The notes beneath the pieces were generated by a model. The model was not told the origin of the DNA. It made no database searches and was given only the letters and a program-made list of their open reading frames with translations. The translations under genes were made by a program, and so were the position numbers. 45,959 nucleotides of DNA from a virus, in the IMG/VR virus record IMGVR_UViG_3300025121_000006, one strand, 5' to 3'. The number at the start of each line of letters is the position of its first letter. Within the stretch, counting starts at the first letter, position 1. This document shows, one piece after another, positions 1 through 45,959 of this stretch.

Positions 1-127
1 CTTTATTGACAGCATACCGAGGATAGCCGGCGCGGTCGATGCGATGGCGCTGGTTAAGGCAGAGGGGGTTATAGCGTTCGCATACGAAGAGCCGCAGCAA
101 GAAGACAAGGAAACGGATTTATTGGAC
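1..127. repeat. terminal direct repeat, copy 1 (identical to 45833-45959)
   Basis: Base-by-base identity of 127 nt at both window ends. Confidence 0.95.
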
Positions 128-139
128 GCGGATTTTTAA
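2..139 (+). CDS. C-terminal part of the hypothetical protein that starts at 45645 and crosses the circular junction
   Basis: The frame opened at 45645 is still open at the window end. The duplicated bases keep the phase, and the stop TAA at 137-139 lies inside a TTAACCACGAAGG element. Confidence 0.6.
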   Translation, partial: FIDSIPRIAGAVDAMALVKAEGVIAFAYEEPQQEDKETDLLDADF

Positions 140-224
140 CCACGAAGGGCACGAAGGGAAAAAAGATATGAACCACAGATTAACACAGATTTACACGGAT
201 TAAGAAATTAGAAATTAGAAATAA
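136..224 (+). repeat. junction element: A units, then B-like units (CACAGATT x2, CACGGATT), then GAAATTA heptamers x3
   Basis: TTAACCACGAAGGGCACGAAGGG; AACCACAGATTAACACAGATTTACACGGATTAAG; GAAATTAGAAATTAGAAATA. Confidence 0.9.
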
Positions 225-229
225 AGAAA

Positions 230-249
230 AGACGCAAAATGTTGCGTCT
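230..249 (+). other. perfect 8-bp hairpin upstream of the scaffold-like gene
   Basis: AGACGCAA-AATG-TTGCGTCT, with no U-tract. Confidence 0.5.
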
Positions 250-282
250 CTACGAACAATAAAAATTTGAAAGGATTCAAAA

Positions 283-1104
283 ATGCCATATCTGGATGAA
301 CAGGGACAGTTTACGGAGGATTTCAAGACGGCACTGCCGGAATTTATCGGCGAGGGCTACAAGGACGAACAGGGCAACACCACTAAGGTATTTGACGACG
401 TCAAGGATATCAGGGGCCTTGCTAAAAGTTTCTTCGATACCAAGCGAATGGTGGGTAAGAAGCTTGAGGGCGTTATCCAAAAGCCCGGCGAAAAGGCGAC
501 CGACCAGGAAAAGGCGGCCTACCGGGCACAACTGGCGGCGGAGATGGGAGCTCCTAAGGATGCCAAAGAATATAAGTTCTTTCGCGACCCCAATACCAAG
601 GATGGCCAGTACAGCCAGAAGGCCGAGGATTCGCTGCGAGCGATCGCCCATAAGCACGGAGTACCGGCAGCGTTCATGGAAGAGGCCAGCAAGACCTTAT
701 TCGAGGCACAGAGCGAGGAACTGACTAATTTAATGGCAAAGCAGGCCGACGACGCCCAAAAGGAGTTTGAGGCCGATTCGGCGGCGATAAAAAAAGACTG
801 GCTCGGCGACGCGATAAAGGTAAAACCGCGCCACGCCTTGAACGCGATGGCAGAGTTCATGACCAAGGAGAGTTTCGCCAAGCTGCAGGAGGCGAAAGTA
901 TTCGATACGCCCGACGACCTGGCTAAGTGGCGACAGCTGGGGATAAGCCCGGCGCAATTGCGGGTATGGGCCAATATCGGCGAGAAGATGAAATCGCCGG
1001 AATTCATACGCGGCAGTAACGCCGACGCCGGCGGCAAGGACAGCCCGAGAGCCAAGGCGATGAGGATGTATCCAAACAGCCCGGCTCTTTGGCCGAAAGA
1101 ATAA
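283..1104 (+). CDS. putative capsid scaffolding protein
   Basis: 273 aa, A/E/K-rich and helical-looking, no Cys. It lies upstream of the capsid gene, and its N-terminal part resembles podovirus scaffold proteins. Confidence 0.5.
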   Translation: MPYLDEQGQFTEDFKTALPEFIGEGYKDEQGNTTKVFDDVKDIRGLAKSFFDTKRMVGKKLEGVIQKPGEKATDQEKAAYRAQLAAEMGAPKDAKEYKFFRDPNTKDGQYSQKAEDSLRAIAHKHGVPAAFMEEASKTLFEAQSEELTNLMAKQADDAQKEFEADSAAIKKDWLGDAIKVKPRHALNAMAEFMTKESFAKLQEAKVFDTPDDLAKWRQLGISPAQLRVWANIGEKMKSPEFIRGSNADAGGKDSPRAKAMRMYPNSPALWPKE

Positions 1105-1133
1105 ACAGCCGTTTAACCACGAAGGACACGAAG
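1104..1133 (+). repeat. junction element: AACAGCC box + A units
   Basis: AACAGCCGTTTAACCACGAAGGACACGAAG followed directly by ATG. Confidence 0.9.
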
Positions 1134-1307
1134 ATGCCGATTATTAAACAAAGTAACGACAAAAAACCTAACATGGTTACAAAAAAACGCAAATATTATT
1201 GGGGAAAAGCCAGTAAGTTTTTCGTTTTTAGATGTTGGGTGAATCAATGTTGCATTGCGTTTCATTTCTGTGGGTATGAGTTTGCAGCGTGGAAGCGTAT
1301 TGTGTAA
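1134..1307 (+). CDS. small hypothetical protein (doubtful)
   Basis: The ATG directly follows an A-type element (GAAGGACACGAAG-ATG). The stretch is AT-rich and basic and could be non-coding. Confidence 0.25.
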   Translation: MPIIKQSNDKKPNMVTKKRKYYWGKASKFFVFRCWVNQCCIAFHFCGYEFAAWKRIV

Positions 1308-1335
1308 TCAGCGAAATCTGCGTAATCAGCGTTAA
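1305..1335 (-). repeat. junction element: C units, reverse orientation
   Basis: TAATCAGCGAAATCTGCGTAATCAGCGTTAA. Confidence 0.9.
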
Positions 1336-1364
1336 AAAAGGATTTGAAATAAGGAATTAAGAAA

Positions 1365-1607
1365 ATGGATATAAACAGTTTAAGGATCGATAAGCAGATA
1401 ACGGCGGCTGATATGCCAAATATCATCTTTTGTCTCTGCAAAGTGGTTCAGGATAAGGGCGGCAGGGTCGTTTTGCCGCGAGAGGCTATTAAGAACCTGC
1501 CCAAGGGCGCTGGCATCGAAATAGAGTACCTCCAGCAGGGCGATTGTTTCCGGATAACCGCGCACGGAACCAAGCCGATAAACCTGCGGATAGTGACGGG
1601 CAACTGA
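1365..1607 (+). CDS. hypothetical protein, possible AbrB/SpoVT-like fold
   Basis: 80 aa with an SD-like AAGGAA upstream. The 'GRVVLPREAIKNL..G..IEIEY' pattern is weakly AbrB-like. Confidence 0.4.
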   Translation: MDINSLRIDKQITAADMPNIIFCLCKVVQDKGGRVVLPREAIKNLPKGAGIEIEYLQQGDCFRITAHGTKPINLRIVTGN

Positions 1608-1615
1608 ACAGCGGG

Positions 1616-1631
1616 CTTTTGTTAACAATTG
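1616..1631. promoter_or_regulatory. palindromic box CTTTTGTTAACAATTG, copy 1 (upstream of the capsid operon)
   Basis: 16 nt identical to 41060-41075. The core TTGTTAACAA is a perfect 10-bp palindrome, and an AT-rich promoter-like stretch follows. Confidence 0.5.
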
Positions 1632-1694
1632 ATGATTTTTTTATTGAATTATAAAAATTTCAAGTACAAGATGTCATTATGAAAAGTAAATAGT

Positions 1695-1812
1695 GTTTTT
1701 TCAGACTACTCGCCGAAAGGCGGGCCTGATGCTTACCGCAAAGTGCGGAAGGTCTAAACAGCCTTTAAGTGTCAGGGGGCCTGATGTTCGTCAGATTACT
1801 CCCGAAAAAAAG
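1695..1812 (+). ncRNA. structured 5' leader of the capsid gene (candidate cis-regulatory RNA)
   Basis: Hairpins CGCC-GAAA-GGCG and CCGCA-AAG-TGCGG. The internal direct repeats CAGAYTACTC and GGGCCTGATG each occur twice. Confidence 0.35.
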
Positions 1813-1847
1813 AAGTTTTAACAATCTTTATTTTGGAGTAATTAAAA

Positions 1848-2876
1848 ATGGCTACACTAGGAAACACTGAATTAACCCTTGCCGAAATTCTGCGGCGGGA
1901 GGACCCGAAAGGTCAGCTTCGAGACATCACAGACGTCATATCGAAAGTAAACCAGTTCCAGGACTCGACCTGGATAGAGTGCAATAACGGAACATATCAC
2001 GAGGATGGCCGCCTTGTCAGTAAGCCCGCCGGTTCCCTGCGTATCTACGGGACGGGCGTTTCGGGCGAATCGGCGATAACCGAAGTTATCACGGAACCCA
2101 CCCAGATGCTGGCAGGTCTCTCAAAGGTCGATGCCAAAAAGATTGAGCATTCAGCCAATCCGGCAGGTCTGCGTGCCCAGGAGGATGGTTTCTTTATTTC
2201 CGGCATGTGGGAAACCCACCTTGCCCATATCTTTACCGGCAACCGGGCAACTAACCCCATCCAGATCAACGGTATAAACAACCGGGCCGATTACAACACG
2301 CTGTCAAGCGATTATGTCTATGACAACGCGGGCGGCAACGCAAGCGCCACGGCCAATAAGACAAGTATCTATATCGTGCAGTGGGGCGCGAAAAAGGTCA
2401 ACCTGACCTATCCGCGTAACGATAGCCCCGCCGGCGGCTCAATGCCCATCAAGGTCGAGGATTACAGTAAAGACCTCGAAACAGACCCGAACGCCTCGAC
2501 AAAGCAGCTTCCGATGTACAGGACGTGGTTTGAGGTCAATAACGGCCTGTTTATCCACGACCCGCGATGCATCAAGCGAATCGTCAATATCTCCACCAGT
2601 AATATCGACGGGGTCGATGACTTTTCGTTCGACGAAGAGGTCCTGATCGACGCCTATAACGATATGGAATACGGCGGAGAGGGCGCGGTTATCTACTGCA
2701 ACCGGACCGTCAAGGCCCAGATAATGAAACGGGCCAATGTCAAGGGCAACGCCTACTACGCCACACAGATGGAAGGCGAAGGGCCGTTCGCAAGGCCGGT
2801 GACAAGGTTCTGGGGCATTCCGGTAAGGGAACTATCGACTACGACCATTCCCAATACCGGCGCGCAGATTACATAA
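1848..2876 (+). CDS. major capsid protein
   Basis: 342 aa with a strong SD (TTGGAG) and a long structured leader. It sits between the scaffold-like gene and a strong terminator, and its size and composition are typical of T7-like HK97-fold capsid proteins. Confidence 0.7.
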   Translation: MATLGNTELTLAEILRREDPKGQLRDITDVISKVNQFQDSTWIECNNGTYHEDGRLVSKPAGSLRIYGTGVSGESAITEVITEPTQMLAGLSKVDAKKIEHSANPAGLRAQEDGFFISGMWETHLAHIFTGNRATNPIQINGINNRADYNTLSSDYVYDNAGGNASATANKTSIYIVQWGAKKVNLTYPRNDSPAGGSMPIKVEDYSKDLETDPNASTKQLPMYRTWFEVNNGLFIHDPRCIKRIVNISTSNIDGVDDFSFDEEVLIDAYNDMEYGGEGAVIYCNRTVKAQIMKRANVKGNAYYATQMEGEGPFARPVTRFWGIPVRELSTTTIPNTGAQIT

Positions 2877-2945
2877 ACAGCCGTTTAACCACGAAGGACA
2901 CGAAGAAACACGAAGGAAAAAATTGGAAATTGAAAATTTAAAATA
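2876..2945 (+). repeat. junction element: AACAGCC + A units x3 + AT-rich heptamers
   Basis: AACAGCCGTTTAACCACGAAGGACACGAAGAAACACGAAGG, then GGAAATTGAAAATTTAAAAT. Confidence 0.9.
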
Positions 2946-2957
2946 GGAGATTTTACG

Positions 2958-3410
2958 ATGTTCGATATTAACGAATATTTCACACACGATGGAGCCGGCG
3001 GACTTAGCCAGAGTTTCGCAGCCGACGTCGCACTTAGTACAAATGTCAAGGACCTTGGAGCCGACGGGATGCAGATAGCGGGCGGGCATAAAAAGCCCTC
3101 TGTCTTTATCCACGTAACTACCGCGTTCACAGGCGCGGCAAGCGGCGTGAAAATAACGCTTGAGGACGCCGATAACGCGGCAATATCAAGCAACGCCAGA
3201 GTTTTGTGGCGAAGCGGTATTCTCAACGTCTCGCAATTGGCTGCCGGTACGGTTATAGAGATTCCGCTGCCAGCGGTCGTTTACAAGCGGTATCTTGGCG
3301 TAAGACTGGCCAAGGTATCAGAGGCCGTCACCGCCGGGATCTGGCAGGTTCGGCTCGGACATGCGCCGGAACGCAATATCGCGGCGACAGATATGGACGA
3401 CACAGTATAA
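2958..3410 (+). CDS. putative capsid decoration/cement protein
   Basis: 150 aa immediately after the capsid gene, SD ATAGGAG, followed by a strong rho-independent terminator. The function is inferred from position only. Confidence 0.35.
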   Translation: MFDINEYFTHDGAGGLSQSFAADVALSTNVKDLGADGMQIAGGHKKPSVFIHVTTAFTGAASGVKITLEDADNAAISSNARVLWRSGILNVSQLAAGTVIEIPLPAVVYKRYLGVRLAKVSEAVTAGIWQVRLGHAPERNIAATDMDDTV

Positions 3411-3413
3411 AAA

Positions 3414-3436
3414 CGGGGGTGAAAACCCCCTTTTTT
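3414..3436 (+). terminator. rho-independent terminator after the capsid operon
   Basis: CGGGGG-TGAAAA-CCCCC followed by TTTTTT. Confidence 0.8.
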
Positions 3437-3483
3437 AAAAAAATCAAAAATCAAAACTCAAAATGTAAAAATGAGGTATAAAA

Positions 3484-5898
3484 ATGAAAAAGATAAAAAT
3501 TAACTGGTTGCTTGTTGCCGCTTGTCTGCTGCTGGTTTGTGCCAGTGCTTTAGGCGCGGCGACAAGCTTTAACATTGAGAAAAAGCCGACCGCCGACTGG
3601 TTTCGAAGCGGAGACGCAAAGGATACCGGCTGGGGCTGGGCAAAGGCGATAGATAGACTTGTTTCCGGCGGTTCCGTGACGGGTACGGGCAGTATATTCT
3701 ATGTCGATTCGGGCGTTACCAACGCGGGCGACGGGTCAAGCTGGTCAAACGCGGTCGCTACACTCGATGAGGCGATTGATTTGTGCACTGATGATGCCGG
3801 AGACGTAATCTATGTCGCGGAGGGACATGCCGAAAATATTTCAGGAGCCGGAACTGTAACTTGCGACAAAAGCGGCGTAACGATTATCGGCTACGGAAGT
3901 GGTGATTTGCGGCCAACGTTCACATGGACTGCTGCCGCTGGCACCTGGATAGTTTCCGATAATGCGGTGATGGTCTATAATTGCCGGTTCACCGCCGGAA
4001 TAAGTGCGGTAGTTACGGGCTTTTCGGTTTCCGCCACTGGCGATGCGTTTACCTTGACCGGATGCGAATTTGTGAATCCGGGGACATCGACCTATGAGTT
4101 TATCAATATGATTACTCTTGCGTCCGGCTCGGACTATGTAACCATTGAAGGCAATAAGATGGTTAGTACCGTATCTACTACCGGCTGCGTCAATGCTATT
4201 CTGGCATCGGCGGGCGTCGTTAATCGGCTTACGATTGTCAACAACGATATACAGGGTAACTTCATTACAACTGGCGCGATTTATTCAAACCAGATAAACA
4301 CTAACTGTTTTATTGGATATAATGCTATTCTGCAAACAGCAACCGGAGTTCCAGCTATTAACTTTACCGCAGCCGCAACTGGTTTTTGTGTTAAAAATGT
4401 ACTGTATTCTGATACATTTGGGACGGCGGGTGTTACTATCCTTGACCCGGGTTCAATGGTATGCGCGGAAAACTACGCCATAAACACTACCGACAAAAGC
4501 GCAATCCTTGTTCCGCCGTTGCCCGCTATCAGTACACAGAGCGTAACGGCAGGTTCGGAGGCGGATATTCTCGCCAAACTGTATTACACCGCGGACGGTA
4601 CAGGCGCATATCCGGCCACAATAGCCACAGATTCAGCTTTGGCTAAAATTATGGTCAAAAGTATTACTCCGGATATTACCGCTTACGACAACGCCACTGA
4701 TTCCTTAGAGGCGCTATCGGATCAATTATTGAAGATTGACGGAGTAACCCTTGCAACCGCTCCTACTGCCGCATCATTGGCTTCATTTATTGCCTCTGGC
4801 GGTGTAGCTCTTGGTACACAACTGGCAACCAGCAAATCTCTCGTTGACGCGCTTGGTTCAAACGGTACTACCGTCGCTGATACCGCGACCGGACTGGCCG
4901 GTATTGTTGGCGTTCCTACTGACGCTGATAATGTGGTGGATTCATCGACAATTGTTTCAAATCCAGACGGTTCAGTTCTCGAACGGCAGGAATATCAGCA
5001 GAAATGTCAGGAGATAATTCTGGCTGTCTCTGGTAGAAGCGTAGCAGGTTCAGCCATGCCTCTCGCCGTTTGGTATGTTGACGGCAATATAGGTTCTTCC
5101 GGAAACGGTAAGAGCCCGGCAGCGGCGTTTAAGACTATCGCCGAGGCGATTACCGCGTGCAGTAATACCGTAGATGACTGGGTATTGATCTATGATTTTA
5201 GCGGCGGCGGAGCGACATTAACGATAGACAAGTCGTTTGTCCATCTTATAGGCAACGCGGTAAAAGGTATGCCGTATCCGAGAATTAAACCGGCTTCCGC
5301 CGTTGCCGGTATTACATTTACCGATTCCGGCGACAGGGTTGAGATAGCTAATTTGGTTATCGGCGGCGGAGACCAGACTGTAGCCGCCATTGATTTTGTT
5401 GACTGTACTACCGGAGCTTACGGTAACTATATCCACGATTGTGTAATCGGACGCGATGCGGATGCCCCGGCTAACGACGGTATTTCAATACCGGCGGGCG
5501 CCGACGCGCCGTATTTGGTTGTGGAAAATTGCACATTTTACGGTACTGCGATGAGCGGTTGCGATCAGTCGGGCATTGATATCGCCGGAAACTGTACGGG
5601 CGGGTCAATACTGAATAACTACTTTGCCGATATTGGCTCATCTACTAATCCGGCAATTAACCTGTCCGGTACGGTTGGCAATATGCGAATTGAAGGTAAT
5701 CGCATTGCCGGGACTGATGATACTGCTGCGGGATGGGGGATAACCTTATCCGCTAATTGCACAAACATTTTCGTTGACGATACCCATGCCGCATCTTCTG
5801 ATGCCGCTGGCGACGCATCAGCTTTTCTTGACAGTGCTGCTGATGAAGCAAACGCTTGGGGTATTAACTACACCGATATCACGGCGGATTTACCATAA
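3484..5898 (+). CDS. right-handed beta-helix tail fibre/tailspike-like protein with N-terminal signal-like peptide
   Basis: 804 aa with repeated 'IEGNKM', 'NNDIQGN' and 'IEGNRI' beta-helix rungs. It is G/T/A/S-rich, and the N-terminus is MKKIKINWLLVAACLLLVCASALG. Confidence 0.6.
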   Translation: MKKIKINWLLVAACLLLVCASALGAATSFNIEKKPTADWFRSGDAKDTGWGWAKAIDRLVSGGSVTGTGSIFYVDSGVTNAGDGSSWSNAVATLDEAIDLCTDDAGDVIYVAEGHAENISGAGTVTCDKSGVTIIGYGSGDLRPTFTWTAAAGTWIVSDNAVMVYNCRFTAGISAVVTGFSVSATGDAFTLTGCEFVNPGTSTYEFINMITLASGSDYVTIEGNKMVSTVSTTGCVNAILASAGVVNRLTIVNNDIQGNFITTGAIYSNQINTNCFIGYNAILQTATGVPAINFTAAATGFCVKNVLYSDTFGTAGVTILDPGSMVCAENYAINTTDKSAILVPPLPAISTQSVTAGSEADILAKLYYTADGTGAYPATIATDSALAKIMVKSITPDITAYDNATDSLEALSDQLLKIDGVTLATAPTAASLASFIASGGVALGTQLATSKSLVDALGSNGTTVADTATGLAGIVGVPTDADNVVDSSTIVSNPDGSVLERQEYQQKCQEIILAVSGRSVAGSAMPLAVWYVDGNIGSSGNGKSPAAAFKTIAEAITACSNTVDDWVLIYDFSGGGATLTIDKSFVHLIGNAVKGMPYPRIKPASAVAGITFTDSGDRVEIANLVIGGGDQTVAAIDFVDCTTGAYGNYIHDCVIGRDADAPANDGISIPAGADAPYLVVENCTFYGTAMSGCDQSGIDIAGNCTGGSILNNYFADIGSSTNPAINLSGTVGNMRIEGNRIAGTDDTAAGWGITLSANCTNIFVDDTHAASSDAAGDASAFLDSAADEANAWGINYTDITADLP

Positions 5899-5904
5899 AT
5901 TAAC

Positions 5905-5928
5905 GGGGCGGGAAACCGCCCCTTTTTT
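5905..5928 (+). terminator. rho-independent terminator
   Basis: GGGGCGG-GAAA-CCGCCCC followed by TTTTTT. Confidence 0.85.
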
Positions 5929-5936
5929 AGTATGTA

Positions 5937-6004
5937 AACCGCGGATTTCGCGGATTACACGGATTGAAAAAACAATCAGCGAAATCTGCGTAATCAGCGG
6001 TTAA
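5937..6004 (+). repeat. junction element: B units, then C units (reverse)
   Basis: AACCGCGGATTTCGCGGATTACACGGATTG ... AATCAGCGAAATCTGCGTAATCAGCGGTTAA. Confidence 0.9.
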
Positions 6005-6018
6005 AAAGGTTTCAGTAA

Positions 6019-6657
6019 ATGGCGATCGATATACAAACCGTAAATCTTGCCCTGTTTATGATAGGGGCGAAAAAGCTTGCCAGTCTTAGTGACGATACCA
6101 AGGCGGCAAGGGAAGCTAATACCGTCGGCGACCAGTGCATCAAAGAGGTCTTTGACCTGCCCATCGACTGGCGGTTCGCCGTAGCCCGCGCCGAGCTTGC
6201 CAGGCTTGCGGTAACTCCGGCGTTCGGTAAATACGATTACTACTACGGCAAGCCGGAAAACTGCCGCCGGATCATAGCGACCGTCGATGAGGACGAGGAT
6301 GATATCGAATATGATTTCGACGAGGAAGTCTATATCGATGGGGCGATTCAGACGGATTGTATAGTGTGCAATGAAGAGGAGGTTTTCGTCAAGTATATCG
6401 TACTTCGCGATAATCCCGCCGTATGGCCGGCGTATTTTAAGAAGCTGGTCGCTATAAGAATCGCGCAGTATCTATCGGGCCCGATGAATCCGGAGGGCAA
6501 GGCCTTTTATAACAAACTGGTATTTTTGTGGGACCAGGCCTACGACGAGGCCAAGAGCGGAAACGCGGCCAGAGGAGCGAGGGTAAACAGCAATAATGAA
6601 CGAATAGACGACGGCAATACGGATATTGTCAATGCCGCCGACCGCGATATGGAATAA
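6019..6657 (+). CDS. tail tubular protein A / adaptor (T7 gp11-like)
   Basis: 212 aa. 'VNLALFMIGAKKLASLSDD...DWRF' and 'VKYIVLRDNPAVWPAYF' are laid out like T7 gp11 'VNDILASIGEPPVSTLEGD...GWTF' and 'VNIIRLRDYDEMPECF'. Confidence 0.65.
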   Translation: MAIDIQTVNLALFMIGAKKLASLSDDTKAAREANTVGDQCIKEVFDLPIDWRFAVARAELARLAVTPAFGKYDYYYGKPENCRRIIATVDEDEDDIEYDFDEEVYIDGAIQTDCIVCNEEEVFVKYIVLRDNPAVWPAYFKKLVAIRIAQYLSGPMNPEGKAFYNKLVFLWDQAYDEAKSGNAARGARVNSNNERIDDGNTDIVNAADRDME

Positions 6658-6724
6658 ACAGGAAGAACACGAAGAAAAGAAATAAACCGCGGATTACGCG
6701 GATTACGCGGATTACACGGATTAA
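6657..6724 (+). repeat. junction element: degenerate A + B units x4
   Basis: AACAGGAAGAACACGAAGAAAAG ... AACCGCGGATTACGCGGATTACGCGGATTACACGGATTAA. Confidence 0.9.
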
Positions 6725-6750
6725 AAGAAGAAAGTAAAGGGTAAATAAAA

Positions 6751-7443
6751 ATGAAAAAGAAAACAGACGAGTTAAACGCTGATTACGCAGATTACAAAAA
6801 TAAATTTGTGAAAATATGTGGAAACCTGCGGTTTAAATTCTTGTTTCTTGTTTTTTGGCTACTGTTTCCTGCGGCGTTTGCCGTCGGGGCGGACGGCTAT
6901 CAGCTTGAGACGGTTCAGAAGGGGGCATGGCTGATATCGGAGGCTGATTCGAACGACACGGCTCTTGATGTCAATACGGCAAGCTGGTCGGTGTGCCAGG
7001 ATTGGCGGCCGGATATACCGGCGTGGGCGAACGGACTAAAAGTGATGTTCTACGCTCAATATGTGGTAGTTGATGAGGTTAATGACCTTAACGAGCCTAA
7101 TGACAGCACTTTCAGTTATCAGTTTTATGTGGCCGATTACGGCGGAAACGCGCAGATTGTCGCAAGCGGCGACGCTACCGTCGGGGCCATGCAGCTTTCG
7201 CACGACCCTGTAACGCTTACCGAATTGAATGACGGCGATGCTGCGTTTCGCTATTGCTGGGTCGATACGCTGGGGGCGATTACAACCGACTGGAAGGGGG
7301 GCGTGACAGCTCAAAATGACGCACTGACCAATGATTGCGCGGCCTTTATATTCGACCGGCAATCGGCGAAAAAGGCATGGTGTCGAATTTACAGCAGGTC
7401 AAACGCCAACCTGAAGATATATTGCATAGCTTACGGCTATTAA
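6751..7443 (+). CDS. hypothetical virion-module protein with signal-like N-terminus
   Basis: 230 aa. A C-type element is translated in frame (ELNADYADY), followed by FKFLFLVFWLLFPAAFA. A GTG at 6808 is an alternative start. Confidence 0.5.
   Translation: MKKKTDELNADYADYKNKFVKICGNLRFKFLFLVFWLLFPAAFAVGADGYQLETVQKGAWLISEADSNDTALDVNTASWSVCQDWRPDIPAWANGLKVMFYAQYVVVDEVNDLNEPNDSTFSYQFYVADYGGNAQIVASGDATVGAMQLSHDPVTLTELNDGDAAFRYCWVDTLGAITTDWKGGVTAQNDALTNDCAAFIFDRQSAKKAWCRIYSRSNANLKIYCIAYGY
6762..6795 (+). repeat. junction element inside the 5' end of a CDS: C units, forward
   Basis: AACAGACGAGTTAAACGCTGATTACGCAGATTAC, read in frame as ELNADYADY. Confidence 0.85.
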
Positions 7444-7456
7444 GAAGGACGCAATT

Positions 7457-8272
7457 ATGCGGTATTTTTTAGTATTGCTTTTGTGTTTTACCTGCCTTGC
7501 GATAGACGGCGGAAGATATCAAACCGATACGTCGCATTATCTTACCTTTGACGGTTCGACCGGATATGTAACCGTGCCGGATAATGCCGCGTTGGATTTT
7601 GGTACGGGCAATTTTAGTATAGCGTTCTGGGCGAAGTGGACTTCGGGGCCTATTTTACGCAGATATACGCAGTATAGTATTTATAAATCAAGTATTTATG
7701 CTAATAAACTTGCGTTAAATATCAACGATGGCATCAATTCCGCAACGGTTAATTGCACCGTTACACCTAGTGTGTGGTGCCATGTGGTTTTTACTGCCGA
7801 CAGGTCTGGTTTCGCCAATGCGTATCTAAATGGAACAATCCAATTGGTCGAAATGTCTCCGATAGATAATGTTACCGGAAGTTTGAGCAGCCCGAGCGAG
7901 CCGTTGTTTGTCGGTTACGATGATTCCAGTGTTTTCCTGAACGGCTCACTTGACGACATCCGCATATACAAAAAAGCATTATCGGGGGCGGAGATACTGG
8001 CTATTTACAATCAGGGCGTCGGTGCGATTATGGCCGGAACGGAGACTGGGTTAAGCTGGGGGACAAATGCCGATGATGGGTCGGGCGATACGGTTACGGA
8101 TATTACAGAAACGGTCAATGGCACTATAACCGGCGGCGTTACATGGTCAGAGGGCGGCGTACCTCTAAAAAAAAAATGCGTGGGCGACAGCGATATGAAT
8201 GGTGATGGAATAGTAGATTTTCTGGATTTTGCGATATTCGCAGCCGACTGGCAGAAAGAAACAAATGATTAA
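7457..8272 (+). CDS. LamG/concanavalin-like lectin domain protein with C-terminal dockerin-like motif
   Basis: 'LNGSLDDIRIYKKALSGAEILAIY' is a LamG hallmark. The C-terminus 'DSDMNGDGIVDFLDFAIFAADW' is dockerin/EF-hand-like. The N-terminus is hydrophobic. Confidence 0.6.
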   Translation: MRYFLVLLLCFTCLAIDGGRYQTDTSHYLTFDGSTGYVTVPDNAALDFGTGNFSIAFWAKWTSGPILRRYTQYSIYKSSIYANKLALNINDGINSATVNCTVTPSVWCHVVFTADRSGFANAYLNGTIQLVEMSPIDNVTGSLSSPSEPLFVGYDDSSVFLNGSLDDIRIYKKALSGAEILAIYNQGVGAIMAGTETGLSWGTNADDGSGDTVTDITETVNGTITGGVTWSEGGVPLKKKCVGDSDMNGDGIVDFLDFAIFAADWQKETND

Positions 8273-9392
8273 CCACGAAGGGCACGAAGTGACACGAAGG
8301 GGATTGCTTCGCTGCGCTCGCAATGACAATCAGCGGAATCTGCGTAATCAGCGGTTAAAAATAATTCTCTGTGTTCTCTGTGTTCTCTGTGTCATCTGCG
8401 GCTCTTGTCTTGGCGAAGTGACAAGCAGTACGGTCCAGAATTTCACGACAAATATTGACGGCTTCAATTACGAACTGGATTTTATAAAGATGTCCAGTCT
8501 TTCGGCTACCGCGCCTGTTGTCTACGACGGGGCGGGAGTATTTTCGCTCGATTACGATATCAACGATTTCTGGCTTAACGGCACGACTTTAGAAATAAAC
8601 GACGTCAATATCCACCACGGCAGTTTGTACGGGCTGGCCGCCGACGACCACACACAGTATCTATTAGCAGACGGGACAAGGGGATTATCGGGCAACTGGA
8701 ACGCGGGTGTGTTTGGTATAACAGCCAATTCCTTTACTATAGGGGCCGATACGCTTGCAACGAGCGAATGGGCTTATCTCGATGGGCAGGACCAAGCGGT
8801 AAAAAGCACAAGCATCCCGACTTTCGACGGCCTGACGTCTACCGCACCTTTAGTCGATAATTATGATACTGTTAACGGAAGCGACTGGCTGACTTGTAAA
8901 GACAATGGGACGACAAGTTTTAGGATACTGCATTATGGAACAACCCACGTTAAGTTATTGGCAACCGACAATTTATATTTTGAATGTGACACCGTCGTGT
9001 TTAATCCTGCCAATGGCATATTTTCTGTGCAGGCCGGAACTAATGGAATTTTTGAGAGCTATGGAAGGCCCTGTATTGTAAGAAGCAGAGCTGGAGCGTA
9101 TGCCCTTATCCTAAAAACAAACGATATTACCGCCATCACAATAGACGGCACTTCTCAAAATGTCGCCGTAAGCAACTATCTTAGGGTCGGTTCTGCCGTT
9201 GCCCCTACCGTACCTCTCGACGTTACCGGTGCAATCCTCGGTTCGACTACGATAGAGGCAGGAACAGGCTTTAAGTGCGGCGGAACTGCGGCGGTAGCTG
9301 ACGGTACTTATAATTTTGATGGTACGGCGGCAGGGACAGTATCAACGATGACTTTCAAGGGTGGTATTTGTACGGGAATAACAACAAGATGA
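8265..9392 (+). CDS. tail fibre protein
   Basis: 'HHGSLYGLAADDHTQYLLADGTRGLSGNWNAG' is a common phage tail-fibre motif. The ATG at 8265 overlaps the upstream stop. The first ~55 codons are encoded entirely by junction elements. Confidence 0.6.
   Translation: MINHEGHEVTRRGLLRCARNDNQRNLRNQRLKIILCVLCVLCVICGSCLGEVTSSTVQNFTTNIDGFNYELDFIKMSSLSATAPVVYDGAGVFSLDYDINDFWLNGTTLEINDVNIHHGSLYGLAADDHTQYLLADGTRGLSGNWNAGVFGITANSFTIGADTLATSEWAYLDGQDQAVKSTSIPTFDGLTSTAPLVDNYDTVNGSDWLTCKDNGTTSFRILHYGTTHVKLLATDNLYFECDTVVFNPANGIFSVQAGTNGIFESYGRPCIVRSRAGAYALILKTNDITAITIDGTSQNVAVSNYLRVGSAVAPTVPLDVTGAILGSTTIEAGTGFKCGGTAAVADGTYNFDGTAAGTVSTMTFKGGICTGITTR
8269..8391 (+). repeat. composite: A units x3 + palindromic unit + C (reverse) + TTCTCTGTG x3
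   Basis: TTAACCACGAAGGGCACGAAGTGACACGAAGGGG; GATTGCTTCGCTGCGCTCGCAATG; AATCAGCGGAATCTGCGTAATCAGCGGTTAA; TTCTCTGTG x3. Confidence 0.9.
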
Positions 9393-12007
9393 AAATGAGA
9401 AATAAGAAATTAGAAATTAAAAGCCTTCGTGGAACTTCGTGTTCTTCGTGGTTAAAATTCTTGTTTCTTGTGTCTTGTGTCTTGTTTCTTGCCGCCCCTG
9501 CGGCGGCTTATCGCCAGACGACAAATACGCTAAACGGGGGGGAACTATCGCCACTGCTCGAGGGCAGGAGCGATATTGAAAAGTATTACAGCGGATGCCG
9601 GACTCTTGAAAATTTCCTTGTTCTCTCGCACGGAGGCGTAACAAAAAGGCCAGGGACGGCCTATATTGCAACCGCCAAGACTGCGGGCGATACAGTCAGA
9701 TTGATACCTTTTGAGTATTCGACCGAACAGGCCTATATCCTCGAATTCGGCGATGAGTATATAAGGTTCTATAAAGATAGCGGCCAGATAACATCCGGCG
9801 GCAGCGCTTATGAGATAGTTTCACCTTACGATAAAAGCGATCTATTTGAATTGCAGTATATTCAGTCCGCCGATGTGATGTATATAGTCCATCCCGATTA
9901 TGCTCCGCGTCAGCTTACAAGGACGGGTCACACGGCCTGGACTATATCGGCGGTCGATTTCCAGCGTGGGCCGTTTCTGGCCGAGAATACGACCGATATC
10001 ACAATAACGCCGTCGGCGACGACCGGCACGATAACACTTACGGCAAGCGATGATATATTCGATGCCAATCACGTCGGGGCGCTGTGGCAGATAAATCATA
10101 CCATAGGGACTGAAAAGGCACTGCCGTACTGGTCGGGTACCGATACCGGAACGGAGGCCGGCCCGACGGTTCAACTGGGCCGCAGGTGGGAGCTTACCAC
10201 GCACGGGACATGGAACGGGGTATTGAAGCTGGAAAAAAGTTACGATGGTACAAACTGGACAGATGAATATATAGTATCGAGCGTAAACGACGATAACCGG
10301 CAGGCGCCGGGCATAGAGGAAAGAGACGACGCGGTGTACCGGCTGAATATGGAAAGCCACATATCCGGAACGATATACGTGCGGTTTTACGCCTTTAGCC
10401 ACGAGATACAGGGCGTTGTCCGCATAACGGCCGTCACAAGCGCAACAAGTGCAACGGCGACGGTAGTTAATACCCTTGGTGGTACGACGGCGACGGCCAG
10501 ATGGGCGGAAGGGGCGTTTAGCGAAGATGAAGGGTATCCGCGGGCTGTAGCGTTCTACGAAGAGCGGCTCGCCTTTGCGGGCACGAGGAACAGCCCGCAG
10601 ACTATATGGATGAGCCAGACGAACGATTGGCCGAACTTTTACGCAGGCGCCGAGGCCGATCAGGCGATAAGCTACACAATCGCAAGCGATAAGGTGAACG
10701 CGATATACTGGATGGCGGCGGCAAATTCGCTGCTATTGGGGACTTCGGGCGGGGAGTGGAAACTAAACGGCGGCAATAACGGAGAGGCTCTTAGCCCGTC
10801 GGTTCCGCCGGTATGCCGAAGGCAGTCGAGCTACGGAAGCGAATATCTCCAGCCGCAGCTTACCGAGAACGTCGTTTTGTACGTGCAGAGGCAGAGCAAG
10901 AAGATTCGGGAAATGGCCTATTCGTTCGAGCAGGATGGCTACGTCAGTCCTGATATGACCATACTTGCCGACCATATAACAGGCACAGGGATAACGCAGA
11001 CGGCGTTTTCCAAGACGCCCGACCCGATACTGTGGTGCGTTACGGGCGATGGATACCTGGCCGAGCTTACCTATAACAGGGAACAGAATGTCACCGCGTG
11101 GAGCCGGATAGTTACAGATGGCGACATTGAATCGGCTGCGGTAATACCCGGCGATGGCGAAGATGAGGTGTGGGTTTCGGTAAAGAGGACTATCGACGGC
11201 ACAGATTACCGGTATATTGAGCAGTTCAGTGCGAGAGATTTTGGCTCGGATCAGGCGGACGCGATATTAGTCGATTCAAGCCTGTCTTTCGACGGCGGCG
11301 ACAGTGTTACGATAACCGGCGTTACAAACGCAAATCCGGCGGTTGTCACGGCGGCAGGTCACGGCTTCGCCGATGGCGAGCAGATTCGGTTTTCAAGCGT
11401 CGGCGGAATGACGCAGTTAAATAATAAGGTCTTTACCGTCGATTCGCCGGGGTTAAATAGTTTCACCCTGTACGATAAGACAAACGCAGTCGCGATAAAT
11501 TCCAGTGCGTTTTCTACATATACAAGCGGTGGATCGTGCGAGCAGGTAGAGAATACATTTACGACGCTTAGCCATTTAGAGGGCCAAACGGTTCAGGTCG
11601 CAGCAGACGGGGGCTATTACGGCACAGAGACGGTTAGTTCCGGTACCGTGACACTTGCCGATTTTTACAATAAGGTTCATATCGGACTTGGCTACACGGC
11701 CAAATTACTGCCGCAGCGGCTTGAAGTGCCGGGCGGGAATCTTACGGGCAGGGAAAAGAGGATAACGAAACTTACAATGCGGTTTAATAAGAGCCTTAGC
11801 TGTCGGGCGGGGGTAAGCTGGACGGAATACGACAATATAGTGTTTCGCGATGCCGACGATCTGCTGGAGGCGGCAAGCCCGTTATACAGCGGCGATAAGG
11901 AAATAGACTTTGACGGAGACTGGGACACGCAGGGCGATATCTATATCTTAAACGAGCTGCCCGTGCCGTGTACGATACTATCGATTACGACGGAGTTTGA
12001 TTTATGA
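9389..12007 (+). CDS. tail tubular protein B / nozzle (T7 gp12-like)
   Basis: About 870 aa. 'TNTLNGGELSPLLEGRSD...GGVTKRPG' parallels T7 gp12 'IKNLKGGISQQPDILRYPD...EGLQKRPP'. An ATGA overlap couples it to the upstream gene. Confidence 0.6.
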   Translation: MKMRNKKLEIKSLRGTSCSSWLKFLFLVSCVLFLAAPAAAYRQTTNTLNGGELSPLLEGRSDIEKYYSGCRTLENFLVLSHGGVTKRPGTAYIATAKTAGDTVRLIPFEYSTEQAYILEFGDEYIRFYKDSGQITSGGSAYEIVSPYDKSDLFELQYIQSADVMYIVHPDYAPRQLTRTGHTAWTISAVDFQRGPFLAENTTDITITPSATTGTITLTASDDIFDANHVGALWQINHTIGTEKALPYWSGTDTGTEAGPTVQLGRRWELTTHGTWNGVLKLEKSYDGTNWTDEYIVSSVNDDNRQAPGIEERDDAVYRLNMESHISGTIYVRFYAFSHEIQGVVRITAVTSATSATATVVNTLGGTTATARWAEGAFSEDEGYPRAVAFYEERLAFAGTRNSPQTIWMSQTNDWPNFYAGAEADQAISYTIASDKVNAIYWMAAANSLLLGTSGGEWKLNGGNNGEALSPSVPPVCRRQSSYGSEYLQPQLTENVVLYVQRQSKKIREMAYSFEQDGYVSPDMTILADHITGTGITQTAFSKTPDPILWCVTGDGYLAELTYNREQNVTAWSRIVTDGDIESAAVIPGDGEDEVWVSVKRTIDGTDYRYIEQFSARDFGSDQADAILVDSSLSFDGGDSVTITGVTNANPAVVTAAGHGFADGEQIRFSSVGGMTQLNNKVFTVDSPGLNSFTLYDKTNAVAINSSAFSTYTSGGSCEQVENTFTTLSHLEGQTVQVAADGGYYGTETVSSGTVTLADFYNKVHIGLGYTAKLLPQRLEVPGGNLTGREKRITKLTMRFNKSLSCRAGVSWTEYDNIVFRDADDLLEAASPLYSGDKEIDFDGDWDTQGDIYILNELPVPCTILSITTEFDL
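9397..9491 (-). repeat. composite: heptamers + A units (reverse) + degenerate reverse A (CTTGTKTCTTG run)
   Basis: CCTTCGTGGAACTTCGTGTTCTTCGTGGTTAA is about 30 nt identical to 45016-45047. It is followed by TTCTTGTTTCTTGTGTCTTGTGTCTTGTTTCTTG. Confidence 0.9.
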
Positions 12008-12008
12008 G

Positions 12009-12048
12009 AACAGCCAATAGAAACGCAGATTACGCTGATTTATTAACC
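12009..12048 (+). repeat. junction element: AACAGCC + C units
   Basis: AACAGCCAATAGAAACGCAGATTACGCTGATTTATTAACC. Confidence 0.85.
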
Positions 12049-12049
12049 C

Positions 12050-12074
12050 AAGCCGCCGCGGCGCATGAGCGGAG
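12050..12074 (+). promoter_or_regulatory. conserved leader box, copy 1 (upstream of the portal gene)
   Basis: AAGCCGCCGCGGCGCATGAGCGGAG, ending 6 nt before the ATG. It contains the 10-bp palindrome CGCCGCGGCG. Confidence 0.6.
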
Positions 12075-12080
12075 TATGTT

Positions 12081-13763
12081 ATGATTGATTTTACGCAGTT
12101 TGATAGCGATGAAAAAATAGTAAAGGCGATAAGCAGCCATAACGGTCAGCTTCGCAATATCCGAAAGTTCTACGAGGGACTTTGGGATGTCGAGGCTAAG
12201 TTATTTTTGCCCAGAAGATACGACCTTTTGCGGCAGGCGATGAAGGGTCAAAAATACGGGGCAAAGGTCTATGACGGGCATCCGGCCAACGCGGTCAATA
12301 AATTCGTTCTTGGGCTGCAAGGAAACATGATAAGCCGGTCGGTGCCGTGGCTGCAATTTACGACAAGTAACCAGAGATTGTTAAATAACGACGAGGTCAA
12401 AAAGTATTTACAGGAATCGACAGAGCAGGTTCTATGGTCGTTTAATCGCAGTAATTTCTACGGTTCCAGCGTATGGCAGGGTAAAGACGCCTGCACTTTC
12501 GGAACGGGGGCGATGGTACCGGAAATTGATATGGCAAAAGGCAGGATTGTATATCATACCGTCCATCCCGGCGAAAGCTGGATAGCAGATGATCAGTACG
12601 GAAGCGGGGCGGTCTATCAGAGAGAATTCAAGATGGCGGCGATTACGCTATTGGAAAAGTTCGGAGCCGATAAGCTGCCAAGCCAGGTATTGAGGGACGC
12701 GCAGGGCAAGGGGCAGGGTCAGCCCTTTACCGAATATAAATGCCTGCTGGCGATCTATAAGAATGTAAAGCCCAATCCGGATAGTCTCCTGCCGGAGGAT
12801 AAGCCGTATAAGGTATTTTATATCCTTGAAAGCGGGGCGCATTCCAAGAAGGATTCGCTTTTACAGAAAAGCGGTATGGACTGGTTTCCTCTTCTTTGGC
12901 GGCAGGGCAGGGAAGATGGGCTTGCCTACGGGACAAGTATCGCAGCCGACGCCCTTACCGAGGGATTGCAGGTAAACCAGATAGGTAAAAAGCAGCTTGA
13001 GCTATTAGCCATAGCGATAGAGGGCAGATGGCTCATTCACGAGAACCTGCGGAATAAGTTCAAGACTAATCCAGGCGGCAGGACGTATTTTGCAAAAACC
13101 GATGAGGATGTAAGACCCCTATCAGATAAGGCGCAGAACTGGCCCTTGGCCGATGACTACGCGGAGAGGATTCATAGTTCCATAGATGATAAGTTCTTTA
13201 TCAGGTTCTTTGAGCTGCTTAGCAGCGGGGAATTTAAGAATATTACCGCATACCAGGCAAGCCAGATGCTCGGTGAAAAGGCAAGCCTTATGTCGGCGAT
13301 CGTGGGCGAATACGAAGAACATGTTTTAGAGCCGGCGGTCGATATCCAGTTCGCGTTCGAGCAGATGGCAGGCAGAATGCCCCAGCCTCCGGATATACTG
13401 CTCGAAGAGGGCGGCAAGGTGGATATCAGCTATATCGGGCCGTTGGCGCAGATGCAGCGGGCGGTCATGCAGAGCAAAGGGATTGTCAACGCACTGCCGT
13501 TAATGCAGGCGATCGGTGCGATTTGGCCGCAGGCGCTTGTAAAGATAAACGAGATGGAACTTATCGAGGACGCCGGTATCAGCCAGGGTATGAAACAGAC
13601 GTACTTCAAATCGGATGAAGAGGTTAAGGCGATACTCGAACAGCAGGCAGCGCGTCAGGAGGCGATGGAGAACGCCGAAATGGCGGGAAATATGGCAAAG
13701 GCGGCAGGGCCGATGGGTAAACAGATCGAGGCGGGCAGTCCGCTTGATGCGATGATGGGATGA
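12081..13763 (+). CDS. portal (head-to-tail connector) protein, T7 gp8-like
   Basis: 560 aa. Its size, the 'ANAVNKFVLGLQGNMISRSVPWLQF' segment and the M/A/Q-rich C-terminal tail resemble podovirus connectors. Confidence 0.7.
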   Translation: MIDFTQFDSDEKIVKAISSHNGQLRNIRKFYEGLWDVEAKLFLPRRYDLLRQAMKGQKYGAKVYDGHPANAVNKFVLGLQGNMISRSVPWLQFTTSNQRLLNNDEVKKYLQESTEQVLWSFNRSNFYGSSVWQGKDACTFGTGAMVPEIDMAKGRIVYHTVHPGESWIADDQYGSGAVYQREFKMAAITLLEKFGADKLPSQVLRDAQGKGQGQPFTEYKCLLAIYKNVKPNPDSLLPEDKPYKVFYILESGAHSKKDSLLQKSGMDWFPLLWRQGREDGLAYGTSIAADALTEGLQVNQIGKKQLELLAIAIEGRWLIHENLRNKFKTNPGGRTYFAKTDEDVRPLSDKAQNWPLADDYAERIHSSIDDKFFIRFFELLSSGEFKNITAYQASQMLGEKASLMSAIVGEYEEHVLEPAVDIQFAFEQMAGRMPQPPDILLEEGGKVDISYIGPLAQMQRAVMQSKGIVNALPLMQAIGAIWPQALVKINEMELIEDAGISQGMKQTYFKSDEEVKAILEQQAARQEAMENAEMAGNMAKAAGPMGKQIEAGSPLDAMMG

Positions 13764-13771
13764 AAAAATAT

Positions 13772-13887
13772 TTAACCACAAAAAACACGAAGAAAAAGAA
13801 ATTAACCGCGGATTTCGCGGATTACACGGATTAAGAAAATGAAAAAAAACAAAAAAATCAGCGGAATCTGCGTAATCAGCGGTTAAG
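13772..13887 (+). repeat. composite: A + B + C (reverse)
   Basis: TTAACCACAAAAAACACGAAG; TTAACCGCGGATTTCGCGGATTACACGGATTAAG; AATCAGCGGAATCTGCGTAATCAGCGGTTAAG. Confidence 0.9.
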
Positions 13888-13911
13888 AAACGGATTTTAA
13901 AAAGGTTTTAT

Positions 13912-14166
13912 ATGCGAATAACTGAAAACTTAAAATGGCTCTTGAAAAGAAAGCGGTATGGAAAGTTTGGCGGCGGCGATGTGCCCAAGGTGTCGCCTGC
14001 GGCTATTACGCCCACGGCGGGCGATAAAAGCGTTACAGCGGCCAAGGATAACCTGCGTGAGAAACTTCGACGCCAGCAGGGCAGGGCGGCTACGCAGCTT
14101 ACTACGCCGGGGATGCTGAAACCGCCTGATTTGAGTAAGCCGTATCTGAAGGATTCATTGGGATAA
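13912..14166 (+). CDS. small basic virion-module protein
   Basis: 84 aa, K/R-rich, SD AAAAGG, located downstream of the portal gene. Confidence 0.45.
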   Translation: MRITENLKWLLKRKRYGKFGGGDVPKVSPAAITPTAGDKSVTAAKDNLREKLRRQQGRAATQLTTPGMLKPPDLSKPYLKDSLG

Positions 14167-14221
14167 AATAAAAAATCAAAAAGCAAAATGAAAAAATACA
14201 GATTAAATATCAAAAAGTTAA

Positions 14222-14246
14222 AAGCCGCCGCGGCGTTTGAGCGGGG
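14222..14246 (+). promoter_or_regulatory. conserved leader box, copy 2
   Basis: AAGCCGCCGCGGCGTTTGAGCGGGG, ending 6 nt before the ATG at 14253. Confidence 0.6.
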
Positions 14247-14252
14247 ATAGCA

Positions 14253-14789
14253 ATGTTAAAGTTTAGAGAATTTACAGCCAAGGATGCAGAGCTGATCGCG
14301 GCAAACGCGGTCGATAGCGAGCTGCGCGGTAAAAGCGGCGAATGGGTCAAATACTGGTCTTTAGTTTGTGAAAATAAAGGGTTCGGATATACGGCGTTTT
14401 TAACCACGAAAAACACGGAAGAAAATAAAACAGCCGGGTTAAACGCTGATTCCGCAGATTACGCTGATGGAAAATCAGAGGCGGGAGATATTATCGGGGC
14501 GGCGGGGGTGACTTTTTCGGCCAATAGCTGCGGGACGGTGTGGGCGATATTTACGCAGCAGGTCCGCCGATACAGCAAAGAGACTCTGCGGAGTATGAGG
14601 ACTGTTCTTTATGATTTTATTGTGCCGGAATGCGGACTAAAAAAACTGCGGGCATTGTCGAGAGTTAATTTCACGGCGTCGCAGAGATTGCTGGAGGCGA
14701 TGGGGTTTGTTAAAAAGGGAAAAAGAGGCGATTATTATCTATATATAAAACAGTTTAACCACGAAGGACACGAAGATGCACGAAGATAA
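14253..14789 (+). CDS. GNAT-like acetyltransferase carrying an in-frame junction-element insertion
   Basis: The C-terminal 'KKLRALSRVNFTASQRLLEAMGFVKKG' is GNAT-like. Residues 'LTTKNTEENKTAGLNADSADYADG' are encoded by an A + AACAGCC + C composite element. Confidence 0.45.
   Translation: MLKFREFTAKDAELIAANAVDSELRGKSGEWVKYWSLVCENKGFGYTAFLTTKNTEENKTAGLNADSADYADGKSEAGDIIGAAGVTFSANSCGTVWAIFTQQVRRYSKETLRSMRTVLYDFIVPECGLKKLRALSRVNFTASQRLLEAMGFVKKGKRGDYYLYIKQFNHEGHEDARR
14400..14470 (+). repeat. composite A + AACAGCC + C embedded in frame in the GNAT-like CDS
   Basis: TTAACCACGAAAAACACGGAAGAAAATAAAACAGCCGGGTTAAACGCTGATTCCGCAGATTACGCTGATGG. Confidence 0.9.
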
Positions 14790-14790
14790 G
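14749..14790 (+). repeat. junction element: A units spanning a stop/start overlap
   Basis: AACAGTTTAACCACGAAGGACACGAAGATGCACGAAGATAAG. Confidence 0.9.
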
Positions 14791-15360
14791 TGGTTGCGTG
14801 ATTTTGTAAGGCAGGCGGGCAGGTACGTTCCCGATGATGTCGAATTGATAGAGCGTGGCGGAAGAATTTTCTTCGCGCATGCAAGGTTTCGGTTCGACCT
14901 TCTAACATTGGGAGTAATGGCGGCGGGCACGACGATGAACGCGATGGCGGCAAGGCAGCAGGGTAAGGCGAGTGCTGCGATAAATAAATATAACGCGGCG
15001 GTCGATGAGAAGGCGGCCGGCCAGATAGAAAAGGCGGGACTTGCCGAGCAGGCCGAGCGGAAGGACAGGACAAGGCAACTATTAGCGGCCAATAGGGTCG
15101 CTTACGGCAAGAGCGGCGTTGGTATGGCGGGTAGTCCCTTATTAAATGACCTTGACGTTTTGGAAAAAGGAGTGCTCGATAGCGAGATGACCGGCTACAA
15201 CGCAAGGACTTCGGCTGACCAGAAGAGAAGCGAGGCGGTAGCCTCGAGGCTTGCGGCAAATTCGGCCCGAAGGGCGGGCAGGCTGGGGATAGGGCAGGCG
15301 CTGTTCGGCGGTGCGACGGACGCTTTGATACTGAATAGCAGGAAAAAAGAATATGCTTAA
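14776..15360 (+). CDS. putative internal virion (ejection) protein
   Basis: 194 aa, A/G/R-rich. The ATG follows GAAGGACACGAAG directly, and the stop TAA lies inside the next TTAACCACG element. The function is inferred from position. Confidence 0.4.
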   Translation: MHEDKWLRDFVRQAGRYVPDDVELIERGGRIFFAHARFRFDLLTLGVMAAGTTMNAMAARQQGKASAAINKYNAAVDEKAAGQIEKAGLAEQAERKDRTRQLLAANRVAYGKSGVGMAGSPLLNDLDVLEKGVLDSEMTGYNARTSADQKRSEAVASRLAANSARRAGRLGIGQALFGGATDALILNSRKKEYA

Positions 15361-15473
15361 CCACGAAGGACACGAAGAGACACGAAGGAAACAGCCAATT
15401 TTAACGCTGATTACGCAGATTACGCTGATGAAAAAAAGTTTAGGGTTTAGGGTTTAGAAATTAGAGATTAAAG
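15357..15473 (+). repeat. full composite: A x3 + AACAGCC + C x3 + GTTTAGG/AATTAGA heptamers
   Basis: All module types occur in one 117-nt spacer, ending 3 nt before the ATG at 15477. Confidence 0.95.
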
Positions 15474-15476
15474 AAA

Positions 15477-17138
15477 ATGCCGATAGCAAAAGGACAAAGA
15501 CAGGTTTTACCGACGGGCGAAGTTGGAGAGGTTAAGATAAATCCCGGCCTGTACAATAACGAGGCGGGCGCGTTATCGGGGCTTGCCGGAAGCGTATCGA
15601 GACTGGGCATAGCCAATTTCGAGGAAGGGCAGAGGATAAACAGTATTCAGGCGACAAAAGAAACCACGGACGGGATACTGGCCTATGAGACCGATTTTCG
15701 CGATAAGATAGTCGAGCTTAATAAGGATCCCGATTACGCGGGGCGCGGCAAGAAGTTTGACGACTGGCATAAAAAGACCACGACCGAGATTATGGCGGAT
15801 AAAAAGAATCCAAGGGCAATAAAAGACCTCCAGATCGAATTCAAAAGATTGCAGAACAGTCACGGTATGCAGATAGAGTTTGCGGCGGATCGAAGTATCA
15901 TTCAGGACGAGAGGGCGGCCATTCCGGCGAAGACGTCGATATTTGCCGATAACTTTGTCGCGGCGAACAGCGAACAGGAAAAAAAGATTCAACTGAACAG
16001 GGCCGTTGCCTACCTTAAGCAACTGCATATTGACGGGGTACTTAGTAAAAACGAGTTAGAGACGCAGATGCTTAACCTCGACAACACGTTTGTTAAGGCG
16101 ATCCAAAATAAGCTAAAAACCAGTATCGAGGTCGACGCGTTCGCTATCGCGGCAAAGGATGGTTACCCGGCGGCGGAAAAGATGCTGCGTGACCCTGTGG
16201 TCAGGGAAAATCTTATAGCGGGAGGTATGAAGCGGGAGGACGCGGCTGCCCTTTTGAGGGATATCGAGGATAACGTAAAGGACGCCAGGGCGGGCGAACA
16301 GGAGGCATTGAGACAAAACCGCCAGGCGCTTGGCAATGAGGTCTTTAAGGCCATTACAGAGAAGCGGTACGCCGACGCGAGGACGCTTATAAATAGCGGC
16401 AAAGACGGGGTCGCGTTTGAGGCTACAGGGGAAAATTCAAAGACGAGCTGGACGTCGCTATTGGATGGGGCCAAGACAAAAGGCGGCGAAACAGAGCTTA
16501 ACGAAAAGACCTGGGATGTTTACTGGAATACACTCAAAAAGGTCACAAACAACCCAGATTCGATTAAAGAGGGCGAACTGGAGGCGATGGTAGGTAAAGG
16601 TATAAGTATCGGCGATTACAAGGAATTTCAAGGCATTTTAGGCAAGAATAAAGAATCCGATATCCTCAAAAACGAGGGTGTCGTCAACGGGCTAAAGACC
16701 ATTTACGGGCTGCGAAGCGCCGGTTCGTTTGTCGGATTGAAGCCCTCTGATATGGAGACGGTCGATAAACTGGCCAACGAAAAGGCGTGGCGGACTGTCA
16801 CACAGGAGTTTACTCGCTGGGCAGAGGCTAACGCCGATAAGGTGAACGACCCGGTATGGGACGAAATGGTATCGGAAAAAATCCAGAAATTAACACAGCC
16901 GTTCGAGCAGAAGGCGCAGCTTAGCAGCTTTGTCAGTTTCTTTCGTCCGGGCGGCAGGGATAAGGCAAAGCTTGAAAAGCTGCGAAACGAGCAGTTGGCC
17001 GAGGCGGTCGGCGATACCGGCGGCGGCGTAAAGACGGTTGATAGCGAGGCGGTCAGTAAATATTACGACCTTGCCAATGGCGATGAAGCGGAGGTAAAGC
17101 GACTGATGAAAAAGGATGGATACACGATAGAGGATTAA
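15477..17138 (+). CDS. putative internal virion (ejection) protein
   Basis: 553 aa, helical and charged, located between the portal module and the giant ORF. The stop is embedded in an A-type element. Confidence 0.4.
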   Translation: MPIAKGQRQVLPTGEVGEVKINPGLYNNEAGALSGLAGSVSRLGIANFEEGQRINSIQATKETTDGILAYETDFRDKIVELNKDPDYAGRGKKFDDWHKKTTTEIMADKKNPRAIKDLQIEFKRLQNSHGMQIEFAADRSIIQDERAAIPAKTSIFADNFVAANSEQEKKIQLNRAVAYLKQLHIDGVLSKNELETQMLNLDNTFVKAIQNKLKTSIEVDAFAIAAKDGYPAAEKMLRDPVVRENLIAGGMKREDAAALLRDIEDNVKDARAGEQEALRQNRQALGNEVFKAITEKRYADARTLINSGKDGVAFEATGENSKTSWTSLLDGAKTKGGETELNEKTWDVYWNTLKKVTNNPDSIKEGELEAMVGKGISIGDYKEFQGILGKNKESDILKNEGVVNGLKTIYGLRSAGSFVGLKPSDMETVDKLANEKAWRTVTQEFTRWAEANADKVNDPVWDEMVSEKIQKLTQPFEQKAQLSSFVSFFRPGGRDKAKLEKLRNEQLAEAVGDTGGGVKTVDSEAVSKYYDLANGDEAEVKRLMKKDGYTIED

Positions 17139-17166
17139 CCACGAAGGACACGAAGAAAGCACGAAG
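17135..17166 (+). repeat. junction element: A units x3
   Basis: TTAACCACGAAGGACACGAAGAAAGCACGAAG. Its TAA is the stop of the upstream gene. Confidence 0.9.
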
Positions 17167-17176
17167 AAATTAAAAA

Positions 17177-20100
17177 ATGGCAGATTTTGCAACAACATTC
17201 GCGGCGGTCGATAAGCAGAAAAAGGACAGGTTCGCACAGACTTTTAGAGAGGTCGAACAGGCCAAAGAAAACGAGGCATGGAATACGCTTGCCGCGGAGG
17301 GGGCTGTTTACGAGCCGTTCTTTGAGAAAATTGAGCAGGCCGAACTTGCCGAGCGGGAACTGTTTAGCAAAGAGCAACTTGATTACAGTAAGAGACTGGG
17401 CGGGAAAGTGCCCAATATGGCGTTATACGACGAGGCACTTAACTACGCCGACGATAAGACCATCAGTAAAATGGACGACAGCCAAAGGTGGGAACTGGTC
17501 AAAGAGAACAGGGCAAAAAGAGCCGAAATGGGTTATAAGTTTCTGCCGGTAGATAAGAAAAAACTTATGACGGGAGGCTATTCGGCGGACGGAAAGCCGG
17601 TTTTTAACGGGCCGACTATCAGGGCGGCCAACGCGACGTATTTAGCGGGCGCTACGGGGATGGAGGTCGAAAGTGCGGCGGTTCTCTACGATTCGCTGGT
17701 GACGGGGCTTTGGGGCGATAAAGAACCGAACGACATCAAGCCGTTGGGTAAATTGATTCGAAAATGGTATTCGGATAAAAGGCTTATAGAAAGCGGGATA
17801 TATCCCGAGATTTACAGGGCTGCGCAGAGGTACGCGGCGGGCGATAATACGGTTGACTGGGATATTGTAAGGGGCAATCTTTCGAGGGAAAAAGAGGAAC
17901 TGTTCAATTCCTATATCAGCCAGATGGGCAGGCCAAAACAACGGGGCGTTTTCGGCAAGACAGCGGAGGTCTTAAAACGAAGTATCGGCAGATCGGCGCA
18001 GAATATAACGGATTTTAGAACCTTGGTTGTGCCGGAAAAAACATTAAGCCAGCCAATTGAGCAGATGAAGGCCTTTAGCGAATTTAAGGCAAGGGAGGGC
18101 AGAGAGCCGACGGCGGAAGAATCTTTGCTGATTATGCAGGAAGCGACAAGCCGAATGAAAGAGCGGGTAATAGGCCGCAAAAAGAGTAAAGAGGCACTTG
18201 AAGCGGGCGATCCGGTTAAAGGGGAAAGCATACCCGGCAAACTGTTCTACGGCACACTTTCAATTGCGCCAGATGTACTGGCAAGCGCAGGACTGACGAT
18301 AGCGGCAAAAAGCCCCGTAGCGAGCTTTCAATACTGGTATATGCTGACGGCGACGGATATCTATACCGATATGGCCGATCTGGGATTCGAGGACGAGGCG
18401 GCCACGAATACAGCGAAAATCCTTGCCCTGCCGGTCGCGGCGGTAGAGTTCCTGCAGGCGGGCCAGTGGACGAAAGGATTGACCGGTGCGGCCAGGAAAA
18501 AAGCGGTCGCAAAGGCGCAGCAGGGTTTGACAAATTATCTGGCCGGTAAGCTCAAAGGTGGGCTGGTCAATTTCGGCAAAGAATACGGCCAAGAGATTCA
18601 GCAAAGCGGCCTGAAGGTCGCGGGCATGGCGTTTGCCTCATCGCTTACAGAGGATGCGCCGGATGTGAACTGGTGGGACGATGTGATAAGCCCGGAGATT
18701 GGCGGACTGGGCGAGGCGCTTTGGAGTTTTCCGGGGCTTACCGTTGGGTTTGGGGCAGCCGAGATTGGCAGCGAAGCGAAGATGGTACGCAGGATTATGA
18801 AAGATCATCCCGGCATCGATGCGGCCACGGCTCGCGCGGCGGTCTATAACGCCAAAAGTGGGGCGTTCGATGACGCGATAGAGGCAGGACTGGAAGCGAA
18901 ACAATTGATTCCGTTTACGGTCGAGGAACTAAATAGCCGGGTCGAAGAGACAAAGGCAAAATTAACTGACCTATCAGCGATGGAGGGCGGGCAAAATAGC
19001 GAACTTCTTGAATATACCCAGCGCAGGCTTGCGATACTGAAGGATGGCGGGGACAGGGGCGAACTTGCCGCATCGGCCAGCCGTTACGGGATTGACGAGG
19101 ATTTCGACGAGGAAACAGCCGAACAGCCATTCACCACAGAAGGCACAGAAGAAATAAAAGGCACAGAAGGGAAAATGGGGGCGGAATACAGGGATGCGGT
19201 GGTTGGGGCGGTGCGGGGGATTTTAGAGGCGAATGGGATTGCGGCACAAATCAGGGCGGTCGAAAATATAGAACTGCCCGAAGGTGCGGAAGGTCAGCAG
19301 GCGGCGGCGCAGCAGGCAAGGGGGGCGTTCTATTTCGATGGGGACGGGGCCAAGGTAATACAGCTTGCGTTTGCGTATAACGAAAATCGCAGGCCGGCGG
19401 ATATCACAACGGCGGGTCATGAATCGTATCACGCGCTGGCGGAGCTATTGACCGATGAGGAACGGGCGGCGGTCGCTGCCCAGTTTGGCGAAAATGAGGA
19501 TATGCAGGCGGAAGGGTTCGGGGTATGGTTAGGGGATAGGGTACAGGGTAGAGGGGATAAAGCAGGGGGAATAGTTTCACGGGCGTTTGAGAGGATCGCG
19601 GAGCTTTTAAAAAAGATTTATGCGGCGTTAAAAAAAGAGGGGCTTACTTATAAAAGTGTGTTTGAGGGTGTCGCCGCAGGCGAGTTAAAAGGCAGAACAT
19701 CGAACATCGAACGCTCAACATCGAACGTTGAATCAGGAAGGCAAACAGCCGGTAGTATTTTATATCACGGTACAGATAATGCAGAATCTATTTTGAAAAA
19801 CGGATTTACTTTCAAAAGTAGAAATTTCAAAGGGGAACGGGGCGAATTTGGAAACTCCATATCACTTTCGCCGGATAAAAATTTCGCCAAAATATACGGC
19901 AAAGATGTCATAGAAATAAAACTTAAGCCCAATATCAAATTGTTTGAAAATGAGGGCTATTCCGTTGATCATTTCAGTAGAACGAAATTTCATGATAGAG
20001 TGGAAGAGTTAGAGTCTAATGGGATTTCCGGTGAAAAAGCCACAGAAACGGCTATCGACGAATTAAAAGAGCAGGATTATGGCGGTATAAAAACCACTTA

Positions 20101-23100
20101 CGATTCAGGAAAAATAGAAATAACCATTTTTAACCCCAAAGATATCCAAATTCAGAAAGTCGAACAGCCGAATTTAGCCACAGAGGACGCAGAGAAGGCG
20201 GGGTTGAAATTCCAGACGGAAGATGATACAATGGGCGGCATGGCAGGCAAAAAGGCTGCCCGCGACATAGCCTCTCAAAAAACAGCCGAAGCGGGAAAGG
20301 GGCCGGTGAAACCAGCCGAATTGCAAAGACTTGAAGGGTTGTGGGATGAAGTTCAACCGCAGGTCATTCAATGGGAAAAAGAAAACCCAAAGCCAAAGCG
20401 CCCACAAGATATTGGGTTGCGGGCAAATAGCGAAATTCCACTGGATACACCAGGCCGGAAAGTTATTATTGAAGATATTCAAAATCGATTAAAACAGTCA
20501 AAAAAAGATTGGGAAGTAAAAAGAGATGAGGTGGTCAATAACTTTTTGGGAGGGGATTTAGACAAACTTCAACAATTACAAGCTGAATTTCGTTTTTCAA
20601 AAGAAGATTTTCGGAAAAGTCAATTTCCTCAAACCTATTCAAAAGAAATCAAATCTTTTAGAGATTTAGGATTAAACAGTTTAGCTGATAGTGTGGCGGA
20701 ATGGGGACGCGATGCTCTTGGTCTTTTTAAGCCCGATTGGTATGCACACGCCAAATATGTTGCCATAAAAATAATAAAAGAAAACGGCGGGATACAGACA
20801 TACAAAAGTAACAAAGGTGAATCAGGGTCAATTTACTTTAAGATGCCCAGTGGTCAAGAAATAAGGATTTCAGACCATGAACTACCAGAACACAGAGCAG
20901 GCCTTAATGAAATCCCAAATTGGGACGAAATTATATTAGATAAAATCATACCAGTGCAAGATATAATCGAAAGAACAAACGACATTCTGGGCATCGAATC
21001 CTCTTTTAACCACCCCGCCCCCGATGCAGGGGGGCAAGCCCCCGCGGCGAATGAGCGGGGCGAAGTTAAATTCCAGATCGATACCCAGCCGGTCAGCAAG
21101 CTGGAAGCTTCTTTCCGTAAGGATGCGGAGGAATATGTGGCCAATGTCTATATCGAAGGGGCGGACAGGGTGAACGCCTTTATCGAAGAGACAAGAGGCA
21201 GGGCAGGCCAGATTTCAAACGAGATGGATAAAAACGACGCGATGGCCGAGGTTGACGCAGCCAAGGCGGCGGCGGATGAGGCGTTTGCGGCGGCGGGGCT
21301 GGTGGGGGCTTTGCAGGGTATGAAGGGGGCAAAAAAGCCGGTTCTTGTCAATGACGCCAAGGGGGTCTATAAAGGCCAGCAGCAGCTTGCGATAGAGGCA
21401 GGCATCAGAGCCAAGGCGGCGGTCGATAAGGCCTTGTATCAGCAGCAGGCAAGGCCGAAGCGGGCAAAATACCTCGATGGATTTGCCAACAGGTTTTTCG
21501 GCCATTTGAATGACGCCAAGAGACTTGCCGGCAGGGGCGCGGCAAAGAGCGGAAAGCAGGCGAAAAAGACCTTTGAATATCTGGCCGTGCCGATAGCCAA
21601 CAGGCTCGAGGCGATAAGCCCGACCGTATTTCAGCAGGTTTTATATACCGAGTATAAAATCAAGACAAGGACGGCGGCGATGGCCAGGGAGGCGGTTCCG
21701 TTGCTTGAGAAGCTAAACCGGTTTCAAAAGGATAATACCGCCAAATTCGACGATTTCGCCATTGCATGGCGGGATGGCGACTTTACCGAGGCCGACAGGA
21801 TTGCAGAGCGGTACGGGTTCGCCGATGAATTTACGGCGGTTCGGGCGGTACTCAACGAGATATTCGCAATGGCTAACCGGGTGGGGATGGAGATAAGATA
21901 CGCTCAAGGGTACGGGCCAAGGCACATAACCGATATAGAAGGGTTTATGGAAGCCATCGGGGGCACGGAGGCACATTCGCAGATAGCCGAGGCTATACGC
22001 AACGCCGAAAAGAAAAAAGGACGCCAGCTTGAAGCTGACGAGAGGCTGCGGTTGATTAATACACTGATTCGCGGCTATACGTCAAGCGGGATCGCGTTAT
22101 CGAGGGCGGGACACGCTAAAGAGAGGGGTATCGAGAACACAAGCGAACTGGGCGAATTCTACGCAAGTCCGCAGGTAGCCCTGATGCACTATATAACAGA
22201 GATGAACGAAAAGGTTAGCTGGCGGGAGTTTTTCGGCAAGGAGACAAAGGATCTTGTAAATCTGCGTGGTGAAAAATCCAGGCTCCTGACCAGATTAAAC
22301 GCGTTATCGGGCAAGACGGCGGGCAAGGTCTTTTTGATGGGTAAGGGCTTTAGCGAGCTAAATGAAATAGACTACGCAGAGCATATCAAGAGTGAGTGGA
22401 AAAAACTCGACGAGGTCAGCGCAAAGATAACAGTTGCCGACCAGAAAAGCCTATCGGAATCGGTGGCAAGCTATGTCGACGAAAAGTATATCAGGCCAAG
22501 CGAGGCGGCGGGCAGTCCCGGTAAACGGGGCGAGGATTTGGCCAGTTTATTGCAGGCTCTTATCGAGCCGAAATCGGTGAGCGACCGCAATCTTAAATTC
22601 CTGCGAGACCTGGGCTATATTACCACACTTGCAAATCCGTTTTCGGCGATGACGCAGTTGAAAGATATCGGCGTCTCGGCGTATCGTGATATCTGGGGTT
22701 TTTTGCCACAGACAATTAAGGCCGCCGTCAATAAGGGTGAGCTAAACTTAGAGGATATCGGGGCGGCTCTGTTCGGCGAGGAGCTTACGGCCGAATCCGT
22801 GGGCAGGGCGGTCGCCGCGTCAATGAAATATTCGGGATTCGCTTATATAGATAGATTAGGCAAAACGACCTATATAAACACCGTAATAAACAAATACCGC
22901 AGGGAATCGGCTGGTTTGAGCGATGCCGATATCTCGCAGATGGCGGCTGGCACGAAGAAAAAGAGCGAGACATTTGAGCGGGTCGAACGGTTCTTCGGCG
23001 ATAAGACAAGCGATGTGGTCAAAGAAATCAGGGACGGCGGGATAACGGATAATATAAAATTCCTTGCGTTCGCCGAACTTGCGGACGTGCAGCCGATAGC

Positions 23101-23575
23101 GATGAGCAGTATGCCGGCCGGCTACGCCAGGGCGGGCAACCTGCGGCTGATGTATATGATGAAAAGCTTTACGATCCGCCAGATAAACTGGATTTACCGC
23201 GAATCGATAAAAGAGATGGGCAGTAAAAAGACGTTCGCACGAGGGGCGAAAAGGCTTATCCAGCTCGCGATTACGCTGGAGGCGTTCAATATCGGCATCG
23301 AAGTGCTGCGTCAGCTTGCCAAGGGCAAAGAACCCGACGAGATAGACATCGCAGATATCGCCATTGATGAGGCGATGGGTTATATGATGGCAAGCAGGTA
23401 CAGTGTCCAGAATATAAGGAGGGAAGGATTCGCAGGGTATATGAAACAGGTCGCCCCGCCGACAAAGCCATTCGACTGGATAGTGCAGGGCAAACCAGAT
23501 AAAGCGGTAAGGAATATCCCGATACTGGGCGAGCCGTATTACTGGTGGTTCGGGGCGGGCAGTGAAAAGAAGTAA
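17177..23575 (+). CDS. giant mosaic virion/ejection protein (polyvalent-like) with HExxH and PARP-like ART motifs
   Basis: An uninterrupted 2132-aa ORF in the position of T7 gp16. It contains HESYH (19418-19432), 'LYHGT...GEFGNSISLS...KIEITIF' (19741-20160), and vestigial in-frame junction elements. Confidence 0.6.
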   Translation: MADFATTFAAVDKQKKDRFAQTFREVEQAKENEAWNTLAAEGAVYEPFFEKIEQAELAERELFSKEQLDYSKRLGGKVPNMALYDEALNYADDKTISKMDDSQRWELVKENRAKRAEMGYKFLPVDKKKLMTGGYSADGKPVFNGPTIRAANATYLAGATGMEVESAAVLYDSLVTGLWGDKEPNDIKPLGKLIRKWYSDKRLIESGIYPEIYRAAQRYAAGDNTVDWDIVRGNLSREKEELFNSYISQMGRPKQRGVFGKTAEVLKRSIGRSAQNITDFRTLVVPEKTLSQPIEQMKAFSEFKAREGREPTAEESLLIMQEATSRMKERVIGRKKSKEALEAGDPVKGESIPGKLFYGTLSIAPDVLASAGLTIAAKSPVASFQYWYMLTATDIYTDMADLGFEDEAATNTAKILALPVAAVEFLQAGQWTKGLTGAARKKAVAKAQQGLTNYLAGKLKGGLVNFGKEYGQEIQQSGLKVAGMAFASSLTEDAPDVNWWDDVISPEIGGLGEALWSFPGLTVGFGAAEIGSEAKMVRRIMKDHPGIDAATARAAVYNAKSGAFDDAIEAGLEAKQLIPFTVEELNSRVEETKAKLTDLSAMEGGQNSELLEYTQRRLAILKDGGDRGELAASASRYGIDEDFDEETAEQPFTTEGTEEIKGTEGKMGAEYRDAVVGAVRGILEANGIAAQIRAVENIELPEGAEGQQAAAQQARGAFYFDGDGAKVIQLAFAYNENRRPADITTAGHESYHALAELLTDEERAAVAAQFGENEDMQAEGFGVWLGDRVQGRGDKAGGIVSRAFERIAELLKKIYAALKKEGLTYKSVFEGVAAGELKGRTSNIERSTSNVESGRQTAGSILYHGTDNAESILKNGFTFKSRNFKGERGEFGNSISLSPDKNFAKIYGKDVIEIKLKPNIKLFENEGYSVDHFSRTKFHDRVEELESNGISGEKATETAIDELKEQDYGGIKTTYDSGKIEITIFNPKDIQIQKVEQPNLATEDAEKAGLKFQTEDDTMGGMAGKKAARDIASQKTAEAGKGPVKPAELQRLEGLWDEVQPQVIQWEKENPKPKRPQDIGLRANSEIPLDTPGRKVIIEDIQNRLKQSKKDWEVKRDEVVNNFLGGDLDKLQQLQAEFRFSKEDFRKSQFPQTYSKEIKSFRDLGLNSLADSVAEWGRDALGLFKPDWYAHAKYVAIKIIKENGGIQTYKSNKGESGSIYFKMPSGQEIRISDHELPEHRAGLNEIPNWDEIILDKIIPVQDIIERTNDILGIESSFNHPAPDAGGQAPAANERGEVKFQIDTQPVSKLEASFRKDAEEYVANVYIEGADRVNAFIEETRGRAGQISNEMDKNDAMAEVDAAKAAADEAFAAAGLVGALQGMKGAKKPVLVNDAKGVYKGQQQLAIEAGIRAKAAVDKALYQQQARPKRAKYLDGFANRFFGHLNDAKRLAGRGAAKSGKQAKKTFEYLAVPIANRLEAISPTVFQQVLYTEYKIKTRTAAMAREAVPLLEKLNRFQKDNTAKFDDFAIAWRDGDFTEADRIAERYGFADEFTAVRAVLNEIFAMANRVGMEIRYAQGYGPRHITDIEGFMEAIGGTEAHSQIAEAIRNAEKKKGRQLEADERLRLINTLIRGYTSSGIALSRAGHAKERGIENTSELGEFYASPQVALMHYITEMNEKVSWREFFGKETKDLVNLRGEKSRLLTRLNALSGKTAGKVFLMGKGFSELNEIDYAEHIKSEWKKLDEVSAKITVADQKSLSESVASYVDEKYIRPSEAAGSPGKRGEDLASLLQALIEPKSVSDRNLKFLRDLGYITTLANPFSAMTQLKDIGVSAYRDIWGFLPQTIKAAVNKGELNLEDIGAALFGEELTAESVGRAVAASMKYSGFAYIDRLGKTTYINTVINKYRRESAGLSDADISQMAAGTKKKSETFERVERFFGDKTSDVVKEIRDGGITDNIKFLAFAELADVQPIAMSSMPAGYARAGNLRLMYMMKSFTIRQINWIYRESIKEMGSKKTFARGAKRLIQLAITLEAFNIGIEVLRQLAKGKEPDEIDIADIAIDEAMGYMMASRYSVQNIRREGFAGYMKQVAPPTKPFDWIVQGKPDKAVRNIPILGEPYYWWFGAGSEKK
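19113..19174 (+). repeat. vestigial junction element in frame inside the giant ORF
   Basis: AAACAGCCGAACAGCCATTCACCACAGAAGGCACAGAAGAAATAAAAGGCACAGAAGGGAAA followed by an in-frame ATG. TTAAC has changed to TTCAC, so there is no stop. Confidence 0.8.
19684..19751 (+). repeat. tandem ACATCGAAC units + AACAGCC box in frame inside the giant ORF
   Basis: GTTAAAAGGCAGAACATCGAACATCGAACGCTCAACATCGAACGTTGAATCAGGAAGGCAAACAGCCGG. Confidence 0.8.
20162..20203 (+). repeat. vestigial junction element in frame inside the giant ORF
   Basis: GAACAGCCGAATTTAGCCACAGAGGACGCAGAGAAGGCGGGG. Confidence 0.75.
21036..21060 (+). promoter_or_regulatory. conserved leader box, copy 3, embedded in frame in the giant ORF
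   Basis: AAGCCCCCGCGGCGAATGAGCGGGG, with no ATG downstream. Confidence 0.5.
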
Positions 23576-23578
23576 AAA

Positions 23579-23645
23579 TGGAAAATTTGAAATTTGAAAA
23601 GGAGTTCAATATGCTTAACCACGAAAAGCACGAAGGGCACAAAAG
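23579..23645 (+). repeat. heptamers + SD + ATG + A units (translated)
   Basis: GGAAAATTTGAAATTTGAAAAGGAG...ATGCTTAACCACGAAAAGCACGAAGGGCACAAAAG. Confidence 0.9.
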
Positions 23646-25632
23646 AGGCTATAGACTATGGACTAAAGGCTATGGGTTGCTTGTTGTTTGTTTCTTGTTT
23701 CTTGCCCCTTGTCTGGCGACGGTGACGGAGACTTCGACCAAAGTGCAGTATTCATGCAACGGGTCGAGTACGGCATTTGCGTTCAGTTTCCCCATTGTAG
23801 AAACTTCGGATATCGTCGTGATTCTGCGGACGGTAGCGGACGGGACGGAGCTTGTTTTGACCGAGGGGGTCAATTACAATGTGTCGGCGACAAATAACGA
23901 TTATTCGCAGGGCGGGACCGTAACGGCGACTACGGCTTATTCGAGCCTATACCAGCTTACCATCATGAGAGACACGCCCGATACGCAGGAGGCCGATCTC
24001 GATGATTCAGGCACGCTTAGACTGGAGACGCTCGAAGATGCGATGGACAGGGCGACAATGCAGATTCAGCAGCTTACCGAATCGTATAGCAGGGCTATAC
24101 ATTATCCGCGAAGCGATTCGACTTCGCTTACGGGCGAGCTTGACGACTCGATAAGCAGGAAGGGCGGGTATTTAGGTTTTAGCAGCTCTACCGGCGAGGC
24201 GCTTGTGGTGGCGGGACTTACTCCTTCGGATGTGACGGTGTCGCCGTTTGCCGAAACGGCTCTTGACGATGCGACAGGGGCGGCCATGCTGACTACGATG
24301 GGGGCAATGGCGGTATTTAATGTCAAGACCTACGGAGCAATCGGCGACGGCGATACAAACGATACGGCGGCGATAACCTCGGCGATAACCGCCGCGGCGG
24401 CGGCGGACGGCGGAATCGTGTGGTTCCCGACGGGGGTGTACCTGTGCAATGTGACGCTCTCTAACGACAATATCCGCCTATTGGGGGCGGGCAGCGAATC
24501 GCCGGTCGATTGGGACGGCGGGGATGAAAACTGCTCGATGCTGAAGGCGTACACGACCGACCCCGTTATAACGATATATCCAAGTTCCGGCGGCGGGCAG
24601 GTCAGCGGGATACAGATAAGTAATCTGACAATTGACGGCAACGATACAAGCAAGGGAATTTATTATCAGGCCGACAACCCGTATATACTCTATTTTTGCA
24701 GATTTGAAAATCTTAATATAAACAATACCACTTACGGCATCGATTTATATACCTACGGCGGGGTAAGCGCGGTAAAGAATACTATGAACCAATGCGTGTT
24801 CGACCATATTACCGTGTGGGATTTTACCGTTAACGGAATTATGACATCTTCCGTCGGCAGTTATAACAACTGGAGCAGAATTTTAGTTTATGACAGCGGC
24901 AATACATCGACCAGTTACGGTATTTATCATAGAGGGTTGAATGATAACTGGAACGGCGTTACAACAAACACCAAAGTAAGAATTGACGGCGCTAATACAG
25001 AAATGGCAAATCTGACCGTAGAGGGAATATATGGTACAACCGGAGTGGCTACAACTGCTACAACGCCGGCAATAACCGTCGCAGGTTATGCTCAAACTTT
25101 TATCAATGTCGATCTGAAGAGTACCGACGACGGAGGCGGCACGGCGAACTATGGAATAGCGGCGTATAACGGGCCAAACTACTTTATAAATGTCAGATAC
25201 TGGGGCAATGTCACAGAATTAACTTACCCGTTTACAATCAACCAGAATTCAAAGGGATATGTCTATTTTTACGCATTCCCGTCAACGGGTACGAAATTAG
25301 ACTCTACCGCCCATTATAACGCTACCCTTGCAACTTATTCCAACGCCTTTAAGAACTGGACTATCGCGGGCGATTTGACTTACGTCTGCGACGGGCTTGG
25401 TCAAATCCCTATGCCGCAATCGGCACTGCCAGCCCATTCGGCGAATCCGACAAACGCGGTCGATGGATTGAGAGGCCGCATAGTATTTAATGATACAGGC
25501 GACGACCACTTTTACGGGACGGTGCAAAAGAACGGGTTAAGAGTCTGGAAGCGATTAGACACAGACCCGGCGGATTTTATAAGCTATGAGAATGCAAGCG
25601 TATTTTACGAAGAAGAAATTGTCACGTACTGA
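23611..25632 (+). CDS. tailspike with pectate-lyase-like beta-helix domain
   Basis: 'FNVKTYGAIGDGDTNDTAAITSAI...GGIVWFPTGVYL' is the pectate_lyase_3-type tailspike signature. A strong SD (AAGGAG) lies 7 nt before the ATG at 23611. Confidence 0.7.
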   Translation: MLNHEKHEGHKRGYRLWTKGYGLLVVCFLFLAPCLATVTETSTKVQYSCNGSSTAFAFSFPIVETSDIVVILRTVADGTELVLTEGVNYNVSATNNDYSQGGTVTATTAYSSLYQLTIMRDTPDTQEADLDDSGTLRLETLEDAMDRATMQIQQLTESYSRAIHYPRSDSTSLTGELDDSISRKGGYLGFSSSTGEALVVAGLTPSDVTVSPFAETALDDATGAAMLTTMGAMAVFNVKTYGAIGDGDTNDTAAITSAITAAAAADGGIVWFPTGVYLCNVTLSNDNIRLLGAGSESPVDWDGGDENCSMLKAYTTDPVITIYPSSGGGQVSGIQISNLTIDGNDTSKGIYYQADNPYILYFCRFENLNINNTTYGIDLYTYGGVSAVKNTMNQCVFDHITVWDFTVNGIMTSSVGSYNNWSRILVYDSGNTSTSYGIYHRGLNDNWNGVTTNTKVRIDGANTEMANLTVEGIYGTTGVATTATTPAITVAGYAQTFINVDLKSTDDGGGTANYGIAAYNGPNYFINVRYWGNVTELTYPFTINQNSKGYVYFYAFPSTGTKLDSTAHYNATLATYSNAFKNWTIAGDLTYVCDGLGQIPMPQSALPAHSANPTNAVDGLRGRIVFNDTGDDHFYGTVQKNGLRVWKRLDTDPADFISYENASVFYEEEIVTY

Positions 25633-25633
25633 C

Positions 25634-25726
25634 AAAAAAAATTAAAAATAAAATATTAAAAATCAAAAATGAAAGGAGTCAAAAACAATGTTTAACCACG
25701 AAGGACACGAAGGGACACGAAAAGGG
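25634..25726 (+). repeat. A-rich heptamers + SD + ATG + A units x3 (translated)
   Basis: AAAAATTAAAAATAAAATATTAAAAATCAAAAATGAAAGGAG...ATGTTTAACCACGAAGGACACGAAGGGACACGAAAAGGG. Confidence 0.9.
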
Positions 25727-26155
25727 ATTTGCTGCTTGTTAATTGTTGCCTGCTGCTTAATGGGGTTTGCAAGCGCGGCGGATTTGAAGGAAAAGAGTAT
25801 CTCGCTGCTCTCGGCGACGACGGTTGCCTTTAACGCCAACGCCGATACTACGCTTTATACCGTGCCGACGGGTAAGCGATGCGTTCTGCATTCGGCGGTA
25901 GTTGTGGCGGGCGCGGACGCGGGGGCGACGACGACGCTTTCTATCGGGCAAAATACGGCGGAAACCGACTTTGTTGCCGCCCATACGCTCTCGAACCTCG
26001 ACGCGGCTTACGATGCGGTTATATTGCAGCCGGTACCGGCTACCACACCGTTGAAGATAAAAAGCTACGCAGCCGGCACGGTGATACAGGCGCAGGTCGC
26101 CAGCCAGTCGGGCGGAGCGACAAATACGGTGTACCTGTTCGGATTTTTGTATTAA
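25688..26155 (+). CDS. small secreted-type virion-module protein
   Basis: 155 aa, SD AAAGGAG. The N-terminus MFNHEGHEGTRKGICCLLIVACCLMGFASA is encoded by an A-type element followed by a hydrophobic core. Confidence 0.5.
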   Translation: MFNHEGHEGTRKGICCLLIVACCLMGFASAADLKEKSISLLSATTVAFNANADTTLYTVPTGKRCVLHSAVVVAGADAGATTTLSIGQNTAETDFVAAHTLSNLDAAYDAVILQPVPATTPLKIKSYAAGTVIQAQVASQSGGATNTVYLFGFLY

Positions 26156-26217
26156 ACGGCCGGTTTAACCACGAAGGACACGAAGAAAAATTTAATCACG
26201 GATTTCACGGATGAACA
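26154..26217 (+). repeat. junction element: A units + B units
   Basis: AAACGGCCGGTTTAACCACGAAGGACACGAAG ... TTTAATCACGGATTTCACGGATGAACAC. Confidence 0.9.
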
Positions 26218-26245
26218 CTAATTAAGGCAAAAGGCAGGAAGCATT

Positions 26246-26506
26246 ATGGCAAAGGAAAATAGCGTCGGAAAAGTTATCAGTATTATCGCAATGATTATTA
26301 CGATAACGATTAGTTTTGCAAGTCTTGTTTTCGCGGTGGCGACGCAAAATGAACGGCTTAATTATACATGCGCCGAACAGGATAAAATGAAGGCCAAGAT
26401 AGAAAGCCATGATCTTGCCATCACTGAAATCCAGACCGATATAAAGTATATCAGGCTTGGAATTGATGAGATAAAAAGGGAGGTCAAAAAGCAAAATGGC
26501 AACTAA
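26246..26506 (+). CDS. putative holin-like membrane protein
   Basis: 86 aa with one TM segment (VISIIAMIITITISFASLVFAVA) followed by a coiled-coil tail. The call rests on position and topology only. Confidence 0.35.
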   Translation: MAKENSVGKVISIIAMIITITISFASLVFAVATQNERLNYTCAEQDKMKAKIESHDLAITEIQTDIKYIRLGIDEIKREVKKQNGN

Positions 26507-26651
26507 CAGGGAAGACAGGGAGGATTTGCAGGATACGGTCAGAACGTGCCTGAAACTATTGGCGGACCTGAATGATATTTCTAAAAAGGCGGCAGTGGAA
26601 TGGCAGAAAGTAAAAAAAATATGCGATAAAACTATGAAAAAATTAGGTTAA
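26496..26651 (+). CDS. small hypothetical protein (51 aa)
   Basis: The ATG overlaps the end of the previous gene, and a terminator hairpin follows. It is below the ORF-track size cutoff. Confidence 0.35.
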   Translation: MATNREDREDLQDTVRTCLKLLADLNDISKKAAVEWQKVKKICDKTMKKLG

Positions 26652-26685
26652 AAAGTTTTCTCTCATCACTCCTCCTCCTTAAAGG

Positions 26686-26723
26686 CGGGCGGATGGCTGT
26701 GTAGGCTGTCCGCCCGTTATTTT
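26686..26723 (+). terminator. terminator between convergent gene blocks
   Basis: CGGGCGGA ... TCCGCCCG (8-bp stem, 15-nt loop) followed by TTATTTT. Confidence 0.6.
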
Positions 26724-26765
26724 AGCACTATCGTGCTAATTGATTATTGAAAATATATACAAGTG

Positions 26766-27314
26766 TTAGTAATTTTGCATTCTGTTCATCATGAAAAACC
26801 TGTAATCCCATTCGGCTTGGTTCTGTTTTTTGTCCAAGTCTTGTATTTTTCTTTCGGCTTGCTCGAACCAAACCGTACGTTCGTCTTGTAATAGAACAAT
26901 TTCATCATACAACTCACCTTTTCGTGATAGCAAAAGAGTAATCTCGGAAAAAATATTGGGATCACACACTTTTCGCAAATTTCGCAATGTTATCTCATTC
27001 GAAGCCAAATCATCGGCTTTGTAAGCCTTATCTGCCAATTGATAGGCAACGAGTTGGTCGTCAGTCAGTTTTTTGACCAGTTGCATTTCGTCAGATAGTA
27101 ATTTATCCATTTTTTCTTTGGCTAAATTTTCTCGCCGACGGATATCGTCTATTTTTTCCGTTGCATCGCGAAGGTCGGTATTTACATATTCAGAAGGCAA
27201 ATCACCAATCTTAACAGCAGGTGTATAATTTTCGTGGCCTTGGTACGTTTCGCACGCACACAAAAGAGTAATAGAAAAAATAACATACATAAGCAATTGT
27301 TTCATAGTTCGCAT
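26766..27314 (-). CDS. coiled-coil lipoprotein (moron; possible superinfection-exclusion factor)
   Basis: The N-terminus is MRTMKQLLMYVIFSITLLCAC, with SD AAAGGA 8 nt upstream. The gene is AT-rich, on the minus strand, and next to the integrase. Confidence 0.5.
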   Translation of the reverse strand: MRTMKQLLMYVIFSITLLCACETYQGHENYTPAVKIGDLPSEYVNTDLRDATEKIDDIRRRENLAKEKMDKLLSDEMQLVKKLTDDQLVAYQLADKAYKADDLASNEITLRNLRKVCDPNIFSEITLLLSRKGELYDEIVLLQDERTVWFEQAERKIQDLDKKQNQAEWDYRFFMMNRMQNY

Positions 27315-27347
27315 ATTTGTTTCCTTTCTAAACAAGAAAATTTATAT

Positions 27348-28163
27348 TCAATTCTCCAATATATTGGTTGTGCCTTTGAGAGTTTCTTCCGACCAGTGGA
27401 CATAGACGTTTTCGGTCACTTTGGTATCGGCATGACCCAGAAGGCGGCTGATAGTATACATATCGACGCCCCGGTGGTAAAGCTCATTTGCAAAAAAATG
27501 GCGGCAGGAATGAGGGCTAAAGGTTGGGATTTTAGCGGAGGCGGCGAGTTTTTTGCAGGTTCGCCACATCCAAAGCCTCTTTTTGCGGCGGACGAATGAA
27601 AAATCAGGGTATTTTCGGACTATTGAGATGGCGGTGGAATTCAAGGGAATAGAACGGTTGCGGCGGCCCTTGCCGACGATGCGAAGGAAGCCATTTGCAA
27701 GGTTGTCGGGGCCCAGGCCGGCAAGTTCGGAAACCCGAAGGCCGGTATGGCAAAGGAATTGAAAGCAGGCCAGTTCGTCGTCGGCAGGGTTTTTGCGGCA
27801 GACTTTTTTATATTCGGCCATGGATAGTATCCGCTGATCCGGCGGCAAGGCGGGAAGCGTATTCAACAGACGGCCAAGGTCGGCGGTATTGATGCGGCAG
27901 CTTAGCCACTTGTAAAAGCTTTTGATGGCGTTGATGTAGAGATTGCAGCTGCTTGCCTTGCGGCCTTTGGCTCGCTTACGCAAGATGAAGGTTTCTATAG
28001 TTTCAACCTTGACGACGGTTAGGTCATTGCCGACATATTTGGCAAGGTCGAGAAGCACTTTGCGATAGGTTTTTAGGGTATCGTCAGAGAAGGTTCTGTT
28101 AAAAAATAAAAAATTTTCCACAGTTGACGCAAAATTTTTTTCGTCTGTAAACATCGTTCCCAT
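27348..28163 (-). CDS. int: tyrosine integrase
   Basis: 'HSCRHFFANELYHRGVDMYTISRLLGHADTKVTENVYVH' carries the R..HxxR..Y catalytic signature of phage integrases. Confidence 0.85.
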   Translation of the reverse strand: MGTMFTDEKNFASTVENFLFFNRTFSDDTLKTYRKVLLDLAKYVGNDLTVVKVETIETFILRKRAKGRKASSCNLYINAIKSFYKWLSCRINTADLGRLLNTLPALPPDQRILSMAEYKKVCRKNPADDELACFQFLCHTGLRVSELAGLGPDNLANGFLRIVGKGRRNRSIPLNSTAISIVRKYPDFSFVRRKKRLWMWRTCKKLAASAKIPTFSPHSCRHFFANELYHRGVDMYTISRLLGHADTKVTENVYVHWSEETLKGTTNILEN

Positions 28164-28281
28164 AAGACATTATACAAAACGACGCGCCGGATAGTCAAAT
28201 ATTTTCTAAAAAAAACTTGCAAATGAAACATAACATATATAAACTTTAAGCATGAATGAAAATTATGCTTGAAGGTGTGTT

Positions 28282-29001
28282 ATGTTTTCAAAATTTTGGC
28301 ACGCGGTTGTATCCTTAAATCCTGTTTGTTCCCATCAAAAAAGTTTCCTCGCTCAATCCGTTTCGCGACTTGCCGAAAAGGATTGTAACAAAACAGAGCC
28401 GATAAGTCAACAACAAAATAGAAATAGGCGGCTGCTCAATTCGTCACTTTCAAGCAGTTTCAGAAAAAGCGGTCGCCTTTTTTATAATCTCCCTCCGCTG
28501 GCGGGGTCGGTAATCGTCACGATCGTATTGCTGGCCCTGCCGTTTTTTGGTTCTTCGCCACTTGGTCGGGGACAGGGTACTTCTTTTTCCTCCCACCTAA
28601 AGAAAACTCCCGTCCCCGTTTTTGTCATTATTATGCTTTTGCTCGCCAGTACCGCCTTTGCCGCCGATTTTGACCGATTGCTTGACGCGATCGAGCAGGT
28701 CGAAAGCGGCGGCAGGGTGTGCACAGGTGACGGCGGAAACGCGGTCGGGTCGTATCAAATCTGGAAAATCTATGTCGATGATGTCAACAGGATAATCGGC
28801 AAAAATAGGTATAGTTACGCTGACAGGTACAGCCGCGTAAGAAGCCGCCAGATGGTCAGGATATATCTAAACCATTATGGCAAGGGCAAGAGCTTTGAGG
28901 CAATGGCACGGATTCATAACGGCGGGCCCAAGGGCGATACGAAGCAATCGACGGTTAAATACTGGGAAAAGGTGAAAGAGGCGATGGGAGGTGCAAAATG
29001 A
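28282..29001 (+). CDS. SLT-type lytic transglycosylase (endolysin) with long N-terminal extension
   Basis: 'IEQVESGG...AVGSYQI...ARIHNGGPKG' matches the E-S / G-x-x-Q-I / (A)YN-G-G SLT motifs. The catalytic part is ~28650-29001, and ATG 28633 (MLLLASTAFA) is an alternative start. Confidence 0.6.
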   Translation: MFSKFWHAVVSLNPVCSHQKSFLAQSVSRLAEKDCNKTEPISQQQNRNRRLLNSSLSSSFRKSGRLFYNLPPLAGSVIVTIVLLALPFFGSSPLGRGQGTSFSSHLKKTPVPVFVIIMLLLASTAFAADFDRLLDAIEQVESGGRVCTGDGGNAVGSYQIWKIYVDDVNRIIGKNRYSYADRYSRVRSRQMVRIYLNHYGKGKSFEAMARIHNGGPKGDTKQSTVKYWEKVKEAMGGAK

Positions 29002-29372
29002 GCGGAACCACGAAGGGCACGAAGAGACACGAAGTTTGTCAATTTACAAAACAGCCGTTTAACTGTGGCGTATGTGAGGGAGCAAAAAACAAATTGTCGG
29101 CAGGGAAATTTCACATGTGCCAGAGTATCGACGGGCCATTGAGAAACTGGGGGAAAAAACAATGGAAAAATGCAACATCATACATGACAGGAGATAATGG
29201 TAAAAGGTTTACAAGTGATGAGTTGAAGGATGAATTTTTTAACATGCACAACAAAGGCTGGACGTGTATGCCTGTTGGGGAATGCGATAAGTTCTGTTTC
29301 AAAAAAGGATGCATGGGGCATAAAAAAGAATCTGCGGAATCAGCGAAATCCGCGGTTAAGGAGGATTGTTAA
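28998..29372 (+). CDS. Cys-rich hypothetical protein
   Basis: 124 aa, joined to the endolysin by an ATGA overlap. Both ends are encoded by junction elements (TTKGTKRHE ... ESAESAKSAV). Confidence 0.4.
   Translation: MSGTTKGTKRHEVCQFTKQPFNCGVCEGAKNKLSAGKFHMCQSIDGPLRNWGKKQWKNATSYMTGDNGKRFTSDELKDEFFNMHNKGWTCMPVGECDKFCFKKGCMGHKKESAESAKSAVKEDC
29005..29062 (+). repeat. A units x3 + AACAGCC-TTTAAC, translated in a different frame
   Basis: GAACCACGAAGGGCACGAAGAGACACGAAG ... AACAGCCGTTTAAC. Confidence 0.85.
29328..29360 (-). repeat. junction element: C/B hybrid, reverse
   Basis: GAATCTGCGGAATCAGCGAAATCCGCGGTTAAG, followed by GAGG (SD) and an ATG. Confidence 0.85.
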
Positions 29373-29546
29373 ATGACACTGGCGGAATTGAAGGCTTATT
29401 ATATCGACCTGCGGGAAGAACTTGAGATGTGTAAGGATAAATACGATTACATGCGCGGGGCGACAATAGCGGGGATAAAGCGGACGGTGCAGCAGAAAAT
29501 AGAACGGATAGAAGAGAAGGTTTTTGCGGGAAGGAATTCAAAATGA
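29373..29546 (+). CDS. small hypothetical protein (57 aa)
   Basis: A strong SD (TAAGGAGG) lies 7 nt upstream, and an ATGA overlap joins it to the next gene. It is below the ORF-track cutoff. Confidence 0.55.
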   Translation: MTLAELKAYYIDLREELEMCKDKYDYMRGATIAGIKRTVQQKIERIEEKVFAGRNSK

Positions 29547-30073
29547 CTACTAAAGGGCATGTAATCGGATTTGCGATTGTTTTGGCTCTGTGGCTGGTTC
29601 TGTGCCTGACGGGGTGTTCATCCCCCCAGAAGGCGTTAAAGGACACTCCGGCTTATTTTAGGGCTAATATAGGCCAGTTCAAAGTAACGCTTAATCCACT
29701 GCTGGCAGGGTACGTTAAAAGCGGCGACGCCGAGGGCGTTATTTATATATCGCCATTGGCGACGGGGCGGGAGATAAGACATGAGGCGTTCCATAGCTTC
29801 GAGATCAGGGCTGGCTATAACAGGCAGGCCGAGTGGGGGCGGTTCTATAATAGTTTCCGTTGCGAGGGGGGTGGTGGTGAAAAGAAGTATATGGGCAAGC
29901 CGTTACTACTGGCACGGTTCGCTGTATGGATGCCGTCGAGGCTTTACGGGAAGGTCAATCACTTTGAGGACGCGGCGGAAAGTTTCTGCCGGGGCGATAG
30001 CGATGCGGTGACGAGATTTACCGAAGGAAAATTTAGCCACGGATTAACCCGGATTAACCCGGATGAAGAATAG
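29543..30073 (+). CDS. lipoprotein with HExxH motif (putative zinc metallopeptidase)
   Basis: The signal peptide plus lipobox is ...LVLCLTGC, and 'IRHEAFHSFE' contains HEAFH. The C-terminus is encoded by a B-type element. Confidence 0.45.
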   Translation: MTTKGHVIGFAIVLALWLVLCLTGCSSPQKALKDTPAYFRANIGQFKVTLNPLLAGYVKSGDAEGVIYISPLATGREIRHEAFHSFEIRAGYNRQAEWGRFYNSFRCEGGGGEKKYMGKPLLLARFAVWMPSRLYGKVNHFEDAAESFCRGDSDAVTRFTEGKFSHGLTRINPDEE

Positions 30074-30137
30074 CCGCAAAAAGGCACAAAAGACACAAAA
30101 AAAATCTGCGTAATCTGCGGTTAAGAAAGGGGCTGTT
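30032..30137. repeat. composite: B units, degenerate A, then inverted C + inverted AACAGCC box
   Basis: TTTAGCCACGGATTAACCCGGATTAACCCGGATG; GGCACAAAAGACACAAAA; AATCTGCGTAATCTGCGGTTAAG...GGCTGTT. Confidence 0.85.
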
Positions 30138-30141
30138 AAAA

Positions 30142-30552
30142 ATGAGTACAGAGACAAAGCATGTGGCAAATCATGTTTTATACGAGCCGAAATATGTGGG
30201 ATACGGTATCGGGCTTATTGCGGCAATTGACGACGCAATGACGATGGGCGTGCCTCTGGCGGTAAAAAGGCAGGAGATCAAGGATTATATTCAAAACCAT
30301 ATCAGGCCGGCTCCCAGGGTAGAGATAATCGTTTTGAGCGATTATTCTGCAAGGCAGATAGGGCATATCGAAGAGATAAAGGCGATCCTCGGCGATGCAA
30401 AGGTTATGAGTGTTTTGATGGCGGCGGGCGCCGATACGGTGGAGCTGGTTCTTACGCTGCCCAGGTGGGCGGCGGCTAAATATACCAAGGGCGTCGTCGA
30501 TGAGGCAACATGGGCTAAAATAGAGCGGCCGAAAGAGATCTTAAAAAGGTGA
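30142..30552 (+). CDS. hypothetical protein
   Basis: 136 aa with an SD-like AAAGGGG upstream. Confidence 0.5.
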   Translation: MSTETKHVANHVLYEPKYVGYGIGLIAAIDDAMTMGVPLAVKRQEIKDYIQNHIRPAPRVEIIVLSDYSARQIGHIEEIKAILGDAKVMSVLMAAGADTVELVLTLPRWAAAKYTKGVVDEATWAKIERPKEILKR

Positions 30553-30649
30553 CAGCGGAACAGATGTGTTAAACGCTGATTACGCTGATTACGCAGATTG
30601 AAAATTGAAGAAAACTTCGCAGAACTTCGTGTTCTTCGTGGTGAAAAAA
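30551..30649. repeat. composite: C units (forward) + A units (reverse)
   Basis: GTTAAACGCTGATTACGCTGATTACGCAGATTG ... ACTTCGCAGAACTTCGTGTTCTTCGTGGTG. Confidence 0.9.
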
Positions 30650-30818
30650 ATTGGTCCGGATTAGTTACCAGGCGGCGAGAGCCGTCCGGCTTCGGCGTGC
30701 CGATGGCAGAGATGCCCAAACGCCGGATTTTAAGTTGGGTTTAGCCCCGAAGGCTTAGAGGTTAGGAATTAGAGTTTAGAGTTTGCCCGCCGCAGGCGGG
30801 GAAATGGAGTAGTGAGTT

Positions 30819-31541
30819 ATGCAAGGGAATGCTGTTAGTCAGAAGTCGGAAGTTAAAGAGCATCCGATGCTTTTTATGGGCGAAATGGTTCGGGCGACTC
30901 TTGACGGCAGGAAGACGCAGACGAGAAGGGTAATAAATCCGCAGCCGCATTTCATAATTAAAGACGGTTCACAATGTTGTCCTTATTGGCTTTGGATAAA
31001 AGGCAAAAGACGCGCGGCATGGACGGAGAATGGAGATAAAACTCTTATTCTCCATCAATGCAAATATCAAGTTGGCGACAGGCTTTGGGTGAAAGAGGCG
31101 TGGAGATATGAGGGTGAAACACACAAAGGATGTCCCTATTGCTGTTCCATAGAAGAAGCCGACAAGCATATCGCTACGGTGGTTCACTATAAAGCTGATG
31201 ATGAACACAAAACAATAGCTGGTCGATTTAAAACGACAAAAAGTTATTGTAGAGAAGGCTATCTTCCTTCAATCCACATGCCCCGCTGGGCTTCCCGCAT
31301 TCTGCTGGAAGTAACTGAAATCAGGGTACAGCGGGTGCAGGATATAAGCGAAGAGGATGCGAAAGCGGAGGGTTGCCAACCAGAAGTTGTCAGAAGTTAC
31401 GGCCTGATGAATACGGGCACCTGGATGGATTATCCTTTATACAAGGCTGGATATAAGACGCTTTGGGATTCCATCAACGCCAAACGCGGGTTTGGCTGGG
31501 ATGTAAATCCGTGGGTGTGGGCGATTACATTTAACGGATAG
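30819..31541 (+). CDS. ASCH-domain-like protein
   Basis: 'MLFMGEMVRATLDGRKTQTRRV' is the typical ASCH N-terminal beta-barrel motif seen in many phage proteins. Confidence 0.5.
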   Translation: MQGNAVSQKSEVKEHPMLFMGEMVRATLDGRKTQTRRVINPQPHFIIKDGSQCCPYWLWIKGKRRAAWTENGDKTLILHQCKYQVGDRLWVKEAWRYEGETHKGCPYCCSIEEADKHIATVVHYKADDEHKTIAGRFKTTKSYCREGYLPSIHMPRWASRILLEVTEIRVQRVQDISEEDAKAEGCQPEVVRSYGLMNTGTWMDYPLYKAGYKTLWDSINAKRGFGWDVNPWVWAITFNG

Positions 31542-31590
31542 CAAAAAGCTAAAAACGAAAAATTTATTTTTTAGAAAGGAATTTAGAAAG

Positions 31591-32409
31591 ATGGATCAGA
31601 TTAAGGAATTTATCGAAGGTGTCCAGCAGGGGCAAAACAATGTGATTTCGCTTGTGCGAAAAGTGCTGGATGGAAAAGAAAACGTTACGGTGGAACTGGT
31701 CAATAAAAAGGCCGAACCAGTCCGTGCCGAATCCCCGGCACGTGCCCACGTATTTCATACGGCATCGGGTTTTATTGATTTTGTCGGCAAGAATAAAACC
31801 CCAAACACGATTGTTTTGGCGGATACTGAAAATCTTTGTGTGGCGGCGGTGCTCGATGACAAGGCGGAAAAAGGTTTTGAGGTAGTGGAGCTTCGGCCAC
31901 TATATTGGCCGCAATTCAAGCTGCTCAACGATACTTTGCTGGGTGCCGAGGATATGGATATTCACAAGTTCGGCAAGCAGGTTATGCGTAACCGCGAAAT
32001 AATTGTCACCGATAACGGACAGAGCGGCAGGGATATCGCCATGTTAATGCAGCAGATAACGGTTGCCAGCAAAATAACCGCATGCAGCGGCAGCGGCAAA
32101 ACGAGCGTAAACGGCGTTATGATCCATACCGAGGTCAAGGCCGGTACAGGCGAGGAACTGGTAGAGATACCCGATACAATCAAGGTATCGACCCCGATAT
32201 GGTTCGAGACGGAGGTTGTCGAATTCGGATTGGATATCACCATGGCCGCACACCCAAGGGGGGAATTTGTCAAAGTGATAGTCGACAGCCCGGAACTTGC
32301 GATGAAGCAGGCGAAGGTGTTCGAGCGGATGCTTGAACCTATTAAGGCAATGGAGGGTGTGCTGGTTGCGCTGGGTAATTACCAAACGGCTGGATGGCGG
32401 TATATCTAA
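31591..32409 (+). CDS. hypothetical protein, possibly DUF2303/YfdQ-like
   Basis: 272 aa. Its size and the 'ARAHVFHTASGFIDFV' segment recall prophage YfdQ-family proteins, but the similarity is weak. Confidence 0.3.
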   Translation: MDQIKEFIEGVQQGQNNVISLVRKVLDGKENVTVELVNKKAEPVRAESPARAHVFHTASGFIDFVGKNKTPNTIVLADTENLCVAAVLDDKAEKGFEVVELRPLYWPQFKLLNDTLLGAEDMDIHKFGKQVMRNREIIVTDNGQSGRDIAMLMQQITVASKITACSGSGKTSVNGVMIHTEVKAGTGEELVEIPDTIKVSTPIWFETEVVEFGLDITMAAHPRGEFVKVIVDSPELAMKQAKVFERMLEPIKAMEGVLVALGNYQTAGWRYI

Positions 32410-32414
32410 AGGCC

Positions 32415-32473
32415 GCTATCAGCTATCAGAGGGCAGACATCAGAAATTAGATATTTGAAATTTGAAAATTAAG
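32415..32473 (+). repeat. heptamer runs (CTATCAG family, then TTTGAAA family)
   Basis: CTATCAGCTATCAGAGGGCAGACATCAG AAATTAGATATTTGAAATTTGAAAATTAAG. Confidence 0.8.
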
Positions 32474-32486
32474 AAATGGAGTTTTT

Positions 32487-32846
32487 ATGCCAACGAGTTT
32501 TGTTGAACTGGAACTTGCCAATATCGATGAGGGCAGGTTTTTGGGGGACGCCGAAGAGACGTTCCGAAAATTAACGAAGGATTTGATTGGGCACTGCGAG
32601 AAGCACGGCGACGCGCAGGCTACGATGACGGCCAAGGTCACCGTCAAGCGTAAAGACGGCAATTACGTTATCGTTACCGATACCGAGGCCAAGCTGCCCA
32701 AAAGGCCGGCAAAGGTCACTACGGCGCTGGTTGACCATAACCAGACCGAGGAGGTGTGCCTGTTCACGAAATTTACCGGCACCGATAAGGACAATCCCCG
32801 GCAGATGAAATTCTGCCGTGAGGATGGCAGCCTTCCAAAAGATTAA
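32487..32846 (+). CDS. hypothetical protein
   Basis: 119 aa with an SD (GGAG) upstream and a hairpin plus short T-run downstream. Confidence 0.5.
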   Translation: MPTSFVELELANIDEGRFLGDAEETFRKLTKDLIGHCEKHGDAQATMTAKVTVKRKDGNYVIVTDTEAKLPKRPAKVTTALVDHNQTEEVCLFTKFTGTDKDNPRQMKFCREDGSLPKD

Positions 32847-32849
32847 ATC

Positions 32850-32869
32850 CCCGGATGGTCCGGGCTTTT
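32850..32869 (+). terminator. weak terminator-like hairpin
   Basis: CCCGGA-TGG-TCCGGG followed by CTTTT. Confidence 0.4.
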
Positions 32870-32933
32870 ACGGCGGGTGCGGTTTTTAAGAAACTAATTC
32901 CTTTTTAATTTTGCCGCATCCGCCTGTTTTGAA

Positions 32934-32965
32934 TTTAGCCACAAAGGGCACGAAGAAGCACGAAA
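32934..32965 (+). repeat. junction element: A units x3 ending at an ATG
   Basis: TTTAGCCACAAAGGGCACGAAGAAGCACGAAA followed by ATG. Confidence 0.85.
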
Positions 32966-33814
32966 ATGGATATCTTAAATAATCATTTTGTTCAGGCGCC
33001 GACGGGGCTGATTGTGCCGGAATATGTCGCTGACGAGGTTTATAATGCACACAAGCCGATTCGGGGGATAGACCTTTTTGCCGGGTGCGGGGGCTTTTCG
33101 CTTGGGATGATACGGGCGGGCGTCGAAATTGTCGCGGCTGTGGAATGGGACGCTGCTGCGGCTTTGACCTATATGTACAACCTTGGGACATATCCCTGCA
33201 AGTTTCATTTCGTCGAGCAAAAAAATCAGGAGGATTTTGAAAAAGAGGTGAAGCGGTCGATAGGTGAACACAAGAAGCTAAATAAACAGGGGTACGACAG
33301 GCCGTGCATGGCCGGGCAAGGATGGATTTCGCATTATCCGCACGTAAAGGGCGTCAGTCACTTTTGGCTGGGTGACGTAAGGAAAGTTAAAGGCAGTGAA
33401 ATACTGGAATCGCTTGGGTTGGAAAAAGGCGGCATTGATATTATCTGCGGCGGACCGCCGTGCCAGGGGTTCAGCCATGCCGGTAAAAGACAGGTTATGG
33501 ACCCGCGAAATTCGCTTGTATTTGAATTTGCCCGGCTGATTTGCGAAATCAGCCCCAAGACGTTTGTGATGGAAAATGTCACGGGGATTATATCAATGGT
33601 GACGCCTGAGGGCATCGGCGTTATCGACGCTTTTTGTCATATTCTTGAGGACGGCGGTTTTGGAAGCTATGACGCGATGAAAAAGGCGATGGCTATGCAG
33701 GCGGGAAACATGGGCGCCGTCAAGACTAAAGCGAAACAGGGAAAGGTTAAAGATGCAGATGACGCAGACGAAGACAATGTCGAGGTGGAAGATAAGCAGT
33801 TGCAGTTATTTTGA
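32966..33814 (+). CDS. C5-cytosine DNA methyltransferase-like protein, truncated after motif VI
   Basis: Motif I 'DLFAGCGGFSLG', motif IV 'GGPPCQGFS' and motif VI 'MENVTG' are present. No QxRxR, TRD or motifs IX/X follow. The tail is acidic. Confidence 0.65.
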   Translation: MDILNNHFVQAPTGLIVPEYVADEVYNAHKPIRGIDLFAGCGGFSLGMIRAGVEIVAAVEWDAAAALTYMYNLGTYPCKFHFVEQKNQEDFEKEVKRSIGEHKKLNKQGYDRPCMAGQGWISHYPHVKGVSHFWLGDVRKVKGSEILESLGLEKGGIDIICGGPPCQGFSHAGKRQVMDPRNSLVFEFARLICEISPKTFVMENVTGIISMVTPEGIGVIDAFCHILEDGGFGSYDAMKKAMAMQAGNMGAVKTKAKQGKVKDADDADEDNVEVEDKQLQLF

Positions 33815-33865
33815 ACTGTGAACTAGGGGCTAAAAACTAAGAACTGACAGAGGCAAAGGATTGCA

Positions 33866-34702
33866 GTGAGTAAGAATAGAAACCATGACAAGAAACAGCA
33901 GGAATTACCGCGAAAATTCAAGGCGTTAATTATCCCGCGTGAGATATGGCTCGATGGAAATCTTTCGATTCAGGAGAAGGCGTTTTTGGCTGAAATCGAC
34001 AGCCTCGACCACGACGACAAGGGCTGCTATGCATCGAACAGTTACTTCGCAAAATTCTTCCATATATCCATCCGGCAGGCGCAGAGAGTTATCGGAAAAC
34101 TGGCCGAAAAAAAGCTGTTAAAAATAGAGGTAAATCAGGCCAAAGGCAATACCCGAATTTTAAGTTTGCTTACGACAGAAACGTCGCTACCCCCTCACGA
34201 CAAAAGTGTCGTGACCCCCTCACGACAAAAGTGTCGTGACCCCCTTACGACAGAAACGTCGTTACCTTACGACAAAAGTGTCGTGACCCCTCACGACATT
34301 TTGGGCGCGCACAATAAGGAATATAGAACAATACCAATCCCAATAGGGATTGGAGAGATAAAAATAAAGACAACAGCCAAAGAATTGGGGATTGATAATT
34401 TATCTGAAAAAGGGTTGGGATTGGGGCTTGAAATTGCGAAAAAAAGGATGTGGTTTTGCGGCGAGCTCGGAAAGATTTTTTCGATGACTGAAAACGAGGC
34501 GGTAACATTCGCCCGGATAGCAAGACATCTGGAGGAGATGGTCAGGACGGGCGGTGTGGGCGCAGGGGTTTTCACCGAGGCGATAGGCTGGGCGAAAGAG
34601 GCAAGGGCAAGTACCGCGATTAACAAAAAGGGGCTGTTCGTCAAGAAGGTCAAACAGGAGACGGGATTTGCCGCGCAGAGTCGCATGCTGCGAAAAATTT
34701 AA
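33866..34702 (+). CDS. replication initiator (winged-helix/HTH) containing its own iteron array
   Basis: GTG start with SD AAAGGA. 'IPREIWLDGNLSIQEKAFLAEIDSL...YFAKFFHISIRQAQRVIGKLAEKKLL' is an HTH typical of phage replication organisers. The iterons lie at 34169-34298. Confidence 0.6.
   Translation: MSKNRNHDKKQQELPRKFKALIIPREIWLDGNLSIQEKAFLAEIDSLDHDDKGCYASNSYFAKFFHISIRQAQRVIGKLAEKKLLKIEVNQAKGNTRILSLLTTETSLPPHDKSVVTPSRQKCRDPLTTETSLPYDKSVVTPHDILGAHNKEYRTIPIPIGIGEIKIKTTAKELGIDNLSEKGLGLGLEIAKKRMWFCGELGKIFSMTENEAVTFARIARHLEEMVRTGGVGAGVFTEAIGWAKEARASTAINKKGLFVKKVKQETGFAAQSRMLRKI
34169..34298. repeat. iteron array (candidate origin of replication) inside the initiator gene
   Basis: Five and a fraction direct repeats of ~23-25 bp. 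Three are CTCACGACAAAAGTGTCGTGACCCC-type and two are CTTACGACAGAAACGTCGYTACC-type, and each has an internal ACGAC..GTCGT inverted repeat. Confidence 0.7.
34299..34440. promoter_or_regulatory. AT-rich stretch with inverted repeat next to the iterons (candidate unwinding region)
   Basis: CCAATCCCaataGGGATTGG (34334-34353) plus further GGGATTG boxes in an AT-rich background. Confidence 0.45.
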
Positions 34703-34759
34703 CCACGGATTTTCACGGATGAAAAATATTAACCACGAAGGACACGAAAGGGCACGAAG
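34699..34759 (+). repeat. junction element: B units + A units x3 ending at an ATG
   Basis: TTAACCACGGATTTTCACGGATG...ATTAACCACGAAGGACACGAAAGGGCACGAAG followed by ATG. Confidence 0.9.
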
Positions 34760-35113
34760 ATGAGAAATGGAAAATCACAAATGTTGCGGCCATGCCCTGT
34801 TGAGTTCGATGATAAAAAAACGCCGTGGTGGGCGGAGCCCAGACGCGATGAACTTATCGGCAGGGTTCGGCTGGCTTTTACGATTATTCACGGGGCGAAT
34901 GCCAAGATTGCGGATGAATTCAAAACCGAGGACCTGCGGGCAATAGGCGGCGACGCGGCGACGGTCAAGACAAACGCTATCGGTAAGATTCGCAATATGG
35001 CCGCGAGGCGGGGGTATCGGCGGATAATAATACACAAAATTTGGATGGAAACAGCCGTGTTAACCGCAGATTTCGCAGATTACGCTGAGTCAAGAAAGGC
35101 AGGTAAAAAATGA
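34760..35113 (+). CDS. hypothetical protein
   Basis: 117 aa. The ATG directly follows an A-type element, and the C-terminus is encoded by a C-type element. Confidence 0.45.
35049..35089 (+). repeat. AACAGCC + C units, in frame at the 3' end of a CDS
   Basis: AAACAGCCGTGTTAACCGCAGATTTCGCAGATTACGCTGAG. Confidence 0.9.
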
Positions 35114-35400
35114 GTTGGGGCGAACGAAGTTGTAAAACACCATGCAGGGTGGAAAAATGCACGTTTGAGACCTGCAATGTGGATTGCCCGGAATATCAGT
35201 GGGATGGCAATACGGAGCCGGATAGTAAACCATCGCCAAAGGTAACGGAAAAGCAATTTTATAAATCCAAGTACAAAGATACGAGATTTGTGCCGGCGTT
35301 AAAATCTCGAAGGATCGGCAGAAACGATTTGTGTCCCTGCGGTTCGGGGAGGAAATACAAAAAGTGTCACGGGGATTTTCAATCAGCGAAATCTGCGTAA
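35110..35400 (+). CDS. SEC-C motif (zinc-binding) protein
   Basis: The C-terminal '[14 protein letters not shown]' is the SecA-type SEC-C metal-binding motif. An ATGA overlap joins it to the upstream gene. Confidence 0.6.
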
Positions 35401-35413
35401 TCAGCGTTTAAGG
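35381..35413 (-). repeat. junction element: C units, reverse
   Basis: AATCAGCGAAATCTGCGTAATCAGCGTTTAAGG. It contains the stop of the upstream gene. Confidence 0.9.
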
Positions 35414-35420
35414 AAAAATT

Positions 35421-35675
35421 ATGGAAATCTTGGGTTTGGTTTCGGGATGTTTTGCGGTTGCCGGTGTGGTGTTGAATAACCGGCTAAACAGGGCATGTTT
35501 TATCCTCTGGCTGCTAAGTAACGCCGCAAGCGGCGTCATTCACGTAGAGACAGGCGTTTGGTCGCTTGCTCTGCGGGATGCGGTGTTTTTTGTGCTGGCG
35601 GCGGAAGGATGGTTTCTATGGTCGAAAAGAAATATTAACCACAAAGGGCACGAAGGGACACAAGAAGGATGGTAA
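35421..35675 (+). CDS. small 3-TM membrane protein (PnuC-like?)
   Basis: 84 aa with three hydrophobic segments and a 'GWFLWSKR' end, resembling short phage PnuC-like proteins. The similarity is weak. Confidence 0.35.
   Translation: MEILGLVSGCFAVAGVVLNNRLNRACFILWLLSNAASGVIHVETGVWSLALRDAVFFVLAAEGWFLWSKRNINHKGHEGTQEGW
35634..35668 (+). repeat. junction element: A units x3 ending at an ATG
   Basis: ATTAACCACAAAGGGCACGAAGGGACACAAGAAGG followed by ATG. Confidence 0.85.
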
Positions 35676-35998
35676 TTTTGATTATTGCGGTGTTGTTTGC
35701 TTTTGGCGAGACTGCGTATTTCGGCTTTAATCCGCATCCGGCAAGTTTCGCCGAATGGGTGTGCGATATGATAGCTTTATTTCTGGGTTTTTTGGGGGTA
35801 TGCCGCATCGGTTACAGCAGAGGCCAAGATGCCGCGAAAAAAGAATATGAAGCAAAAATAGAAAACAACCGTGCCACAGAGGTCACAGAGGAAAAGTTGG
35901 CTGATTTGCTTTGGAAAACTTGTTCATTTAGGCCGGATATAAACTGTATGGTGGATGAAGATTGTACAGATTGTCTGCATAATCCAGAAATCGTTTAG
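35669..35998 (+). CDS. membrane protein with Cys-rich C-terminus
   Basis: 109 aa with two TM segments. A degenerate A-type element is translated in frame (ENNRATEVTEEK) between the two halves. Confidence 0.45.
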   Translation: MVILIIAVLFAFGETAYFGFNPHPASFAEWVCDMIALFLGFLGVCRIGYSRGQDAAKKEYEAKIENNRATEVTEEKLADLLWKTCSFRPDINCMVDEDCTDCLHNPEIV

Positions 35999-36005
35999 GT
36001 GAATT

Positions 36006-36902
36006 ATGAAAAAGCGTGGCAGAAAACAGTTCGGGTTTTATCAGGACGAGAAGGCGGTTATCGAGATAGTCAAACTCAAGAGCCGCAGGCGCCGGGATGG
36101 CAAAACTCCGTCGTACCGCCAGATAGCAAGCGAACTAAACGCCGAGGGTCATAAGACGCAGTCGGGCAGGCAGTTCGCCGCGCAGACGGTCAAGAATATA
36201 ATTTTAGCGATAGCAGGCGGTCAGGCTGTCAAGAGGAAAAAACAGGTCAGGAAAACAAGTCTGGGCACATGCGATTATCTGACCCGAAAGCAGTTAAGGC
36301 TTGTATGCGGGGTTTGCCGTGATCAGCGGGATGAGATAATCGTGGCTATGCTGGTCGGGGCGGGCCTTCGGGCGAGCGAGGCGTGCGCACTGGAGATTCG
36401 GGATTTGGGTATTTTCGGGGGTAAAAGCCAGATCGATGTCAGGAGGGGCAAAGGGTCAAAGCAGCGGGTGATTTTCATCAGTCCTGAACTGGCGGAAAAG
36501 CTGCGGGTCTGGGTCAGGGCTTACCGCAATGACGCCGGGGCGAAGGGTAAGGTTTTGGTTACGGAGGACTGGACGGATATGAATTACGATACGCTTTATA
36601 AGCGGGTAAAAAAAATAGGGATACTTGCCGCAATGAGCTGGCTGCATCCGCATTGCCTGCGGCACACATTCGCTACGCTTTTATACGATAACAGAAAAGA
36701 CGTTTTTTTCGTTAAAGAGCAGCTCGGACACGCCAGTATCGCGACAACGGAGATTTACGCTAAGACGTTGACAAAGGATAAGTTAGAGCAGATGAAAAGT
36801 TTCGGCAGGGAGTTTGACGGCCTGTTTTCCGGCCAGACGATTACAGAGACTATAAGAGAAAAGAGAATAAAAGACATAAACGATGAAAATAAAGGAAGTT
36901 AA
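36006..36902 (+). CDS. second tyrosine recombinase with N-terminal HTH
   Basis: 'HCLRHTFATLLYDN...LGHASIATTEIYAK' is a catalytic signature. The N-terminal 'SYRQIASELNAEGHKTQSGRQFAAQTVKNI' is an HTH-like segment. Confidence 0.8.
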   Translation: MKKRGRKQFGFYQDEKAVIEIVKLKSRRRRDGKTPSYRQIASELNAEGHKTQSGRQFAAQTVKNIILAIAGGQAVKRKKQVRKTSLGTCDYLTRKQLRLVCGVCRDQRDEIIVAMLVGAGLRASEACALEIRDLGIFGGKSQIDVRRGKGSKQRVIFISPELAEKLRVWVRAYRNDAGAKGKVLVTEDWTDMNYDTLYKRVKKIGILAAMSWLHPHCLRHTFATLLYDNRKDVFFVKEQLGHASIATTEIYAKTLTKDKLEQMKSFGREFDGLFSGQTITETIREKRIKDINDENKGS

Positions 36903-36978
36903 ATCGGGATTGGATAGTTTTATGATTTACATAGTTTCTTCAGTAAAAAGTGACACAGTGACAAGGAAGTGACAAATT

Positions 36979-37746
36979 ATGGCTAAGGATGGCAATAAAA
37001 CTGGGACCAAAGAATGGGCGGAAACGACGGTGAACTGCGTGGTTGGGTGCAGCCACGACTGCCGGTACTGCTACGCGAGGGAGATGGCCGAGCGGTACGG
37101 CAGGGTAAGGAGGGGTTTATGGCAGTTCGAGAAGCCGGATTTTGTGAGGGTACACCGCAAATACGGGAAAAAGAAGGGTAGGATAATGTTCCCTTCTGCC
37201 CACGATATAACGCCCGCCGTTTTGCCGCATTGCCTTGTTGTTCTGGAAAGTATGCTCAAGGCGGGTAATGACGTGCTGATAGTAAGCAAACCGCATACCG
37301 AATGTATCACGGCGATTTGCTGGATGTTTGAGGAGTTCAAGGAAAAAATTGAATTTAGATTTACGATAGGTTCGGCGGATAACGATATCCTTCGATTCTG
37401 GGAGCCTGGGGCGCCGGATTTTGCCGAGAGGCTTAGCTGCCTCAAGCACGCATTCGATAACGGATTTAAGACAAGCGTATCCTGCGAGCCGTATCTGGAC
37501 GCTTATGTGGTTTATACATATTCCGCGTGCCTGCCGTATCTGACCGAGTCGTTTTGGGTGGGGAAGTTGCGGGATTTTAAGCGGAGGGTTGATACAAGCG
37601 GTTTGACGCAGGCCGAACTCGAACAGTTTGATTTGCCCCTGCAGGCGGTGCAGTCGGATTACATAGTGCGAAGTATCTATGGCCTATTGGATGGCCAGAG
37701 GTTTATCAAGTGGAAGGACAGTTTTCGCAAGGTCATTGGGATATGA
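36979..37746 (+). CDS. radical SAM protein (SplB/DNA-photolyase-like family)
   Basis: 'VGCSHDCRYCYAR' contains the canonical CxxxCxxC cluster motif in the context typical of the COG1533-type family. Confidence 0.6.
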   Translation: MAKDGNKTGTKEWAETTVNCVVGCSHDCRYCYAREMAERYGRVRRGLWQFEKPDFVRVHRKYGKKKGRIMFPSAHDITPAVLPHCLVVLESMLKAGNDVLIVSKPHTECITAICWMFEEFKEKIEFRFTIGSADNDILRFWEPGAPDFAERLSCLKHAFDNGFKTSVSCEPYLDAYVVYTYSACLPYLTESFWVGKLRDFKRRVDTSGLTQAELEQFDLPLQAVQSDYIVRSIYGLLDGQRFIKWKDSFRKVIGI

Positions 37747-38111
37747 GTGTATCGTTTAATAAACTGGCAGAGGAGTTTCTGGATGGCAAAGGCGCAGCCG
37801 ATATCTGCCTGGAGTATCATGTAACGTACTACCGGTTTCGCCATGAAACGGTTAGGCGGATAGGCATTGACAGGTGGAAGGTGTTGTCGGCAAAAAACAA
37901 GGACGATGGCAGAAAAACCGGCGGCAGGAAACAGGCCGAGCCGACAATTGAACAGACGGAAGACGCAAAATGCGCGGGGTTTGAATCTTATACCGAGTGC
38001 CAGATATGCGGTAATGAGGACAAAAAGAAATTTGATAAATTCGGCAGGTGTCTTTGCTGCATGACGGGCGGGTATGTTGTCGAAACGAAAAGGCCGGTAA
38101 TTTTGCGGTGA
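37743..38111 (+). CDS. HTH plus zinc-ribbon protein
   Basis: An ATGA overlap joins it to the radical SAM gene. The C-terminus is 'CQICGNEDKKKFDKFGRCLCC'. Confidence 0.45.
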   Translation: MSVSFNKLAEEFLDGKGAADICLEYHVTYYRFRHETVRRIGIDRWKVLSAKNKDDGRKTGGRKQAEPTIEQTEDAKCAGFESYTECQICGNEDKKKFDKFGRCLCCMTGGYVVETKRPVILR

Positions 38112-38368
38112 GAACGCTGATATTCATCTTGGTTGTTTGGTTAACGGCGTCGAGTTTCGGGGCGTATCAGTGGATACGCATTGAAAGAGCGGTTGCAGAT
38201 AAAGTATTGCGGGGCAGGCGGGTTGAAATAACTTTAGAAACGTTTTCGGCCAAAGGCAATTGGTTGCGGGAAAAGACAACTGACGGGGTTCTGTTAGGTG
38301 ACTTGAATAATGACGGGACCGTAAACTTTGTTGATTTCGCTATTTATCAAAAGGATTACAAAAAATGA
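38108..38368 (+). CDS. signal-anchored protein with dockerin-like motif
   Basis: GTGA overlap start. It carries the TM segment 'LIFILVVWLTASSFG' and the motif 'LGDLNNDGTVNFVDFAIY'. Confidence 0.4.
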   Translation: MRTLIFILVVWLTASSFGAYQWIRIERAVADKVLRGRRVEITLETFSAKGNWLREKTTDGVLLGDLNNDGTVNFVDFAIYQKDYKK

Positions 38369-38625
38369 AAAAATGGATTCCGGTAATTTGGTTAATGGCG
38401 TTTGTCGGAGGTTGCACGAATACAGATGTTCGGACGGATGGCTGGAGTCTGCAGATGAGCCGGCTTTTAACCGATACGGAGTTCGATAAGGCCAGCGTGC
38501 GAATCGAGCCAAACGATGTGGTGACAATAACTTTTGAGAAGTTCAAAAGCGAAGGGCAGCAGATGGCGGAAATACTGGAAAAGGTAATTCCTGCCGCCGC
38601 AGTGGGGGCAGGAATGGCACAATGA
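38365..38625 (+). CDS. lipoprotein
   Basis: 'MKKWIPVIWLMAFVGGC' is a signal peptide plus lipobox. The start overlaps the upstream stop as ATGA. Confidence 0.5.
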   Translation: MKKWIPVIWLMAFVGGCTNTDVRTDGWSLQMSRLLTDTEFDKASVRIEPNDVVTITFEKFKSEGQQMAEILEKVIPAAAVGAGMAQ

Positions 38626-38786
38626 AGAAAGGTGGGGAAAAAATTTGCGGGCATTGCAGGTATTACAATGAAAACCCTGACGAAATTAAAAACGGCTGGT
38701 GCAATCACCCAAACCAGGTCGCAGATAAAGAATGTAATTATTATCAAAGCTGTAATTTATTCAGCAAAGAAAGGAGTCTTGAATGA
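38622..38786 (+). CDS. small Cys-rich protein (54 aa)
   Basis: ATGA overlaps at both ends and a CxxC...C...C pattern. It is below the ORF-track cutoff. Confidence 0.4.
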   Translation: MKKGGEKICGHCRYYNENPDEIKNGWCNHPNQVADKECNYYQSCNLFSKERSLE

Positions 38787-39514
38787 AGTTTTCAGCAATC
38801 AGGTTTAATGACAGGGATGTTGTTTTGTTTCGGGGAAAAGGGCTTATAAGCGCGGCGATAATAATATTCTGCTCGCTGTTTAAGGGCAGGCTGCTGCGGG
38901 ACTGGATTACTAAAAAGAAGCGGTATTCGCATATCGGGCGAATAGTGATAATGACGCAGGAACTGGTAAACCTGATGAGGCAGAAGATAGGAATCGGGCT
39001 GGAAACAATTCAGCATTTTCAGGATAACGTGGGAAAGCCGTTTCTTTTGGAGAGTACTACGATGGACGTGGGGCTTGAGACATTTAACGGCGTGAGGCTG
39101 GTTCTGATGGCCGATATTGTAGAGTATTACAGGGGCCTGATTGTGTGGCGTGCGTTTAAGATATTCAGGGACGGGGTCTGGAACGGCGATTCCAAGTATA
39201 TCAAAGGATTGACCGAGCAGGAGAGGCGGGCGTATTATCAGTTTATCTTCGATACGTACCATAAGCCTTATGAACAACATGGTTTTGAACTTGCGGGCAT
39301 GGGTACGCCCTGGCAGACAGGCAAAAATAACAATAGCGATTTCGCGTGCTCGGAGCACAGCGCCCGATTCGATATCAGTATGGGTCTGCTGAAACGCAAG
39401 GCCAACGAGTTCAGCCCGCAAAATTACGCAATGGGCGACGCGGTGGATTGGGAACTGGCAATGCACGATTTTACCTGCTGCCTTGGGCGTGAAATCGAGA
39501 TAGAAAAAGGGTGA
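38783..39514 (+). CDS. permuted papain-fold (YiiX/NlpC-P60-like) peptidase candidate
   Basis: 'DVVLFRGKGLISAAI...YSHIGRIV...LLESTT..GV' followed by 'FACSEHSARF' fits the His-then-Cys order of YiiX-like amidases. Confidence 0.4.
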   Translation: MKFSAIRFNDRDVVLFRGKGLISAAIIIFCSLFKGRLLRDWITKKKRYSHIGRIVIMTQELVNLMRQKIGIGLETIQHFQDNVGKPFLLESTTMDVGLETFNGVRLVLMADIVEYYRGLIVWRAFKIFRDGVWNGDSKYIKGLTEQERRAYYQFIFDTYHKPYEQHGFELAGMGTPWQTGKNNNSDFACSEHSARFDISMGLLKRKANEFSPQNYAMGDAVDWELAMHDFTCCLGREIEIEKG

Positions 39515-39521
39515 ATTGCAA

Positions 39522-39698
39522 ATGCGGGTTCTGCGGGAATGCAAGGCTGCTTTACGTGAACTGCCATTAACTAAATTCGACGACAAAACGGAAGAACTTA
39601 TCAATCACGCGATAATATACCTTGATATGGTTATCAGGGATCGTGAAAAGACAGTAGAGGCGATAAGAGAGGCGCAGAGGGCAGAGTTGGAAGGCTAA
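39522..39698 (+). CDS. small hypothetical protein
   Basis: 58 aa from the ATG. A TTG at 39516 is an alternative start. Confidence 0.4.
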   Translation: MRVLRECKAALRELPLTKFDDKTEELINHAIIYLDMVIRDREKTVEAIREAQRAELEG

Positions 39699-39710
39699 CG
39701 AGGCTGTAAG

Positions 39711-40100
39711 ATGGGAATGGATGTAAAACGGAAAACTGAAAAAGTTAAATGTTACCCAGGGGAGAAGATGAGCGAAGTAACGGAAAGTTTCTATTGTCGC
39801 AATTGCGGCAAGGAATTGTCACGATCGCAAGTTGTTTCGGGTATTTTGCCGGATTGTGAAAGTGAAGATTATAATAAGAAACGGACGGCGGGCATGGACG
39901 CCGAAAACAACAAGCAACCAGTAACCAGTAACCGGCAACCAGTCTGCGGGTTCTGCGAATCGGGGCCGGTCGAAAAGGACGGGCTTTGCAAAGGCTGCTA
40001 TAACGTGTGGGCAGAGCATCAGCACATGATTAAGAACCTGCTGGATATGCAAAAGATAGTGAAGAATAGCAGGAATAGGATAAGTGAACAGCCGGTGTAA
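39711..40100 (+). CDS. zinc-finger-like Cys-rich protein
   Basis: 'CRNCGKE' and 'CGFCESGPVEKDGLCKGC'. It contains an in-frame AACCAGT heptamer run, and the stop lies inside a junction element. Confidence 0.45.
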   Translation: MGMDVKRKTEKVKCYPGEKMSEVTESFYCRNCGKELSRSQVVSGILPDCESEDYNKKRTAGMDAENNKQPVTSNRQPVCGFCESGPVEKDGLCKGCYNVWAEHQHMIKNLLDMQKIVKNSRNRISEQPV

Positions 40101-40131
40101 CCGCGGATTTCGCAGATTACACGGAGTTAAG
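40086..40131 (+). repeat. junction element: AACAGCC + B/C hybrid units
   Basis: GAACAGCCGGTGTAACCGCGGATTTCGCAGATTACACGGAGTTAAG. Confidence 0.9.
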
Positions 40132-40140
40132 AAAGAGAAA

Positions 40141-41043
40141 ATGGATTTACCTGTAAATAAAATTATCTGCGGGGATTGCAAAACCATCCTGCAGGCGGTC
40201 CCTGATAATCTGGTGGATTTAGTTTTCTGTTCGCCGCCATACGAGGATGCAAGGACGTATGGTATTGATTTTAAGTTAACAGAGCAGAAATGGGTAGATT
40301 GGGCTGTCGAGAGATTTATAGAGTGCGTTAGAGTATGCAAAGGTGTTGTTTGTTGGGTGGTCGAAGGTAAAACAAGGGACTTTCGATGGTCGGCAACACC
40401 GGTATTATTGATGGCGGATTTACATAGAGCAGGAATACATTTGCGAAAACCGCCGATTTACAAACGATACGGAATTCCCGGCAGTGGCGGGCAAGAGTGG
40501 CTGCGTAATGATTATGAATTTATTGTTTGTGCAAGTCGTGGCAAATTGCCGTGGAGTGACAATACAGCAATGGGGCATCCGCCAAAATACGAAATGGGCG
40601 GCCGGTGCAGCAATAGAACAGCAGATGGGCGAAGGGCAAATGAACAGAGATACGCAGCGTTAGACGCCATGCGATTAACACCAAGTGAAACCAGCAGGCG
40701 AAACGGCGCAAAAGGTAACGGCGGTTATGCGAAACCAAAGATAGCAAATCCGGGCAATATAATTGATTGTGGAGCTGCTGGCGGCGGGAGAATGGGAAGT
40801 AAACTGGCCAGTGAGAACGAAGCACCTTTTCCGGAAGCACTTGTCGAATTTTTTGTTAGGTCTTTCTGTCCTGCATGCGGAATCGTACTCGATCCATTTT
40901 GTGGTTCAGGAACAACAGTAAGCGTCGCAAAACAGTGGGGAAGAAATTTTATCGGAATTGACATTAGGCAATCACAGGTCGATTTATCCTGCATGCGAAT
41001 AAGGGAAATAAAGGAACAGTATGGTTTGTTTGAATCTGCGTAA
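40141..41043 (+). CDS. beta-class DNA methyltransferase (N4-cytosine or N6-adenine)
   Basis: 'VDLVFCSPPYEDA' (motif IV, SPPY) lies N-terminal to 'VLDPFCGSGTTVSVA' (motif I). This permuted order defines beta-class amino-MTases. Confidence 0.8.
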   Translation: MDLPVNKIICGDCKTILQAVPDNLVDLVFCSPPYEDARTYGIDFKLTEQKWVDWAVERFIECVRVCKGVVCWVVEGKTRDFRWSATPVLLMADLHRAGIHLRKPPIYKRYGIPGSGGQEWLRNDYEFIVCASRGKLPWSDNTAMGHPPKYEMGGRCSNRTADGRRANEQRYAALDAMRLTPSETSRRNGAKGNGGYAKPKIANPGNIIDCGAAGGGRMGSKLASENEAPFPEALVEFFVRSFCPACGIVLDPFCGSGTTVSVAKQWGRNFIGIDIRQSQVDLSCMRIREIKEQYGLFESA

Positions 41044-41055
41044 TCAGCGGGTAAG
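41032..41055 (-). repeat. junction element: C units, reverse (short)
   Basis: GAATCTGCGTAATCAGCGGGTAAG. It contains the MTase stop codon. Confidence 0.8.
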
Positions 41056-41059
41056 AAGA

Positions 41060-41075
41060 CTTTTGTTAACAATTG
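41060..41075. promoter_or_regulatory. palindromic box CTTTTGTTAACAATTG, copy 2 (upstream of terS)
   Basis: 16 nt identical to 1616-1631. Confidence 0.5.
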
Positions 41076-41125
41076 CTGGTTTTTCGCTTGCGGTTGTTGA
41101 ACCAATAGTAGGAAGATAAGGCTTT

Positions 41126-41713
41126 ATGGCTAAAAGAGCAAAAAAACAATCAAAAACAGAAAGGGCAAAAAAATGCACAACGTCTAAACCCCGTAAAAGG
41201 TCTGCCTCCGCTTCTGTGCGTAATACCGGCAGCGGGGGCAGGCCTGATCTGTTCGAGTCGCAGTTCTGTGAGAGGGCGAAAAGGTACTGCTCGAGGTACA
41301 AGGCCGACTGGGGGGATTTGGCCAAAGAGTTCAAGGTTTCAGAGCGGACGATTTTCGCATGGATGGCAAAGTACCCAAAATTCAAAAAGGCAATCGAGGA
41401 GGGCAGGGCGCTTGCCGCAGGGCCGATTGAACTGAATCTTCGCCAGCTTGCTATGCCGCATGACGAAGTTCAGGAAGAGCATGAGCTGCGGGGTAAGGGG
41501 AAAAATAAAAAGCTGGTGGTGGTCAAAAGGAAAATAAAAAAAGGGTGTGTCGATGTGACGGCGGCGATCAAGGTACTGGCGGCCGACGACCCAAAGAGGT
41601 TCGGAAACAAGGTCAGTATCGGCGGCGACGAAGGGATGGACCCTTTGAGGATGCTGATAACCGAGATACGCCAGCAGCCGACGGTTCTGCCGCAGGATGA
41701 AAAGAAAGTTTAA
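41126..41713 (+). CDS. terS: terminase small subunit
   Basis: 'GGRPDLFESQFCERAKRYC...LAKEFKVSERTIFAWMAKYPKFKKAIEEG' is the usual TerS HTH pattern. It lies directly upstream of TerL. Confidence 0.7.
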   Translation: MAKRAKKQSKTERAKKCTTSKPRKRSASASVRNTGSGGRPDLFESQFCERAKRYCSRYKADWGDLAKEFKVSERTIFAWMAKYPKFKKAIEEGRALAAGPIELNLRQLAMPHDEVQEEHELRGKGKNKKLVVVKRKIKKGCVDVTAAIKVLAADDPKRFGNKVSIGGDEGMDPLRMLITEIRQQPTVLPQDEKKV

Positions 41714-41730
41714 CCACGAAGGACACGAAG
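41709..41730 (+). repeat. minimal junction element (A units) forming a complete 17-nt intercistronic spacer
   Basis: TTTAACCACGAAGGACACGAAG. Its TAA is the TerS stop, and the next ATG follows immediately. Confidence 0.95.
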
Positions 41731-41949
41731 ATGAAAGTAAATCAAATCAGCGTAACTTATGGAGAATTGCGAAGTACAGGGTATCCGGCGTTCAGCAACA
41801 AACGACACGAGGTGACAATCGGGGCTGTACTGTCCGATACTGATTCGCCGCAACTGGTCTATGAAAAATTACATGACAGGGCAAAGCATTTAGTAAAAAC
41901 GGCGTTTGGTGACAAGGATATAGAGGGGCAGCAGGAAATGCCGTTTTAA
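41731..41949 (+). CDS. hypothetical protein
   Basis: 72 aa. The ATG directly follows TTAACCACGAAGGACACGAAG, and the stop lies inside a C-type element. Confidence 0.5.
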   Translation: MKVNQISVTYGELRSTGYPAFSNKRHEVTIGAVLSDTDSPQLVYEKLHDRAKHLVKTAFGDKDIEGQQEMPF

Positions 41950-41972
41950 TCAGCGGAATCAGCGTTAAAAGG
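41947..41972 (-). repeat. junction element: C units, reverse
   Basis: TAATCAGCGGAATCAGCGTTAAAAGG. Confidence 0.85.
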
Positions 41973-41977
41973 ATTTT

Positions 41978-43513
41978 ATGACCGAGCGGGAATTTACAGA
42001 CAATATGAAGAACAGGTTATGGCGGCTAAATAACCTGTATATGGTCATGGACGACCAGGGCAATAAGGTGCGTTTCAGACTGAACGCCGTGCAGCATATC
42101 CTGTATAAGGCTCTGTGGTGGCTAAACGTGGTCTTAAAGAGCCGCCAGCACGGGATAACTACCTTTGTCTGTATATTCTTTCTTGACGCATGCCTGTTCA
42201 ACGAGAACGTCCGCGCCGGTATTATCGCCCACAAGTTAAAGGACGCGCAGAAGATATTCCGCGATAAGATAAAATTCGCTTACGACAACCTGCCCGCGTC
42301 GCTTAAAAAACAGTGCGTTCCGGTCAAGGACGATGCGCTGGAGCTGTTATTCGAGCATAACAGCGGCATCTACGTCGGGACCAGTATGAGGTCCGGCACT
42401 CTTCAATACCTGCACATTTCCGAATACGGATGGCTTTGCGCCCATACGCCGCAGAAGGCAAAGGAAATAAAATCAGGCGCTATGGAAACGGTTCATCAGG
42501 GCGGTATTATTATCGTCGAATCGACCGCCGAGGGCGTTGGTAACGACTTTCAAAAGCTGTGTACGACCGCCCAGAATAATAGCGGTAAAGAACTATCGAG
42601 GATGGATTACAGGTTCCATTTCTTCCCCTGGTACAAAAAGCTGGAAAACCAGTTGTTTGAGGCGGTAGCTATAAGCGAGGATTTGCAGAAGTATTTCGCC
42701 CGGATAGAAAACGAGACCGGCGACAGGATAGCGGATTCCTATCGTGCTTGGTATTCGAAGAAAAAGATTACGCTTGGCAGCGATACCTATAAGGAGCATC
42801 CATCGACCGCCGAAGAGGCGTTTTTAGCCAGTATCGAGGGCAGCTATTACGGGGCAAGGATGATACAGGCCGAGGAAGAGGGCCGCGTTACGATGGTCCA
42901 GCCGGTAGCTTACGCCAAGGTCTATTCGTTTTGGGATATCGGCGATATCCATACCAGTATCTGGTTTTGCCAGTTCATTAAAAATCAGATCCGATGCGTC
43001 GATTACTACGAGGATAACGCAGGGCTGGGACTGCCCGAATACGGCAGGGTATTGCAGGCCAAGCCCTATATCTACGGCGACCATTTCGCGCCGCCCGATA
43101 TAGGCGGCAGTAACCGAAAAAGCTTCCAGACGGGTAAGACTACGCTGGATATCGCGGCGGAGGCGGGGATACACTTTAAGGTTATCGAACCGCACAGGAT
43201 AGAGGATAGGATTGCCGCGGTAAGGGATGTTGTCTTAAATCAATGCTGGTTCGATAAGATACGCTGCGAGTTTGGCATTAAGTGCCTTAAAAACTACCGA
43301 AAGGAAAAAGACGAGCTTGCCAGCAGCGAGGATATCACGGTTTATAAGAATAGGCCATATCACGACGGGTTCAGCCACGGGGCGGACGCGTTCGGGTATA
43401 TGGCGATGGCGTTTATGTACGAGATGATCGGCGGGTCAAGACTGGGCGCGACAAGGCCGCAGTCGATACACGAGGATGCGCCGGAGCCGGAATACGACTT
43501 GTTGGGACTATAG
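41978..43513 (+). CDS. terL: terminase large subunit
   Basis: 511 aa. It has the ATPase segment 'VVLKSRQHGITTF', then 'IIIVESTAEG', and a C-terminal nuclease-like half with 'DIGD' and 'HGADAFGY'. Confidence 0.8.
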   Translation: MTEREFTDNMKNRLWRLNNLYMVMDDQGNKVRFRLNAVQHILYKALWWLNVVLKSRQHGITTFVCIFFLDACLFNENVRAGIIAHKLKDAQKIFRDKIKFAYDNLPASLKKQCVPVKDDALELLFEHNSGIYVGTSMRSGTLQYLHISEYGWLCAHTPQKAKEIKSGAMETVHQGGIIIVESTAEGVGNDFQKLCTTAQNNSGKELSRMDYRFHFFPWYKKLENQLFEAVAISEDLQKYFARIENETGDRIADSYRAWYSKKKITLGSDTYKEHPSTAEEAFLASIEGSYYGARMIQAEEEGRVTMVQPVAYAKVYSFWDIGDIHTSIWFCQFIKNQIRCVDYYEDNAGLGLPEYGRVLQAKPYIYGDHFAPPDIGGSNRKSFQTGKTTLDIAAEAGIHFKVIEPHRIEDRIAAVRDVVLNQCWFDKIRCEFGIKCLKNYRKEKDELASSEDITVYKNRPYHDGFSHGADAFGYMAMAFMYEMIGGSRLGATRPQSIHEDAPEPEYDLLGL

Positions 43514-43572
43514 GCTGTGGGCTTTGGGCTTTGGGTACTAAAGTCTATAGCCTAAAGGCCAGGGACTAAATT
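43513..43572 (+). repeat. heptamer run (GGGCTTT / ..CTA family)
   Basis: GGCTGTGGGCTTTGGGCTTTGGGTACTAAAGTCTATAGCCTAAAGGCCAGGGACTAAATT. Confidence 0.7.
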
Positions 43573-43761
43573 ATGAAATATATTGTCACATGTCCGAAAT
43601 GCAGAACCGATATCGGGGCGAAGATGCCCGATGGCTCGGTGGATAAGGCGATGTGCGGCAACTGCGGGCTTGTTTTCGATACCTCGCAGGTCAGCGGCCG
43701 GATACTGAAGGAACTGCCCGAGCGGGAGGAAGAGGAAATTGATTTATTGGCGATGGACTGA
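43573..43761 (+). CDS. zinc-ribbon protein
   Basis: The 'CPKC...CGNCG' pair, 62 aa. Confidence 0.5.
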   Translation: MKYIVTCPKCRTDIGAKMPDGSVDKAMCGNCGLVFDTSQVSGRILKELPEREEEEIDLLAMD

Positions 43762-43771
43762 AAAGAAAAAG

Positions 43772-43818
43772 AAACAGCCGTATTAAACGCTGATTTCGCA
43801 GATTACGCAGATTAAAGG
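43772..43818 (+). repeat. junction element: AACAGCC + C units
   Basis: AAACAGCCGTATTAAACGCTGATTTCGCAGATTACGCAGATTAAAGG. Confidence 0.9.
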
Positions 43819-44072
43819 AAAGTTAAAAATGAACAAAAGGCTTGAAAAGGATATTATCGGTGAAGTGTAGTAGCCGTAAATTTTATATGGAGAATGCGTA
43901 TGTTGTAAAGAACATACGAGAAAGTTCACTGGACTTTTTGGCGAATAGTTGCCCCATTGAGGCGGCCAGCCTACAGAACACGGACTTCTTGTGCGTTCCC
44001 GTTTTGAAATTTGTCGGTTTTGTAGTTAATGCCCTGCCGTAAGAGGTGGGGCAGAACTACCGAAAGTCAAGG

Positions 44073-44399
44073 ATGGCGAAAACAAAAAAACAATTCAACC
44101 GTGAGTATTACCTAAAATATCGGGATAGCATTTTGGCCACTCGAAAGTTAGACAGGGCAATAAACGGCCAGAAACAATACAGAACGGACAAGAAATATAA
44201 TTATGGAAATAGGTATAATACAAGGTATTACGCCAGCCGTGAGCGGTATAGACAATCGGAAAAATGCCGAGCGGCTACGGTAAAACGATTACAGCGTTGG
44301 ATAGACACTCACCCAGAAGCATCGGAAAAGACGCTGGAAAAAATGGAATACTATATCAGGGTAAACGAAAGAACCGTGTCGCTGGCAAGTGTTGAATAA
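44073..44399 (+). CDS. K/R/Y-rich hypothetical protein in an AT-rich island
   Basis: 108 aa from the ATG at 44073 (SD-like AAGGA). The ORF track begins at GTG 44046. Confidence 0.4.
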   Translation: MAKTKKQFNREYYLKYRDSILATRKLDRAINGQKQYRTDKKYNYGNRYNTRYYASRERYRQSEKCRAATVKRLQRWIDTHPEASEKTLEKMEYYIRVNERTVSLASVE

Positions 44400-44465
44400 A
44401 TCAGCGAAATCTGCGTAATCAGCGTTAAAAATGGATTTGAAATTTGAAATTTAATAGTTGAAAGG
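44399..44465. repeat. C units (reverse) + TTTGAAA heptamers
   Basis: AATCAGCGAAATCTGCGTAATCAGCGTTAAAA is identical to 1307-1338. It is followed by GGATTTGAAATTTGAAATTTAAT. Confidence 0.9.
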
Positions 44466-44474
44466 AAAAAAAGA

Positions 44475-44984
44475 ATGGCAAAGAACCAGAAGTCAGACAT
44501 TAGTAATCAGAAACCAGAGGATATCGGCACAGGTCAAGGTCCTGATACCGATGAACAACCGGTAGTGAACGAAAACGCGGCGGCGGATCTGGCAGCCGAG
44601 AACGCAGAGCTAAAAAAGAAGCTGGCGAAGGCTACGGCTGAAAAAGGGATACCGTCGGTCAATAAGACAGTGCAGGGCGAACAGCCCAGGATGGAGGAGA
44701 TTATGGGTAAGCAGTTCGCGCATGCGAAAATCAAAAAGACATCGGAGCTGACCAAAGAGGATATCGTCTCCATCGAACGCGAGATCCGACGGTATGTCAA
44801 AAGGGGCGGCATTGTCGCCGGTAAAGAGGTTAAAGGCGGTTACGTCAAGGGCCTGACCGCAGAGAAGAAGGCCAACGCCGATAGACTGCTGAAACTTATC
44901 GGCAGGGTCGATGACAAGGGCAATCCTATTGCAAAATGGGATGAATCTATCGACGTGCCGGGTATGAGCAACGCGCTGAAATAG
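44475..44984 (+). CDS. hypothetical protein
   Basis: 169 aa, SD AAAGGAAAAA, with an acidic N-terminus and a basic C-terminus. Confidence 0.5.
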   Translation: MAKNQKSDISNQKPEDIGTGQGPDTDEQPVVNENAAADLAAENAELKKKLAKATAEKGIPSVNKTVQGEQPRMEEIMGKQFAHAKIKKTSELTKEDIVSIEREIRRYVKRGGIVAGKEVKGGYVKGLTAEKKANADRLLKLIGRVDDKGNPIAKWDESIDVPGMSNALK

Positions 44985-45013
44985 GGAATAGGTTGTAGGC
45001 GATGGGCTTTAGT

Positions 45014-45084
45014 ACTTCGTGGAACTTCGTGTTCTTCGTGGTTAAAAATGGATTTGAAATTTGAAATTTAAAATTTGAAAAGGG
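45014..45084. repeat. A units (reverse) + TTTGAAA heptamers
   Basis: ACTTCGTGGAACTTCGTGTTCTTCGTGGTTAAAA, then GGATTTGAAATTTGAAATTTAAAATTTGAAAAGGG. Confidence 0.9.
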
Positions 45085-45091
45085 TAAAATT

Positions 45092-45616
45092 ATGGATGAA
45101 TGTAATGGTCAGGGAAATTGTGTGGCGGTTATGGAAAAGTACATCGGCACGAAGATTGTCAAAGCCAGACCGATGAATCTCGGCGACTACCACCAGTATC
45201 GCGGTTGGGTAATACCAGCGAACGAGAATCCTGCAATAGAAGGATTTTTGGTTGCGTATGAGGATGGTTACGAATGGTGGAGTCCAAAAGAGGCGTTTGT
45301 TGCTTATAGGAAAACCAGCGGTATGAATTTTGGCCTTGCTATTGAGGCGTTGAAGAAGGGTTGCAAAGTTGCCCGCGCCGGCTGGAACGGCAAGAATATG
45401 TGGTTGGTTTATATGTCCGGTATGACACTGCCGCCGTTCAACACTCAAGGCACAGACCGCAAAGTCAATGACCGAACGGCGAAGTGGATTGGCGAAGATA
45501 CACCACTTGAAACTTTGCCGTATATTGCGATGTGGACTGCGGATAAAAAGTGGCTTCCTGGGTGGCTGGCATCACAAACGGATATGCTGGTCGATGACTG
45601 GATGATTGTCGAATAA
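45092..45616 (+). CDS. DUF2829 (Tad2-family) domain protein with N-terminal extension
   Basis: 'MNFGLAIEALKKGCKVARAGWNGKNMWLVYM....PYIAMWTADKKWLPGWLASQTDMLVDDWMIVE' matches the DUF2829 pattern as I remember it. Confidence 0.65.
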   Translation: MDECNGQGNCVAVMEKYIGTKIVKARPMNLGDYHQYRGWVIPANENPAIEGFLVAYEDGYEWWSPKEAFVAYRKTSGMNFGLAIEALKKGCKVARAGWNGKNMWLVYMSGMTLPPFNTQGTDRKVNDRTAKWIGEDTPLETLPYIAMWTADKKWLPGWLASQTDMLVDDWMIVE

Positions 45617-45640
45617 AAGCCCTCGCGGCGATTGAGCGAA
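45617..45640 (+). promoter_or_regulatory. conserved leader box, copy 4
   Basis: AAGCCCTCGCGGCGATTGAGCGAA, ending 4 nt before the ATG at 45645. Confidence 0.55.
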
Positions 45641-45644
45641 TATT

Positions 45645-45959
45645 ATGAAATGGTATGAAAAAGATGAAACGCAGTTTACGCCGCCCGATTTTATCGACCG
45701 GCGGCATGCGTATCTGCAATGCTTCTATGGCGGTGACGAAGGGCGGGCTGTTCTATGCGACCTTCGCCGCCGAGTTGCTGAAAAAACCGTGGGTACGCCC
45801 GAAGAGGCGGTCGCGAAGCTATTGCTCTTGGACTTTATTGACAGCATACCGAGGATAGCCGGCGCGGTCGATGCGATGGCGCTGGTTAAGGCAGAGGGGG
45901 TTATAGCGTTCGCATACGAAGAGCCGCAGCAAGAAGACAAGGAAACGGATTTATTGGAC
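45645..45959 (+). CDS. hypothetical protein, N-terminal part (continues at 2..139 across the junction; 108 aa in total)
   Basis: 105 codons with no stop before the window end. It is preceded by a copy of the AAGCC..CGCGGCG..TGAGCG leader box. Confidence 0.6.
   Translation, partial: MKWYEKDETQFTPPDFIDRRHAYLQCFYGGDEGRAVLCDLRRRVAEKTVGTPEEAVAKLLLLDFIDSIPRIAGAVDAMALVKAEGVIAFAYEEPQQEDKETDLLD
45833..45959. repeat. terminal direct repeat, copy 2 (identical to 1-127)
   Basis: Base-by-base identity of 127 nt. The length is typical of a k=127 assembly overlap. Confidence 0.95.

Follow-up and report, generated by a model that had tools for sequence, protein, structure and literature searches.

Repeat arrays at the gene boundaries of a phage resemble the repeats flanking GxxExxY genes

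Short tandem-repeat arrays stand at many gene boundaries of a viral genome (IMG/VR record IMGVR_UViG_3300025121_000006; the whole 45,959-nt stretch analysed is termed the window), raising the question of what they are and how they came to be there. An earlier note sorted their units into three families (A, B and C) and offered four candidate roles: translation-initiation or coupling signals, binding sites for a repeat-reading protein, linkers for cassette exchange, or host-derived dispersed repeats.

Arrays were called with a strict detector requiring at least two units of C[AG]CN[AG]A[GT] at a spacing of 8–11 nt. The window holds 44 arrays of two to four tandem 9–10-nt units (Table 1), 27 of them with at least three units; 50 shuffles of the window average 1.6 and never exceed 5, so the arrays are real. 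A polar TTAA(C/A) head begins 41 of the 44. TRF reports 82 rows for the window, versus 9 and 4 for ∼22 kb from each of two relatives. The array regions are 100% identical in five independent assemblies (two from ENA, one from JGI, two from Logan), and they are therefore not an assembly artefact; the same identity means that no polymorphism among the five indicates array movement in this phage. For all but one of the 47 positions listed in the earlier note a copy lies within a few bases, the exception being an A copy near 14400, where there is none and the array at 14444 is of type C. The spacer at 15357–15473 does contain both A and C, together with AACAGCC, a heptamer repeat and a Shine-Dalgarno sequence (SD), and an inverted composite occupies 30102–30137, its GGCTGTT lying at 30131. 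The description ‘almost every’ gene boundary was too strong: arrays occur in about 22 of the 33 spacers of at least 17 nt (∼60% of junctions), with none in the tightly packed 36–40 kb block, and the full order of stop codon, AACAGCC, TTAAC, units, heptamers and SD is found in only a few spacers. The arrays are, as had been argued, neither CRISPR, nor single-origin iterons, nor classical REP hairpins, and no account of such a phage element was found in the literature.

Table 1. Repeat arrays and AT-rich heptamer repeats of the window
Position	Strand	Array	Remarks
141..158	+	A, 2 units (CACGAAGGG x2)	Head TTTAAC; TAA 137-139 within head is stop of gene crossing terminal repeat (gene call, L239)
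174..202	+	B, 3 units (CACAGATTA / CACAGATTT / CACGGATTA)	Near-same array flanks GxxExxY genes in L302, L308
1118..1135	+	A, 2 units	Head TTTAAC; ATG directly after last unit
1305..1331	-	C, 3 units	Head on 3' side of + strand (..CAGCGTTAA)
2890..2917	+	A, 3 units	TAA-ACAGCC-GTTTAAC before
5940..5966	+	B, 3 units	Left arm, head-out pair with 5973..5999
5973..5999	-	C, 3 units	Right arm, head-out pair with 5940..5966
6688..6723	+	B, 4 units (CGCGGATTA x3 + CACGGATTA)	TRF score 65
6777..6794	+	C, 2 units	26 nt into CDS starting 6751
8274..8301	+	A, 3 units	Head TAA is stop of 7457-8272; also 9 nt into CDS from 8265 (MINHEGHE...)
8327..8353	-	C, 3 units	Right arm of mixed A/C head-out pair
8365..8400	-	CACAGAGAA x3 + CGCAGATGA	Read on + strand: TTCTCTGTG x3; CACAGAG is second commonest unit in other genomes
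9423..9450	-	A, 3 units	End ..CGTGGTTAA
12024..12041	+	C, 2 units	AACAGCC before
13807..13833	+	B, 3 units	Left arm, second B/C head-out pair
13855..13881	-	C, 3 units	Right arm, second B/C head-out pair
14444..14470	+	C, 3 units	AACAGCC before; within predicted ORF 14253-14789
14760..14787	+	A, 3 units	Covers one ORF's end and next ORF's ATG (14776)
15362..15389	+	A, 3 units	Head TAA is stop of 14776-15360
15405..15431	+	C, 3 units	AACAGCC before
17140..17168	+	A, 3 units	Head TAA is stop of 15477-17138; next ATG 10 nt downstream
23620..23645	+	A, degenerate (CACGAAAAG / CACGAAGGG / CACAAAAG)	Just past ATG 23611 (MLNHEKHEGHK...)
25697..25721	+	A, 2-3 units	9 nt past SD-preceded ATG 25688 (MFNHEGHEG...)
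26170..26187	+	A, 2 units	Head TTTAAC
26197..26224	+	B, 3 units (CACGGATTT / CACGGATGAA / CACTAATTA)	
29009..29036	+	A, 3 units	Junction 28282-29001 / 28998-29372
29328..29354	-	B/C, 3 units	
30038..30064	+	B variant (CACGGATTAA / CCCGGATTAA / CCCGGAT)	
30102..30119	-	C, 2 units	Then GTTAAG, GGCTGTT (inverted AACAGCC)
30574..30600	+	C, 3 units	
30623..30640	-	A, 2 units	Head TTTCAC
32940..32965	+	A (CACAAAGGG / CACGAAGAAG / CACGAAA)	Runs into ATG 32966
34704..34722	+	B, 2 units	Head TAA is stop of 33866-34702
34734..34759	+	A, 3 units, middle degenerate	ATG 34760 directly after
35065..35091	+	C, 3 units	AACAGCC before, at 35050
35380..35406	-	C, 3 units	
35640..35657	+	A, 2 units (CACAAAGGG / CACGAAGGG)	
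40102..40128	+	B/C, 3 units	Head TAA is stop of 39711-40100; AACAGCC at 40087
41032..41049	-	C, 2 units	Overlaps methyltransferase gene stop codon
41715..41732	+	A, 2 units	Head TAA is small terminase gene stop; ATG of 72-aa ORF directly after last unit
41947..41964	-	C, 2 units	Large terminase ATG 14 nt on
43788..43814	+	C, 3 units	AACAGCC before, at 43773
44398..44424	-	C, 3 units	
45013..45040	-	A, 3 units	End ..CGTGGTTAA
203..222	+	AT-rich heptamer repeat (AGAAATT x2.9)	Example of ∼20 heptamer arrays
2919-2944, 3439-3463, 9393-9419, 9458-9491, 15438-15457, 23583-23599		Further heptamer arrays	
23676-23704, 25637-25674, 32443-32467, 44435-44463, 45052-45080		Further heptamer arrays	

Fifteen B and C copies align without gaps, with 19 of 27 body columns invariant and the order of the unit variants kept, the main difference between the two types being at unit position 4. 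By this alignment B and C are a single family, so that the window has two families, A and B/C. The left arms of both B/C pairs in the window (5940 and 13807) are identical, which together with the alignment suggests that whole ∼30-nt elements were dispersed within the window. These two pairs give very stable hairpins (5937–6005, dG -30 kcal/mol, z -5.8; 13807/13855, dG -25.1, z -4.7), with the same stability on either strand. Most window pairs are mixed, with A or B as the left arm and C as the right. In native elements the two arms match, and many window arrays may thus be independent single arms. AACAGCC accompanies ∼10 arrays, chiefly of the C type.

The arrays were apparently gained in this phage's lineage: its closest relatives, with portal identities of 42–57% and the same capsid–Bbp16 gene order, are free of arrays over 71 kb, whereas the window has 44. 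The exact A motif does occur in Acidobacteriota, Planctomycetota, Verrucomicrobiota, Chloroflexota (including the complete genome of Herpetosiphon aurantiacus), Desulfobacterota, Bacteroidota and others, as well as in viral contigs without any protein in common with the window; single-array exact-match counts in such large collections are near chance, and weight is placed only on multi-array loci, heads and geometry. The architecture seen across bacterial phyla and unrelated viral contigs is a TTNAC head, with TTAAC as the form in this phage and TTCAC or TTTAC as the forms where genomes are richer in GC, followed by C-R-C-N-R-A-K units, mostly in head-out inverted pairs; the recurrent tandem units all match CRCRRAK. 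Close pairs are head-out (‘+-’) rather than ‘-+’ by 49 to 3 in viral contigs and by 69 to 13 in cellular genomes, showing a polar geometry of terminal-inverted-repeat (TIR)-like form.

Loci from three phyla fetched by array pattern alone (L175, L227 and L179) carry GxxExxY genes flanked by arrays. A further 80 loci were fetched by protein similarity to GxxExxY alone, and here the strict detector finds a forward array upstream in 48 of 77 and an inverted array downstream in 47 of 77, versus 14 and 14 for the control orientations; with a relaxed detector the numbers are 59 and 56 of 76. Left and right arms agree in unit type at 44 of 47 loci (19.8 with permuted partners), and the left arm aligns to the reverse-complemented right arm with a score of at least 18 in 49 of 76 loci (shuffled controls, 0 of 76). 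GxxExxY accounts for 38 of the 43 ORFs enclosed by arrays, all co-oriented with the left arm. The flanking arrays are A-type in L175, L179, L227 and L410 and B-type in L302 and L308. By these comparisons, arrays of this type are the TIRs of GxxExxY nuclease genes, an architecture that the window arrays are seen to share. No GxxExxY gene was found in the window, and no description of the repeat element or of its link to GxxExxY was found in the literature.

GxxExxY (PF13366/TIGR04256) is a Cas4-like PD-(D/E)XK nuclease family of ∼20,000 clusters, whose gene within the full-length element encodes ∼125 aa. Conservation of its D...ExK triad and of the GxxExxY motif is at least 90% among 78 diverse members, and its AlphaFold model (pLDDT 95) finds its best structural matches in Cas4 SSO0001 and enzymes of the lambda-exonuclease type. 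The protein has the appearance of an active nuclease and is a minimal PD-(D/E)XK enzyme of the same kind as Cas4 and lambda exonuclease; to our knowledge, no PD-(D/E)XK protein this small transposes DNA alone. Four loci (L279, L295, L296 and L300) share ∼460 nt at 82–85% identity, beginning and ending at the heads, within unrelated 800-nt flanks; such gene-plus-array units in unrelated genomic contexts indicate that the unit is mobile. Orthologous spacers of two related phages (L102 and L053) measure 449 versus 43 nt and 509 versus 63 nt, the differences being whole array blocks. No target-site duplication was found; the TTCAC...GTGAA flanks are inverted and hence part of the arm. Some GxxExxY loci (Flavobacterium) are syntenic and vertically inherited and one Acidobacteriota array is conserved in place, so the system is not simply a fast-moving transposon.

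We consider it moderately probable that a widespread miniature inverted-repeat element is the source of the A and B/C arrays, which would be its non-autonomous copies, either single arms or head-out pairs. Each arm would consist of a terminal head and two to four tandem 8–10-nt units fitting C-R-C-N-R-A-K, and the full-length element of two inverted arms closely around the GxxExxY gene, paralleling the flanking repeats of the RAYT gene in the REP/REPIN system. Since the window lacks a GxxExxY gene, its arrays are best read as REPIN/MITE-like copies. Most likely they entered and multiplied in this temperate phage lineage within an element-rich host. Their movement would have been due to GxxExxY nuclease(s) of that host acting in trans, or to copying via recombination, and they would have been kept only where insertion was tolerated, in spacers and in the opening or closing codons of genes. 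We infer that the nuclease is the mobilising enzyme, that the host was the source of the arrays and that they are largely neutral to the phage. The proposed role as host-derived dispersed repeats fits, the same elements being found in cellular genomes of many phyla and absent from the closest relatives; the gene-boundary repeats of this phage would then be gene-less copies of an element found across many bacterial phyla.

Placement bears on the other roles. In this 93% coding genome 23 arrays are intergenic, 15 lie at most 75 nt from a CDS end and 6 are internal, three of the last being headless and resembling chance matches. Forward arrays begin at the upstream stop codon, the head TAA serving as the stop of 8 genes, and reverse arrays finish 14–50 nt short of the next start. 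As translation or coupling signals the arrays fare poorly, B/C units having no SD and arrays lying before, on or after start codons, a variability that fits insertions rather than signals. When an ATG follows one of the purine-rich A units, GAAGG comes to lie at the distance of an SD, an incidental capacity, and in some cases the array itself is translated, extending the protein at its N-terminus. Such present contributions (stops, SD-like tracts, hairpins, N-termini) look secondary and incidental.

The strong bias of A and B arrays towards the direction of transcription was correctly noted (A, 37:8). Forward and reverse counts are 37 and 8 for CACGAAG, 9 and 1 for CGCGGATT, 8 and 2 for CACGGATT, 4 and 9 for CGCTGATTA, and 12 and 11 for CGCAGATT. 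An RNA-level role for A and B with a DNA-level role for C, which had been read from this bias, is not supported, because B and C form one family, the hairpins from B to C are no less stable on one strand than on the other, and head-out geometry explains the orientations better. Co-orientation is nevertheless not predicted by neutral insertion, and points to selection or a strand-specific mechanism. A role as linkers for cassette exchange is likewise not supported, as neither recombinase is an integron integrase and the methyltransferase enclosed by arrays is also present in array-free relatives.

The AT-rich heptamers are probably a layer separate from the A and B/C arrays: their units differ from one to another of the ∼20 window arrays, which suggests local slippage rather than dispersed copies.

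The window, from a groundwater metagenome, holds the complete genome of a temperate podovirus-like phage, with a terminal repeat of 127 nt (giving a unit length of 45,832 bp) and a coding share of 93%. The genes identified are those for capsid, portal, tail and terminase proteins, two Xer-like tyrosine recombinases and two DNA methyltransferases; no tRNA gene was found in it. Many gene boundaries carry short tandem units, which an earlier note had sorted into three families, A, B and C. That observation holds: unit counts lie far over chance (CACGAAG, for example, occurs 37 times forward and 8 times in reverse), and all the listed coordinates but one were correct. Five independent assemblies reproduce the window base for base, which rules out an assembly error as the source of the repeats. 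Arrays of two or more units number 44 under a strict detector; shuffled sequences give 1.6 (maximum 5).

Other parts of that description needed revision. The elements had been placed at almost every gene boundary and built from modules in a fixed order; arrays occupy only roughly 60% of the junctions, and the complete order is present in only a few spacers. Families B and C are in fact one, since 15 copies align without gaps and with 19 invariant body columns, the main difference between B and C units being one position per unit. The strong bias of A and B arrays towards the direction of transcription stands, and is not what neutral insertion would predict. Polarity had been seen only in part: 41 of the 44 arrays start with a TTAA(C/A) sequence, here termed the head, which is followed by units with a period of 9–10 nt. 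In what follows, a head with its units is an arm, and two inverted arms with their heads outermost are a head-out pair.

Elements of ∼30 nt are dispersed whole through the window, with the order of unit variants kept among copies, and two B/C pairs have identical left arms. The median gap between arms is 216 nt in the head-out arrangement versus 1123 nt in the opposite one, and close pairs number four and none, respectively. Most window pairs are mixed, with an A or B arm on the left and a C arm on the right, whereas native elements have matching arms. Two B/C pairs form hairpins of −30 and −25 kcal/mol (z of −5.8 and −4.7) that are equally stable on both strands, and a role of these hairpins in RNA only was rejected on that ground.

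With respect to genes, 23 arrays fall between coding sequences and a further 15 no more than 75 nt from the end of one. The TAA of the head serves as the stop codon of eight genes, four start codons directly follow a unit, some arrays come just after an ATG preceded by a Shine–Dalgarno (SD) sequence and are read as M-x-N-H-E-G-H-E... before a hydrophobic segment, and one array straddles a stop/start junction. Such placement is what tolerated insertions would show, rather than a signal. A gene that runs across the terminal repeat has its stop codon within the head of the first A array (see the table).

Features of the window and of the loci compared with it, with their coordinates
Feature	Record	Position	Sequence or remark
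Array sequences	window		TTAAC-CACGAAGG, CGCGGATTA, CGCTGATTA
ATG directly after a unit	window	1134, 14776, 34760, 41731	GAAGG 8–9 nt upstream
Small ORFs inside head-out pairs	window	1134–1307, 28998–29372, 41731–41949, 43887–44399	
Gene across terminal repeat	window	45645–45959, continuing to 1–139	108 aa; TAA stop at 137–139
Capsid-leader element	window	1690–1815	
Capsid-leader element	L244, array-free relative	7668–7790	
Capsid-leader element	L245, array-free relative	8905–9045	
Capsid-leader element	L246, array-free relative	15225–15365	
Capsid-leader element	L247, array-free relative	15520–15650	
16-nt repeat	window	∼1616–1631, ∼41060–41075	CTTTTGTTAACAATTG, palindromic core TTGTTAACAA
HTH_36 gene	window	33866–34702	
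25-nt repeat within HTH_36 gene	window	34172–34298	ACGACAAAAGTGTCGTTACCCCCTC x5.2, TRF score 142
Signal-peptide-like N-termini	window	3484, 6751, 7457, 8265, 9389, 23611, 25688	virion-module proteins
T/G-rich tandem repeat	window	8365	TTCTCTGTG x3
T/G-rich tandem repeat	window	9458	TTCTTGT x4.9
T/G-rich tandem repeat	window	23676	GTTGCTT x4
Spacers with second, palindromic repeat	L102, phage related to L053	5973–6422, 9333–9842 (examples)	GACGTGGATGCCCGGGACAAGCCCGGGCACGGGG
Seven head-out pairs of B-type arrays	L408, IMGVR_UViG_3300015370_000084		head TTATC, units CGCGGATTA
Seven head-to-tail A-type hairpin elements	L151, Bacteroidales MAG	5312–5835	∼85-nt period
Array-enclosed GxxExxY gene	L175, Flavobacterium		
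Array-enclosed GxxExxY gene	L227, Sumerlaeota		
Array-enclosed GxxExxY gene	L179, Planctomycetaceae		

A search of IMG/VR with the capsid protein found no close relatives, and relatives for comparison were fetched through the portal protein, at 42–57% identity. They have the same capsid-Bbp16 gene order, compact spacers with a plain SD sequence, and no arrays in 71 kb; Tandem Repeats Finder (TRF) returned 82 rows for the window versus 9 and 4 for stretches of about 22 kb from two relatives. The arrays are thus not a property of the phage lineage to which the window belongs.

Overlying the arrays in the window are AT-rich heptamers, about 20 arrays by TRF with mutually different units, which are plausibly a separate, locally generated layer with slippage as a plausible source. 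A distant relative of the window, L005 (IMGVR_UViG_3300009788_000048), has many spacers filled with the heptamers AGTTTTT and CTAAAAA in both orientations, often immediately 3′ of terminator hairpins; the style of repeat-filled spacers recurs there with other units.

Arrays do occur in other phages. Two GC-rich phages related to each other, L102 and L053, have genes 81–90% identical, and their orthologous spacers differ by whole array blocks (449 versus 43 nt; 509 versus 63 nt). In elements kept in both, transitions have altered the arms (CAC to CGC, GAAGG to AAAGG), whence the unit 'families'. Beside the arrays, spacers of both phages hold a second, unrelated palindromic repeat, suggesting that host-type intergenic repeats of several kinds can build up in phages. 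A viral contig of 63% GC, L408, carries seven head-out pairs of AT-rich B-type arrays, showing that B-type elements colonised another, unrelated phage. Cultured phages and plasmids gave weak chance matches only.

The exact A motif is found in viral contigs without any protein in common with the window, and in cellular genomes of Acidobacteriota, Planctomycetota, Verrucomicrobiota/Kiritimatiellia/Lentisphaerae, Chloroflexota (including the finished genome of Herpetosiphon aurantiacus), Desulfobacterota, Binatia, Bacteroidota and some Proteobacteria. Single exact A matches in large collections are near chance and not significant alone; exact B and C 17-mers gave 49 and 33 matches in IMG/VR, about the chance level, the real array-rich contigs among them being only L408 and, more weakly, two others (L329 and L395). 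The evidential weight therefore lies on multi-array loci and shared anatomy. In the fetched loci arrays have two or three units, rarely four, with a period of 9 nt; every recurrent tandem unit fits C-R-C-R-R-A-K; and the head is TTAAC, or TTCAC/TTTAC in GC-rich genomes. Close pairs are head-out in 49 cases versus 3 in viral contigs and in 69 versus 13 in cellular genomes. Since a plain hairpin is indifferent to the order of its arms, this is a terminal-inverted-repeat organization. The loops between arms are mostly unrelated among copies, and a single arm consists of direct tandem repeats, is not self-complementary and lacks a GTAG/CGTC tag. One Acidobacteriota array is kept in place at 83% identity, and a Bacteroidales metagenome-assembled genome holds a satellite-like amplification of a whole head-out A-type element, in seven complete copies. 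At Rfam gathering scores the window, 18 array loci and 20 GxxExxY loci had no match except one tRNA, and a literature search by array sequence found no description.

At loci fetched by their arrays, one small protein recurs inside head-out arrays in three phyla (in Flavobacterium, Sumerlaeota and Planctomycetaceae), always in the same layout: head and array, start codon, ORF, stop codon, inverted array and head. It belongs to the GxxExxY family (TIGR04256, 146 bits; PF13366 PDDEXK_3, 141 bits). Apart from GxxExxY, no RAYT-like gene, transposase or other recurrent cargo was found between arrays.

The association was then approached from the protein side, with 80 GxxExxY loci picked from metagenomes by protein similarity alone, making no use of the array pattern. 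The strict detector finds an upstream forward array at 48 of 77 loci and a downstream inverted array at 47 of 77, against 14 and 14 for the control orientations; with a relaxed detector the counts rise to 59 and 56 of 76. The dominant unit type is the same left and right in 44 of 47 loci, while permuted partners agree in 19.8 (maximum 30), and the left arm aligns to the reverse-complemented right arm with a score of at least 18 in 49 of 76 loci (shuffled controls, 0 of 76). GxxExxY genes make up 38 of the 43 array-enclosed ORFs in these similarity-fetched loci, all co-oriented with the left arm. Heads there are TTAAC (21), TTTAC (16) or TTCAC (14); the start codon falls 0–4 nt after a unit in 14 loci, the stop codon 0–4 nt before one in 18, and the ATG-after-unit junction of the window is found here too. 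A-type arrays flank the gene in the three loci of the table and in a viral locus (L410), B-type arrays almost identical to those of the window flank it in two more (L302 and L308), and the flanking unit types include CACGAAG and CACGGAT. A literature search on GxxExxY found no description of flanking arrays.

The gene and its arms appear as one unit in four copies (loci L279, L295, L296 and L300) that are 82–85% identical over about 460 nt and have unrelated 800-nt flanks, while orthologous pairs with similar element identity keep flank identity of 73–86%. Similarity among the four copies runs from G-TTTAC-C to G-GTAAA-C, so that the unit terminates at the head. The ends of these copies showed no direct target duplication; at TTAAC heads, the palindromic TTAA could mask one.

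The family is large, with 20,097 clusters at 50% identity (E ≤ 1e-3; 6,923 at E ≤ 1e-10), and across 78 diverse members its D...ExK triad and GxxExxY motif show conservation of 90% or more. An AlphaFold model built from these 78 sequences reached a pLDDT of 95.3 (a shallow alignment gave 39); its nearest structures are Cas4 SSO0001 and lambda-exonuclease-type nucleases, with no match at E ≤ 0.001, and no solved structure matches GxxExxY by sequence. One survey gives the function of PF13366 as 'unknown' and its history as 'multiple transfers, mixed clades' (PMC3424549). Many representatives of ∼275 aa have two GxxExxY domains (P0211–P0213, P0215, P0216 and others among the fetched proteins); they could be true tandem fusions, or gene callers may have run a pair of neighbouring cassettes together and translated the arrays between them.

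The best-supported reading of the window's junction elements is that they are REPIN/MITE-like copies of the GxxExxY-associated repeat element: A and B/C arrays match the arms of GxxExxY genes in their TTNAC-type head, directly 5′ of the first unit, in unit grammar, with units of 8–10 nt that fit C-R-C-N-R-A-K, in unit number, two to four, and in head-out tendency. No GxxExxY gene is present in the window (best tblastn E = 9; Pfam scan of the array-flanked ORFs), so that its copies would be non-autonomous. Their colonisation of this temperate phage would probably have taken place in a host rich in arrays. We infer that the nuclease would mobilise the arms, that the window arrays would have come from the host, and that they would be mostly neutral for the phage. 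Taken further, and tentatively, the gene with its inverted arms may represent a previously unrecognised class of mobile (or domesticated-mobile) element in prokaryotes, with a minimal Cas4-like PD-(D/E)XK nuclease as its driving enzyme and with REPIN-like gene-less derivatives in at least 10 bacterial phyla. Such a class would use a PD-(D/E)XK enzyme in place of a DDE, HUH, serine or tyrosine one, and could overrun phage genomes.

Among other explanations, the one that survives best, though we think it unlikely, has the array hairpins pre-existing and GxxExxY entering their loops as a homing-type selfish gene, or makes the arrays its expression or regulatory flanks; arrays in the window would then have spread by recombination or slippage with no part played by the nuclease. 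PD-(D/E)XK homing endonucleases do exist, I-Ssp6803I for example, the gene always lies exactly between the arms with start and stop codons abutting units, some loci are stably inherited, and about 97% of arrays at cellular loci have no adjoining gene (one is present at 3 of about 120 loci). On this account, however, a mere hairpin target would need no strong head-out polarity. Moreover, for each gene the left and right arms agree with one another but vary from locus to locus, and the unit common to unrelated contexts spans both arms up to the heads, as if arms and gene travelled together.

That the arrays are regulatory sites of the phage, whether stoperator-like polar sites for a protein or SD-supplying modules for translation initiation or coupling, we consider improbable. 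It would fit that A and B arrays run in the direction of transcription, that stop codons come from eight heads and that four starts abut units with GAAGG at SD distance; yet the closest relatives express the same genes from array-free spacers with a plain SD sequence, B/C units contain nothing SD-like, and arrays lie before, on and after start codons and also inside C-termini. Identical arrays in cellular genomes of many phyla make a phage-encoded reader unlikely. Sequences resembling promoters or terminators occur at chance frequency and the real terminators lie apart from the arrays, so a promoter or terminator role was rejected. CsrA sites, DnaA boxes, parS half-sites, sigma-54/ECF promoters, RNase E sites and 16S complementarity each fit one unit type only or have mismatches at key positions, and none explains the head, the polarity and the cross-phylum spread.

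Less probable again is an origin of the arrays as local by-products of replication slippage in AT-rich spacers, sharing no common ancestor, as for Borg or STRR repeats. Short tandem repeats are in general excess in the window, the mutually different heptamers among them, L005 has its own heptamer vocabulary, and in Planctomycetota many structural variants fall at intergenic tandem repeats (PMC9426551). Slippage can account for heptamers and changes in unit number but not for dispersal, nor for one head and unit grammar in 41 arrays or a unit-variant order kept among copies. For the A and B/C arrays it is already contradicted by the polar pair geometry of cross-phylum elements, their linkage to GxxExxY genes and the gap-free B/C copies.

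Integron-like or Xer-type sites bounding mobile cassettes, served by one of the two phage tyrosine recombinases, are the least credible alternative: small ORFs do lie inside head-out pairs, a 72-aa ORF separates the small and large terminase genes that directly overlap in three relatives, and the outer TTAAC/GTTAA loosely resembles attC cores (RYYYAAC/GTTRRRY), but the recombinases score 77 and 45 bits against an integron-integrase cutoff of 265 (TIGR02249), most arrays are single arms, and GC-rich genomes have TTCAC as the head, which is no attC core. Both recombinases being of a generic Xer-like type, the integron hypothesis was rejected; so was cassette delivery, because the array-enclosed methyltransferase pre-exists in array-free relatives.

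Read as copies of a GxxExxY-associated element, the arrays resemble the REP/REPIN-RAYT systems (REPtrons, including TIRtron/TIRYT; PMC3116915, PMC3733652). Both consist of short interspersed intergenic repeats, single or as hairpin-forming inverted doublets; both combine many gene-less copies per genome with a gene flanked by the same repeats inverted, often single-copy and vertically inherited; and in both the sequence variants are lineage-specific. The flanked gene differs, being a PF13366 PD-(D/E)XK (Cas4-like) nuclease here and an HUH/Y1 (IS200-like) transposase in RAYTs. A REP is a 20–40-nt imperfect palindrome with a GTAG/CGTC tag, whereas the arm is a polar head with untagged tandem units of 8–10 nt; REPs are species-specific, whereas the same unit grammar here extends across many phyla, and here a phage genome is massively colonised. 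With MITEs the elements share terminal inverted repeats around a short non-coding core, non-autonomy relative to a gene-carrying form and presence/absence differences between related genomes; unlike MITEs, they have no detected target-site duplication, no conservation of the internal loop between copies, very common single arms and a parent element that encodes no known transposase.

Stoperators of Cluster A mycobacteriophages (PMC9283540, PMC6550527) are likewise dozens of short asymmetric sites across a temperate phage genome, at gene boundaries, often near stop codons and mostly oriented with transcription. They are, however, single 13–14-bp sites bound by the phage's own repressor within one phage cluster; the arrays here are tandem, fall into several families and recur in cellular genomes across many phyla, while the closest relatives have none. 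CRISPR differs in having regularly spaced 24–48-nt repeats with unique spacers at one locus, against directly tandem 9–10-nt units dispersed over 44 sites. Cyanobacterial STRR heptamers, short tandem repeats that reportedly crowd intergenic regions, have different unit sequences and are confined to cyanobacteria, and neither STRR nor Borg repeats are known to bound a dedicated gene as inverted arms. Both types crowd intergenic regions and gene ends and are a good analogue for the AT-rich heptamers of the window; unlike the arrays, Borg repeats have a local origin and do not recur from one genome to another (PMC9879509).

The polar, co-varying association with repeats points directly to a substrate for a protein family of unknown function. 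If the proposed element class is real, a function would follow for about 20,000 clusters now annotated only as 'GxxExxY protein', and if the nuclease is the mobilising enzyme this would be a new mechanistic class of mobile DNA. The elements may explain much tandem-repeat-rich intergenic DNA and structural variation, as reported in Planctomycetota and as seen here in Acidobacteriota, Chloroflexota and others. A temperate phage can be colonised by host-type miniature repeats at more than half of its gene junctions, which bears on how phage genomes gain new intergenic sequence. Array insertions rewrite stop codons, 5′ leaders and N-termini; gene calling is affected, as arrays are translated into spurious or real N-terminal extensions, and for host prediction the repeat vocabulary could be a host signature.

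Several other features of the window were observed. The long 5′ leader of the capsid gene holds a conserved structured element, common to the window and four array-free relatives, with a multi-stem fold (RNAalifold), compensatory changes in 11 of 26 pairs and no Rfam match; it may be a cis-regulatory RNA for that gene. A 16-nt sequence with a palindromic core occurs in two long spacers, one upstream of this leader and one upstream of the small terminase gene, and may be an operator or promoter element. The 25-nt repeats in the HTH_36 gene look like origin iterons inside a replication-initiator gene, as in lambda O. Finally, seven virion-module proteins have signal-peptide-like N-termini, with a charged N-region, a hydrophobic core and an AxA-type site, starts that are unusual among tail proteins; in several of them T/G-rich tandem repeats encode the hydrophobic core.

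Follow-up and report, generated by a model that had tools for sequence, protein, structure and literature searches.

Signal-peptide-like leaders on the distal tail proteins of a groundwater phage and its uncultured relatives suggest export of the outer tail

We found that a groundwater phage (IMGVR_UViG_3300025121_000006) and a large group of its uncultured relatives carry N-terminal leaders on distal tail proteins and none on head proteins, a distribution which suggests, from sequence features, that the outer tail may be exported across the cell membrane before it joins the head. An earlier note on the window, the whole 45,959-nt stretch of DNA analyzed here, had listed seven proteins with N-termini resembling Sec-type signal peptides, and all seven are found in the sequence exactly as quoted (Table 1). 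These leaders are almost certainly real and under selection, and they are probably cleaved. On balance, the best explanation of the whole is that the seven are translated, cleavable Sec-type signal peptides, that they form a lineage-wide trait of the distal tail, and that the short repeats found within them are passengers; assembly of the distal tail in the periplasm is a considerably more tentative proposal. A search of the literature found no precedent for signal peptides on tailed-phage tail proteins, and we know of no tailed-phage precedent for such leaders. If correct, assembly of an exported tail outside the cytoplasm would be a route undescribed for Caudoviricetes.

Table 1. Predicted leaders and leaderless structural genes in the window (slash, predicted cleavage site; matrix score with the residue of the scored site in brackets).
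Feature	Position	Strand	Leader length	Gene and product	Leader sequence or end, and site	Matrix score	Repeats in leader
Leader 3484	3484-3555	+	24 aa	3484-5898, 804-aa beta-helix-like protein	MKKIKINWLLVAACLLLVCASALG/AATSF	14.9 (24)	
Leader 6751	6751-6882	+	44 aa	6751-7443, 230-aa protein	...RFKFLFLVFWLLFPAAFA/VGADG	19.1 (44)	n-region B-like units 6776-6795; h-region TTCTTGT x2.9 at 6838-6857
Leader 7457	7457-7501	+	15 aa	7457-8272, LamG-domain protein with dockerin-like C-terminus	MRYFLVLLLCFTCLA/IDGG	20.6 (15)	
Leader 8265	8265-8414	+	50 aa	8265-9392, 375-aa fibre-like protein	...CGSCLG/EVTSS	17.3 (50)	n-region A units 8274-8301 and C units 8328-8354; h-region TTCTCTGTG x3 at 8365-8392
Leader 9389	9389-9508	+	40 aa	9389-12007, T7 gp12-type nozzle	...FLAAPAAA/YRQTTNT		D units 9393-9419; reverse A units 9425-9450; TTCTTGT x4.9 at 9458-9491
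Leader 23611	23611-23718	+	36 aa	23611-25632, tail fibre/spike	...FLAPCLA/TVTETS	18.3 (36)	A-like units 23620-23645; GTTGCTT x4.1 at 23676-23704
Leader 25688	25688-25777	+	30 aa	25688-26155, 155-aa protein	ICCLLIVACCLMGFASA/ADLKEKS		A units 25697-25721
Major capsid protein	1848-2876	+		leaderless control, no hydrophobic N-terminus; PF20911 at 1.7e-53			
gp11-like adaptor (tail tubular A)	6019-6657	+		leaderless; phrog_394 at 7e-28			
Portal protein	12081-13763	+		leaderless control, no hydrophobic N-terminus; PF12236 at 1e-75			
Internal core/ejection proteins	14776-23575	+		no N-terminal leader, same in relatives; gp14-like 14776-15360 (weak PF24072 T7_gp14), 15477-17138 and 17177-23575 (2132 aa)			

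The proteins that carry these leaders include clear tail components. The product of 9389 matches phrog_376 (2e-217, residues 41-871) and the PDB entry 8ck1 "Tail Nozzle" (2e-118, residues 37-867), and this full-length homology to a profile and a solved structure identifies it as a T7 gp12-type tail nozzle (tail tubular protein B). The product of 23611 has the N-terminal adaptor homology of a T7 gp17-type fibre or spike (phrog_1640 at 7e-26, profile positions 2-125 against residues 37-163), matches 15 further phrogs annotated as tail, fibre, spike or function-unknown, and contains a pectate-lyase-like domain (PF12708 at 3e-14), while 7457 matches Pfam Laminin_G_3 at 8e-19. The earlier description of all seven as virion or tail proteins is borne out by homology for the nozzle and 23611 and weakly for 7457, and follows from gene position for the other four. 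A scan for hydrophobicity, charge and -3/-1 residues flagged all seven leaders. In the remaining 42 genes its hits were confined to small proteins of membrane or lysis type, a terminase segment (residues 59-69) and, weakly, the gp14-like protein, whose match is a weak internal hydrophobic segment (residues 42-54, zero n-region charge) and the sole one in the core. Within the structural module, 7/7 distal genes were flagged versus 0/11 head and core genes (Fisher 3e-5). A weight matrix trained only on nozzle leaders of other phages ranked the other six leaders 1-6 among 49 proteins and placed the site where the earlier note had put it in five of these six. The best 10-residue Kyte-Doolittle mean is 2.97-3.63 across the seven, the uncharged h+c stretch spans 13-19 aa, somewhat longer than in relatives, and the n-regions carry a net charge between +1 and +6 except in 25688, where it is 0. 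A hydrophobic core and a small-residue site (ALG/A, AFA/V, CLA/I, CLG/E, AAA/Y, CLA/T and ASA/A) had been reported for all seven and are present throughout; the charged n-region reported with them fails for 25688.

Comparison of the nozzle with its homologues reveals conservation of pattern and not of sequence. We collected 107 close homologues with the conserved motif from other contigs (41-58% identity, many on contigs of 45-48 kb), of which 97 have leaders whose sequences are unrelated to one another. In each such leader a positively charged n-region is followed by a short core rich in Leu and a small-residue -3/-1 site, and the predicted cleavage site lies a fixed 7 residues upstream of the motif; leaderless homologues consist of M plus 7-9 aa before the motif and so begin at that same place. 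With leaders aligned on FNAGELSP, position -8 is G, A or S in 91%, -10 is mostly A, C, S or V, -9 is bulky, -11 and -12 are P, S or T, and -14 to -16 are hydrophobic in 85-89%. The n-region charge is at least +1 in 96% of the 97, and the median h+c length is 14 aa, with 91% at or below 17 aa and 2% at 20 aa or more. Mutual identity is 21% in the leaders versus 61% in the mature N-termini. Position -7 is A, V, I, L or F with no consistent start codon; homologues share no internal start at the cleavage site. Nozzle cysteine content did not differ between leader-type and leaderless genomes (p = 0.42), leaving an oxidative-folding rationale for export unsupported.

The same arrangement recurs in other tail families. 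Among the 150 best clusters for the gp17-like N-domain of the fibre, the N-terminal offset is bimodal (68 leaderless, 79 extended), and 75 of the 79 extensions form hydrophobic n-h-c leaders that stop where the domain begins; 23611 orthologues in relatives L001, L003, L170 and L171 have leaders, and distant orthologues begin with M and 1-3 aa ahead of the domain. Orthologues of 3484 (L001, L170, L171, L172) have unrelated leaders followed by a conserved GASGYNLGAV..PSDWF; relatives of 6751 with 54-56% identity (L180, L181) have ordinary repeat-free leaders ending right at a conserved DELETVQ; and unrelated n-h-c leaders precede 10 of 17 homologues of 7457. Homologues of 25688 in phages of the leaderless type (38-56% identity) begin M- or GTG-ADLKEKSISLL, which is the predicted mature end, and because of this identity the leader acts as a clean 90-nt N-terminal addition; a homologue with 80% identity begins MSVRLATK. 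In three families, then, leaderless homologues begin at the predicted mature end. The case is weakest for 8265, for which an orthologue search returned only partial C-terminal domain matches and support is positional, in that relatives carry leader-bearing genes immediately upstream of the nozzle.

Across genomes, leaders follow virion position. Syntenic relatives without A/B/C arrays (L001, L002/3, L170-172) have leaders in front of the same set of genes, and their major capsid, decoration, gp11-like and core genes have none. The gp11-like adaptor, leaderless in the window and in L001, L002, L170-172 and L187, marks the boundary between leaderless inner and leader-bearing outer parts. The fraction of other open reading frames with signal-peptide-like N-termini is 0.27 in nine genomes with a leadered nozzle versus 0.04 in 20 with a leaderless one (p = 1e-5). 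One relative at 55% nozzle identity, L187, is fully leaderless, and the trait is not strictly all-or-none: in four intermediates (L020, L039, L022, L188), accessory or fibre genes encode leaders although the nozzle gene lacks one.

To define the signal class, we compared the leaders with known types. They show the positively charged n-region, the h-region, which at roughly 7-15 residues falls short of a membrane span, and the c-region with small uncharged -3/-1 residues preceded by a helix breaker that characterize Sec/signal peptidase I substrates. No lipobox ([LVI][ASTVI][GAS]C) conserved in orthologues was found at the h-region end; the lipobox-like VAAC (3484), LVSC (9389) and IVAC (25688) occur only inside Cys-rich h-regions, each followed by hydrophobic residues, and we rejected lipoprotein (signal peptidase II) leaders as these tetrapeptides are not conserved in orthologues. 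Tat leaders, in which an S/T-R-R-x-F-L-K motif immediately precedes a mildly hydrophobic h-region, were likewise rejected, the nozzle and fibre n-regions being of MKK or MKR type with no RR; the TRRGLL of 8265 comes from an A unit about 18 residues upstream of the h-region. SAR domains were set aside on the basis of short Leu/Ile/Phe/Val-rich cores followed by a -3/-1 site.

Cleavage need not imply Sec. Staphylococcal phage 80alpha carries N-terminal extensions on its capsid and scaffold proteins that are cleaved by host Prp, and by analogy the leaders could be assembly or chaperoning propeptides that a cytoplasmic protease, of host or phage origin, removes, with their likeness to signal peptides coincidental. 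The mature ends require only that the leader be removed, not exported, and this route would avoid joining periplasmic tails to cytoplasmic heads. We nevertheless consider it highly improbable: hundreds of unrelated sequences, drawn from at least six protein families, share the complete n-h-c layout, a Sec/signal peptidase I signature, and a search of the genome for a protease gene found none. A second possibility retains Sec targeting without cleavage, the leaders acting as SAR-like signal anchors that keep distal tail proteins on the inner membrane until holins depolarize it, or as virion peptides that insert into membranes during infection. Phage SAR endolysins offer a precedent for Sec-dependent tethering with lysis-timed release (PMC3765740), a tether would co-localize all outer tail parts, and the uncharged stretches in the window are on the long side. 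Yet the h+c lengths of the nozzle homologues are too short for a stable span, the cores are rich in Leu, Ile and Phe, unlike SAR domains, and a conserved helix breaker with a -3/-1 site at fixed distance is the signature of cleavage; predicted mature ends also match leaderless N-termini, and dozens of exposed hydrophobic helices per virion would be expected to aggregate. We regard tethering as unlikely.

Six of the seven leaders contain A, reverse-A, B-like, C or D units or T-rich 7- to 11-mers, the same mini-repeats that fill the intergenic regions of this genome, and this raises the alternative that the repeats are untranslated spacers lying in fortuitous open frames, with the true starts downstream at GTG 8418, GTG 23722 or a repeat TTG. 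In keeping with that alternative, GTG codons fall 1-2 residues past the predicted sites of 8265 (at 8418, directly after the leader) and 23611 (at 23722), family profiles align only downstream of the leaders, and homologues of 25688 are leaderless. The start sites argue otherwise. A Shine-Dalgarno sequence (SD) is missing from both downstream GTGs, while the upstream ATGs are marked by strong SDs or by overlap with a stop codon: the AAGGAG and AAAGGAG claimed before 23611 and 25688 are both present, the latter gene being preceded by GAAAGGAG, the start codon of 8265 overlaps the upstream stop (ATGATTAA), and the nozzle overlaps its upstream neighbor in ATGA. As previously stated, the nozzle has no alternative start in frame between the last repeat TTG (codon 32) and Y41, and thus no usable downstream start; for 23611 the earlier account needs correcting, as an upstream ATG is available at 23578. 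The gene caller behind the public assemblies chose identical starts for the four of these genes covered (230, 271, 375 and 872 aa), and gene 3484-5898 has an intrinsic terminator on each flank, two in all. Leaders 3484 and 7457 lack named A-D units, 7457 having no tandem repeat and 3484 only a weak 11-mer array. Repeat-free relatives have equivalent leaders of unrelated sequence on the same genes, and the -3/-1 geometry is fixed in about 90% of close nozzle homologues and in half of the fibre clusters. For the seven as a set, fortuitous frames are therefore extremely improbable; for 8265 taken alone, such a frame retains a small chance.

These comparisons also bear on the role of the repeats. 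The earlier note had offered fortuitous frames and membrane targeting or export as alternatives; the first is rejected for six of the seven, and the evidence favors the second as a predicted signal. Leaders persist in homologues that lack the elements, the opposite of the pattern named there as evidence against export, in which elements would persist as spacers without a leader. That leaders are partly repeat-encoded is real in this genome (6/7) and incidental, since repeat-free relatives have the same leaders; the repeats are passengers and not the origin of the signal. The proposal that h-regions derive from reverse or degenerate A units found no support, with matches no better than composition-matched shuffles (0.27 and 0.68). 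Lying mainly in n-regions, the repeats account for the extra 10-30 aa that the window's leaders have over those of relatives. Leader-coding DNA is probably under loose constraint on its sequence, and this genome's mini-tandem repeats have invaded it, lengthening n-regions and providing T-rich codons for h-regions. A corollary, if the distal tail is indeed exported as proposed below, is that short frame-preserving tandem repeats could provide the material from which leaders of newly acquired tail genes are built or lengthened, as in 25688 here and in the CATGAAG-type repeats of the relative L015.

Taking the leaders as cleavable Sec-type signals, we propose a model for a large, uncultured lineage that would comprise temperate podoviruses with a T7 gp11/gp12/gp17-type tail; searches found neither a cultured relative nor a host. 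Each protein distal to the gp11-like adaptor (nozzle, fibres or spikes, LamG/dockerin-like and accessory proteins) would be made as a precursor, and capsid, decoration, portal, adaptor and internal core proteins would be made without a leader. We infer that host Sec translocates the precursors and that signal peptidase I cleaves them, with cuts at the predicted -3/-1 sites yielding mature N-termini equal to those of leaderless homologues. More speculatively, the distal tail would fold or assemble outside the cytoplasm and join adaptor-capped, DNA-filled heads only when the inner membrane is breached at lysis. The hexameric nozzle must dock on cytoplasmic heads via the leaderless adaptor, a requirement not easily squared with export, and the full version of the model, in which the whole distal tail (nozzle, fibres and accessory proteins) is Sec-exported and built outside the cytoplasm and heads and tails meet only at lysis, is in our view doubtful. 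The exported forms might instead serve outside the virion, in receptor masking or destruction, superinfection exclusion or degradation of envelope or EPS before release, with virions assembled from copies that avoid export or are translated from a different start. Modules that look envelope-active or adhesive (pectate-lyase-like in 23611, LamG and dockerin-like in 7457) would suit such roles, as would the four intermediates whose nozzles lack leaders. This division of labor is unlikely, however, as the nozzle has no plausible free-standing extracellular role and yet is leadered in about 90% of close homologues, its cleavage site offers no conserved internal start, and genome-wide coordination points to a common pathway for parts that assemble together.

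Compared with known systems, the leaders most resemble bacterial type I signal peptides, sharing the positive n-region, a Leu-rich h-region of 7-15 aa, a helix breaker, small -3/-1 residues with a bulky -2 and, in the phage's relatives, a total length of about 17-21 aa. What sets them apart is their location on structural components of the tail, the nozzle among them, in a tailed dsDNA phage, together with the unusual length of those in the window, which reach 50 aa through repeat units inserted in the n-regions. SAR endolysins (PMC3765740) and spanin lipoproteins are likewise phage-encoded users of host Sec signals, with candidate lysis-type lipoproteins in this genome at 29543 and 38365, but these are lysis proteins and not virion parts, and SAR domains are rich in Gly and Ala, remain uncleaved and span about 18-20 aa, whereas the leaders here are short and strongly hydrophobic with a cleavage site. 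The mature parts are homologous to leaderless gp12 nozzles and gp17 adaptors (8ck1; Pelagibacter phage HTVC010P, Cobetia phage Carin1, E. coli phiV10, Bordetella BPP-1); judged by alignment extent alone, cultured-phage nozzle homologues show no leader homologous to the 40-aa one here, their alignments starting at about query residue 26-48, and the same measure gives no homologous leader in cultured-phage fibres. Hepatitis B virus precore is a capsid-protein variant with a cleaved N-terminal signal peptide whose product can return to the cytoplasm through aborted translocation, as described in PMC2114996, and cleavage without full export in this manner is conceivable by analogy, although precore is a minor isoform in a eukaryotic ER system. 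Signal peptides on virion proteins serve as a hallmark of filamentous-type viruses (bioRxiv 10.64898/2026.09.15.751708), and the pVIII and pIII proteins of Inoviridae are virion proteins whose precursors bear cleavable signal peptides, the filamentous coat assembling at the membrane. Inoviruses, however, lack a cytoplasmic capsid and release ssDNA by extrusion through the envelope, whereas the phage described here has an HK97-type capsid, portal, terminase and T7-type tail, so that its heads and any exported tail parts would sit on opposite sides of the membrane.

The predicted N-terminal leaders of seven proteins encoded in the window (named by gene start: 3484, 6751, 7457, 8265, the nozzle 9389, the fibre/spike 23611 and 25688) represent, judged by comparison across phages, a Sec-type trait conserved in a large lineage of uncultured podoviruses. 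All seven N-termini quoted in the earlier note occur in the sequence exactly as written. The Shine-Dalgarno (SD) sequences it cites are present too, start codons overlap upstream stop codons as ATGA and ATGATTAA, and a public-assembly gene caller gives identical starts for the four leader genes in its listing. A simple scan that combines hydrophobicity in a sliding window with n-region charge and small -3/-1 residues flags all seven genes, whose best 10-residue Kyte-Doolittle means are 2.97-3.63. Its hits among the remaining 42 genes are a holin-like protein, two lipoproteins and three small proteins of membrane type, along with a weak internal match in gp14-like 14776 and one at terminase residues 59-69. 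For the structural module, the scan flags 7/7 distal genes versus 0/11 head and core genes (Fisher 3e-5). Family profiles align only past the leaders (phrog_376 position 4 at nozzle residue 41, phrog_1640 position 2 at fibre residue 37), identifying the leaders as N-terminal additions to known families. A position weight matrix (PWM) covering positions -13 to -1 was trained on nozzle leaders from other phages alone; out of 49 proteins it gives the top six ranks to the window's six non-nozzle leaders, which score 14.9-20.6 against a 99.9th percentile of 2.1 at internal positions. The PWM site coincides with the previously proposed one in five of the six, and for 25688 it favours residue 26 versus the orthologue boundary at 30. 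Predicted mature N-terminal starts include YRQTTNTLNGGELSPLLEGR, TVTETSTK and ADLKEK.

A search of viral contigs for the nozzle recovered 47 loci, most of which begin with Met ~8-10 residues ahead of a conserved NxFxxGE(L/W)SP motif, and the closest of which (loci L001, L002/3, L015 and L029) encode hydrophobic leaders unrelated in sequence. A collection of 5.8 billion proteins yielded 5,493 nozzle matches at E <= 1e-30; we analysed the best 120 of these (41-58% identity, many on 45-48 kb contigs), and the nearest nozzle after the second-assembly copy is only 58% identical. The motif lies near the N-terminus in 107 of the best 120, and 97 of these 107 carry a leader. Examples of leader-type contigs are IMGVR_UViG_3300023297_000041, GCA_004196315.1 SDBT01001148 and Ga0114923_10000239. 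Alignment on the motif reveals small residues at position -8, corresponding to cleavage -1 (G 50, A 32, S 6; 91% small), A (30), C (27), S (8) or V (8) at position -10, corresponding to cleavage -3, bulky residues (F, Y, L) at -9, P, S and T at -11 and -12, and 85-89% hydrophobic residues, mainly Leu, at -14 to -16. The leaders have a median length of 19 aa, an n-region net charge of at least +1 in 96%, and a pairwise identity of 21% versus 61% for the first 47 mature residues. The predicted cut falls 7 residues ahead of the motif, the place occupied by the initiator Met in ten leaderless homologues of the same set (for example MATIILNS, followed by FNAGE), and the window nozzle site AAPAAA/YRQTTNT, followed by LNGGELSP, stands in the same register as the family. 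For the uncharged h+c stretch the median length is 14 aa, with 91% at or below 17 aa and 2% at 20 aa or more. The pattern is that of a textbook cleavable type I signal peptide and not a membrane anchor, and an uncleaved tether fits the data less well.

We searched the mature gp17-like N-domain of 23611 alone against all 1.84 billion cluster representatives and found that, among the best 150 clusters, the number of residues ahead of the domain is bimodal. In 68/150 clusters the domain is preceded by 0-2 residues (M-x-VSTTTNRVSY), and in 79/150 by at least 12, with a mode of 17-20. Strongly hydrophobic n-h-c leaders whose AxA or CxG end falls exactly at the domain boundary account for 75 of the 79 extended clusters (for example MKKLLLILLLLAIPAYA, followed by TITTTTTRVSY). 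Leaders also precede the 23611 orthologues of L001, L003, L170 and L171, and distant homologues (L004, L011, L017, L026, L036/37) start 1-3 residues ahead of the domain.

The remaining leader proteins vary in how far they can be compared. Orthologues of 3484 (L001, L170, L171, L172) have unrelated leaders followed by a conserved GASGYNLGAV...PSDWF, and relatives of 6751 at 54-56% identity have ordinary leaders that stop at a conserved DELETVQ. The LamG protein 7457 has a dockerin-like motif, D-x-N-G-D-G-x-V-D-F-x-D-F-A-x-F-A-x-x-W, at its C-terminus; unrelated leaders occur in 10/17 homologues of its mature part, and the dockerin-like motif comes directly after the leader in many of them (protein records P0145, P0148, P0150-P0152 and P0156-P0158). 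Elsewhere, phage homologues of 25688 have no leader: at 38-56% identity they begin with M-ADLKEKSISLL or (GTG)-ADLKEKSISLL, equal to the predicted mature end (ASA/ADLKEKSISLL), and one at 80% identity begins with MSVRLATK, so that 25688 resembles this protein plus a clean insert of 90 nt between its SD-ATG and codon 2. The weakest case of the seven is 8265, for which we found partial C-terminal domain matches in unrelated proteins and no orthologues; it is supported by a PWM score among the window's top six and by position, because relatives' genes directly upstream of the nozzle bear leaders. The alternative that repeat elements merely create fortuitous open frames is rejected by these comparative data for six of the seven proteins.

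As a complete phage genome, the window has ends (1-127 and 45833-45959) that match exactly for 127 nt, a length equal to the k-mer of the assembler, indicating a closed circle of 45,832 bp that is circularly permuted in the window. The source is a groundwater metagenome, and a second assembly yielded an identical contig (100% identity over 8.6 kb). Nearly all genes lie on the + strand, with one integrase-family gene nearly the sole exception, and the capsid, T7-type tail genes and integrases point to a podovirus, probably temperate, whose tail is of T7 type. It probably carries an anti-defence gene as well; two DNA methyltransferases and a small terminase subunit are also annotated, and Rfam and tRNA scans of the window detect no RNA genes. 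Gene 3484-5898 is flanked by two strong intrinsic terminators (G+C-rich hairpin and T-run), one immediately behind the decoration gene and the other ahead of the gp11-like gene. This leader-bearing protein has 16 cysteines in 780 aa, and three internal core/ejection proteins (2,879 aa in total) have none. A period-25 tandem repeat of 5.2 copies (ACGACAAAAGTGTCGTTACCCCCTC) within an HTH_36-domain gene may represent iterons or a replication origin.

Coordinates of features in the window and in contigs compared with it
Feature	Sequence	Position	Strand	Match or remark
HK97-type major capsid protein	window	1848-2876	+	PF20911
Bbp16-like decoration protein	window	2958-3410		
Intrinsic terminators	window	3415-3430, 5905-5922		
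gp11-like adaptor	window	6019-6657	+	phrog_394
Dockerin-like motif of 7457	window	8190-8260		
T7 gp12-type nozzle	window	9389-12007	+	phrog_376 (2e-217); PDB 8ck1 'Tail Nozzle' (2e-118)
Portal	window	12081-13763	+	PF12236
gp14-like and larger core proteins	window	14776-23575	+	
Fibre/spike	window	23611-25632	+	gp17-like N-domain and pectate-lyase-like domain
Integrase-family gene	window	27348-28163	-	
HTH_36-domain gene	window	33866-34702		
Period-25 tandem repeat	window	34172-34298		
Integrase-family gene	window	36006-36902	+	
Tad2-like gene	window	45092-45616	+	anti-Thoeris
Repeat modules	window	141-158, 1118-1133, 2890-2917, 5937-6002, 6659-6723, 13777-13886, 15362-15457, 17140-17169, 26170-26185, 29009-29034, 41715-41730, others		
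CATGAAGRN sites	L015	1294-1368, 2030-2045, 10389-10404		
A-unit examples	L071	2406-2483		
A-unit examples	L075	6453-6520		
A-unit examples	L088	2774-2829		
A-unit examples	L107	4187-4369		
A-unit examples	L112	3392-3727		
Leader genes, intermediate genomes	L020/L039	6531-8550, 18387-20173		
Leader genes, intermediate genome	L022	7112-9000		
Leader genes, intermediate genome	L188	5724-7739		

In the closest relatives (L001, L002/3, L170-172), the 3484 orthologue and the gene next after it have leaders, and so do the nozzle, the genes that separate it from gp11, and the fibre that follows a ~2000-aa core protein. The major capsid, decoration, gp11-like and core proteins of these relatives are leaderless, as is the window portal. 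Across loci of at least 10 kb, the fraction of other ORFs with signal-peptide-like N-termini is 0.27 in 9 leader-nozzle genomes versus 0.04 in 20 leaderless-nozzle genomes (Mann-Whitney p = 1e-5). In leaderless-type genomes the same families lack leaders, including the 25688 family in L183-186 and every family in L187, whose nozzle is 55% identical. The trait is not strictly all-or-none: four intermediates (L020, L039, L022, L188) combine a leaderless nozzle with signal-peptide-like leaders on several neighbouring accessory or fibre-like genes. Co-occurrence together with the leaderless and intermediate genomes indicates that parts distal to the adaptor tend to carry the signal jointly and that the state shifts between related genomes; a distinct exported pool serving some purpose outside the virion accounts for the data less well.

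Almost every intergenic space of the late region holds an ordered mini-tandem-repeat module, usually between a stop codon and the next SD, in the order A (CACGAAGGN, x2-3, often beginning at the TAA stop in TTAACC), B (CGCGGATTA, x3), C (AATCAGCGN, x3) and D (A-rich 7-mers), then SD and ATG. The window has 22 A-unit matches where 0.3 would be expected, the arrays of B and of C each make an imperfect inverted repeat of 30-31 nt (80-81% complementary), and no Rfam family matches the modules. Repeat units are translated within six of the seven leaders: forward A units read as NHEGHEG in 8265, 23611 and 25688, as the earlier note had proposed, reverse A units read SLRGTSCSSW in 9389, B-like units read ADYADY in 6751, C units read NQRNLRNQR in 8265, and T-rich 7- to 11-mers lie in five h-regions. 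Its further proposal that h-region repeats are reverse or degenerate A units finds no statistical support, as they match no better than composition-matched shuffles. The second assembly leaves no microdiversity to see in the leader repeats. Relatives have zero A/B/C arrays, and their leaders, with trivial 2-copy matches only, are ~21 aa long versus a mean of 34 aa in the window, so the repeats are incidental passengers in DNA constrained only for charge and hydrophobicity. The related phage L015 has its own 9-mer unit, CATGAAGRN (18 copies versus about 4 expected), which forward encodes the K-rich n-region MKDMKSMK of one leader and reversed encodes F(F)M.FM inside the h-regions of three; L015 is thus an independent parallel, showing that frame-preserving 9-mers can supply leader codons.

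The A unit also occurs well beyond this phage: exact copies (AACCACGAAGNNCACGAAG) are present on >120 genome contigs of many bacterial phyla (L048-L167), typically as an inverted pair of triple arrays, (CACGAAGNN)x3 and (NNCTTCGTG)x3, separated by a 10-300 nt spacer; the Bacteroidales contig L081 has 7 copies with a period of about 85 nt. None of the >120 contigs has B or C arrays, and with this spread the A unit does not identify the host. The only host hints are two labels of metagenome-assembled genomes, Planctomycetota (P0100) and Sedimentisphaerales (P0158; Planctomycetota, on a 7457 homologue with a dockerin-like motif), which may reflect mis-binning, as may a Halanaerobiales label on a leaderless LamG homologue.

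We tested three other signal types and rejected each. Against a lipoprotein signal, the lipobox-like tetrapeptides lack conservation and are confined to Cys-rich h-regions; against Tat, a twin-arginine motif is absent from the family leaders; and against SAR domains, the cores are short and Leu/Ile/Phe-rich. A Pfam search of the window detected no phage-encoded signal peptidase, protease or Sec factor. An oxidative-folding rationale was rejected, with mature nozzle cysteine at 0.62% in leader-type versus 0.62% in leaderless proteins (p = 0.42). Together, the comparative data show that the predicted leaders are translated and selected for, belong to the Sec/SPase I type, and occur in a coordinated way on distal tail proteins; a role as cytoplasmic propeptides fits the data less well. 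If the predicted signals act as in bacteria, the host Sec system would translocate the leader-bearing proteins and SPase I would free mature proteins with N-termini equal to those of leaderless homologues. Most simply, the periplasm would then be where the nozzle, the fibres and the accessory proteins fold and perhaps pre-assemble, to meet adaptor-capped heads once the inner membrane opens at lysis. In other phages, heads are well known to join tails or spikes in lysates.

A canonical, predicted cleavable signal on distal tail proteins spans hundreds of uncultured podovirus genomes, with leaderless homologues in other phages as a natural control. Were these signals to act as in bacteria, tail morphogenesis of this lineage would be at least partly extracytoplasmic, changing the view of head-tail joining, lysis timing and receptor-binding protein maturation; confirmed export would bear on how these phages assemble. 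The trait may also mark a particular host group. Annotators and gene callers should keep these N-termini untrimmed, and recombinant tail fibres or depolymerases of such phages should be expressed leader-free or in the periplasm.

Tailed phages are thought to assemble wholly in the cytoplasm. To our knowledge, phage Sec signals are known on lysis proteins and on proteins of filamentous or membrane-containing viruses, and not on nozzles or fibres. A full-text literature covering few subscription journals contains nothing on Sec signals in tail proteins of Caudoviricetes, which is absence of evidence only. GenBank phage matches of the nozzle and fibre are all distant and come from phages of Proteobacteria; alignments to cultured-phage homologues (from phages of Pelagibacter, Cobetia, Klebsiella, E. 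coli, Bordetella and Burkholderia) and to the solved nozzle 8ck1 reveal no homologous leader. Among known systems, the SAR endolysin is a Sec-dependent phage lysis protein (PMC3765740), and signal peptides on virion proteins are taken as a hallmark of viruses that are filamentous or bud (bioRxiv 10.64898/2026.09.15.751708). Beside these systems, the leader trait of the podovirus tail is a familiar signal in an unexpected place.

Follow-up and report, generated by a model that had tools for sequence, protein, structure and literature searches.

Why does a repeat that otherwise marks the junctions between the genes of a phage also lie in the middle of one of them, in frame and without a stop codon? 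The open reading frame concerned (14253-14789) belongs to a window of 45,959 nt, by which we mean the whole stretch of viral DNA analysed here. Its first and last 127 nt are identical, so the phage genome, ~45.8 kb long, is complete in the window. Nearly every gene lies on the plus strand, and public gene calls together with Pfam marks give the layout of a BPP-1-like or T7-like podovirus:

Capsid (GP7), Bbp16, small terminase and large terminase: identified from Pfam marks and public gene calls
12081-13763: portal gene
14253-14789, plus strand: GNAT-fold gene, 178 aa, adjoining the gp14-like gene on its upstream side
14776-15360: gene for a gp14-like internal virion protein (phrog_418, E 5e-19), followed by those for 553-aa and 2132-aa proteins
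27348-28163, minus strand: integrase; a second tyrosine recombinase is encoded elsewhere in the genome

These two tyrosine recombinases are the only recombinases among the called genes, which include no transposase family, and no RNA polymerase family was found among the gene calls of the window. Terminase relatives in a collection of cultured phages come from many hosts and are all at most 42% identical, and for that reason no host is called here. The same collection contained no match to the GNAT protein, to the composite DNA or to a 124-aa ORF described below, and a portal-based search of IMG/VR returned no relative.

The initial annotation described a composite repeat in the middle of a GNAT-like gene, listed further in-frame copies in other ORFs, and argued that the element either moves or recombines, or that neighbouring genes are repeatedly fused and split at these sites. 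We examined the gene, its homologues, the other copies in the genome and the distribution of the repeat in other genomes.

Results

The insert at 14400-14477

The composite is defined as an array of CACGAAGG-type 9-mers (A), the head AACAGCC-NNN-TTAAAC, and an array of GATTACGC-type 9-mers (C). The sequence 14400-14471, TTAACCACGAAAAACACGGAAGAAAATAAAACAGCCGGGTTAAACGCTGATTCCGCAGATTACGCTGATGGA, forms codons 50-73 of ORF 14253-14789 and is read as LTTKNTEENKTAGLNADSADYADG. Codon 50 begins at 14400, TTAACC is read TTA-ACC, and the frame stays free of stops through 14789; sequence and reading frame thus bear out the stop-free phase that had been proposed. The insert is colinear with an intergenic composite at 15357-15435 (blastn, 79.7% over 79 nt, E 3.5e-12), and a composite of type A + AACAGCC + C is confirmed to lie mid-ORF.

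14400-14420, plus strand: A-type half, degenerate (TTAACCACGAAAAACACGGAA), read LTTKNTE and colinear with 15357-15377
14429-14477, plus strand: C half of the insert, with AACAGCC head, GGG-TTAAAC, C-type 9-mer array and, after it, GATGGAAAAT; read (K)TAGLNADSADYADGKS
15357-15435, plus strand: the insert's nearest paralogue, an intergenic A + AACAGCC + C composite whose TTAA provides the stop codon of the gp14-like gene

Preservation is uneven between the two halves. The A half agrees with the A consensus at 17 of 21 positions and has lost both GGA motifs; the head and C half (14429-14464) show a single mismatch in 33 specified positions against AACAGCC-NNN-TTAAAC-(GCNGATTAC)n. The near-perfect C half beside a decayed A half could mean that a role at the DNA or RNA level has been kept. 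The halves are not complementary to each other, and the 101 nt of the insert region fold modestly better than shuffled sequences (z -2.8). No duplication was seen at the flanks of the insert. The predicted product of 14253-14789 would include the peptide NTEENKTAGLNADSADYADGK within residues 45-85.

The host gene encodes one predicted GNAT domain

Gene calls on 11 contigs yield this protein in identical form. Among the matches listed, four places represent four different samples and sources (two ENA assemblies, one JGI, one Logan), and different assemblers had produced the identical sequence. Acetyltransf_3 of Pfam is matched over its full profile at E 0.003 (18.5 bits, below the cut-off of 25.4) and by 7 of 20 family members at E<=0.01, and phrog_308, 'internal virion protein', is matched at only E 1.3e-4 over residues 73-158. 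The position of the gene, immediately upstream of the gp14-, gp15- and gp16-like genes, is that of the T7 gp13-like protein of ~140 aa.

The GNAT-like assignment made earlier is supported by structure prediction. In an AlphaFold2 model (pLDDT 82.8) computed from the alignment of the family, the elements follow the order of a GNAT fold (beta1-alpha1-alpha2-beta2-4-alpha3-beta5-alpha4-beta6-7), and in a Foldseek comparison of the model with the PDB the best 50 matches are all GNAT acetyltransferases (probability 1.0, TM 0.51-0.65). The G-x-G of the acetyl-CoA motif (Q/R-x-x-G-x-G/A) is not obvious in the family alignment after the strand 93-101. In the model the insert falls between the strands 43-50 and 80-89 with a pLDDT of 45-63, a low value that is partly expected because homologues give the insert no coverage; the C-terminal tail from residue 173 onwards is below 50. 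The predicted hairpin between two beta strands agrees with the suggestion that the insert maps to a surface loop.

Homologues lack the insert

An exhaustive HMMER search found 56 homologues of the GNAT protein, where word-indexed protein searches with this protein and with the 124-aa ORF had returned only self-matches. Homologues in the range of 120-200 aa are 132-163 aa long, except one of 190 aa (P0004), and many of them match the query in two stretches, residues 1-49 and ~78-166. At query residues 50-79, where the phage protein has 30 residues, 49 of the 52 homologues of this size range have 4; the remaining three have 5, 6 (P0026) and 25 (P0004). The extra segment relative to homologues is therefore 26 residues or ~78 nt, which places the end of the insert at ~14477: 14400-14477 inserts 26 residues into a hairpin loop of one and the same domain. 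The C-terminal FNHEGHEDARR is likewise missing from most homologues, which end 1-4 residues past a conserved YLY motif. A comparison of N-half with C-half identity across homologues, made as a test for recombination, carries no signal either way (rho 0.04), because all homologues are about equally distant.

The comparison with insertion-free orthologues that had been proposed as a check can also be made with the closest relative found, contig L148, whose gp16-like and gp15-like proteins are 56-64% and 47% identical to those of the phage. Its GNAT orthologue (134 aa) has no insert and makes a short turn, FYEDGKLVAVGG. L148 has a few repeat spacers; in the more distant L142-L144, which share the gene order, genes overlap or abut and have none, which speaks for a colonisation of the present genome by the element. 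Because the insert is absent from homologues, the copy in the GNAT gene is a secondary insertion, and the element gets copied to new places. This upholds the first part of the proposal that the element moves or recombines. The second part, repeated fusion and splitting of neighbouring genes, does not hold for the GNAT gene, both halves of which align to single proteins of 132-163 aa with one domain. Nor does it hold at the other sites, where ORFs reach into a spacer, or begin within one, by a few codons without gene fusion.

Two homologues carry sequence of their own in the same loop. P0026, encoded by another phage and 31% identical to the GNAT protein, has TTCACCACGAAGGACACAAAAC there, which matches A at 18 of 21 positions and is the sole A-like sequence in its 4.7-kb contig. 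P0004 has a duplicated, AT-rich, spacer-like sequence that differs from A, and its C-terminal tail is another TTAAC-headed repeat. In proteins so diverged, inheritance of a neutral insert would hardly have left a near-consensus A, so we read the inserts of P0026 and P0004 as independent and infer that the turn is a permissive site of this small protein. No presence/absence polymorphism was seen, all assemblies of the phage being identical at the insert, and a metagenome scan for an insert-less allele gave 0 matches, as did its filled-site control.

Copies elsewhere mark gene junctions

In the window the A 21-mer has 19 matches with at most 3 mismatches and the head+C pattern has 6, against 0 expected from shuffles in both cases. 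Tandem Repeats Finder gave a period of 9 nt for the A and C families throughout the window; since 9 nt are three codons, gain or loss of a unit never shifts the frame. We counted a copy as deep inside a gene if it lay >25 codons from the gene end in the public gene calls, a definition that covers 75% of the genome. Only 1 of 21 A copies (P 1.6e-11) and 1 of 15 C copies (P 4.5e-8) were deep, and both belong to the GNAT insert. The A copies, which are mostly solitary in this phage, are co-oriented with genes in 18 of 21 cases (P 0.0015).

At the junctions the repeat contributes the signals themselves. The TAA within TTAACC is the stop of the upstream gene at 136, 15357, 17135 and 41710, TAA-ACAGCC is a stop at 1102 and 2874, and a reverse C copy gives GCG-TAA stops at 1305, 35398 and 41041. 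Starts of the form ...CACGAAG-ATG occur at 1134, 14776, 34760 and 41731, with a similar one at 32966, and a Shine-Dalgarno-like GAAGGA unit lies 7 nt upstream of them. Arranged as TAA-CCACGAAGGACACGAAG-ATG, the repeat may serve as a translational coupling cassette. ORFs at 8265, 15353, 23611 and 25688 open with ATG-NTT-AAC-CAC... Element-derived C-terminal tails are found at 14755, 29329, 35050, 35381, 35635 and 41033, and are necessarily translated if the host gene is; for the N-terminal leaders at 6762, 8265, 23611, 25688 and 29004, the choice of start codon decides whether they are translated. The individual copies are as follows:

6762-6797, plus strand: head+C copy, codons 4-15 of a called 230-aa ORF, translated only if the start is the ATG at 6751
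8265: A-type N-terminal copy
13796-13887, plus strand: intergenic C/reverse-C pair forming a long hairpin (-27.9 kcal/mol, z -6.1), the usual non-coding context
14755-14789, plus strand: perfect A copy, the tail FNHEGHEDARR and stop of the GNAT gene, containing the ATG (14776) of the gp14-like gene
19112-19172, plus strand: second deep in-frame copy (AACAGCC head twice, TTCACC, CACAGAAGG 9-mers), read EETAEQPFTTEGTEEIKGTEGK
23611-23645, plus strand: ATG, then A copy (MLNHEKHEGHKRG), ahead of a hydrophobic segment in a 684-aa pectate-lyase-like tail protein
25688-25722, plus strand: ATG, then A copy (MFNHEGHEGTRKG), before a signal-peptide-like segment in a 155-aa ORF
28998-29035, plus strand: A copy, codons 3-13 (GTTKGTKRHE) of the 124-aa ORF
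29329-29372, 35381-35400 and 41033-41043: reverse-C tails ending in SAKSA and stop
35050-35113, plus strand: C-terminal tail of ORF 34781-35113, with a head+C copy at 35050-35085
35635-35675, plus strand: A copy as C-terminal tail, NINHKGHEGTQEGW and stop, of an 84-aa NMN_transporter-like ORF
35861-35896, plus strand: two CACAGAGG units in a 109-aa ORF, a variant family related to A and not the same element
39909-39943, plus strand: array of four AACCAGT heptamers in a 129-aa ORF, a different repeat type

Of the in-frame copies in the initial list, those at 6762, 29005 and 35049 prove to be true A or C elements situated at ORF ends; 35861 and 39904 belong to other repeat types, the CACAGAGG variant and the AACCAGT heptamers. 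The status of such copies as coding sequence stands for the C-terminal tails wherever the gene is translated, and hinges on start-codon choice for the N-terminal ones. The earlier statement that the same element serves both as spacer and as coding sequence is supported. Copies at 8265, 14755, 19112, 23611, 25688, 29329, 35381, 35635 and 41033 were absent from that list. The copy at 19112-19172 falls in a variable linker of the 2132-aa gp16-like protein; at this place the homologue P0058 has an acidic linker that is different and shorter. The orthologue of the 84-aa ORF in the related contig L126 ends in a different tail. The ATG of the 124-aa ORF overlaps the preceding stop, and its PHROG match covers residues 38-114 only.

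The 34-aa ORF 15353-15457 is probably repeat read-through, as are the first ~40 codons of 8265-9392, in which four repeat types are strung together. Rfam gave nothing credible over the whole window. We also considered integron attC sites and set the idea aside: GTTAAAC fits GTTRRRY in some C heads, and not in A or in the other C copies.

The A core in other genomes

The exact A 21-mer, TTAACCACGAAGGRCACGAAG, occurs in at least 120 stretches of bacterial genome contigs, against a chance expectation by our own calculation of ~0.5 in 596 Gb. Among the matches listed are Herpetosiphon isolates, many Acidobacteriota, Verrucomicrobiota, Bacteroidales, Gamma- and Deltaproteobacteria, Spirochaetaceae, Brocadiaceae, Kiritimatiellia and Lentisphaerae; at the level of phyla these listed matches cover Chloroflexota, Acidobacteriota, Verrucomicrobiota, Bacteroidota, Proteobacteria and Spirochaetota, and the 21-mer occurs in unrelated phages as well. 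Bacterial copies tend to have an inverted partner within 240 nt, on the downstream side in 58 of 115 and on the upstream side in 6 of 113 of the listed matches, the typical form being TTAACC(ACGAAGGNC)n - loop - (GNCCTTCGT)nGGTTAA. Four bacterial loci have a GxxExxY-type ORF of ~127 aa as the loop, its start lying a few nt past the A arm. A search with a strict pattern found no C-type arrays near bacterial A copies in 843 kb.

The 21-mer is also present in 16 IMG/VR contigs, of which only L126 has protein similarity to the phage by tblastx. Copies in L131, L139, L140 and L126 again lie at junctions, co-oriented, and some stand directly before an ATG. Literature searches by sequence and by description brought up no report on the element, and 'GxxExxY' appeared in passing mentions only.

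Discussion

The data show that the repeat is inserted in the gene, where it sits in the fold, that homologues lack it, that copies favour junctions and that the repeat is widespread. From this we conclude with a probability of about 0.8 that the locus is a secondary in-frame insertion of the phage's own junction repeat into a hairpin loop of the GNAT protein, acquired by copy-and-insert and tolerated. The source would be a junction repeat made of an A-type array followed by a C-type array with its AACAGCC-TTAAAC head. At the junctions, the TTAA or the TAA-ACAGCC head supplies the stop of one gene, GAAGGA resembles a ribosome-binding site, and ...CACGAAG-ATG is often the next start; with this content of stop, Shine-Dalgarno and start signals, and with their phase, junction elements also come to be read as short N- or C-terminal tails. 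Within the GNAT gene the insert would be translated as a hydrophilic, probably disordered or flexible loop of ~26 residues (LTTKNTEENKTAGLNADSADYADGKS) that is tolerated rather than functional. It would survive because its added length is a multiple of three, because the element is read here in a frame (TTA-ACC...) that belongs to its stop-free ones, and because the site is a surface turn. The A half is probably decaying. Copy-and-insert could reflect the behaviour of a non-autonomous mobile element, or template switching or recombination with a junction copy like 15357-15435. We found no target-site duplication, terminal inverted repeat or transposase for the element, and movement is accordingly inferred from pattern only.

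The alternative that fares best among the others, although we consider it unlikely, is that the in-gene copy is kept for a role in DNA or RNA (a binding site, an internal signal for translation or processing, or pairing with 13856-13887), the peptide being a by-product. The preservation of the head and C half next to a decayed A half fits such a role, as does the modest folding surplus of the region. Moreover, the in-gene C copy at 14439-14470 is complementary to the reverse-C arm 13856-13887 at 27 of 30 positions, and C/reverse-C pairs elsewhere form strong hairpins (z -6.1). However, that arm already pairs locally with 13796-13830, and the copy lies 147 nt into a gene instead of at a junction, with no in-frame start after it; no repeat-binding factor was identified.

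We think it distinctly less probable still that co-option has made the inserted loop important to the function of the protein, for instance as a flexible acidic segment that takes part in virion assembly or ejection. An insert that is intact and identical in all samples, in a loop that bears inserts in 3 of 53 family members, would be expected if the loop mattered, but a 4-residue turn suffices in 49 of 52 homologues, and the three inserts are unrelated in sequence and in length (6, 25 and 30 residues), which fits a permissive site better than a selected function. Finally, a two-gene model (14253-~14400 plus ~14480-14789), a pseudogene with an untranslated spacer or an assembly chimera can hardly be entertained, even though the element usually serves as a spacer and this genome has called ORFs that cross spacers (8265-9392, 15353-15457). 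The two-gene and chimera readings are rejected: no in-frame stop occurs between 14253 and 14789, no in-frame ATG follows the insert (that at 14467 is in another frame), the two halves make up the N- and C-terminal portions of a single GNAT domain that all homologues have as one protein, and different samples and assemblers gave the identical sequence.

It is conceivable, and we offer this tentatively since we hold it to be more doubtful than not, that the A and C arrays represent an undescribed class of very small, cross-phylum repeats, TTAAC-headed, built of 9-nt units and hence inherently frame-neutral, that spread between bacteria and phages, serving in bacteria as the inverted arms of hairpins and small GxxExxY-nuclease cassettes and in phages as stop, ribosome-binding and start signals at junctions, and that keep remodelling protein termini and permissive loops. 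If this were true, the GNAT insert would be one product of an active and widespread generator of protein-length variation. General interest would follow if the 21-mer marks a mobile system or a universal signal at the RNA level. On a more practical note, the translation of junction repeats as N- or C-terminal tails has probably led to annotation error in several called starts and in the 34-aa 'gene'.

Repeats at gene junctions are familiar from phages, among them the start-associated sequences and stoperators of mycobacteriophages, the PeSL cassettes of T4-like phages, T7-type promoters and RNase III sites. The present element resembles these motifs in being asymmetric, in occupying many junctions in the orientation of transcription and in lying near stop and start codons. 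Such motifs are specific to a phage cluster and to its repressor or RNA polymerase, whereas the A core is also found in bacterial chromosomes of many phyla, there in inverted pairs, and this cross-phylum distribution of the 21-mer argues against a phage-specific regulator. A further likeness is to the small dispersed repeats (SDR) and STRR heptamers that Elhai et al., in work cited by PMC3116915, reportedly described in 2008 from the chromosomes of Nostocales among the cyanobacteria. Like SDR, the phage repeat is very small (~20-30 nt), has no transposase, terminal inverted repeats or target-site duplication, is nested in short tandem repeats and occasionally enters conserved genes; unlike them it is phage-borne and has different sequences, and a 9-nt period and use as stop, Shine-Dalgarno and start sequence are not known to belong to the description of SDR.

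The bacterial form of the repeat invites comparison with the intervening sequence (IVS) of the Coxiella 23S rRNA, an ORF-bearing cassette with S23p that is bounded by inverted repeats (PMC4990558). Bacterial A arms are likewise often an inverted pair, and at four loci they enclose a small GxxExxY-type ORF. These loci are not rRNA, however, the ORF family differs, and the phage copies are solitary and enclose nothing; we regard a relationship to IVS-like cassettes as a lead.

The closest analogy is with the Rickettsia palindromic elements (RPEs) and other intragenic MITE-like repeats (ERIC, BOX). In-frame RPE fusions with predicted structural compatibility have been reviewed (PMC10969869). RPEs and the phage repeat have in common that they are dispersed, that they occur between genes and also in frame and stop-free within them, and that they are compatible with the fold of the host protein. 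They differ in that RPEs are palindromes of ~100-150 bp confined to Rickettsia, whereas the phage units are arrays of 9-mers of 20-40 nt, mosaic and mostly solitary, with an A core 21-mer common to many phyla; a relationship in sequence between the two is not to be expected. The phage element lacks the palindrome or terminal inverted repeats and the target-site duplication or transposase by which MITEs are recognised, and we therefore do not file it as a MITE. The colonisation of genes in frame by selfish repeats is known in a few bacterial lineages and not in phage structural genes, and the locus studied here offers a clean case: the protein has one domain, homologues free of the insert are numerous, and the position is predicted to be in a loop.

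Repeat copies in and around genes

The gene for the 2132-aa gp16-like protein holds a second deep copy of the repeat, in frame, at 19112-19172. Two AACAGCC units, TTCACC and CACAGAAGG 9-mers follow one another in that order and read as EETAEQPFTTEGTEEIKGTEGK; in P0058, a homologue of this protein, the acidic linker at the same position is shorter and different. Public gene calls also appear to read through spacer repeats at two places, and these calls are likely to represent mis-called starts or a spurious gene:

8265-8392, codons 1 to ~40 of a 375-aa gene: chain of A, a GATTGCTTCGCTGCGCTCGCAATGAC-type hairpin, reverse C and reverse CACAGAGA units
15353-15457, 34-aa ORF: made up only of the intergenic composite (A, the AACAGCC head and C)

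On the opposite strand, all three reverse A copies in the window have the sub-variant CACGAAGAACACGAAGTTCCACGAAG in common, and a conserved AAAATGGATTTGAAATTTGAAATTT module often comes after reverse A or reverse C copies, before the next start:

9435-9455, minus strand: reverse A with CACGAAGAACACGAAGTTCCACGAAG
30625-30645, minus strand: reverse A with CACGAAGAACACGAAGTTCCACGAAG
45025-45045, minus strand: reverse A with CACGAAGAACACGAAGTTCCACGAAG
44424-44478: AAAATGGATTTGAAATTTGAAATTT module after reverse A / reverse C
45041-45095: AAAATGGATTTGAAATTTGAAATTT module after reverse A / reverse C
1331-1385: AAAATGGATTTGAAATTTGAAATTT module after reverse A / reverse C

Canonical terminators, each with a GC stem and a T-run, lie directly past the stops of two genes, and the first is followed by a long C / reverse-C hairpin:

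5899-6010: terminator of the 804-aa gene
3411-3440: terminator of the 150-aa gene

Repeat-bounded ORFs in bacterial loci

At bacterial loci L052, L013, L034 and L039, a GxxExxY / PD-(D/E)XK-like ORF of ~127 aa lies between A-type inverted arms and starts a few nucleotides past the A arm. L083 also has a homologous ORF, with a C-like GCAGATGAACGCTGATGAAC sequence repeated directly on either side of it. These A-type arms and C-like direct repeats suggest that such repeats bound small ORF cassettes in bacterial loci.

Comparison with related contigs

The homologue of the 872-aa gene (window 9389-12007) is broken up in L148 (2580-6457), the nearest relative found, where residues up to ~575 and those from ~582 fall in separate ORFs. 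The two parts are ~1.9 kb apart, with a 426-aa ORF between them that is flanked by heptamer-type spacers. This gene is split or fused between the window phage and L148, at a site that is not an A or C element. In the gp14-like gene, a 3-nt indel (GAT, 14833-14835) is the sole difference from a JGI 3300025073 contig across 3.9 kb.

Probable lifestyle, possible operator or promoter motif and possible replication origin

The window phage is probably temperate, with an anti-defence gene:

27348-28163, minus strand: tyrosine recombinase
36006-36902: tyrosine recombinase
45092-45616: Tad2-like ORF (PF11195, anti-Thoeris family)

The palindromic motif CTTTTGTTAACAATTG, identical downstream of two different genes (~1615-1635 and ~41058-41078), is a candidate operator or promoter element. 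Within an HTH_36 ORF (33866-34702), five 25-nt units form a tandem array at 34168-34290, every unit including the small palindrome CACGACAAAAGTGTCGTG; this array resembles iterons and may mark a replication origin.

Follow-up and report, generated by a model that had tools for sequence, protein, structure and literature searches.

The polyvalent-protein concept, which includes ART, MuF-C and peptidase domains, has been described previously (PMC5512222), and the palindromic elements of Rickettsia (RPE) provide a precedent for short repeats residing in frame (PMC10969869). The locus considered here lies in a window of 45,959 nt (the whole stretch of DNA analysed) from an uncultured, T7-like phage, and centres on a giant ORF. 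An earlier note had regarded this ORF as a mosaic in which vestigial intergenic elements flank AT-rich cassettes; that observation is partly confirmed, and its interpretation partly supported, by the analysis that follows. Our reading, which we hold to be somewhat better than evenly balanced, is that the middle of the giant protein is a swappable section carrying two foreign AT-rich domain genes.

A giant ORF in the gp16 slot

As had been claimed, the ORF runs uninterrupted for 2132 aa, with no stop in frame along its whole length (Table 1). A T7-type tail tube B/nozzle gene (9368-12007) and a T7_gp14-family gene (14776-15360) are found upstream, a gp15-slot gene (15477-17138) lies immediately 5' and a tail fibre gene (23578-25632) follows on the 3' side. 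Judged by its sequence, the ORF is a real single gene, with a mosaic polyvalent ejection protein as its predicted product. It is highly improbable that the contig is chimeric or that lost stops or frameshifts conceal several separate genes: although the DNA comes from a metagenomic assembly and shows sharp compositional breaks, one frame is kept at all four junctions and remains stop-free over 6.4 kb. The closest relative (P0001) also has this outer architecture in a single ORF, of 2441 aa, another locus (L145) independently carries cassette 2 in frame, and a terminal repeat of 127 nt closes the contig.

Table 1. Features of the giant ORF and related sites in the window
Feature	Coordinates	Strand	Remarks
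Giant ORF	17177..23575	+	predicted polyvalent internal-virion (ejection) protein, T7 gp16 slot
Conserved N-terminal module, aa 1-645	17177..19111	+	56% identity to P0001, GC3 0.60
J1 element-like linker	19113..19177	+	AACAGCC x2, TTCACC, 9-nt array CACAGAAGG x4, ATG
Module A, helical HExxH (HESYH 19418-19432)	19175..19702	+	candidate zincin-like peptidase
J2	19684..19753	+	7-nt tandem array GAACATC x4.6, then AACAGCCGG; left homology breakpoint vs P0001
Cassette 1, AT-rich putative PARP-like ADP-ribosyltransferase (ILYHGT ... EITIF)	19754..20161	+	35% G+C, GC3 0.34
J3	20162..20203	+	composite AACAGCC-GAAT-TTAGCC, two 9-mers, GAAGGCGGGG
Sigma-70-like promoter TTGAAA-17-(TG)TACAAT	20204..20232	+	7 nt to in-frame ATG 20240 (Met1022)
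AAATTCCAG (KFQ), left direct-repeat copy	20207..20215	+	3 copies in window vs 0.44 expected
Cassette-2 unit	20240..21002	+	5' motif M.G.KA.RDIA, linker, AT-rich helical + beta 'IRISDHELP' domain
J4	21003..21061	+	TCTTTTAACC 21002-21011, GC hairpin, leader box
Conserved C-terminal module, aa 1296-2132	21062..23575	+	64-66% identity to P0001
AAATTCCAG (KFQ), right direct-repeat copy	21068..21076	+	start of C-terminal module
Leader box copy	12050..12074	+	6 nt upstream of gene 12081 start
Leader box copy	14222..14246	+	6 nt upstream of gene 14253 start (MLKFR)
Leader box copy	45617..45641	+	upstream of gene 45645/45655
Reference canonical composite element	14386..14481	+	TTAACCACGAAAAAC.., AACAGCC, TTAAACGCTGATT..; in frame inside ORF 14253-14789

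Scaffold, cargo bay and base composition

P0001 matches the giant protein at 56-64% identity in two common parts, residues 1-842, aligned as one HSP (56% identity), and 1296-2132. Neither cassette is present in P0001, where different cargo of ~790 aa, with MuF_C (1.4e-25) among it, fills the middle, so that the alignment against related phages proposed in the earlier note did reveal different content at the same place. The mosaic nature of the ORF is borne out by this comparison, since homology breaks on the left inside J2 and resumes 2 nt after J4. P0002, a homologue more distantly related, has a genuine ART-PolyVal domain (2.4e-42), and the C-terminal module shows 25-32% identity to P0002 and eight IMG/VR loci. 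Module A shares 58% identity with P0001 and 27% with P0002, and its residues H82, E83 and H86 are invariant; its single Pfam match was a weak one to DUF5700 (E 0.017), and its structure model (pLDDT 75) found no fold match in the PDB. The repeat elements of the window are absent from the closest and all other relatives (L001, L002, L136-L143) and therefore the scaffold fusions predate the elements. The N-terminal, HExxH and C-terminal modules would thus form a vertically inherited scaffold bracketing a cargo bay (~nt 19700-21061), the content of which may be exchanged between phages.

Maximum-likelihood change points in base composition were placed at 19604, 20176, 20458 and 21010, delimiting two low segments (~19604-20176 and 20459-21010) of 35-37% G+C vs 53-56% elsewhere. 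GC3 is 0.34 in cassette 1 and 0.28 in cassette 2 vs 0.58-0.64 in the flanks; both G+C and codon composition hence substantiate the AT-richer stretches reported between the marks. Change points coincide with J3 and J4. The left one, 19604, falls ~80-100 nt upstream of J2, within sequence homologous to P0001, a position that counts against the mosaic-insertion explanation.

Cassette 1 and its borders

All four junction marks described in the earlier note are present. J2 consists of the GAACATC array (19695-19726) followed by AACAGCC at 19744, and because a period of 7 nt does not correspond to whole codons it is a repeat of DNA rather than of peptide; in J3, AACAGCCGAATTTAGCCACAGAGGACGCAGAGAAGG extends over 20163-20198. 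The enclosed cassette 1 matches ART-PolyVal with an E value of 1.2e-4 and 23.3 bits, under the 31.2-bit cut-off, and has Ser at the consensus Tyr of the family; we take it, from these sequence features, to be a divergent PARP-like ART domain. Its homologues occur within polyvalent proteins and also as free-standing proteins of 119-226 aa, which begin M-ILYHGT just past the J2 AACAGCC and end a few residues past VIFDPxxV, just before the J3 AACAGCC. The cassette is flanked by AACAGCCG at 19744 and 20163. The two AACAGCC copies lie in different frames, at a distance of 419 nt that is not divisible by 3, and do not constitute a clean target duplication.

Cassette 2 and its in-frame signals

Members of the IRISDHELP family, retrieved by exhaustive HMMER searches, are unnamed and mostly free-standing proteins of 220-340 aa that terminate at the point where J4 begins; one of them, P0004, stops at the TAA inside GTTAACC. 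Both cassettes accordingly have small free-standing genes as homologues, with ends matching J2/J3 and J4, in agreement with the cassette origin previously suggested. The structure model of cassette 2 reached a pLDDT of 85, with no fold match in the PDB. The unit, with CGCGACATAGCC of its 5' motif at 20261-20272 and AACAGCC in the linker at 20281, aligns colinearly to residues 168-515 of P0003/L145, P0003 being another giant protein whose gene lies upstream of a tail-spike gene. This unrelated giant virion gene has the same cassette-2 layout in frame. Nucleotide identity to L145 peaks at both ends of the unit and is 47% across the domain: on the 5' side the -35, -10, ATG and ATGG.AGGCAA.AAGGC..CCCGCGACATAGCC are conserved, and on the 3' side TCTTTTAACC is identical at 20/24 positions, followed by a GC hairpin with another stem (CGCCACC/GGTGGCG). 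The L145 unit is also GC3-poor (0.40-0.47 vs 0.65-0.73).

In the window, the promoter matches 10/12 positions with TG, a better match than any other promoter-like site in 5850-25800. These scans report consensus matches only, and promoter-like sites overall (29 vs 23.4) are not above shuffles. J4, in turn, comprises TTTTAACC at 21004-21011, the hairpin GCCCCC-GATGCAG-GGGGGC at 21017-21035 and the leader box AAGCCCCCGCGGCGAATGAGCGGGG at 21036-21060; the segment has 85% G+C and is modelled as disordered (pLDDT 42-53). The motif SFN..A...GG past the domain is common to P0003, so the J4 TTTTAACC may belong to the cassette rather than being the phage's own element. The leader box occurs four times in the window vs 0.01 expected, and its other copies do sit just 5' of start codons, as had been noticed. 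Cassette 2 is equipped, in frame, with signals of the kind seen at gene boundaries: promoter, ATG, TTAACC with hairpin, and leader box.

Could these signals still operate, the promoter, the starts Met667 and Met1022 and the J4 hairpins and box yielding isoforms or regulating translation? We consider this possible but doubtful. L145 keeps the perfect consensus TTGACA-16-TATAAT (12/12, best of its region) 7 nt before an ATG, so that the -35/-10/7-nt/ATG geometry is preserved at 33% protein identity, Met667 is conserved in P0001 with AAGGG before it, and the box elsewhere lies 6 nt 5' of start codons. J4 folds to -31 kcal/mol, but this is no better than shuffles (z = -1.4), and the codon after its box is GTT, not a start codon; the consensus basis of the promoter scans also weighs on the negative side. 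The idea is compatible with horizontal acquisition of the cassettes, to which it would add a present-day function, and a further product, beginning at Met1022 and reaching the C-terminus, may be made from the internal promoter.

Deletion of 20207-21067 (861 nt, 287 codons) restores ...GLKFQIDTQP. In phage L001, AAATTCCAG likewise stands on both sides of an in-frame module, there MuF_C (576 nt).

Repeat elements within and between genes

The composite AACAGCC+N0-6+TTNRMC is found twice in the ORF vs 0.024 expected and AACAGCC five times vs 0.66; neither count was reached in any of 1000 codon shuffles. When gene interiors were compared with all gene boundaries by blastn-short, the J4 box (E 0.009) and 13 nt of J3 (E 0.55) were the sole matches recovered. 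An nhmmer profile built from 16 canonical TTAACCACGAAGG copies scored J3 marginally (E=1.9) and found nothing at J1, and by BLAST or HMM neither J1 nor J2 matched any element family. What J1-J3 share with the elements is thus an architecture (AACAGCC, TTxxCC, 7-/9-nt tandem units), not membership of a sequence family. Such weak matches might suggest coincidence, with J1-J3 as ordinary low-complexity acidic/Gly-rich linkers whose purine-rich composition and local replication slippage generate the likeness, leaving the cassettes and the J4 box as the only real features; part of the L001 linker GAAACCGAACAGACACAAGAGCAGAC, with an AACAGAC, can be aligned to J1, and low-scoring tandem arrays are present in other gene interiors too. 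We regard this as improbable, given the shuffling results, the occurrence of AACAGCC in two frames together with the non-codon period of J2, and the position of all marks within ~20 nt of independently defined homology or domain boundaries.

J1 stands apart from the other marks as what is apparently element-like sequence in a pre-existing linker. It contains AACAGCC at 19114 and 19122, TTCACCACAGAAGGCACAGAAG at 19130-19151 and the in-frame ATG of Met667 at 19175; the relative P0001, which lacks the elements, has both Met667 and the linker, the latter ~21 nt shorter. A gene-fusion scar at J1, as first proposed, was rejected on the grounds that N-terminal module, linker, Met and HExxH are contiguous there within the single HSP. 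Nor can TTCAC be read as a TTAAC that has lost its usual stop: the canonical TTA-ACC in this frame encodes Leu-Thr, and only 4/16 canonical copies have a TAA that in fact terminates a long ORF lying upstream.

Contrary to the notion that these sequences otherwise occur only between genes, the reference composite is read in frame within ORF 14253-14789, and the N-terminus of ORF 28998 is itself made up of another element. A GNAT Acetyltransf_3 match spans the former insert over profile positions 2-138 of 138, with E 0.003 with the insert and 0.0017 after its removal, under Pfam's cut-off. In-frame repeat insertion thus occurs here in an apparently single domain without any cassette. It can be argued from this that invasive short repeats persist in genes only where tolerated, in disordered linkers and termini, their border position reflecting tolerance alone and having nothing to do with cassette arrival. 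The absence of the elements from all relatives, which makes them lineage-specific and recent, the pre-existence of the J1 linker, and the presence of an element 21-mer in >120 bacterial contigs, often as a hairpin resembling a miniature transposable element, point in the same direction. Nevertheless, we judge this explanation tenable but unlikely: it leaves unexplained the promoter, ATG and TTAACC-hairpin shared with the repeat-free L145, the AAATTCCAG duplication present too in element-free L001 and the match of free-standing homologue termini to the marks, J1-J3 are not close copies of any resident element, and the GNAT match itself is sub-threshold.

Origin of the cassettes and comparison with known systems

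The balance of the evidence tips slightly towards horizontal acquisition of two cassettes into the cargo bay, at least cassette 2 as a whole expression unit. The lineage would have gained two still AT-rich modules, a PARP-like ADP-ribosyltransferase and an "IRISDHELP" protein, both of them small independent genes elsewhere. Cassette 2 would have come with its sigma-70 promoter, an ATG spaced for a leaderless transcript, coding sequence, and TTAACC stop region with GC hairpin, and have inserted directly 5' of the point where the C-terminal module begins with (V/L)KFQ, duplicating AAATTCCAG; its old non-coding flanks, stop-free in the frame used, would now be translated as disordered linkers. 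Gene-boundary repeats of the phage (AACAGCC-TTxxCC-9-mers, 7-mer arrays, GC box) recur at module borders, where we infer them to be either carried-in boundary DNA or short homologies at which recombination occurred. Of the earlier proposal of fusion or cassette insertion at junction elements, the mosaic cassettes stand; insertion mediated by the repeats is no more than plausible, as the same repeats lie also in what looks like a single GNAT domain. The mosaic cargo bay gives a concrete illustration of how multi-weapon "polyvalent" proteins may arise in phages.

Among known systems, the Rickettsia palindromic elements serve as a precedent for in-frame repeats surviving in genes, and the gene order around the giant ORF fits the T7-type gp14-gp16 slot. 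The suggestion of a polyvalent injected protein agrees with this context, which suits a polyvalent virion (ejection) protein; the function is drawn from analogy with T4 Alt and polyvalent proteins, according to which the giant protein would be packaged and then ejected with the DNA, delivering its effector domains.

Results

Genome setting of the giant ORF

The window carries an exact direct repeat of 127 nt at its two ends (1-127 and 45833-45959) and so most probably represents an entire phage genome of some 45.8 kb, assembled as a circle; nearly all of its genes lie on the + strand. By gene order, the giant ORF corresponds to the slot that internal virion (ejection) proteins take in T7. All the intergenic-like strings that the earlier note had listed inside this ORF are present at their positions and the frame is uninterrupted; misassembly of the region was considered and judged unlikely. 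The giant protein gave no above-threshold match in Pfam and no match at all in PHROGs or, by tblastn, in GenBank phages, where an intergenic element block was equally without a match. In the cultured podovirus Cobetia phage Carin1 (PQ119497.1, L150), a GenBank relative by its nozzle protein, the same slot holds a 2854-aa hypothetical protein, gp32 (14638-20415), whose similarity to the giant protein is not detectable. Elsewhere, within ORF 33866-34702 (an HTH_36 protein gene), a 25-nt unit (ACGACAAAAGTGTCGTTACCCCCTC), each with an internal palindrome, is repeated five times in tandem at 34172-34298, and these units look like origin iterons inside what would be a replication-initiator gene.

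Principal features of the window, with the matches or signatures on which their naming is based
Feature	Position (strand)	Match or remark
Major head protein	1848-2876
T7-type tail tube B/nozzle	9368-12007	phrog_376 at 2e-217; 42% identity to Pelagibacter Skadi phages
Adaptor	12081-13763
T7_gp14-family protein	14776-15360	E 2e-5
553-aa protein	15477-17138
Giant ORF, 2132 aa	17177-23575 (+)	single open frame
Junction mark J1	19113-19177
Junction mark J2	19684-19753
Junction mark J3	20162-20203
Cassette-2 unit	20240-21002	in-frame ATG at 20240
Junction mark J4	21003-21061
Tail fibre	23578-25632
Tyrosine recombinase	27348-28163 (-)	Phage_integrase 5e-22; N-terminal SAM-like domain; in AT-rich minus-strand block 26.5-28.2 kb
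Tyrosine recombinase	36006-36902 (+)	Phage_integrase 2e-27
Large terminase	41978-43513

Composition and relatives of the giant protein

The AT-rich dips first seen by eye are real: maximum-likelihood segmentation placed change points at 19604, 20176, 20458, 21010 and 21049, and the segments between them have 37.5%, 53%, 35% and 85% G+C, against 55-56% outside. Codon usage bears out that the cassettes are AT-rich, GC3 being 0.34 in cassette 1 and 0.28 in cassette 2 versus 0.58-0.64 in the flanking modules, a drop that amino-acid composition alone does not explain. The lowest G+C values of the genome are found in both cassettes, in the minus-strand block at 26.5-28.2 kb and in a stretch at about 1.1-1.6 kb. 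RNA folds of the leader-box copies and of J1-J4 were no better than those of shuffles, and a conserved hairpin in the leader box was dropped on that ground.

A whole-protein search with the giant protein found two homologues. The closest relative, P0001 (2441 aa; Logan SRR15116522, locus L001, syntenic with the window), aligns in one HSP over residues 1-842 (56%) and in another over 1296-2132 (64%), its middle consisting of about 790 unrelated residues that include a MuF_C/PBECR domain (1.4e-25). The left break (...GELKGR/TSNIE, nt ~19700) lies inside J2 and the right one (E1296, nt 21062) 2 nt past J4, so that, in the comparison with related phages that the earlier note had proposed, P0001 is without both cassettes and homology stops at the marks that border them. 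The HExxH module (module A, residues 667-841) is 58% identical to P0001, an identity like that of its flanks, and is thus vertically inherited. Pfam offered only a weak DUF5700 match for it; since its model (pLDDT 75) had no PDB fold match below E 0.3 and a PDB sequence-profile search found nothing, the HExxH motif is the sole basis of the peptidase call. Within this conserved module a low-scoring 7-nt array (TAGGGGA x4.3) runs in frame at 19530-19559; P0001 has a different sequence of equal length in this loop, so the periodicity arises without any insertion and the array may be background.

J1 had been proposed as a fusion junction, a proposal that did not hold: its linker and the next Met are also found in the element-free P0001 (NEEQETEQTQEQTSGT-M, about 21 nt shorter there), which rules J1 out as the scar of a fusion from which the giant protein arose. 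The second homologue, P0002, is more distant and carries an ART-PolyVal domain at 2.4e-42. Metagenome and IMG/VR scans with the C-terminal module as query found no relative closer than P0001 (~60% protein identity). The boundary repeat families of the window occur neither in L001 and L002 nor in eight IMG/VR loci whose giant proteins are common with ours only in the C-terminal module (25-32% identity), and among these phages the repeats are hence specific to the window's lineage.

Boundary repeats and their look-alikes inside the ORF

Short repeats stand at almost every gene boundary of the window. A typical unit consists of AACAGCC, 2-4 nt and TTAACC, TTAAAC or TTAGCC, then two to three tandem 9-nt units (e.g. 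CACGAAGGA, CGCGGATTA and CGCTGATTA, the reverse complement AATCAGCG... being seen too), and tandem 7-mers (GTTTAGG, ATTTGAA and others) often come next. The commonest is the exact 21-mer TTAACCACGAAGGACACGAAG (window copies e.g. at 1113, 2885, 14755, 15357, 17135, 25692, 26165 and 41710), which is identical in at least 120 bacterial contigs of many phyla and is found in 13 IMG/VR contigs also (loci L003-L135 in all); the matches listed include Herpetosiphon, Acidobacteriota, Verrucomicrobiota, Brocadiaceae, Anaerolineae, Desulfobacterales, Gammaproteobacteria, Flavobacterium and Spirochaetaceae. Among these listed matches, for 57 of 122 bacterial copies an inverted arm lies no more than 150 nt away, giving a hairpin, whereas the window repeats are mostly unpaired and strongly follow the direction of transcription, with 18 forward arms against 3 reverse-complement ones on the + strand. 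An Rfam gathering search of the window found no family and a literature search on the 16-mer of the repeat no paper. The 25-nt leader box (AAGCC..CGCGGCG..TGAGCGGGG) occurs four times in the window versus 0.01 expected, always on one strand; those at 12050 and 14222 stop 6 nt, and that at 45617 3 nt, short of an ATG, and the fourth (J4) lies inside the giant ORF without a start codon after it.

When all gene interiors were compared with all gene boundaries (blastn-short), the J4 box was recovered at E 0.009 and J3 as a 13-nt match at E 0.55, and J1 and J2 matched no boundary; an nhmmer profile built from 16 canonical TTAACCACGAAGG copies reached J3 at E 1.9 and missed J1. For this reason we do not call J1-J3 copies of a family: in our reading of the sequence they appear to have the architecture of the repeat class, yet none of them closely copies a resident element, and it is the J4 box that is a true copy of the leader box. 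Against 1000 codon shuffles of the giant ORF, the composite AACAGCC+N0-6+TTNRMC was observed twice (0.024 expected) and AACAGCC five times (0.66 expected), all within 19114-20287. AACAGCC is read in two frames and the period of the J2 array is 7 nt, which makes these DNA-level features rather than peptide repeats. A pair of AACAGCCG around cassette 1 was rejected as a clean target duplication, the copies being in different frames and 419 nt apart.

Such elements had been thought to occur elsewhere only between genes. This is contradicted by a canonical composite (TTTTTAACCACGAAAAACACGGAAG..AACAGCC..GTTAAACGCTGATTCCGCAGATTACGCTGAT) at 14386-14481, in frame within ORF 14253-14789; another element copy encodes residues 3-11 of ORF 28998. 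The profile of GNAT Acetyltransf_3 (positions 2-138 of 138) spans the 14386-14481 insert with E 0.003, or 0.0017 when the insert is removed, and because both values fail the Pfam cut-off the match is suggestive only. The inserted peptide reads LTTKNTEENKTAGLNADSADYADGK. The in-frame element of this ORF, together with J1, favours the main rival of a cassette origin, namely that tolerant linkers are colonised by the repeats without any link to a cassette, as by Rickettsia palindromic elements (RPEs) (PMC10969869). We consider this rather unlikely as the account of the giant gene, as it leaves unexplained the features that the window has in common with two repeat-free loci, L001 and L145, the latter encoding another giant protein (P0003).

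At 8266, 15354, 23611, 25688 and 28998 an ATG stands directly 5' of the repeats (ATG-NTT-AAC-CAC-GAA-GG, or M-x-N-H-E-G-H-E) and they continue in frame into the downstream ORF, for example in 25688-26155 (starting MFNHEGHEG) and in the tail-fibre ORF; these are either over-called gene starts or translated N-terminal extensions. The idea that the usual stop was lost when TTAAC became TTCAC at J1 must also be given up: canonical TTA-ACC would read Leu-Thr in the frame of the giant ORF, and the TAA of TTAACC ends a long upstream ORF in just 4 of the 16 canonical window copies. As a general stop of upstream genes this TAA was rejected, for it serves so in 24/135 bacterial cases versus 39/270 in control frames, and in the same 4/16 in the window.

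Two modules that are independent genes elsewhere

Neither module B with cassette 2 nor module A yielded anything in word-based homology searches; the cassette families were found only by exhaustive search, in which HMMER with residues 837-1295 identified 28 proteins in two groups. Cassette 1 (residues ~856-995) matches a divergent ART-PolyVal/PARP-like family (Pfam E 1.2e-4, 23.3 bits versus the 31.2-bit cut-off), whose members are found in polyvalent proteins with LPD14 or LPD38 and also free-standing (119-226 aa). The free-standing homologues start with M-ILYHGT, the point directly after the AACAGCC of J2, and stop a few residues past VIFDPxxV, directly before the AACAGCC of J3. His (YHGT) and Glu (IEITIF) of the H-Y-E triad are present in cassette 1; ADP-ribosyltransferase activity is uncertain, since the consensus Tyr (GVYL) is Ser.

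Cassette 2 (residues ~1058-1276) represents an unnamed family with the core WYxGAKQFV..GGKRYHKS..GSVYY..IRISDHELPETE..EIVLD, to which we refer as IRISDHELP. Most of its members are free-standing proteins of 220-340 aa ending at the point where J4 starts, and others lie within polyvalent proteins (P0023, with ArdA; P0024; P0003; L151). The AlphaFold model (pLDDT 85) is a helical bundle with a small sheet and had no PDB fold match below E 0.3, and the J4 residues are modelled as disordered (pLDDT 42-53). The best match is P0003 (1666 aa), a giant protein followed at its locus, L145, by a gene for a pectate-lyase-type tail spike; window residues 1017-1286 are colinear with its residues 168-515, the domains being 33% identical in protein and 47% in nucleotides, with identity peaking at both ends of the unit.

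It is at these ends that the unit resembles a gene. TTGAAA-17-(TG)TACAAT at 20204-20232 (10/12) is the best sigma-70-like match in 5850-25800 of the window, and the in-frame ATG at 20240 lies 7 nt downstream of it; at the aligned position of L145 (501-528) stands a perfect TTGACA-16-(TG)TATAAT (12/12), the best of that locus, again 7 nt from the conserved ATG. A distance of 7 nt between the -10 hexamer and the ATG is the spacing expected of a leaderless transcript. After the start, ATGG.AGGCAA.AAGGC..CCCGCGACATAGCC.CTCAAA is nearly identical in both. At the 3' end both read TCT-TTT-AAC-C (20/24 identical over eight codons), and 4-5 nt on comes a GC hairpin in each, the stems being different (GCCCCC/GGGGGC in the window, CGCCACC/GGTGGCG in L145). 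The free-standing homologue P0004 ends ...AGT-TAA-CC, so that its stop sits inside GTTAACC. GC3 of the unit is low in L145 too (0.40-0.47 versus 0.65-0.73). The shared 5' and 3' ends thus define the same in-frame unit of promoter, ATG, coding sequence and TTAACC-hairpin in two otherwise unrelated giant virion genes; in the window the TTAACC-hairpin leads on to a leader box of the phage's own and, beyond it, to the C-terminal module.

A scan for the 5' motif of cassette 2 found nothing, and a profile scan with the cassette found one distant embedded copy, in L151 (IMGVR_UViG_3300005689_000302). In this large viral ORF (1454-5086) the IRISDHELP domain has a junction peptide on both sides (HPR.EDG.F.EKDG.AHNG.AMN, three copies) and a second, LYRA-type module follows. 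From this it would seem that cargo modules flanked by repeated junction motifs are a more general theme.

A duplicated junction around the inserted modules

AAATTCCAG, encoding Lys-Phe-Gln, occurs at 20207 and 21068, with three copies in the window versus 0.44 expected. Removal of 20207-21067 (861 nt, 287 codons) would yield ...AGLKFQIDTQP, which corresponds to the junction present in P0001, QVKFQIDTAP. In L001, at 14315-14899, the 576-nt MuF_C/PBECR module lies between two copies of a 15-nt direct repeat, CAAGTGAAATTCCAG, which contains AAATTCCAG (2 copies versus 0.2 expected). The junction is thus duplicated around different modules in the window and L001, and both were inserted at one point, the start of the C-terminal module. 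The codon before AAATTCCAG is TTG or GTG in three of the four copies. The gene at 14253, which follows a leader box, starts MLKFR (ATG TTA AAG TTT AGA), and the C-terminal module (21065), which follows the in-ORF box, starts VKFQ (GTT AAA TTC CAG); the likeness therefore runs from the box into the first codons.

Discussion

The earlier note had described the giant gene as a mosaic that looked like the product of gene fusion or cassette insertion at junction elements; the mosaic stands, without J1 as a fusion junction and without the lost stop. The gene is one ORF, its scaffold being vertically inherited and its middle specific to the lineage; in this middle lie two compositionally foreign modules that are independent genes elsewhere; cassette 2 keeps, in frame, gene-boundary signals common to a second phage, and the AAATTCCAG junction is duplicated around inserted modules in two phages. 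We regard cassette insertion as the explanation of the whole as somewhat probable. The modules would have entered through recombination between short stretches of conserved junction sequence, with the AACAGCC/TTxxCC/9-mer strings of J2 and J3 and the J4 box as either boundary DNA brought along by the cassettes or homologies used in the recombination. The product would be ejected and deliver effectors, by analogy with the polyvalent proteins (PMC5512222); the HExxH module may process it, and the internal promoter may still fire. The process appears caught in a recent product, the cassettes being still compositionally foreign and one of them retaining promoter, start, stop region and hairpin in frame, and the same cassette architecture is found in a second, unrelated giant virion gene. 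The uncharacterised IRISDHELP effector family and a giant-protein scaffold absent from cultured phages are new candidates for study.

It is tempting to go further and to speculate, although we hold this quite unlikely, that the giant ejection-protein genes of such podoviruses contain an integron-like cargo bay operating within an ORF, with cassettes captured at a conserved junction and effectors both pre-packaged and expressible. The capture site would be (V/L)KFQ, AAATTCCAG and/or the boundary repeats of the phage; each cassette would bring a promoter, an ATG placed as for a leaderless message and a TTAACC-hairpin end; the flanks would have evolved to be stop-free, the DNA doubling as regulatory signal and protein linker; and the effector could be both packaged in the virion as part of a polyprotein and made de novo from the internal promoter. 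Extreme domain shuffling is known in polyvalent proteins, and we know of no DNA-level mechanism described for their assembly. In a limited check of the literature we found no description of promoter-bearing gene cassettes in frame inside giant virion proteins.

Comparison with known systems

The polyvalent proteins of phages and conjugative elements (Iyer, Burroughs, Anand, de Souza and Aravind 2017, PMC5512222) are the closest parallel. Like them, the giant protein is very large, stands in a virion context, would combine unrelated effector-type domains (a candidate ART and an HExxH peptidase-like module, with MuF-C/PBECR in the relative), is predicted to be injected with DNA and varies widely in domain content among relatives. 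It is encoded among virion and DNA-transfer genes (capsid, nozzle, adaptor, gp14-family, tail fibre and terminase), and two disparate domains are evident in its relatives (MuF_C in P0001, ART-PolyVal in P0002). Its own Pfam evidence is sub-threshold, and the IRISDHELP domain and the scaffold modules have no match to Pfam polyvalent-protein families; the protein nonetheless fits the concept, its delivery into the host with the DNA being predicted solely from the gene slot. PMC5512222 deals with domain architectures and not with junctions at the level of DNA; in the window the module borders keep recognisable gene-boundary DNA in frame (promoter, ATG, TTAACC-hairpin, leader box and short repeats).

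The PeSL cassettes of T4-type phages (Arbiol et al. 2010, PMC2839356; PMC4122927) are promoter/stem-loop repeats at gene boundaries that provide portable homology to insert, delete and swap small, often orphan genes. The part proposed for the window's boundary repeats is similar, though it would be played inside an ORF: PeSLs act between genes in hyperplastic regions, whereas the window's boundary sequences are translated within one ORF. Promoter- and terminator-like sites in 5850-25800 are as numerous as shuffles predict, and the repeats are not among the sigma-70 promoter or intrinsic terminator matches, where only the 5' end of cassette 2 scores as a promoter. If boundary repeats do mediate capture, modular shuffling of the PeSL type would extend from between to within genes.

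RPEs and other intragenic miniature transposable elements, reviewed in PMC10969869, are also short in-frame repeats that add a fold-compatible peptide, and the element in ORF 14253-14789 would be the same phenomenon. RPEs are palindromes of ~100-150 bp in a bacterial genome and are not tied to the borders of domain cassettes; the window copies, by contrast, are unpaired, co-oriented and in a phage, and neither a transposase nor a target duplication or an empty site came to light for them. The leader box recalls the start-associated sequences (SAS/ESAS) of Cluster K mycobacteriophages (Pope et al. 2011, PMC3203893) as a conserved asymmetric motif a few nt upstream of the start codons of unrelated genes, and the boxes at 12050, 14222 and 45617 fall within the 3-7 nt typical of such motifs. 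It differs from SAS in having four copies only, one of them in an ORF with no start codon after it, and as its sequence is unrelated the likeness is one of functional analogy only.

As to position, the giant gene occupies the slot of T7 gp16, lying behind the equivalents of gp14 and gp15 and ahead of the tail fibre; homology to the gp16 internal virion protein D family was not found in Pfam, PHROG or tblastn searches of GenBank phages, position alone matching. Like T4 Alt, the giant protein would be an enzyme that is packaged and delivered to the host. It has no detectable sequence similarity to gp16 or Alt, is much larger and has a swappable middle. Polymorphic toxins swap cassettes at junction motifs (VENN of CdiA, PxxxxDPxGL of Rhs), and the T-even tail-fibre adhesins recombine at conserved motifs. 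Unlike the motifs of polymorphic toxins, (V/L)KFQ is duplicated on both sides of an internal module, not set before a variable C-terminal tip, and is seen in two related phages only; like them, it is a short in-frame motif, encoded by AAATTCCAG, at the joins between modules, and could be a recombination site.
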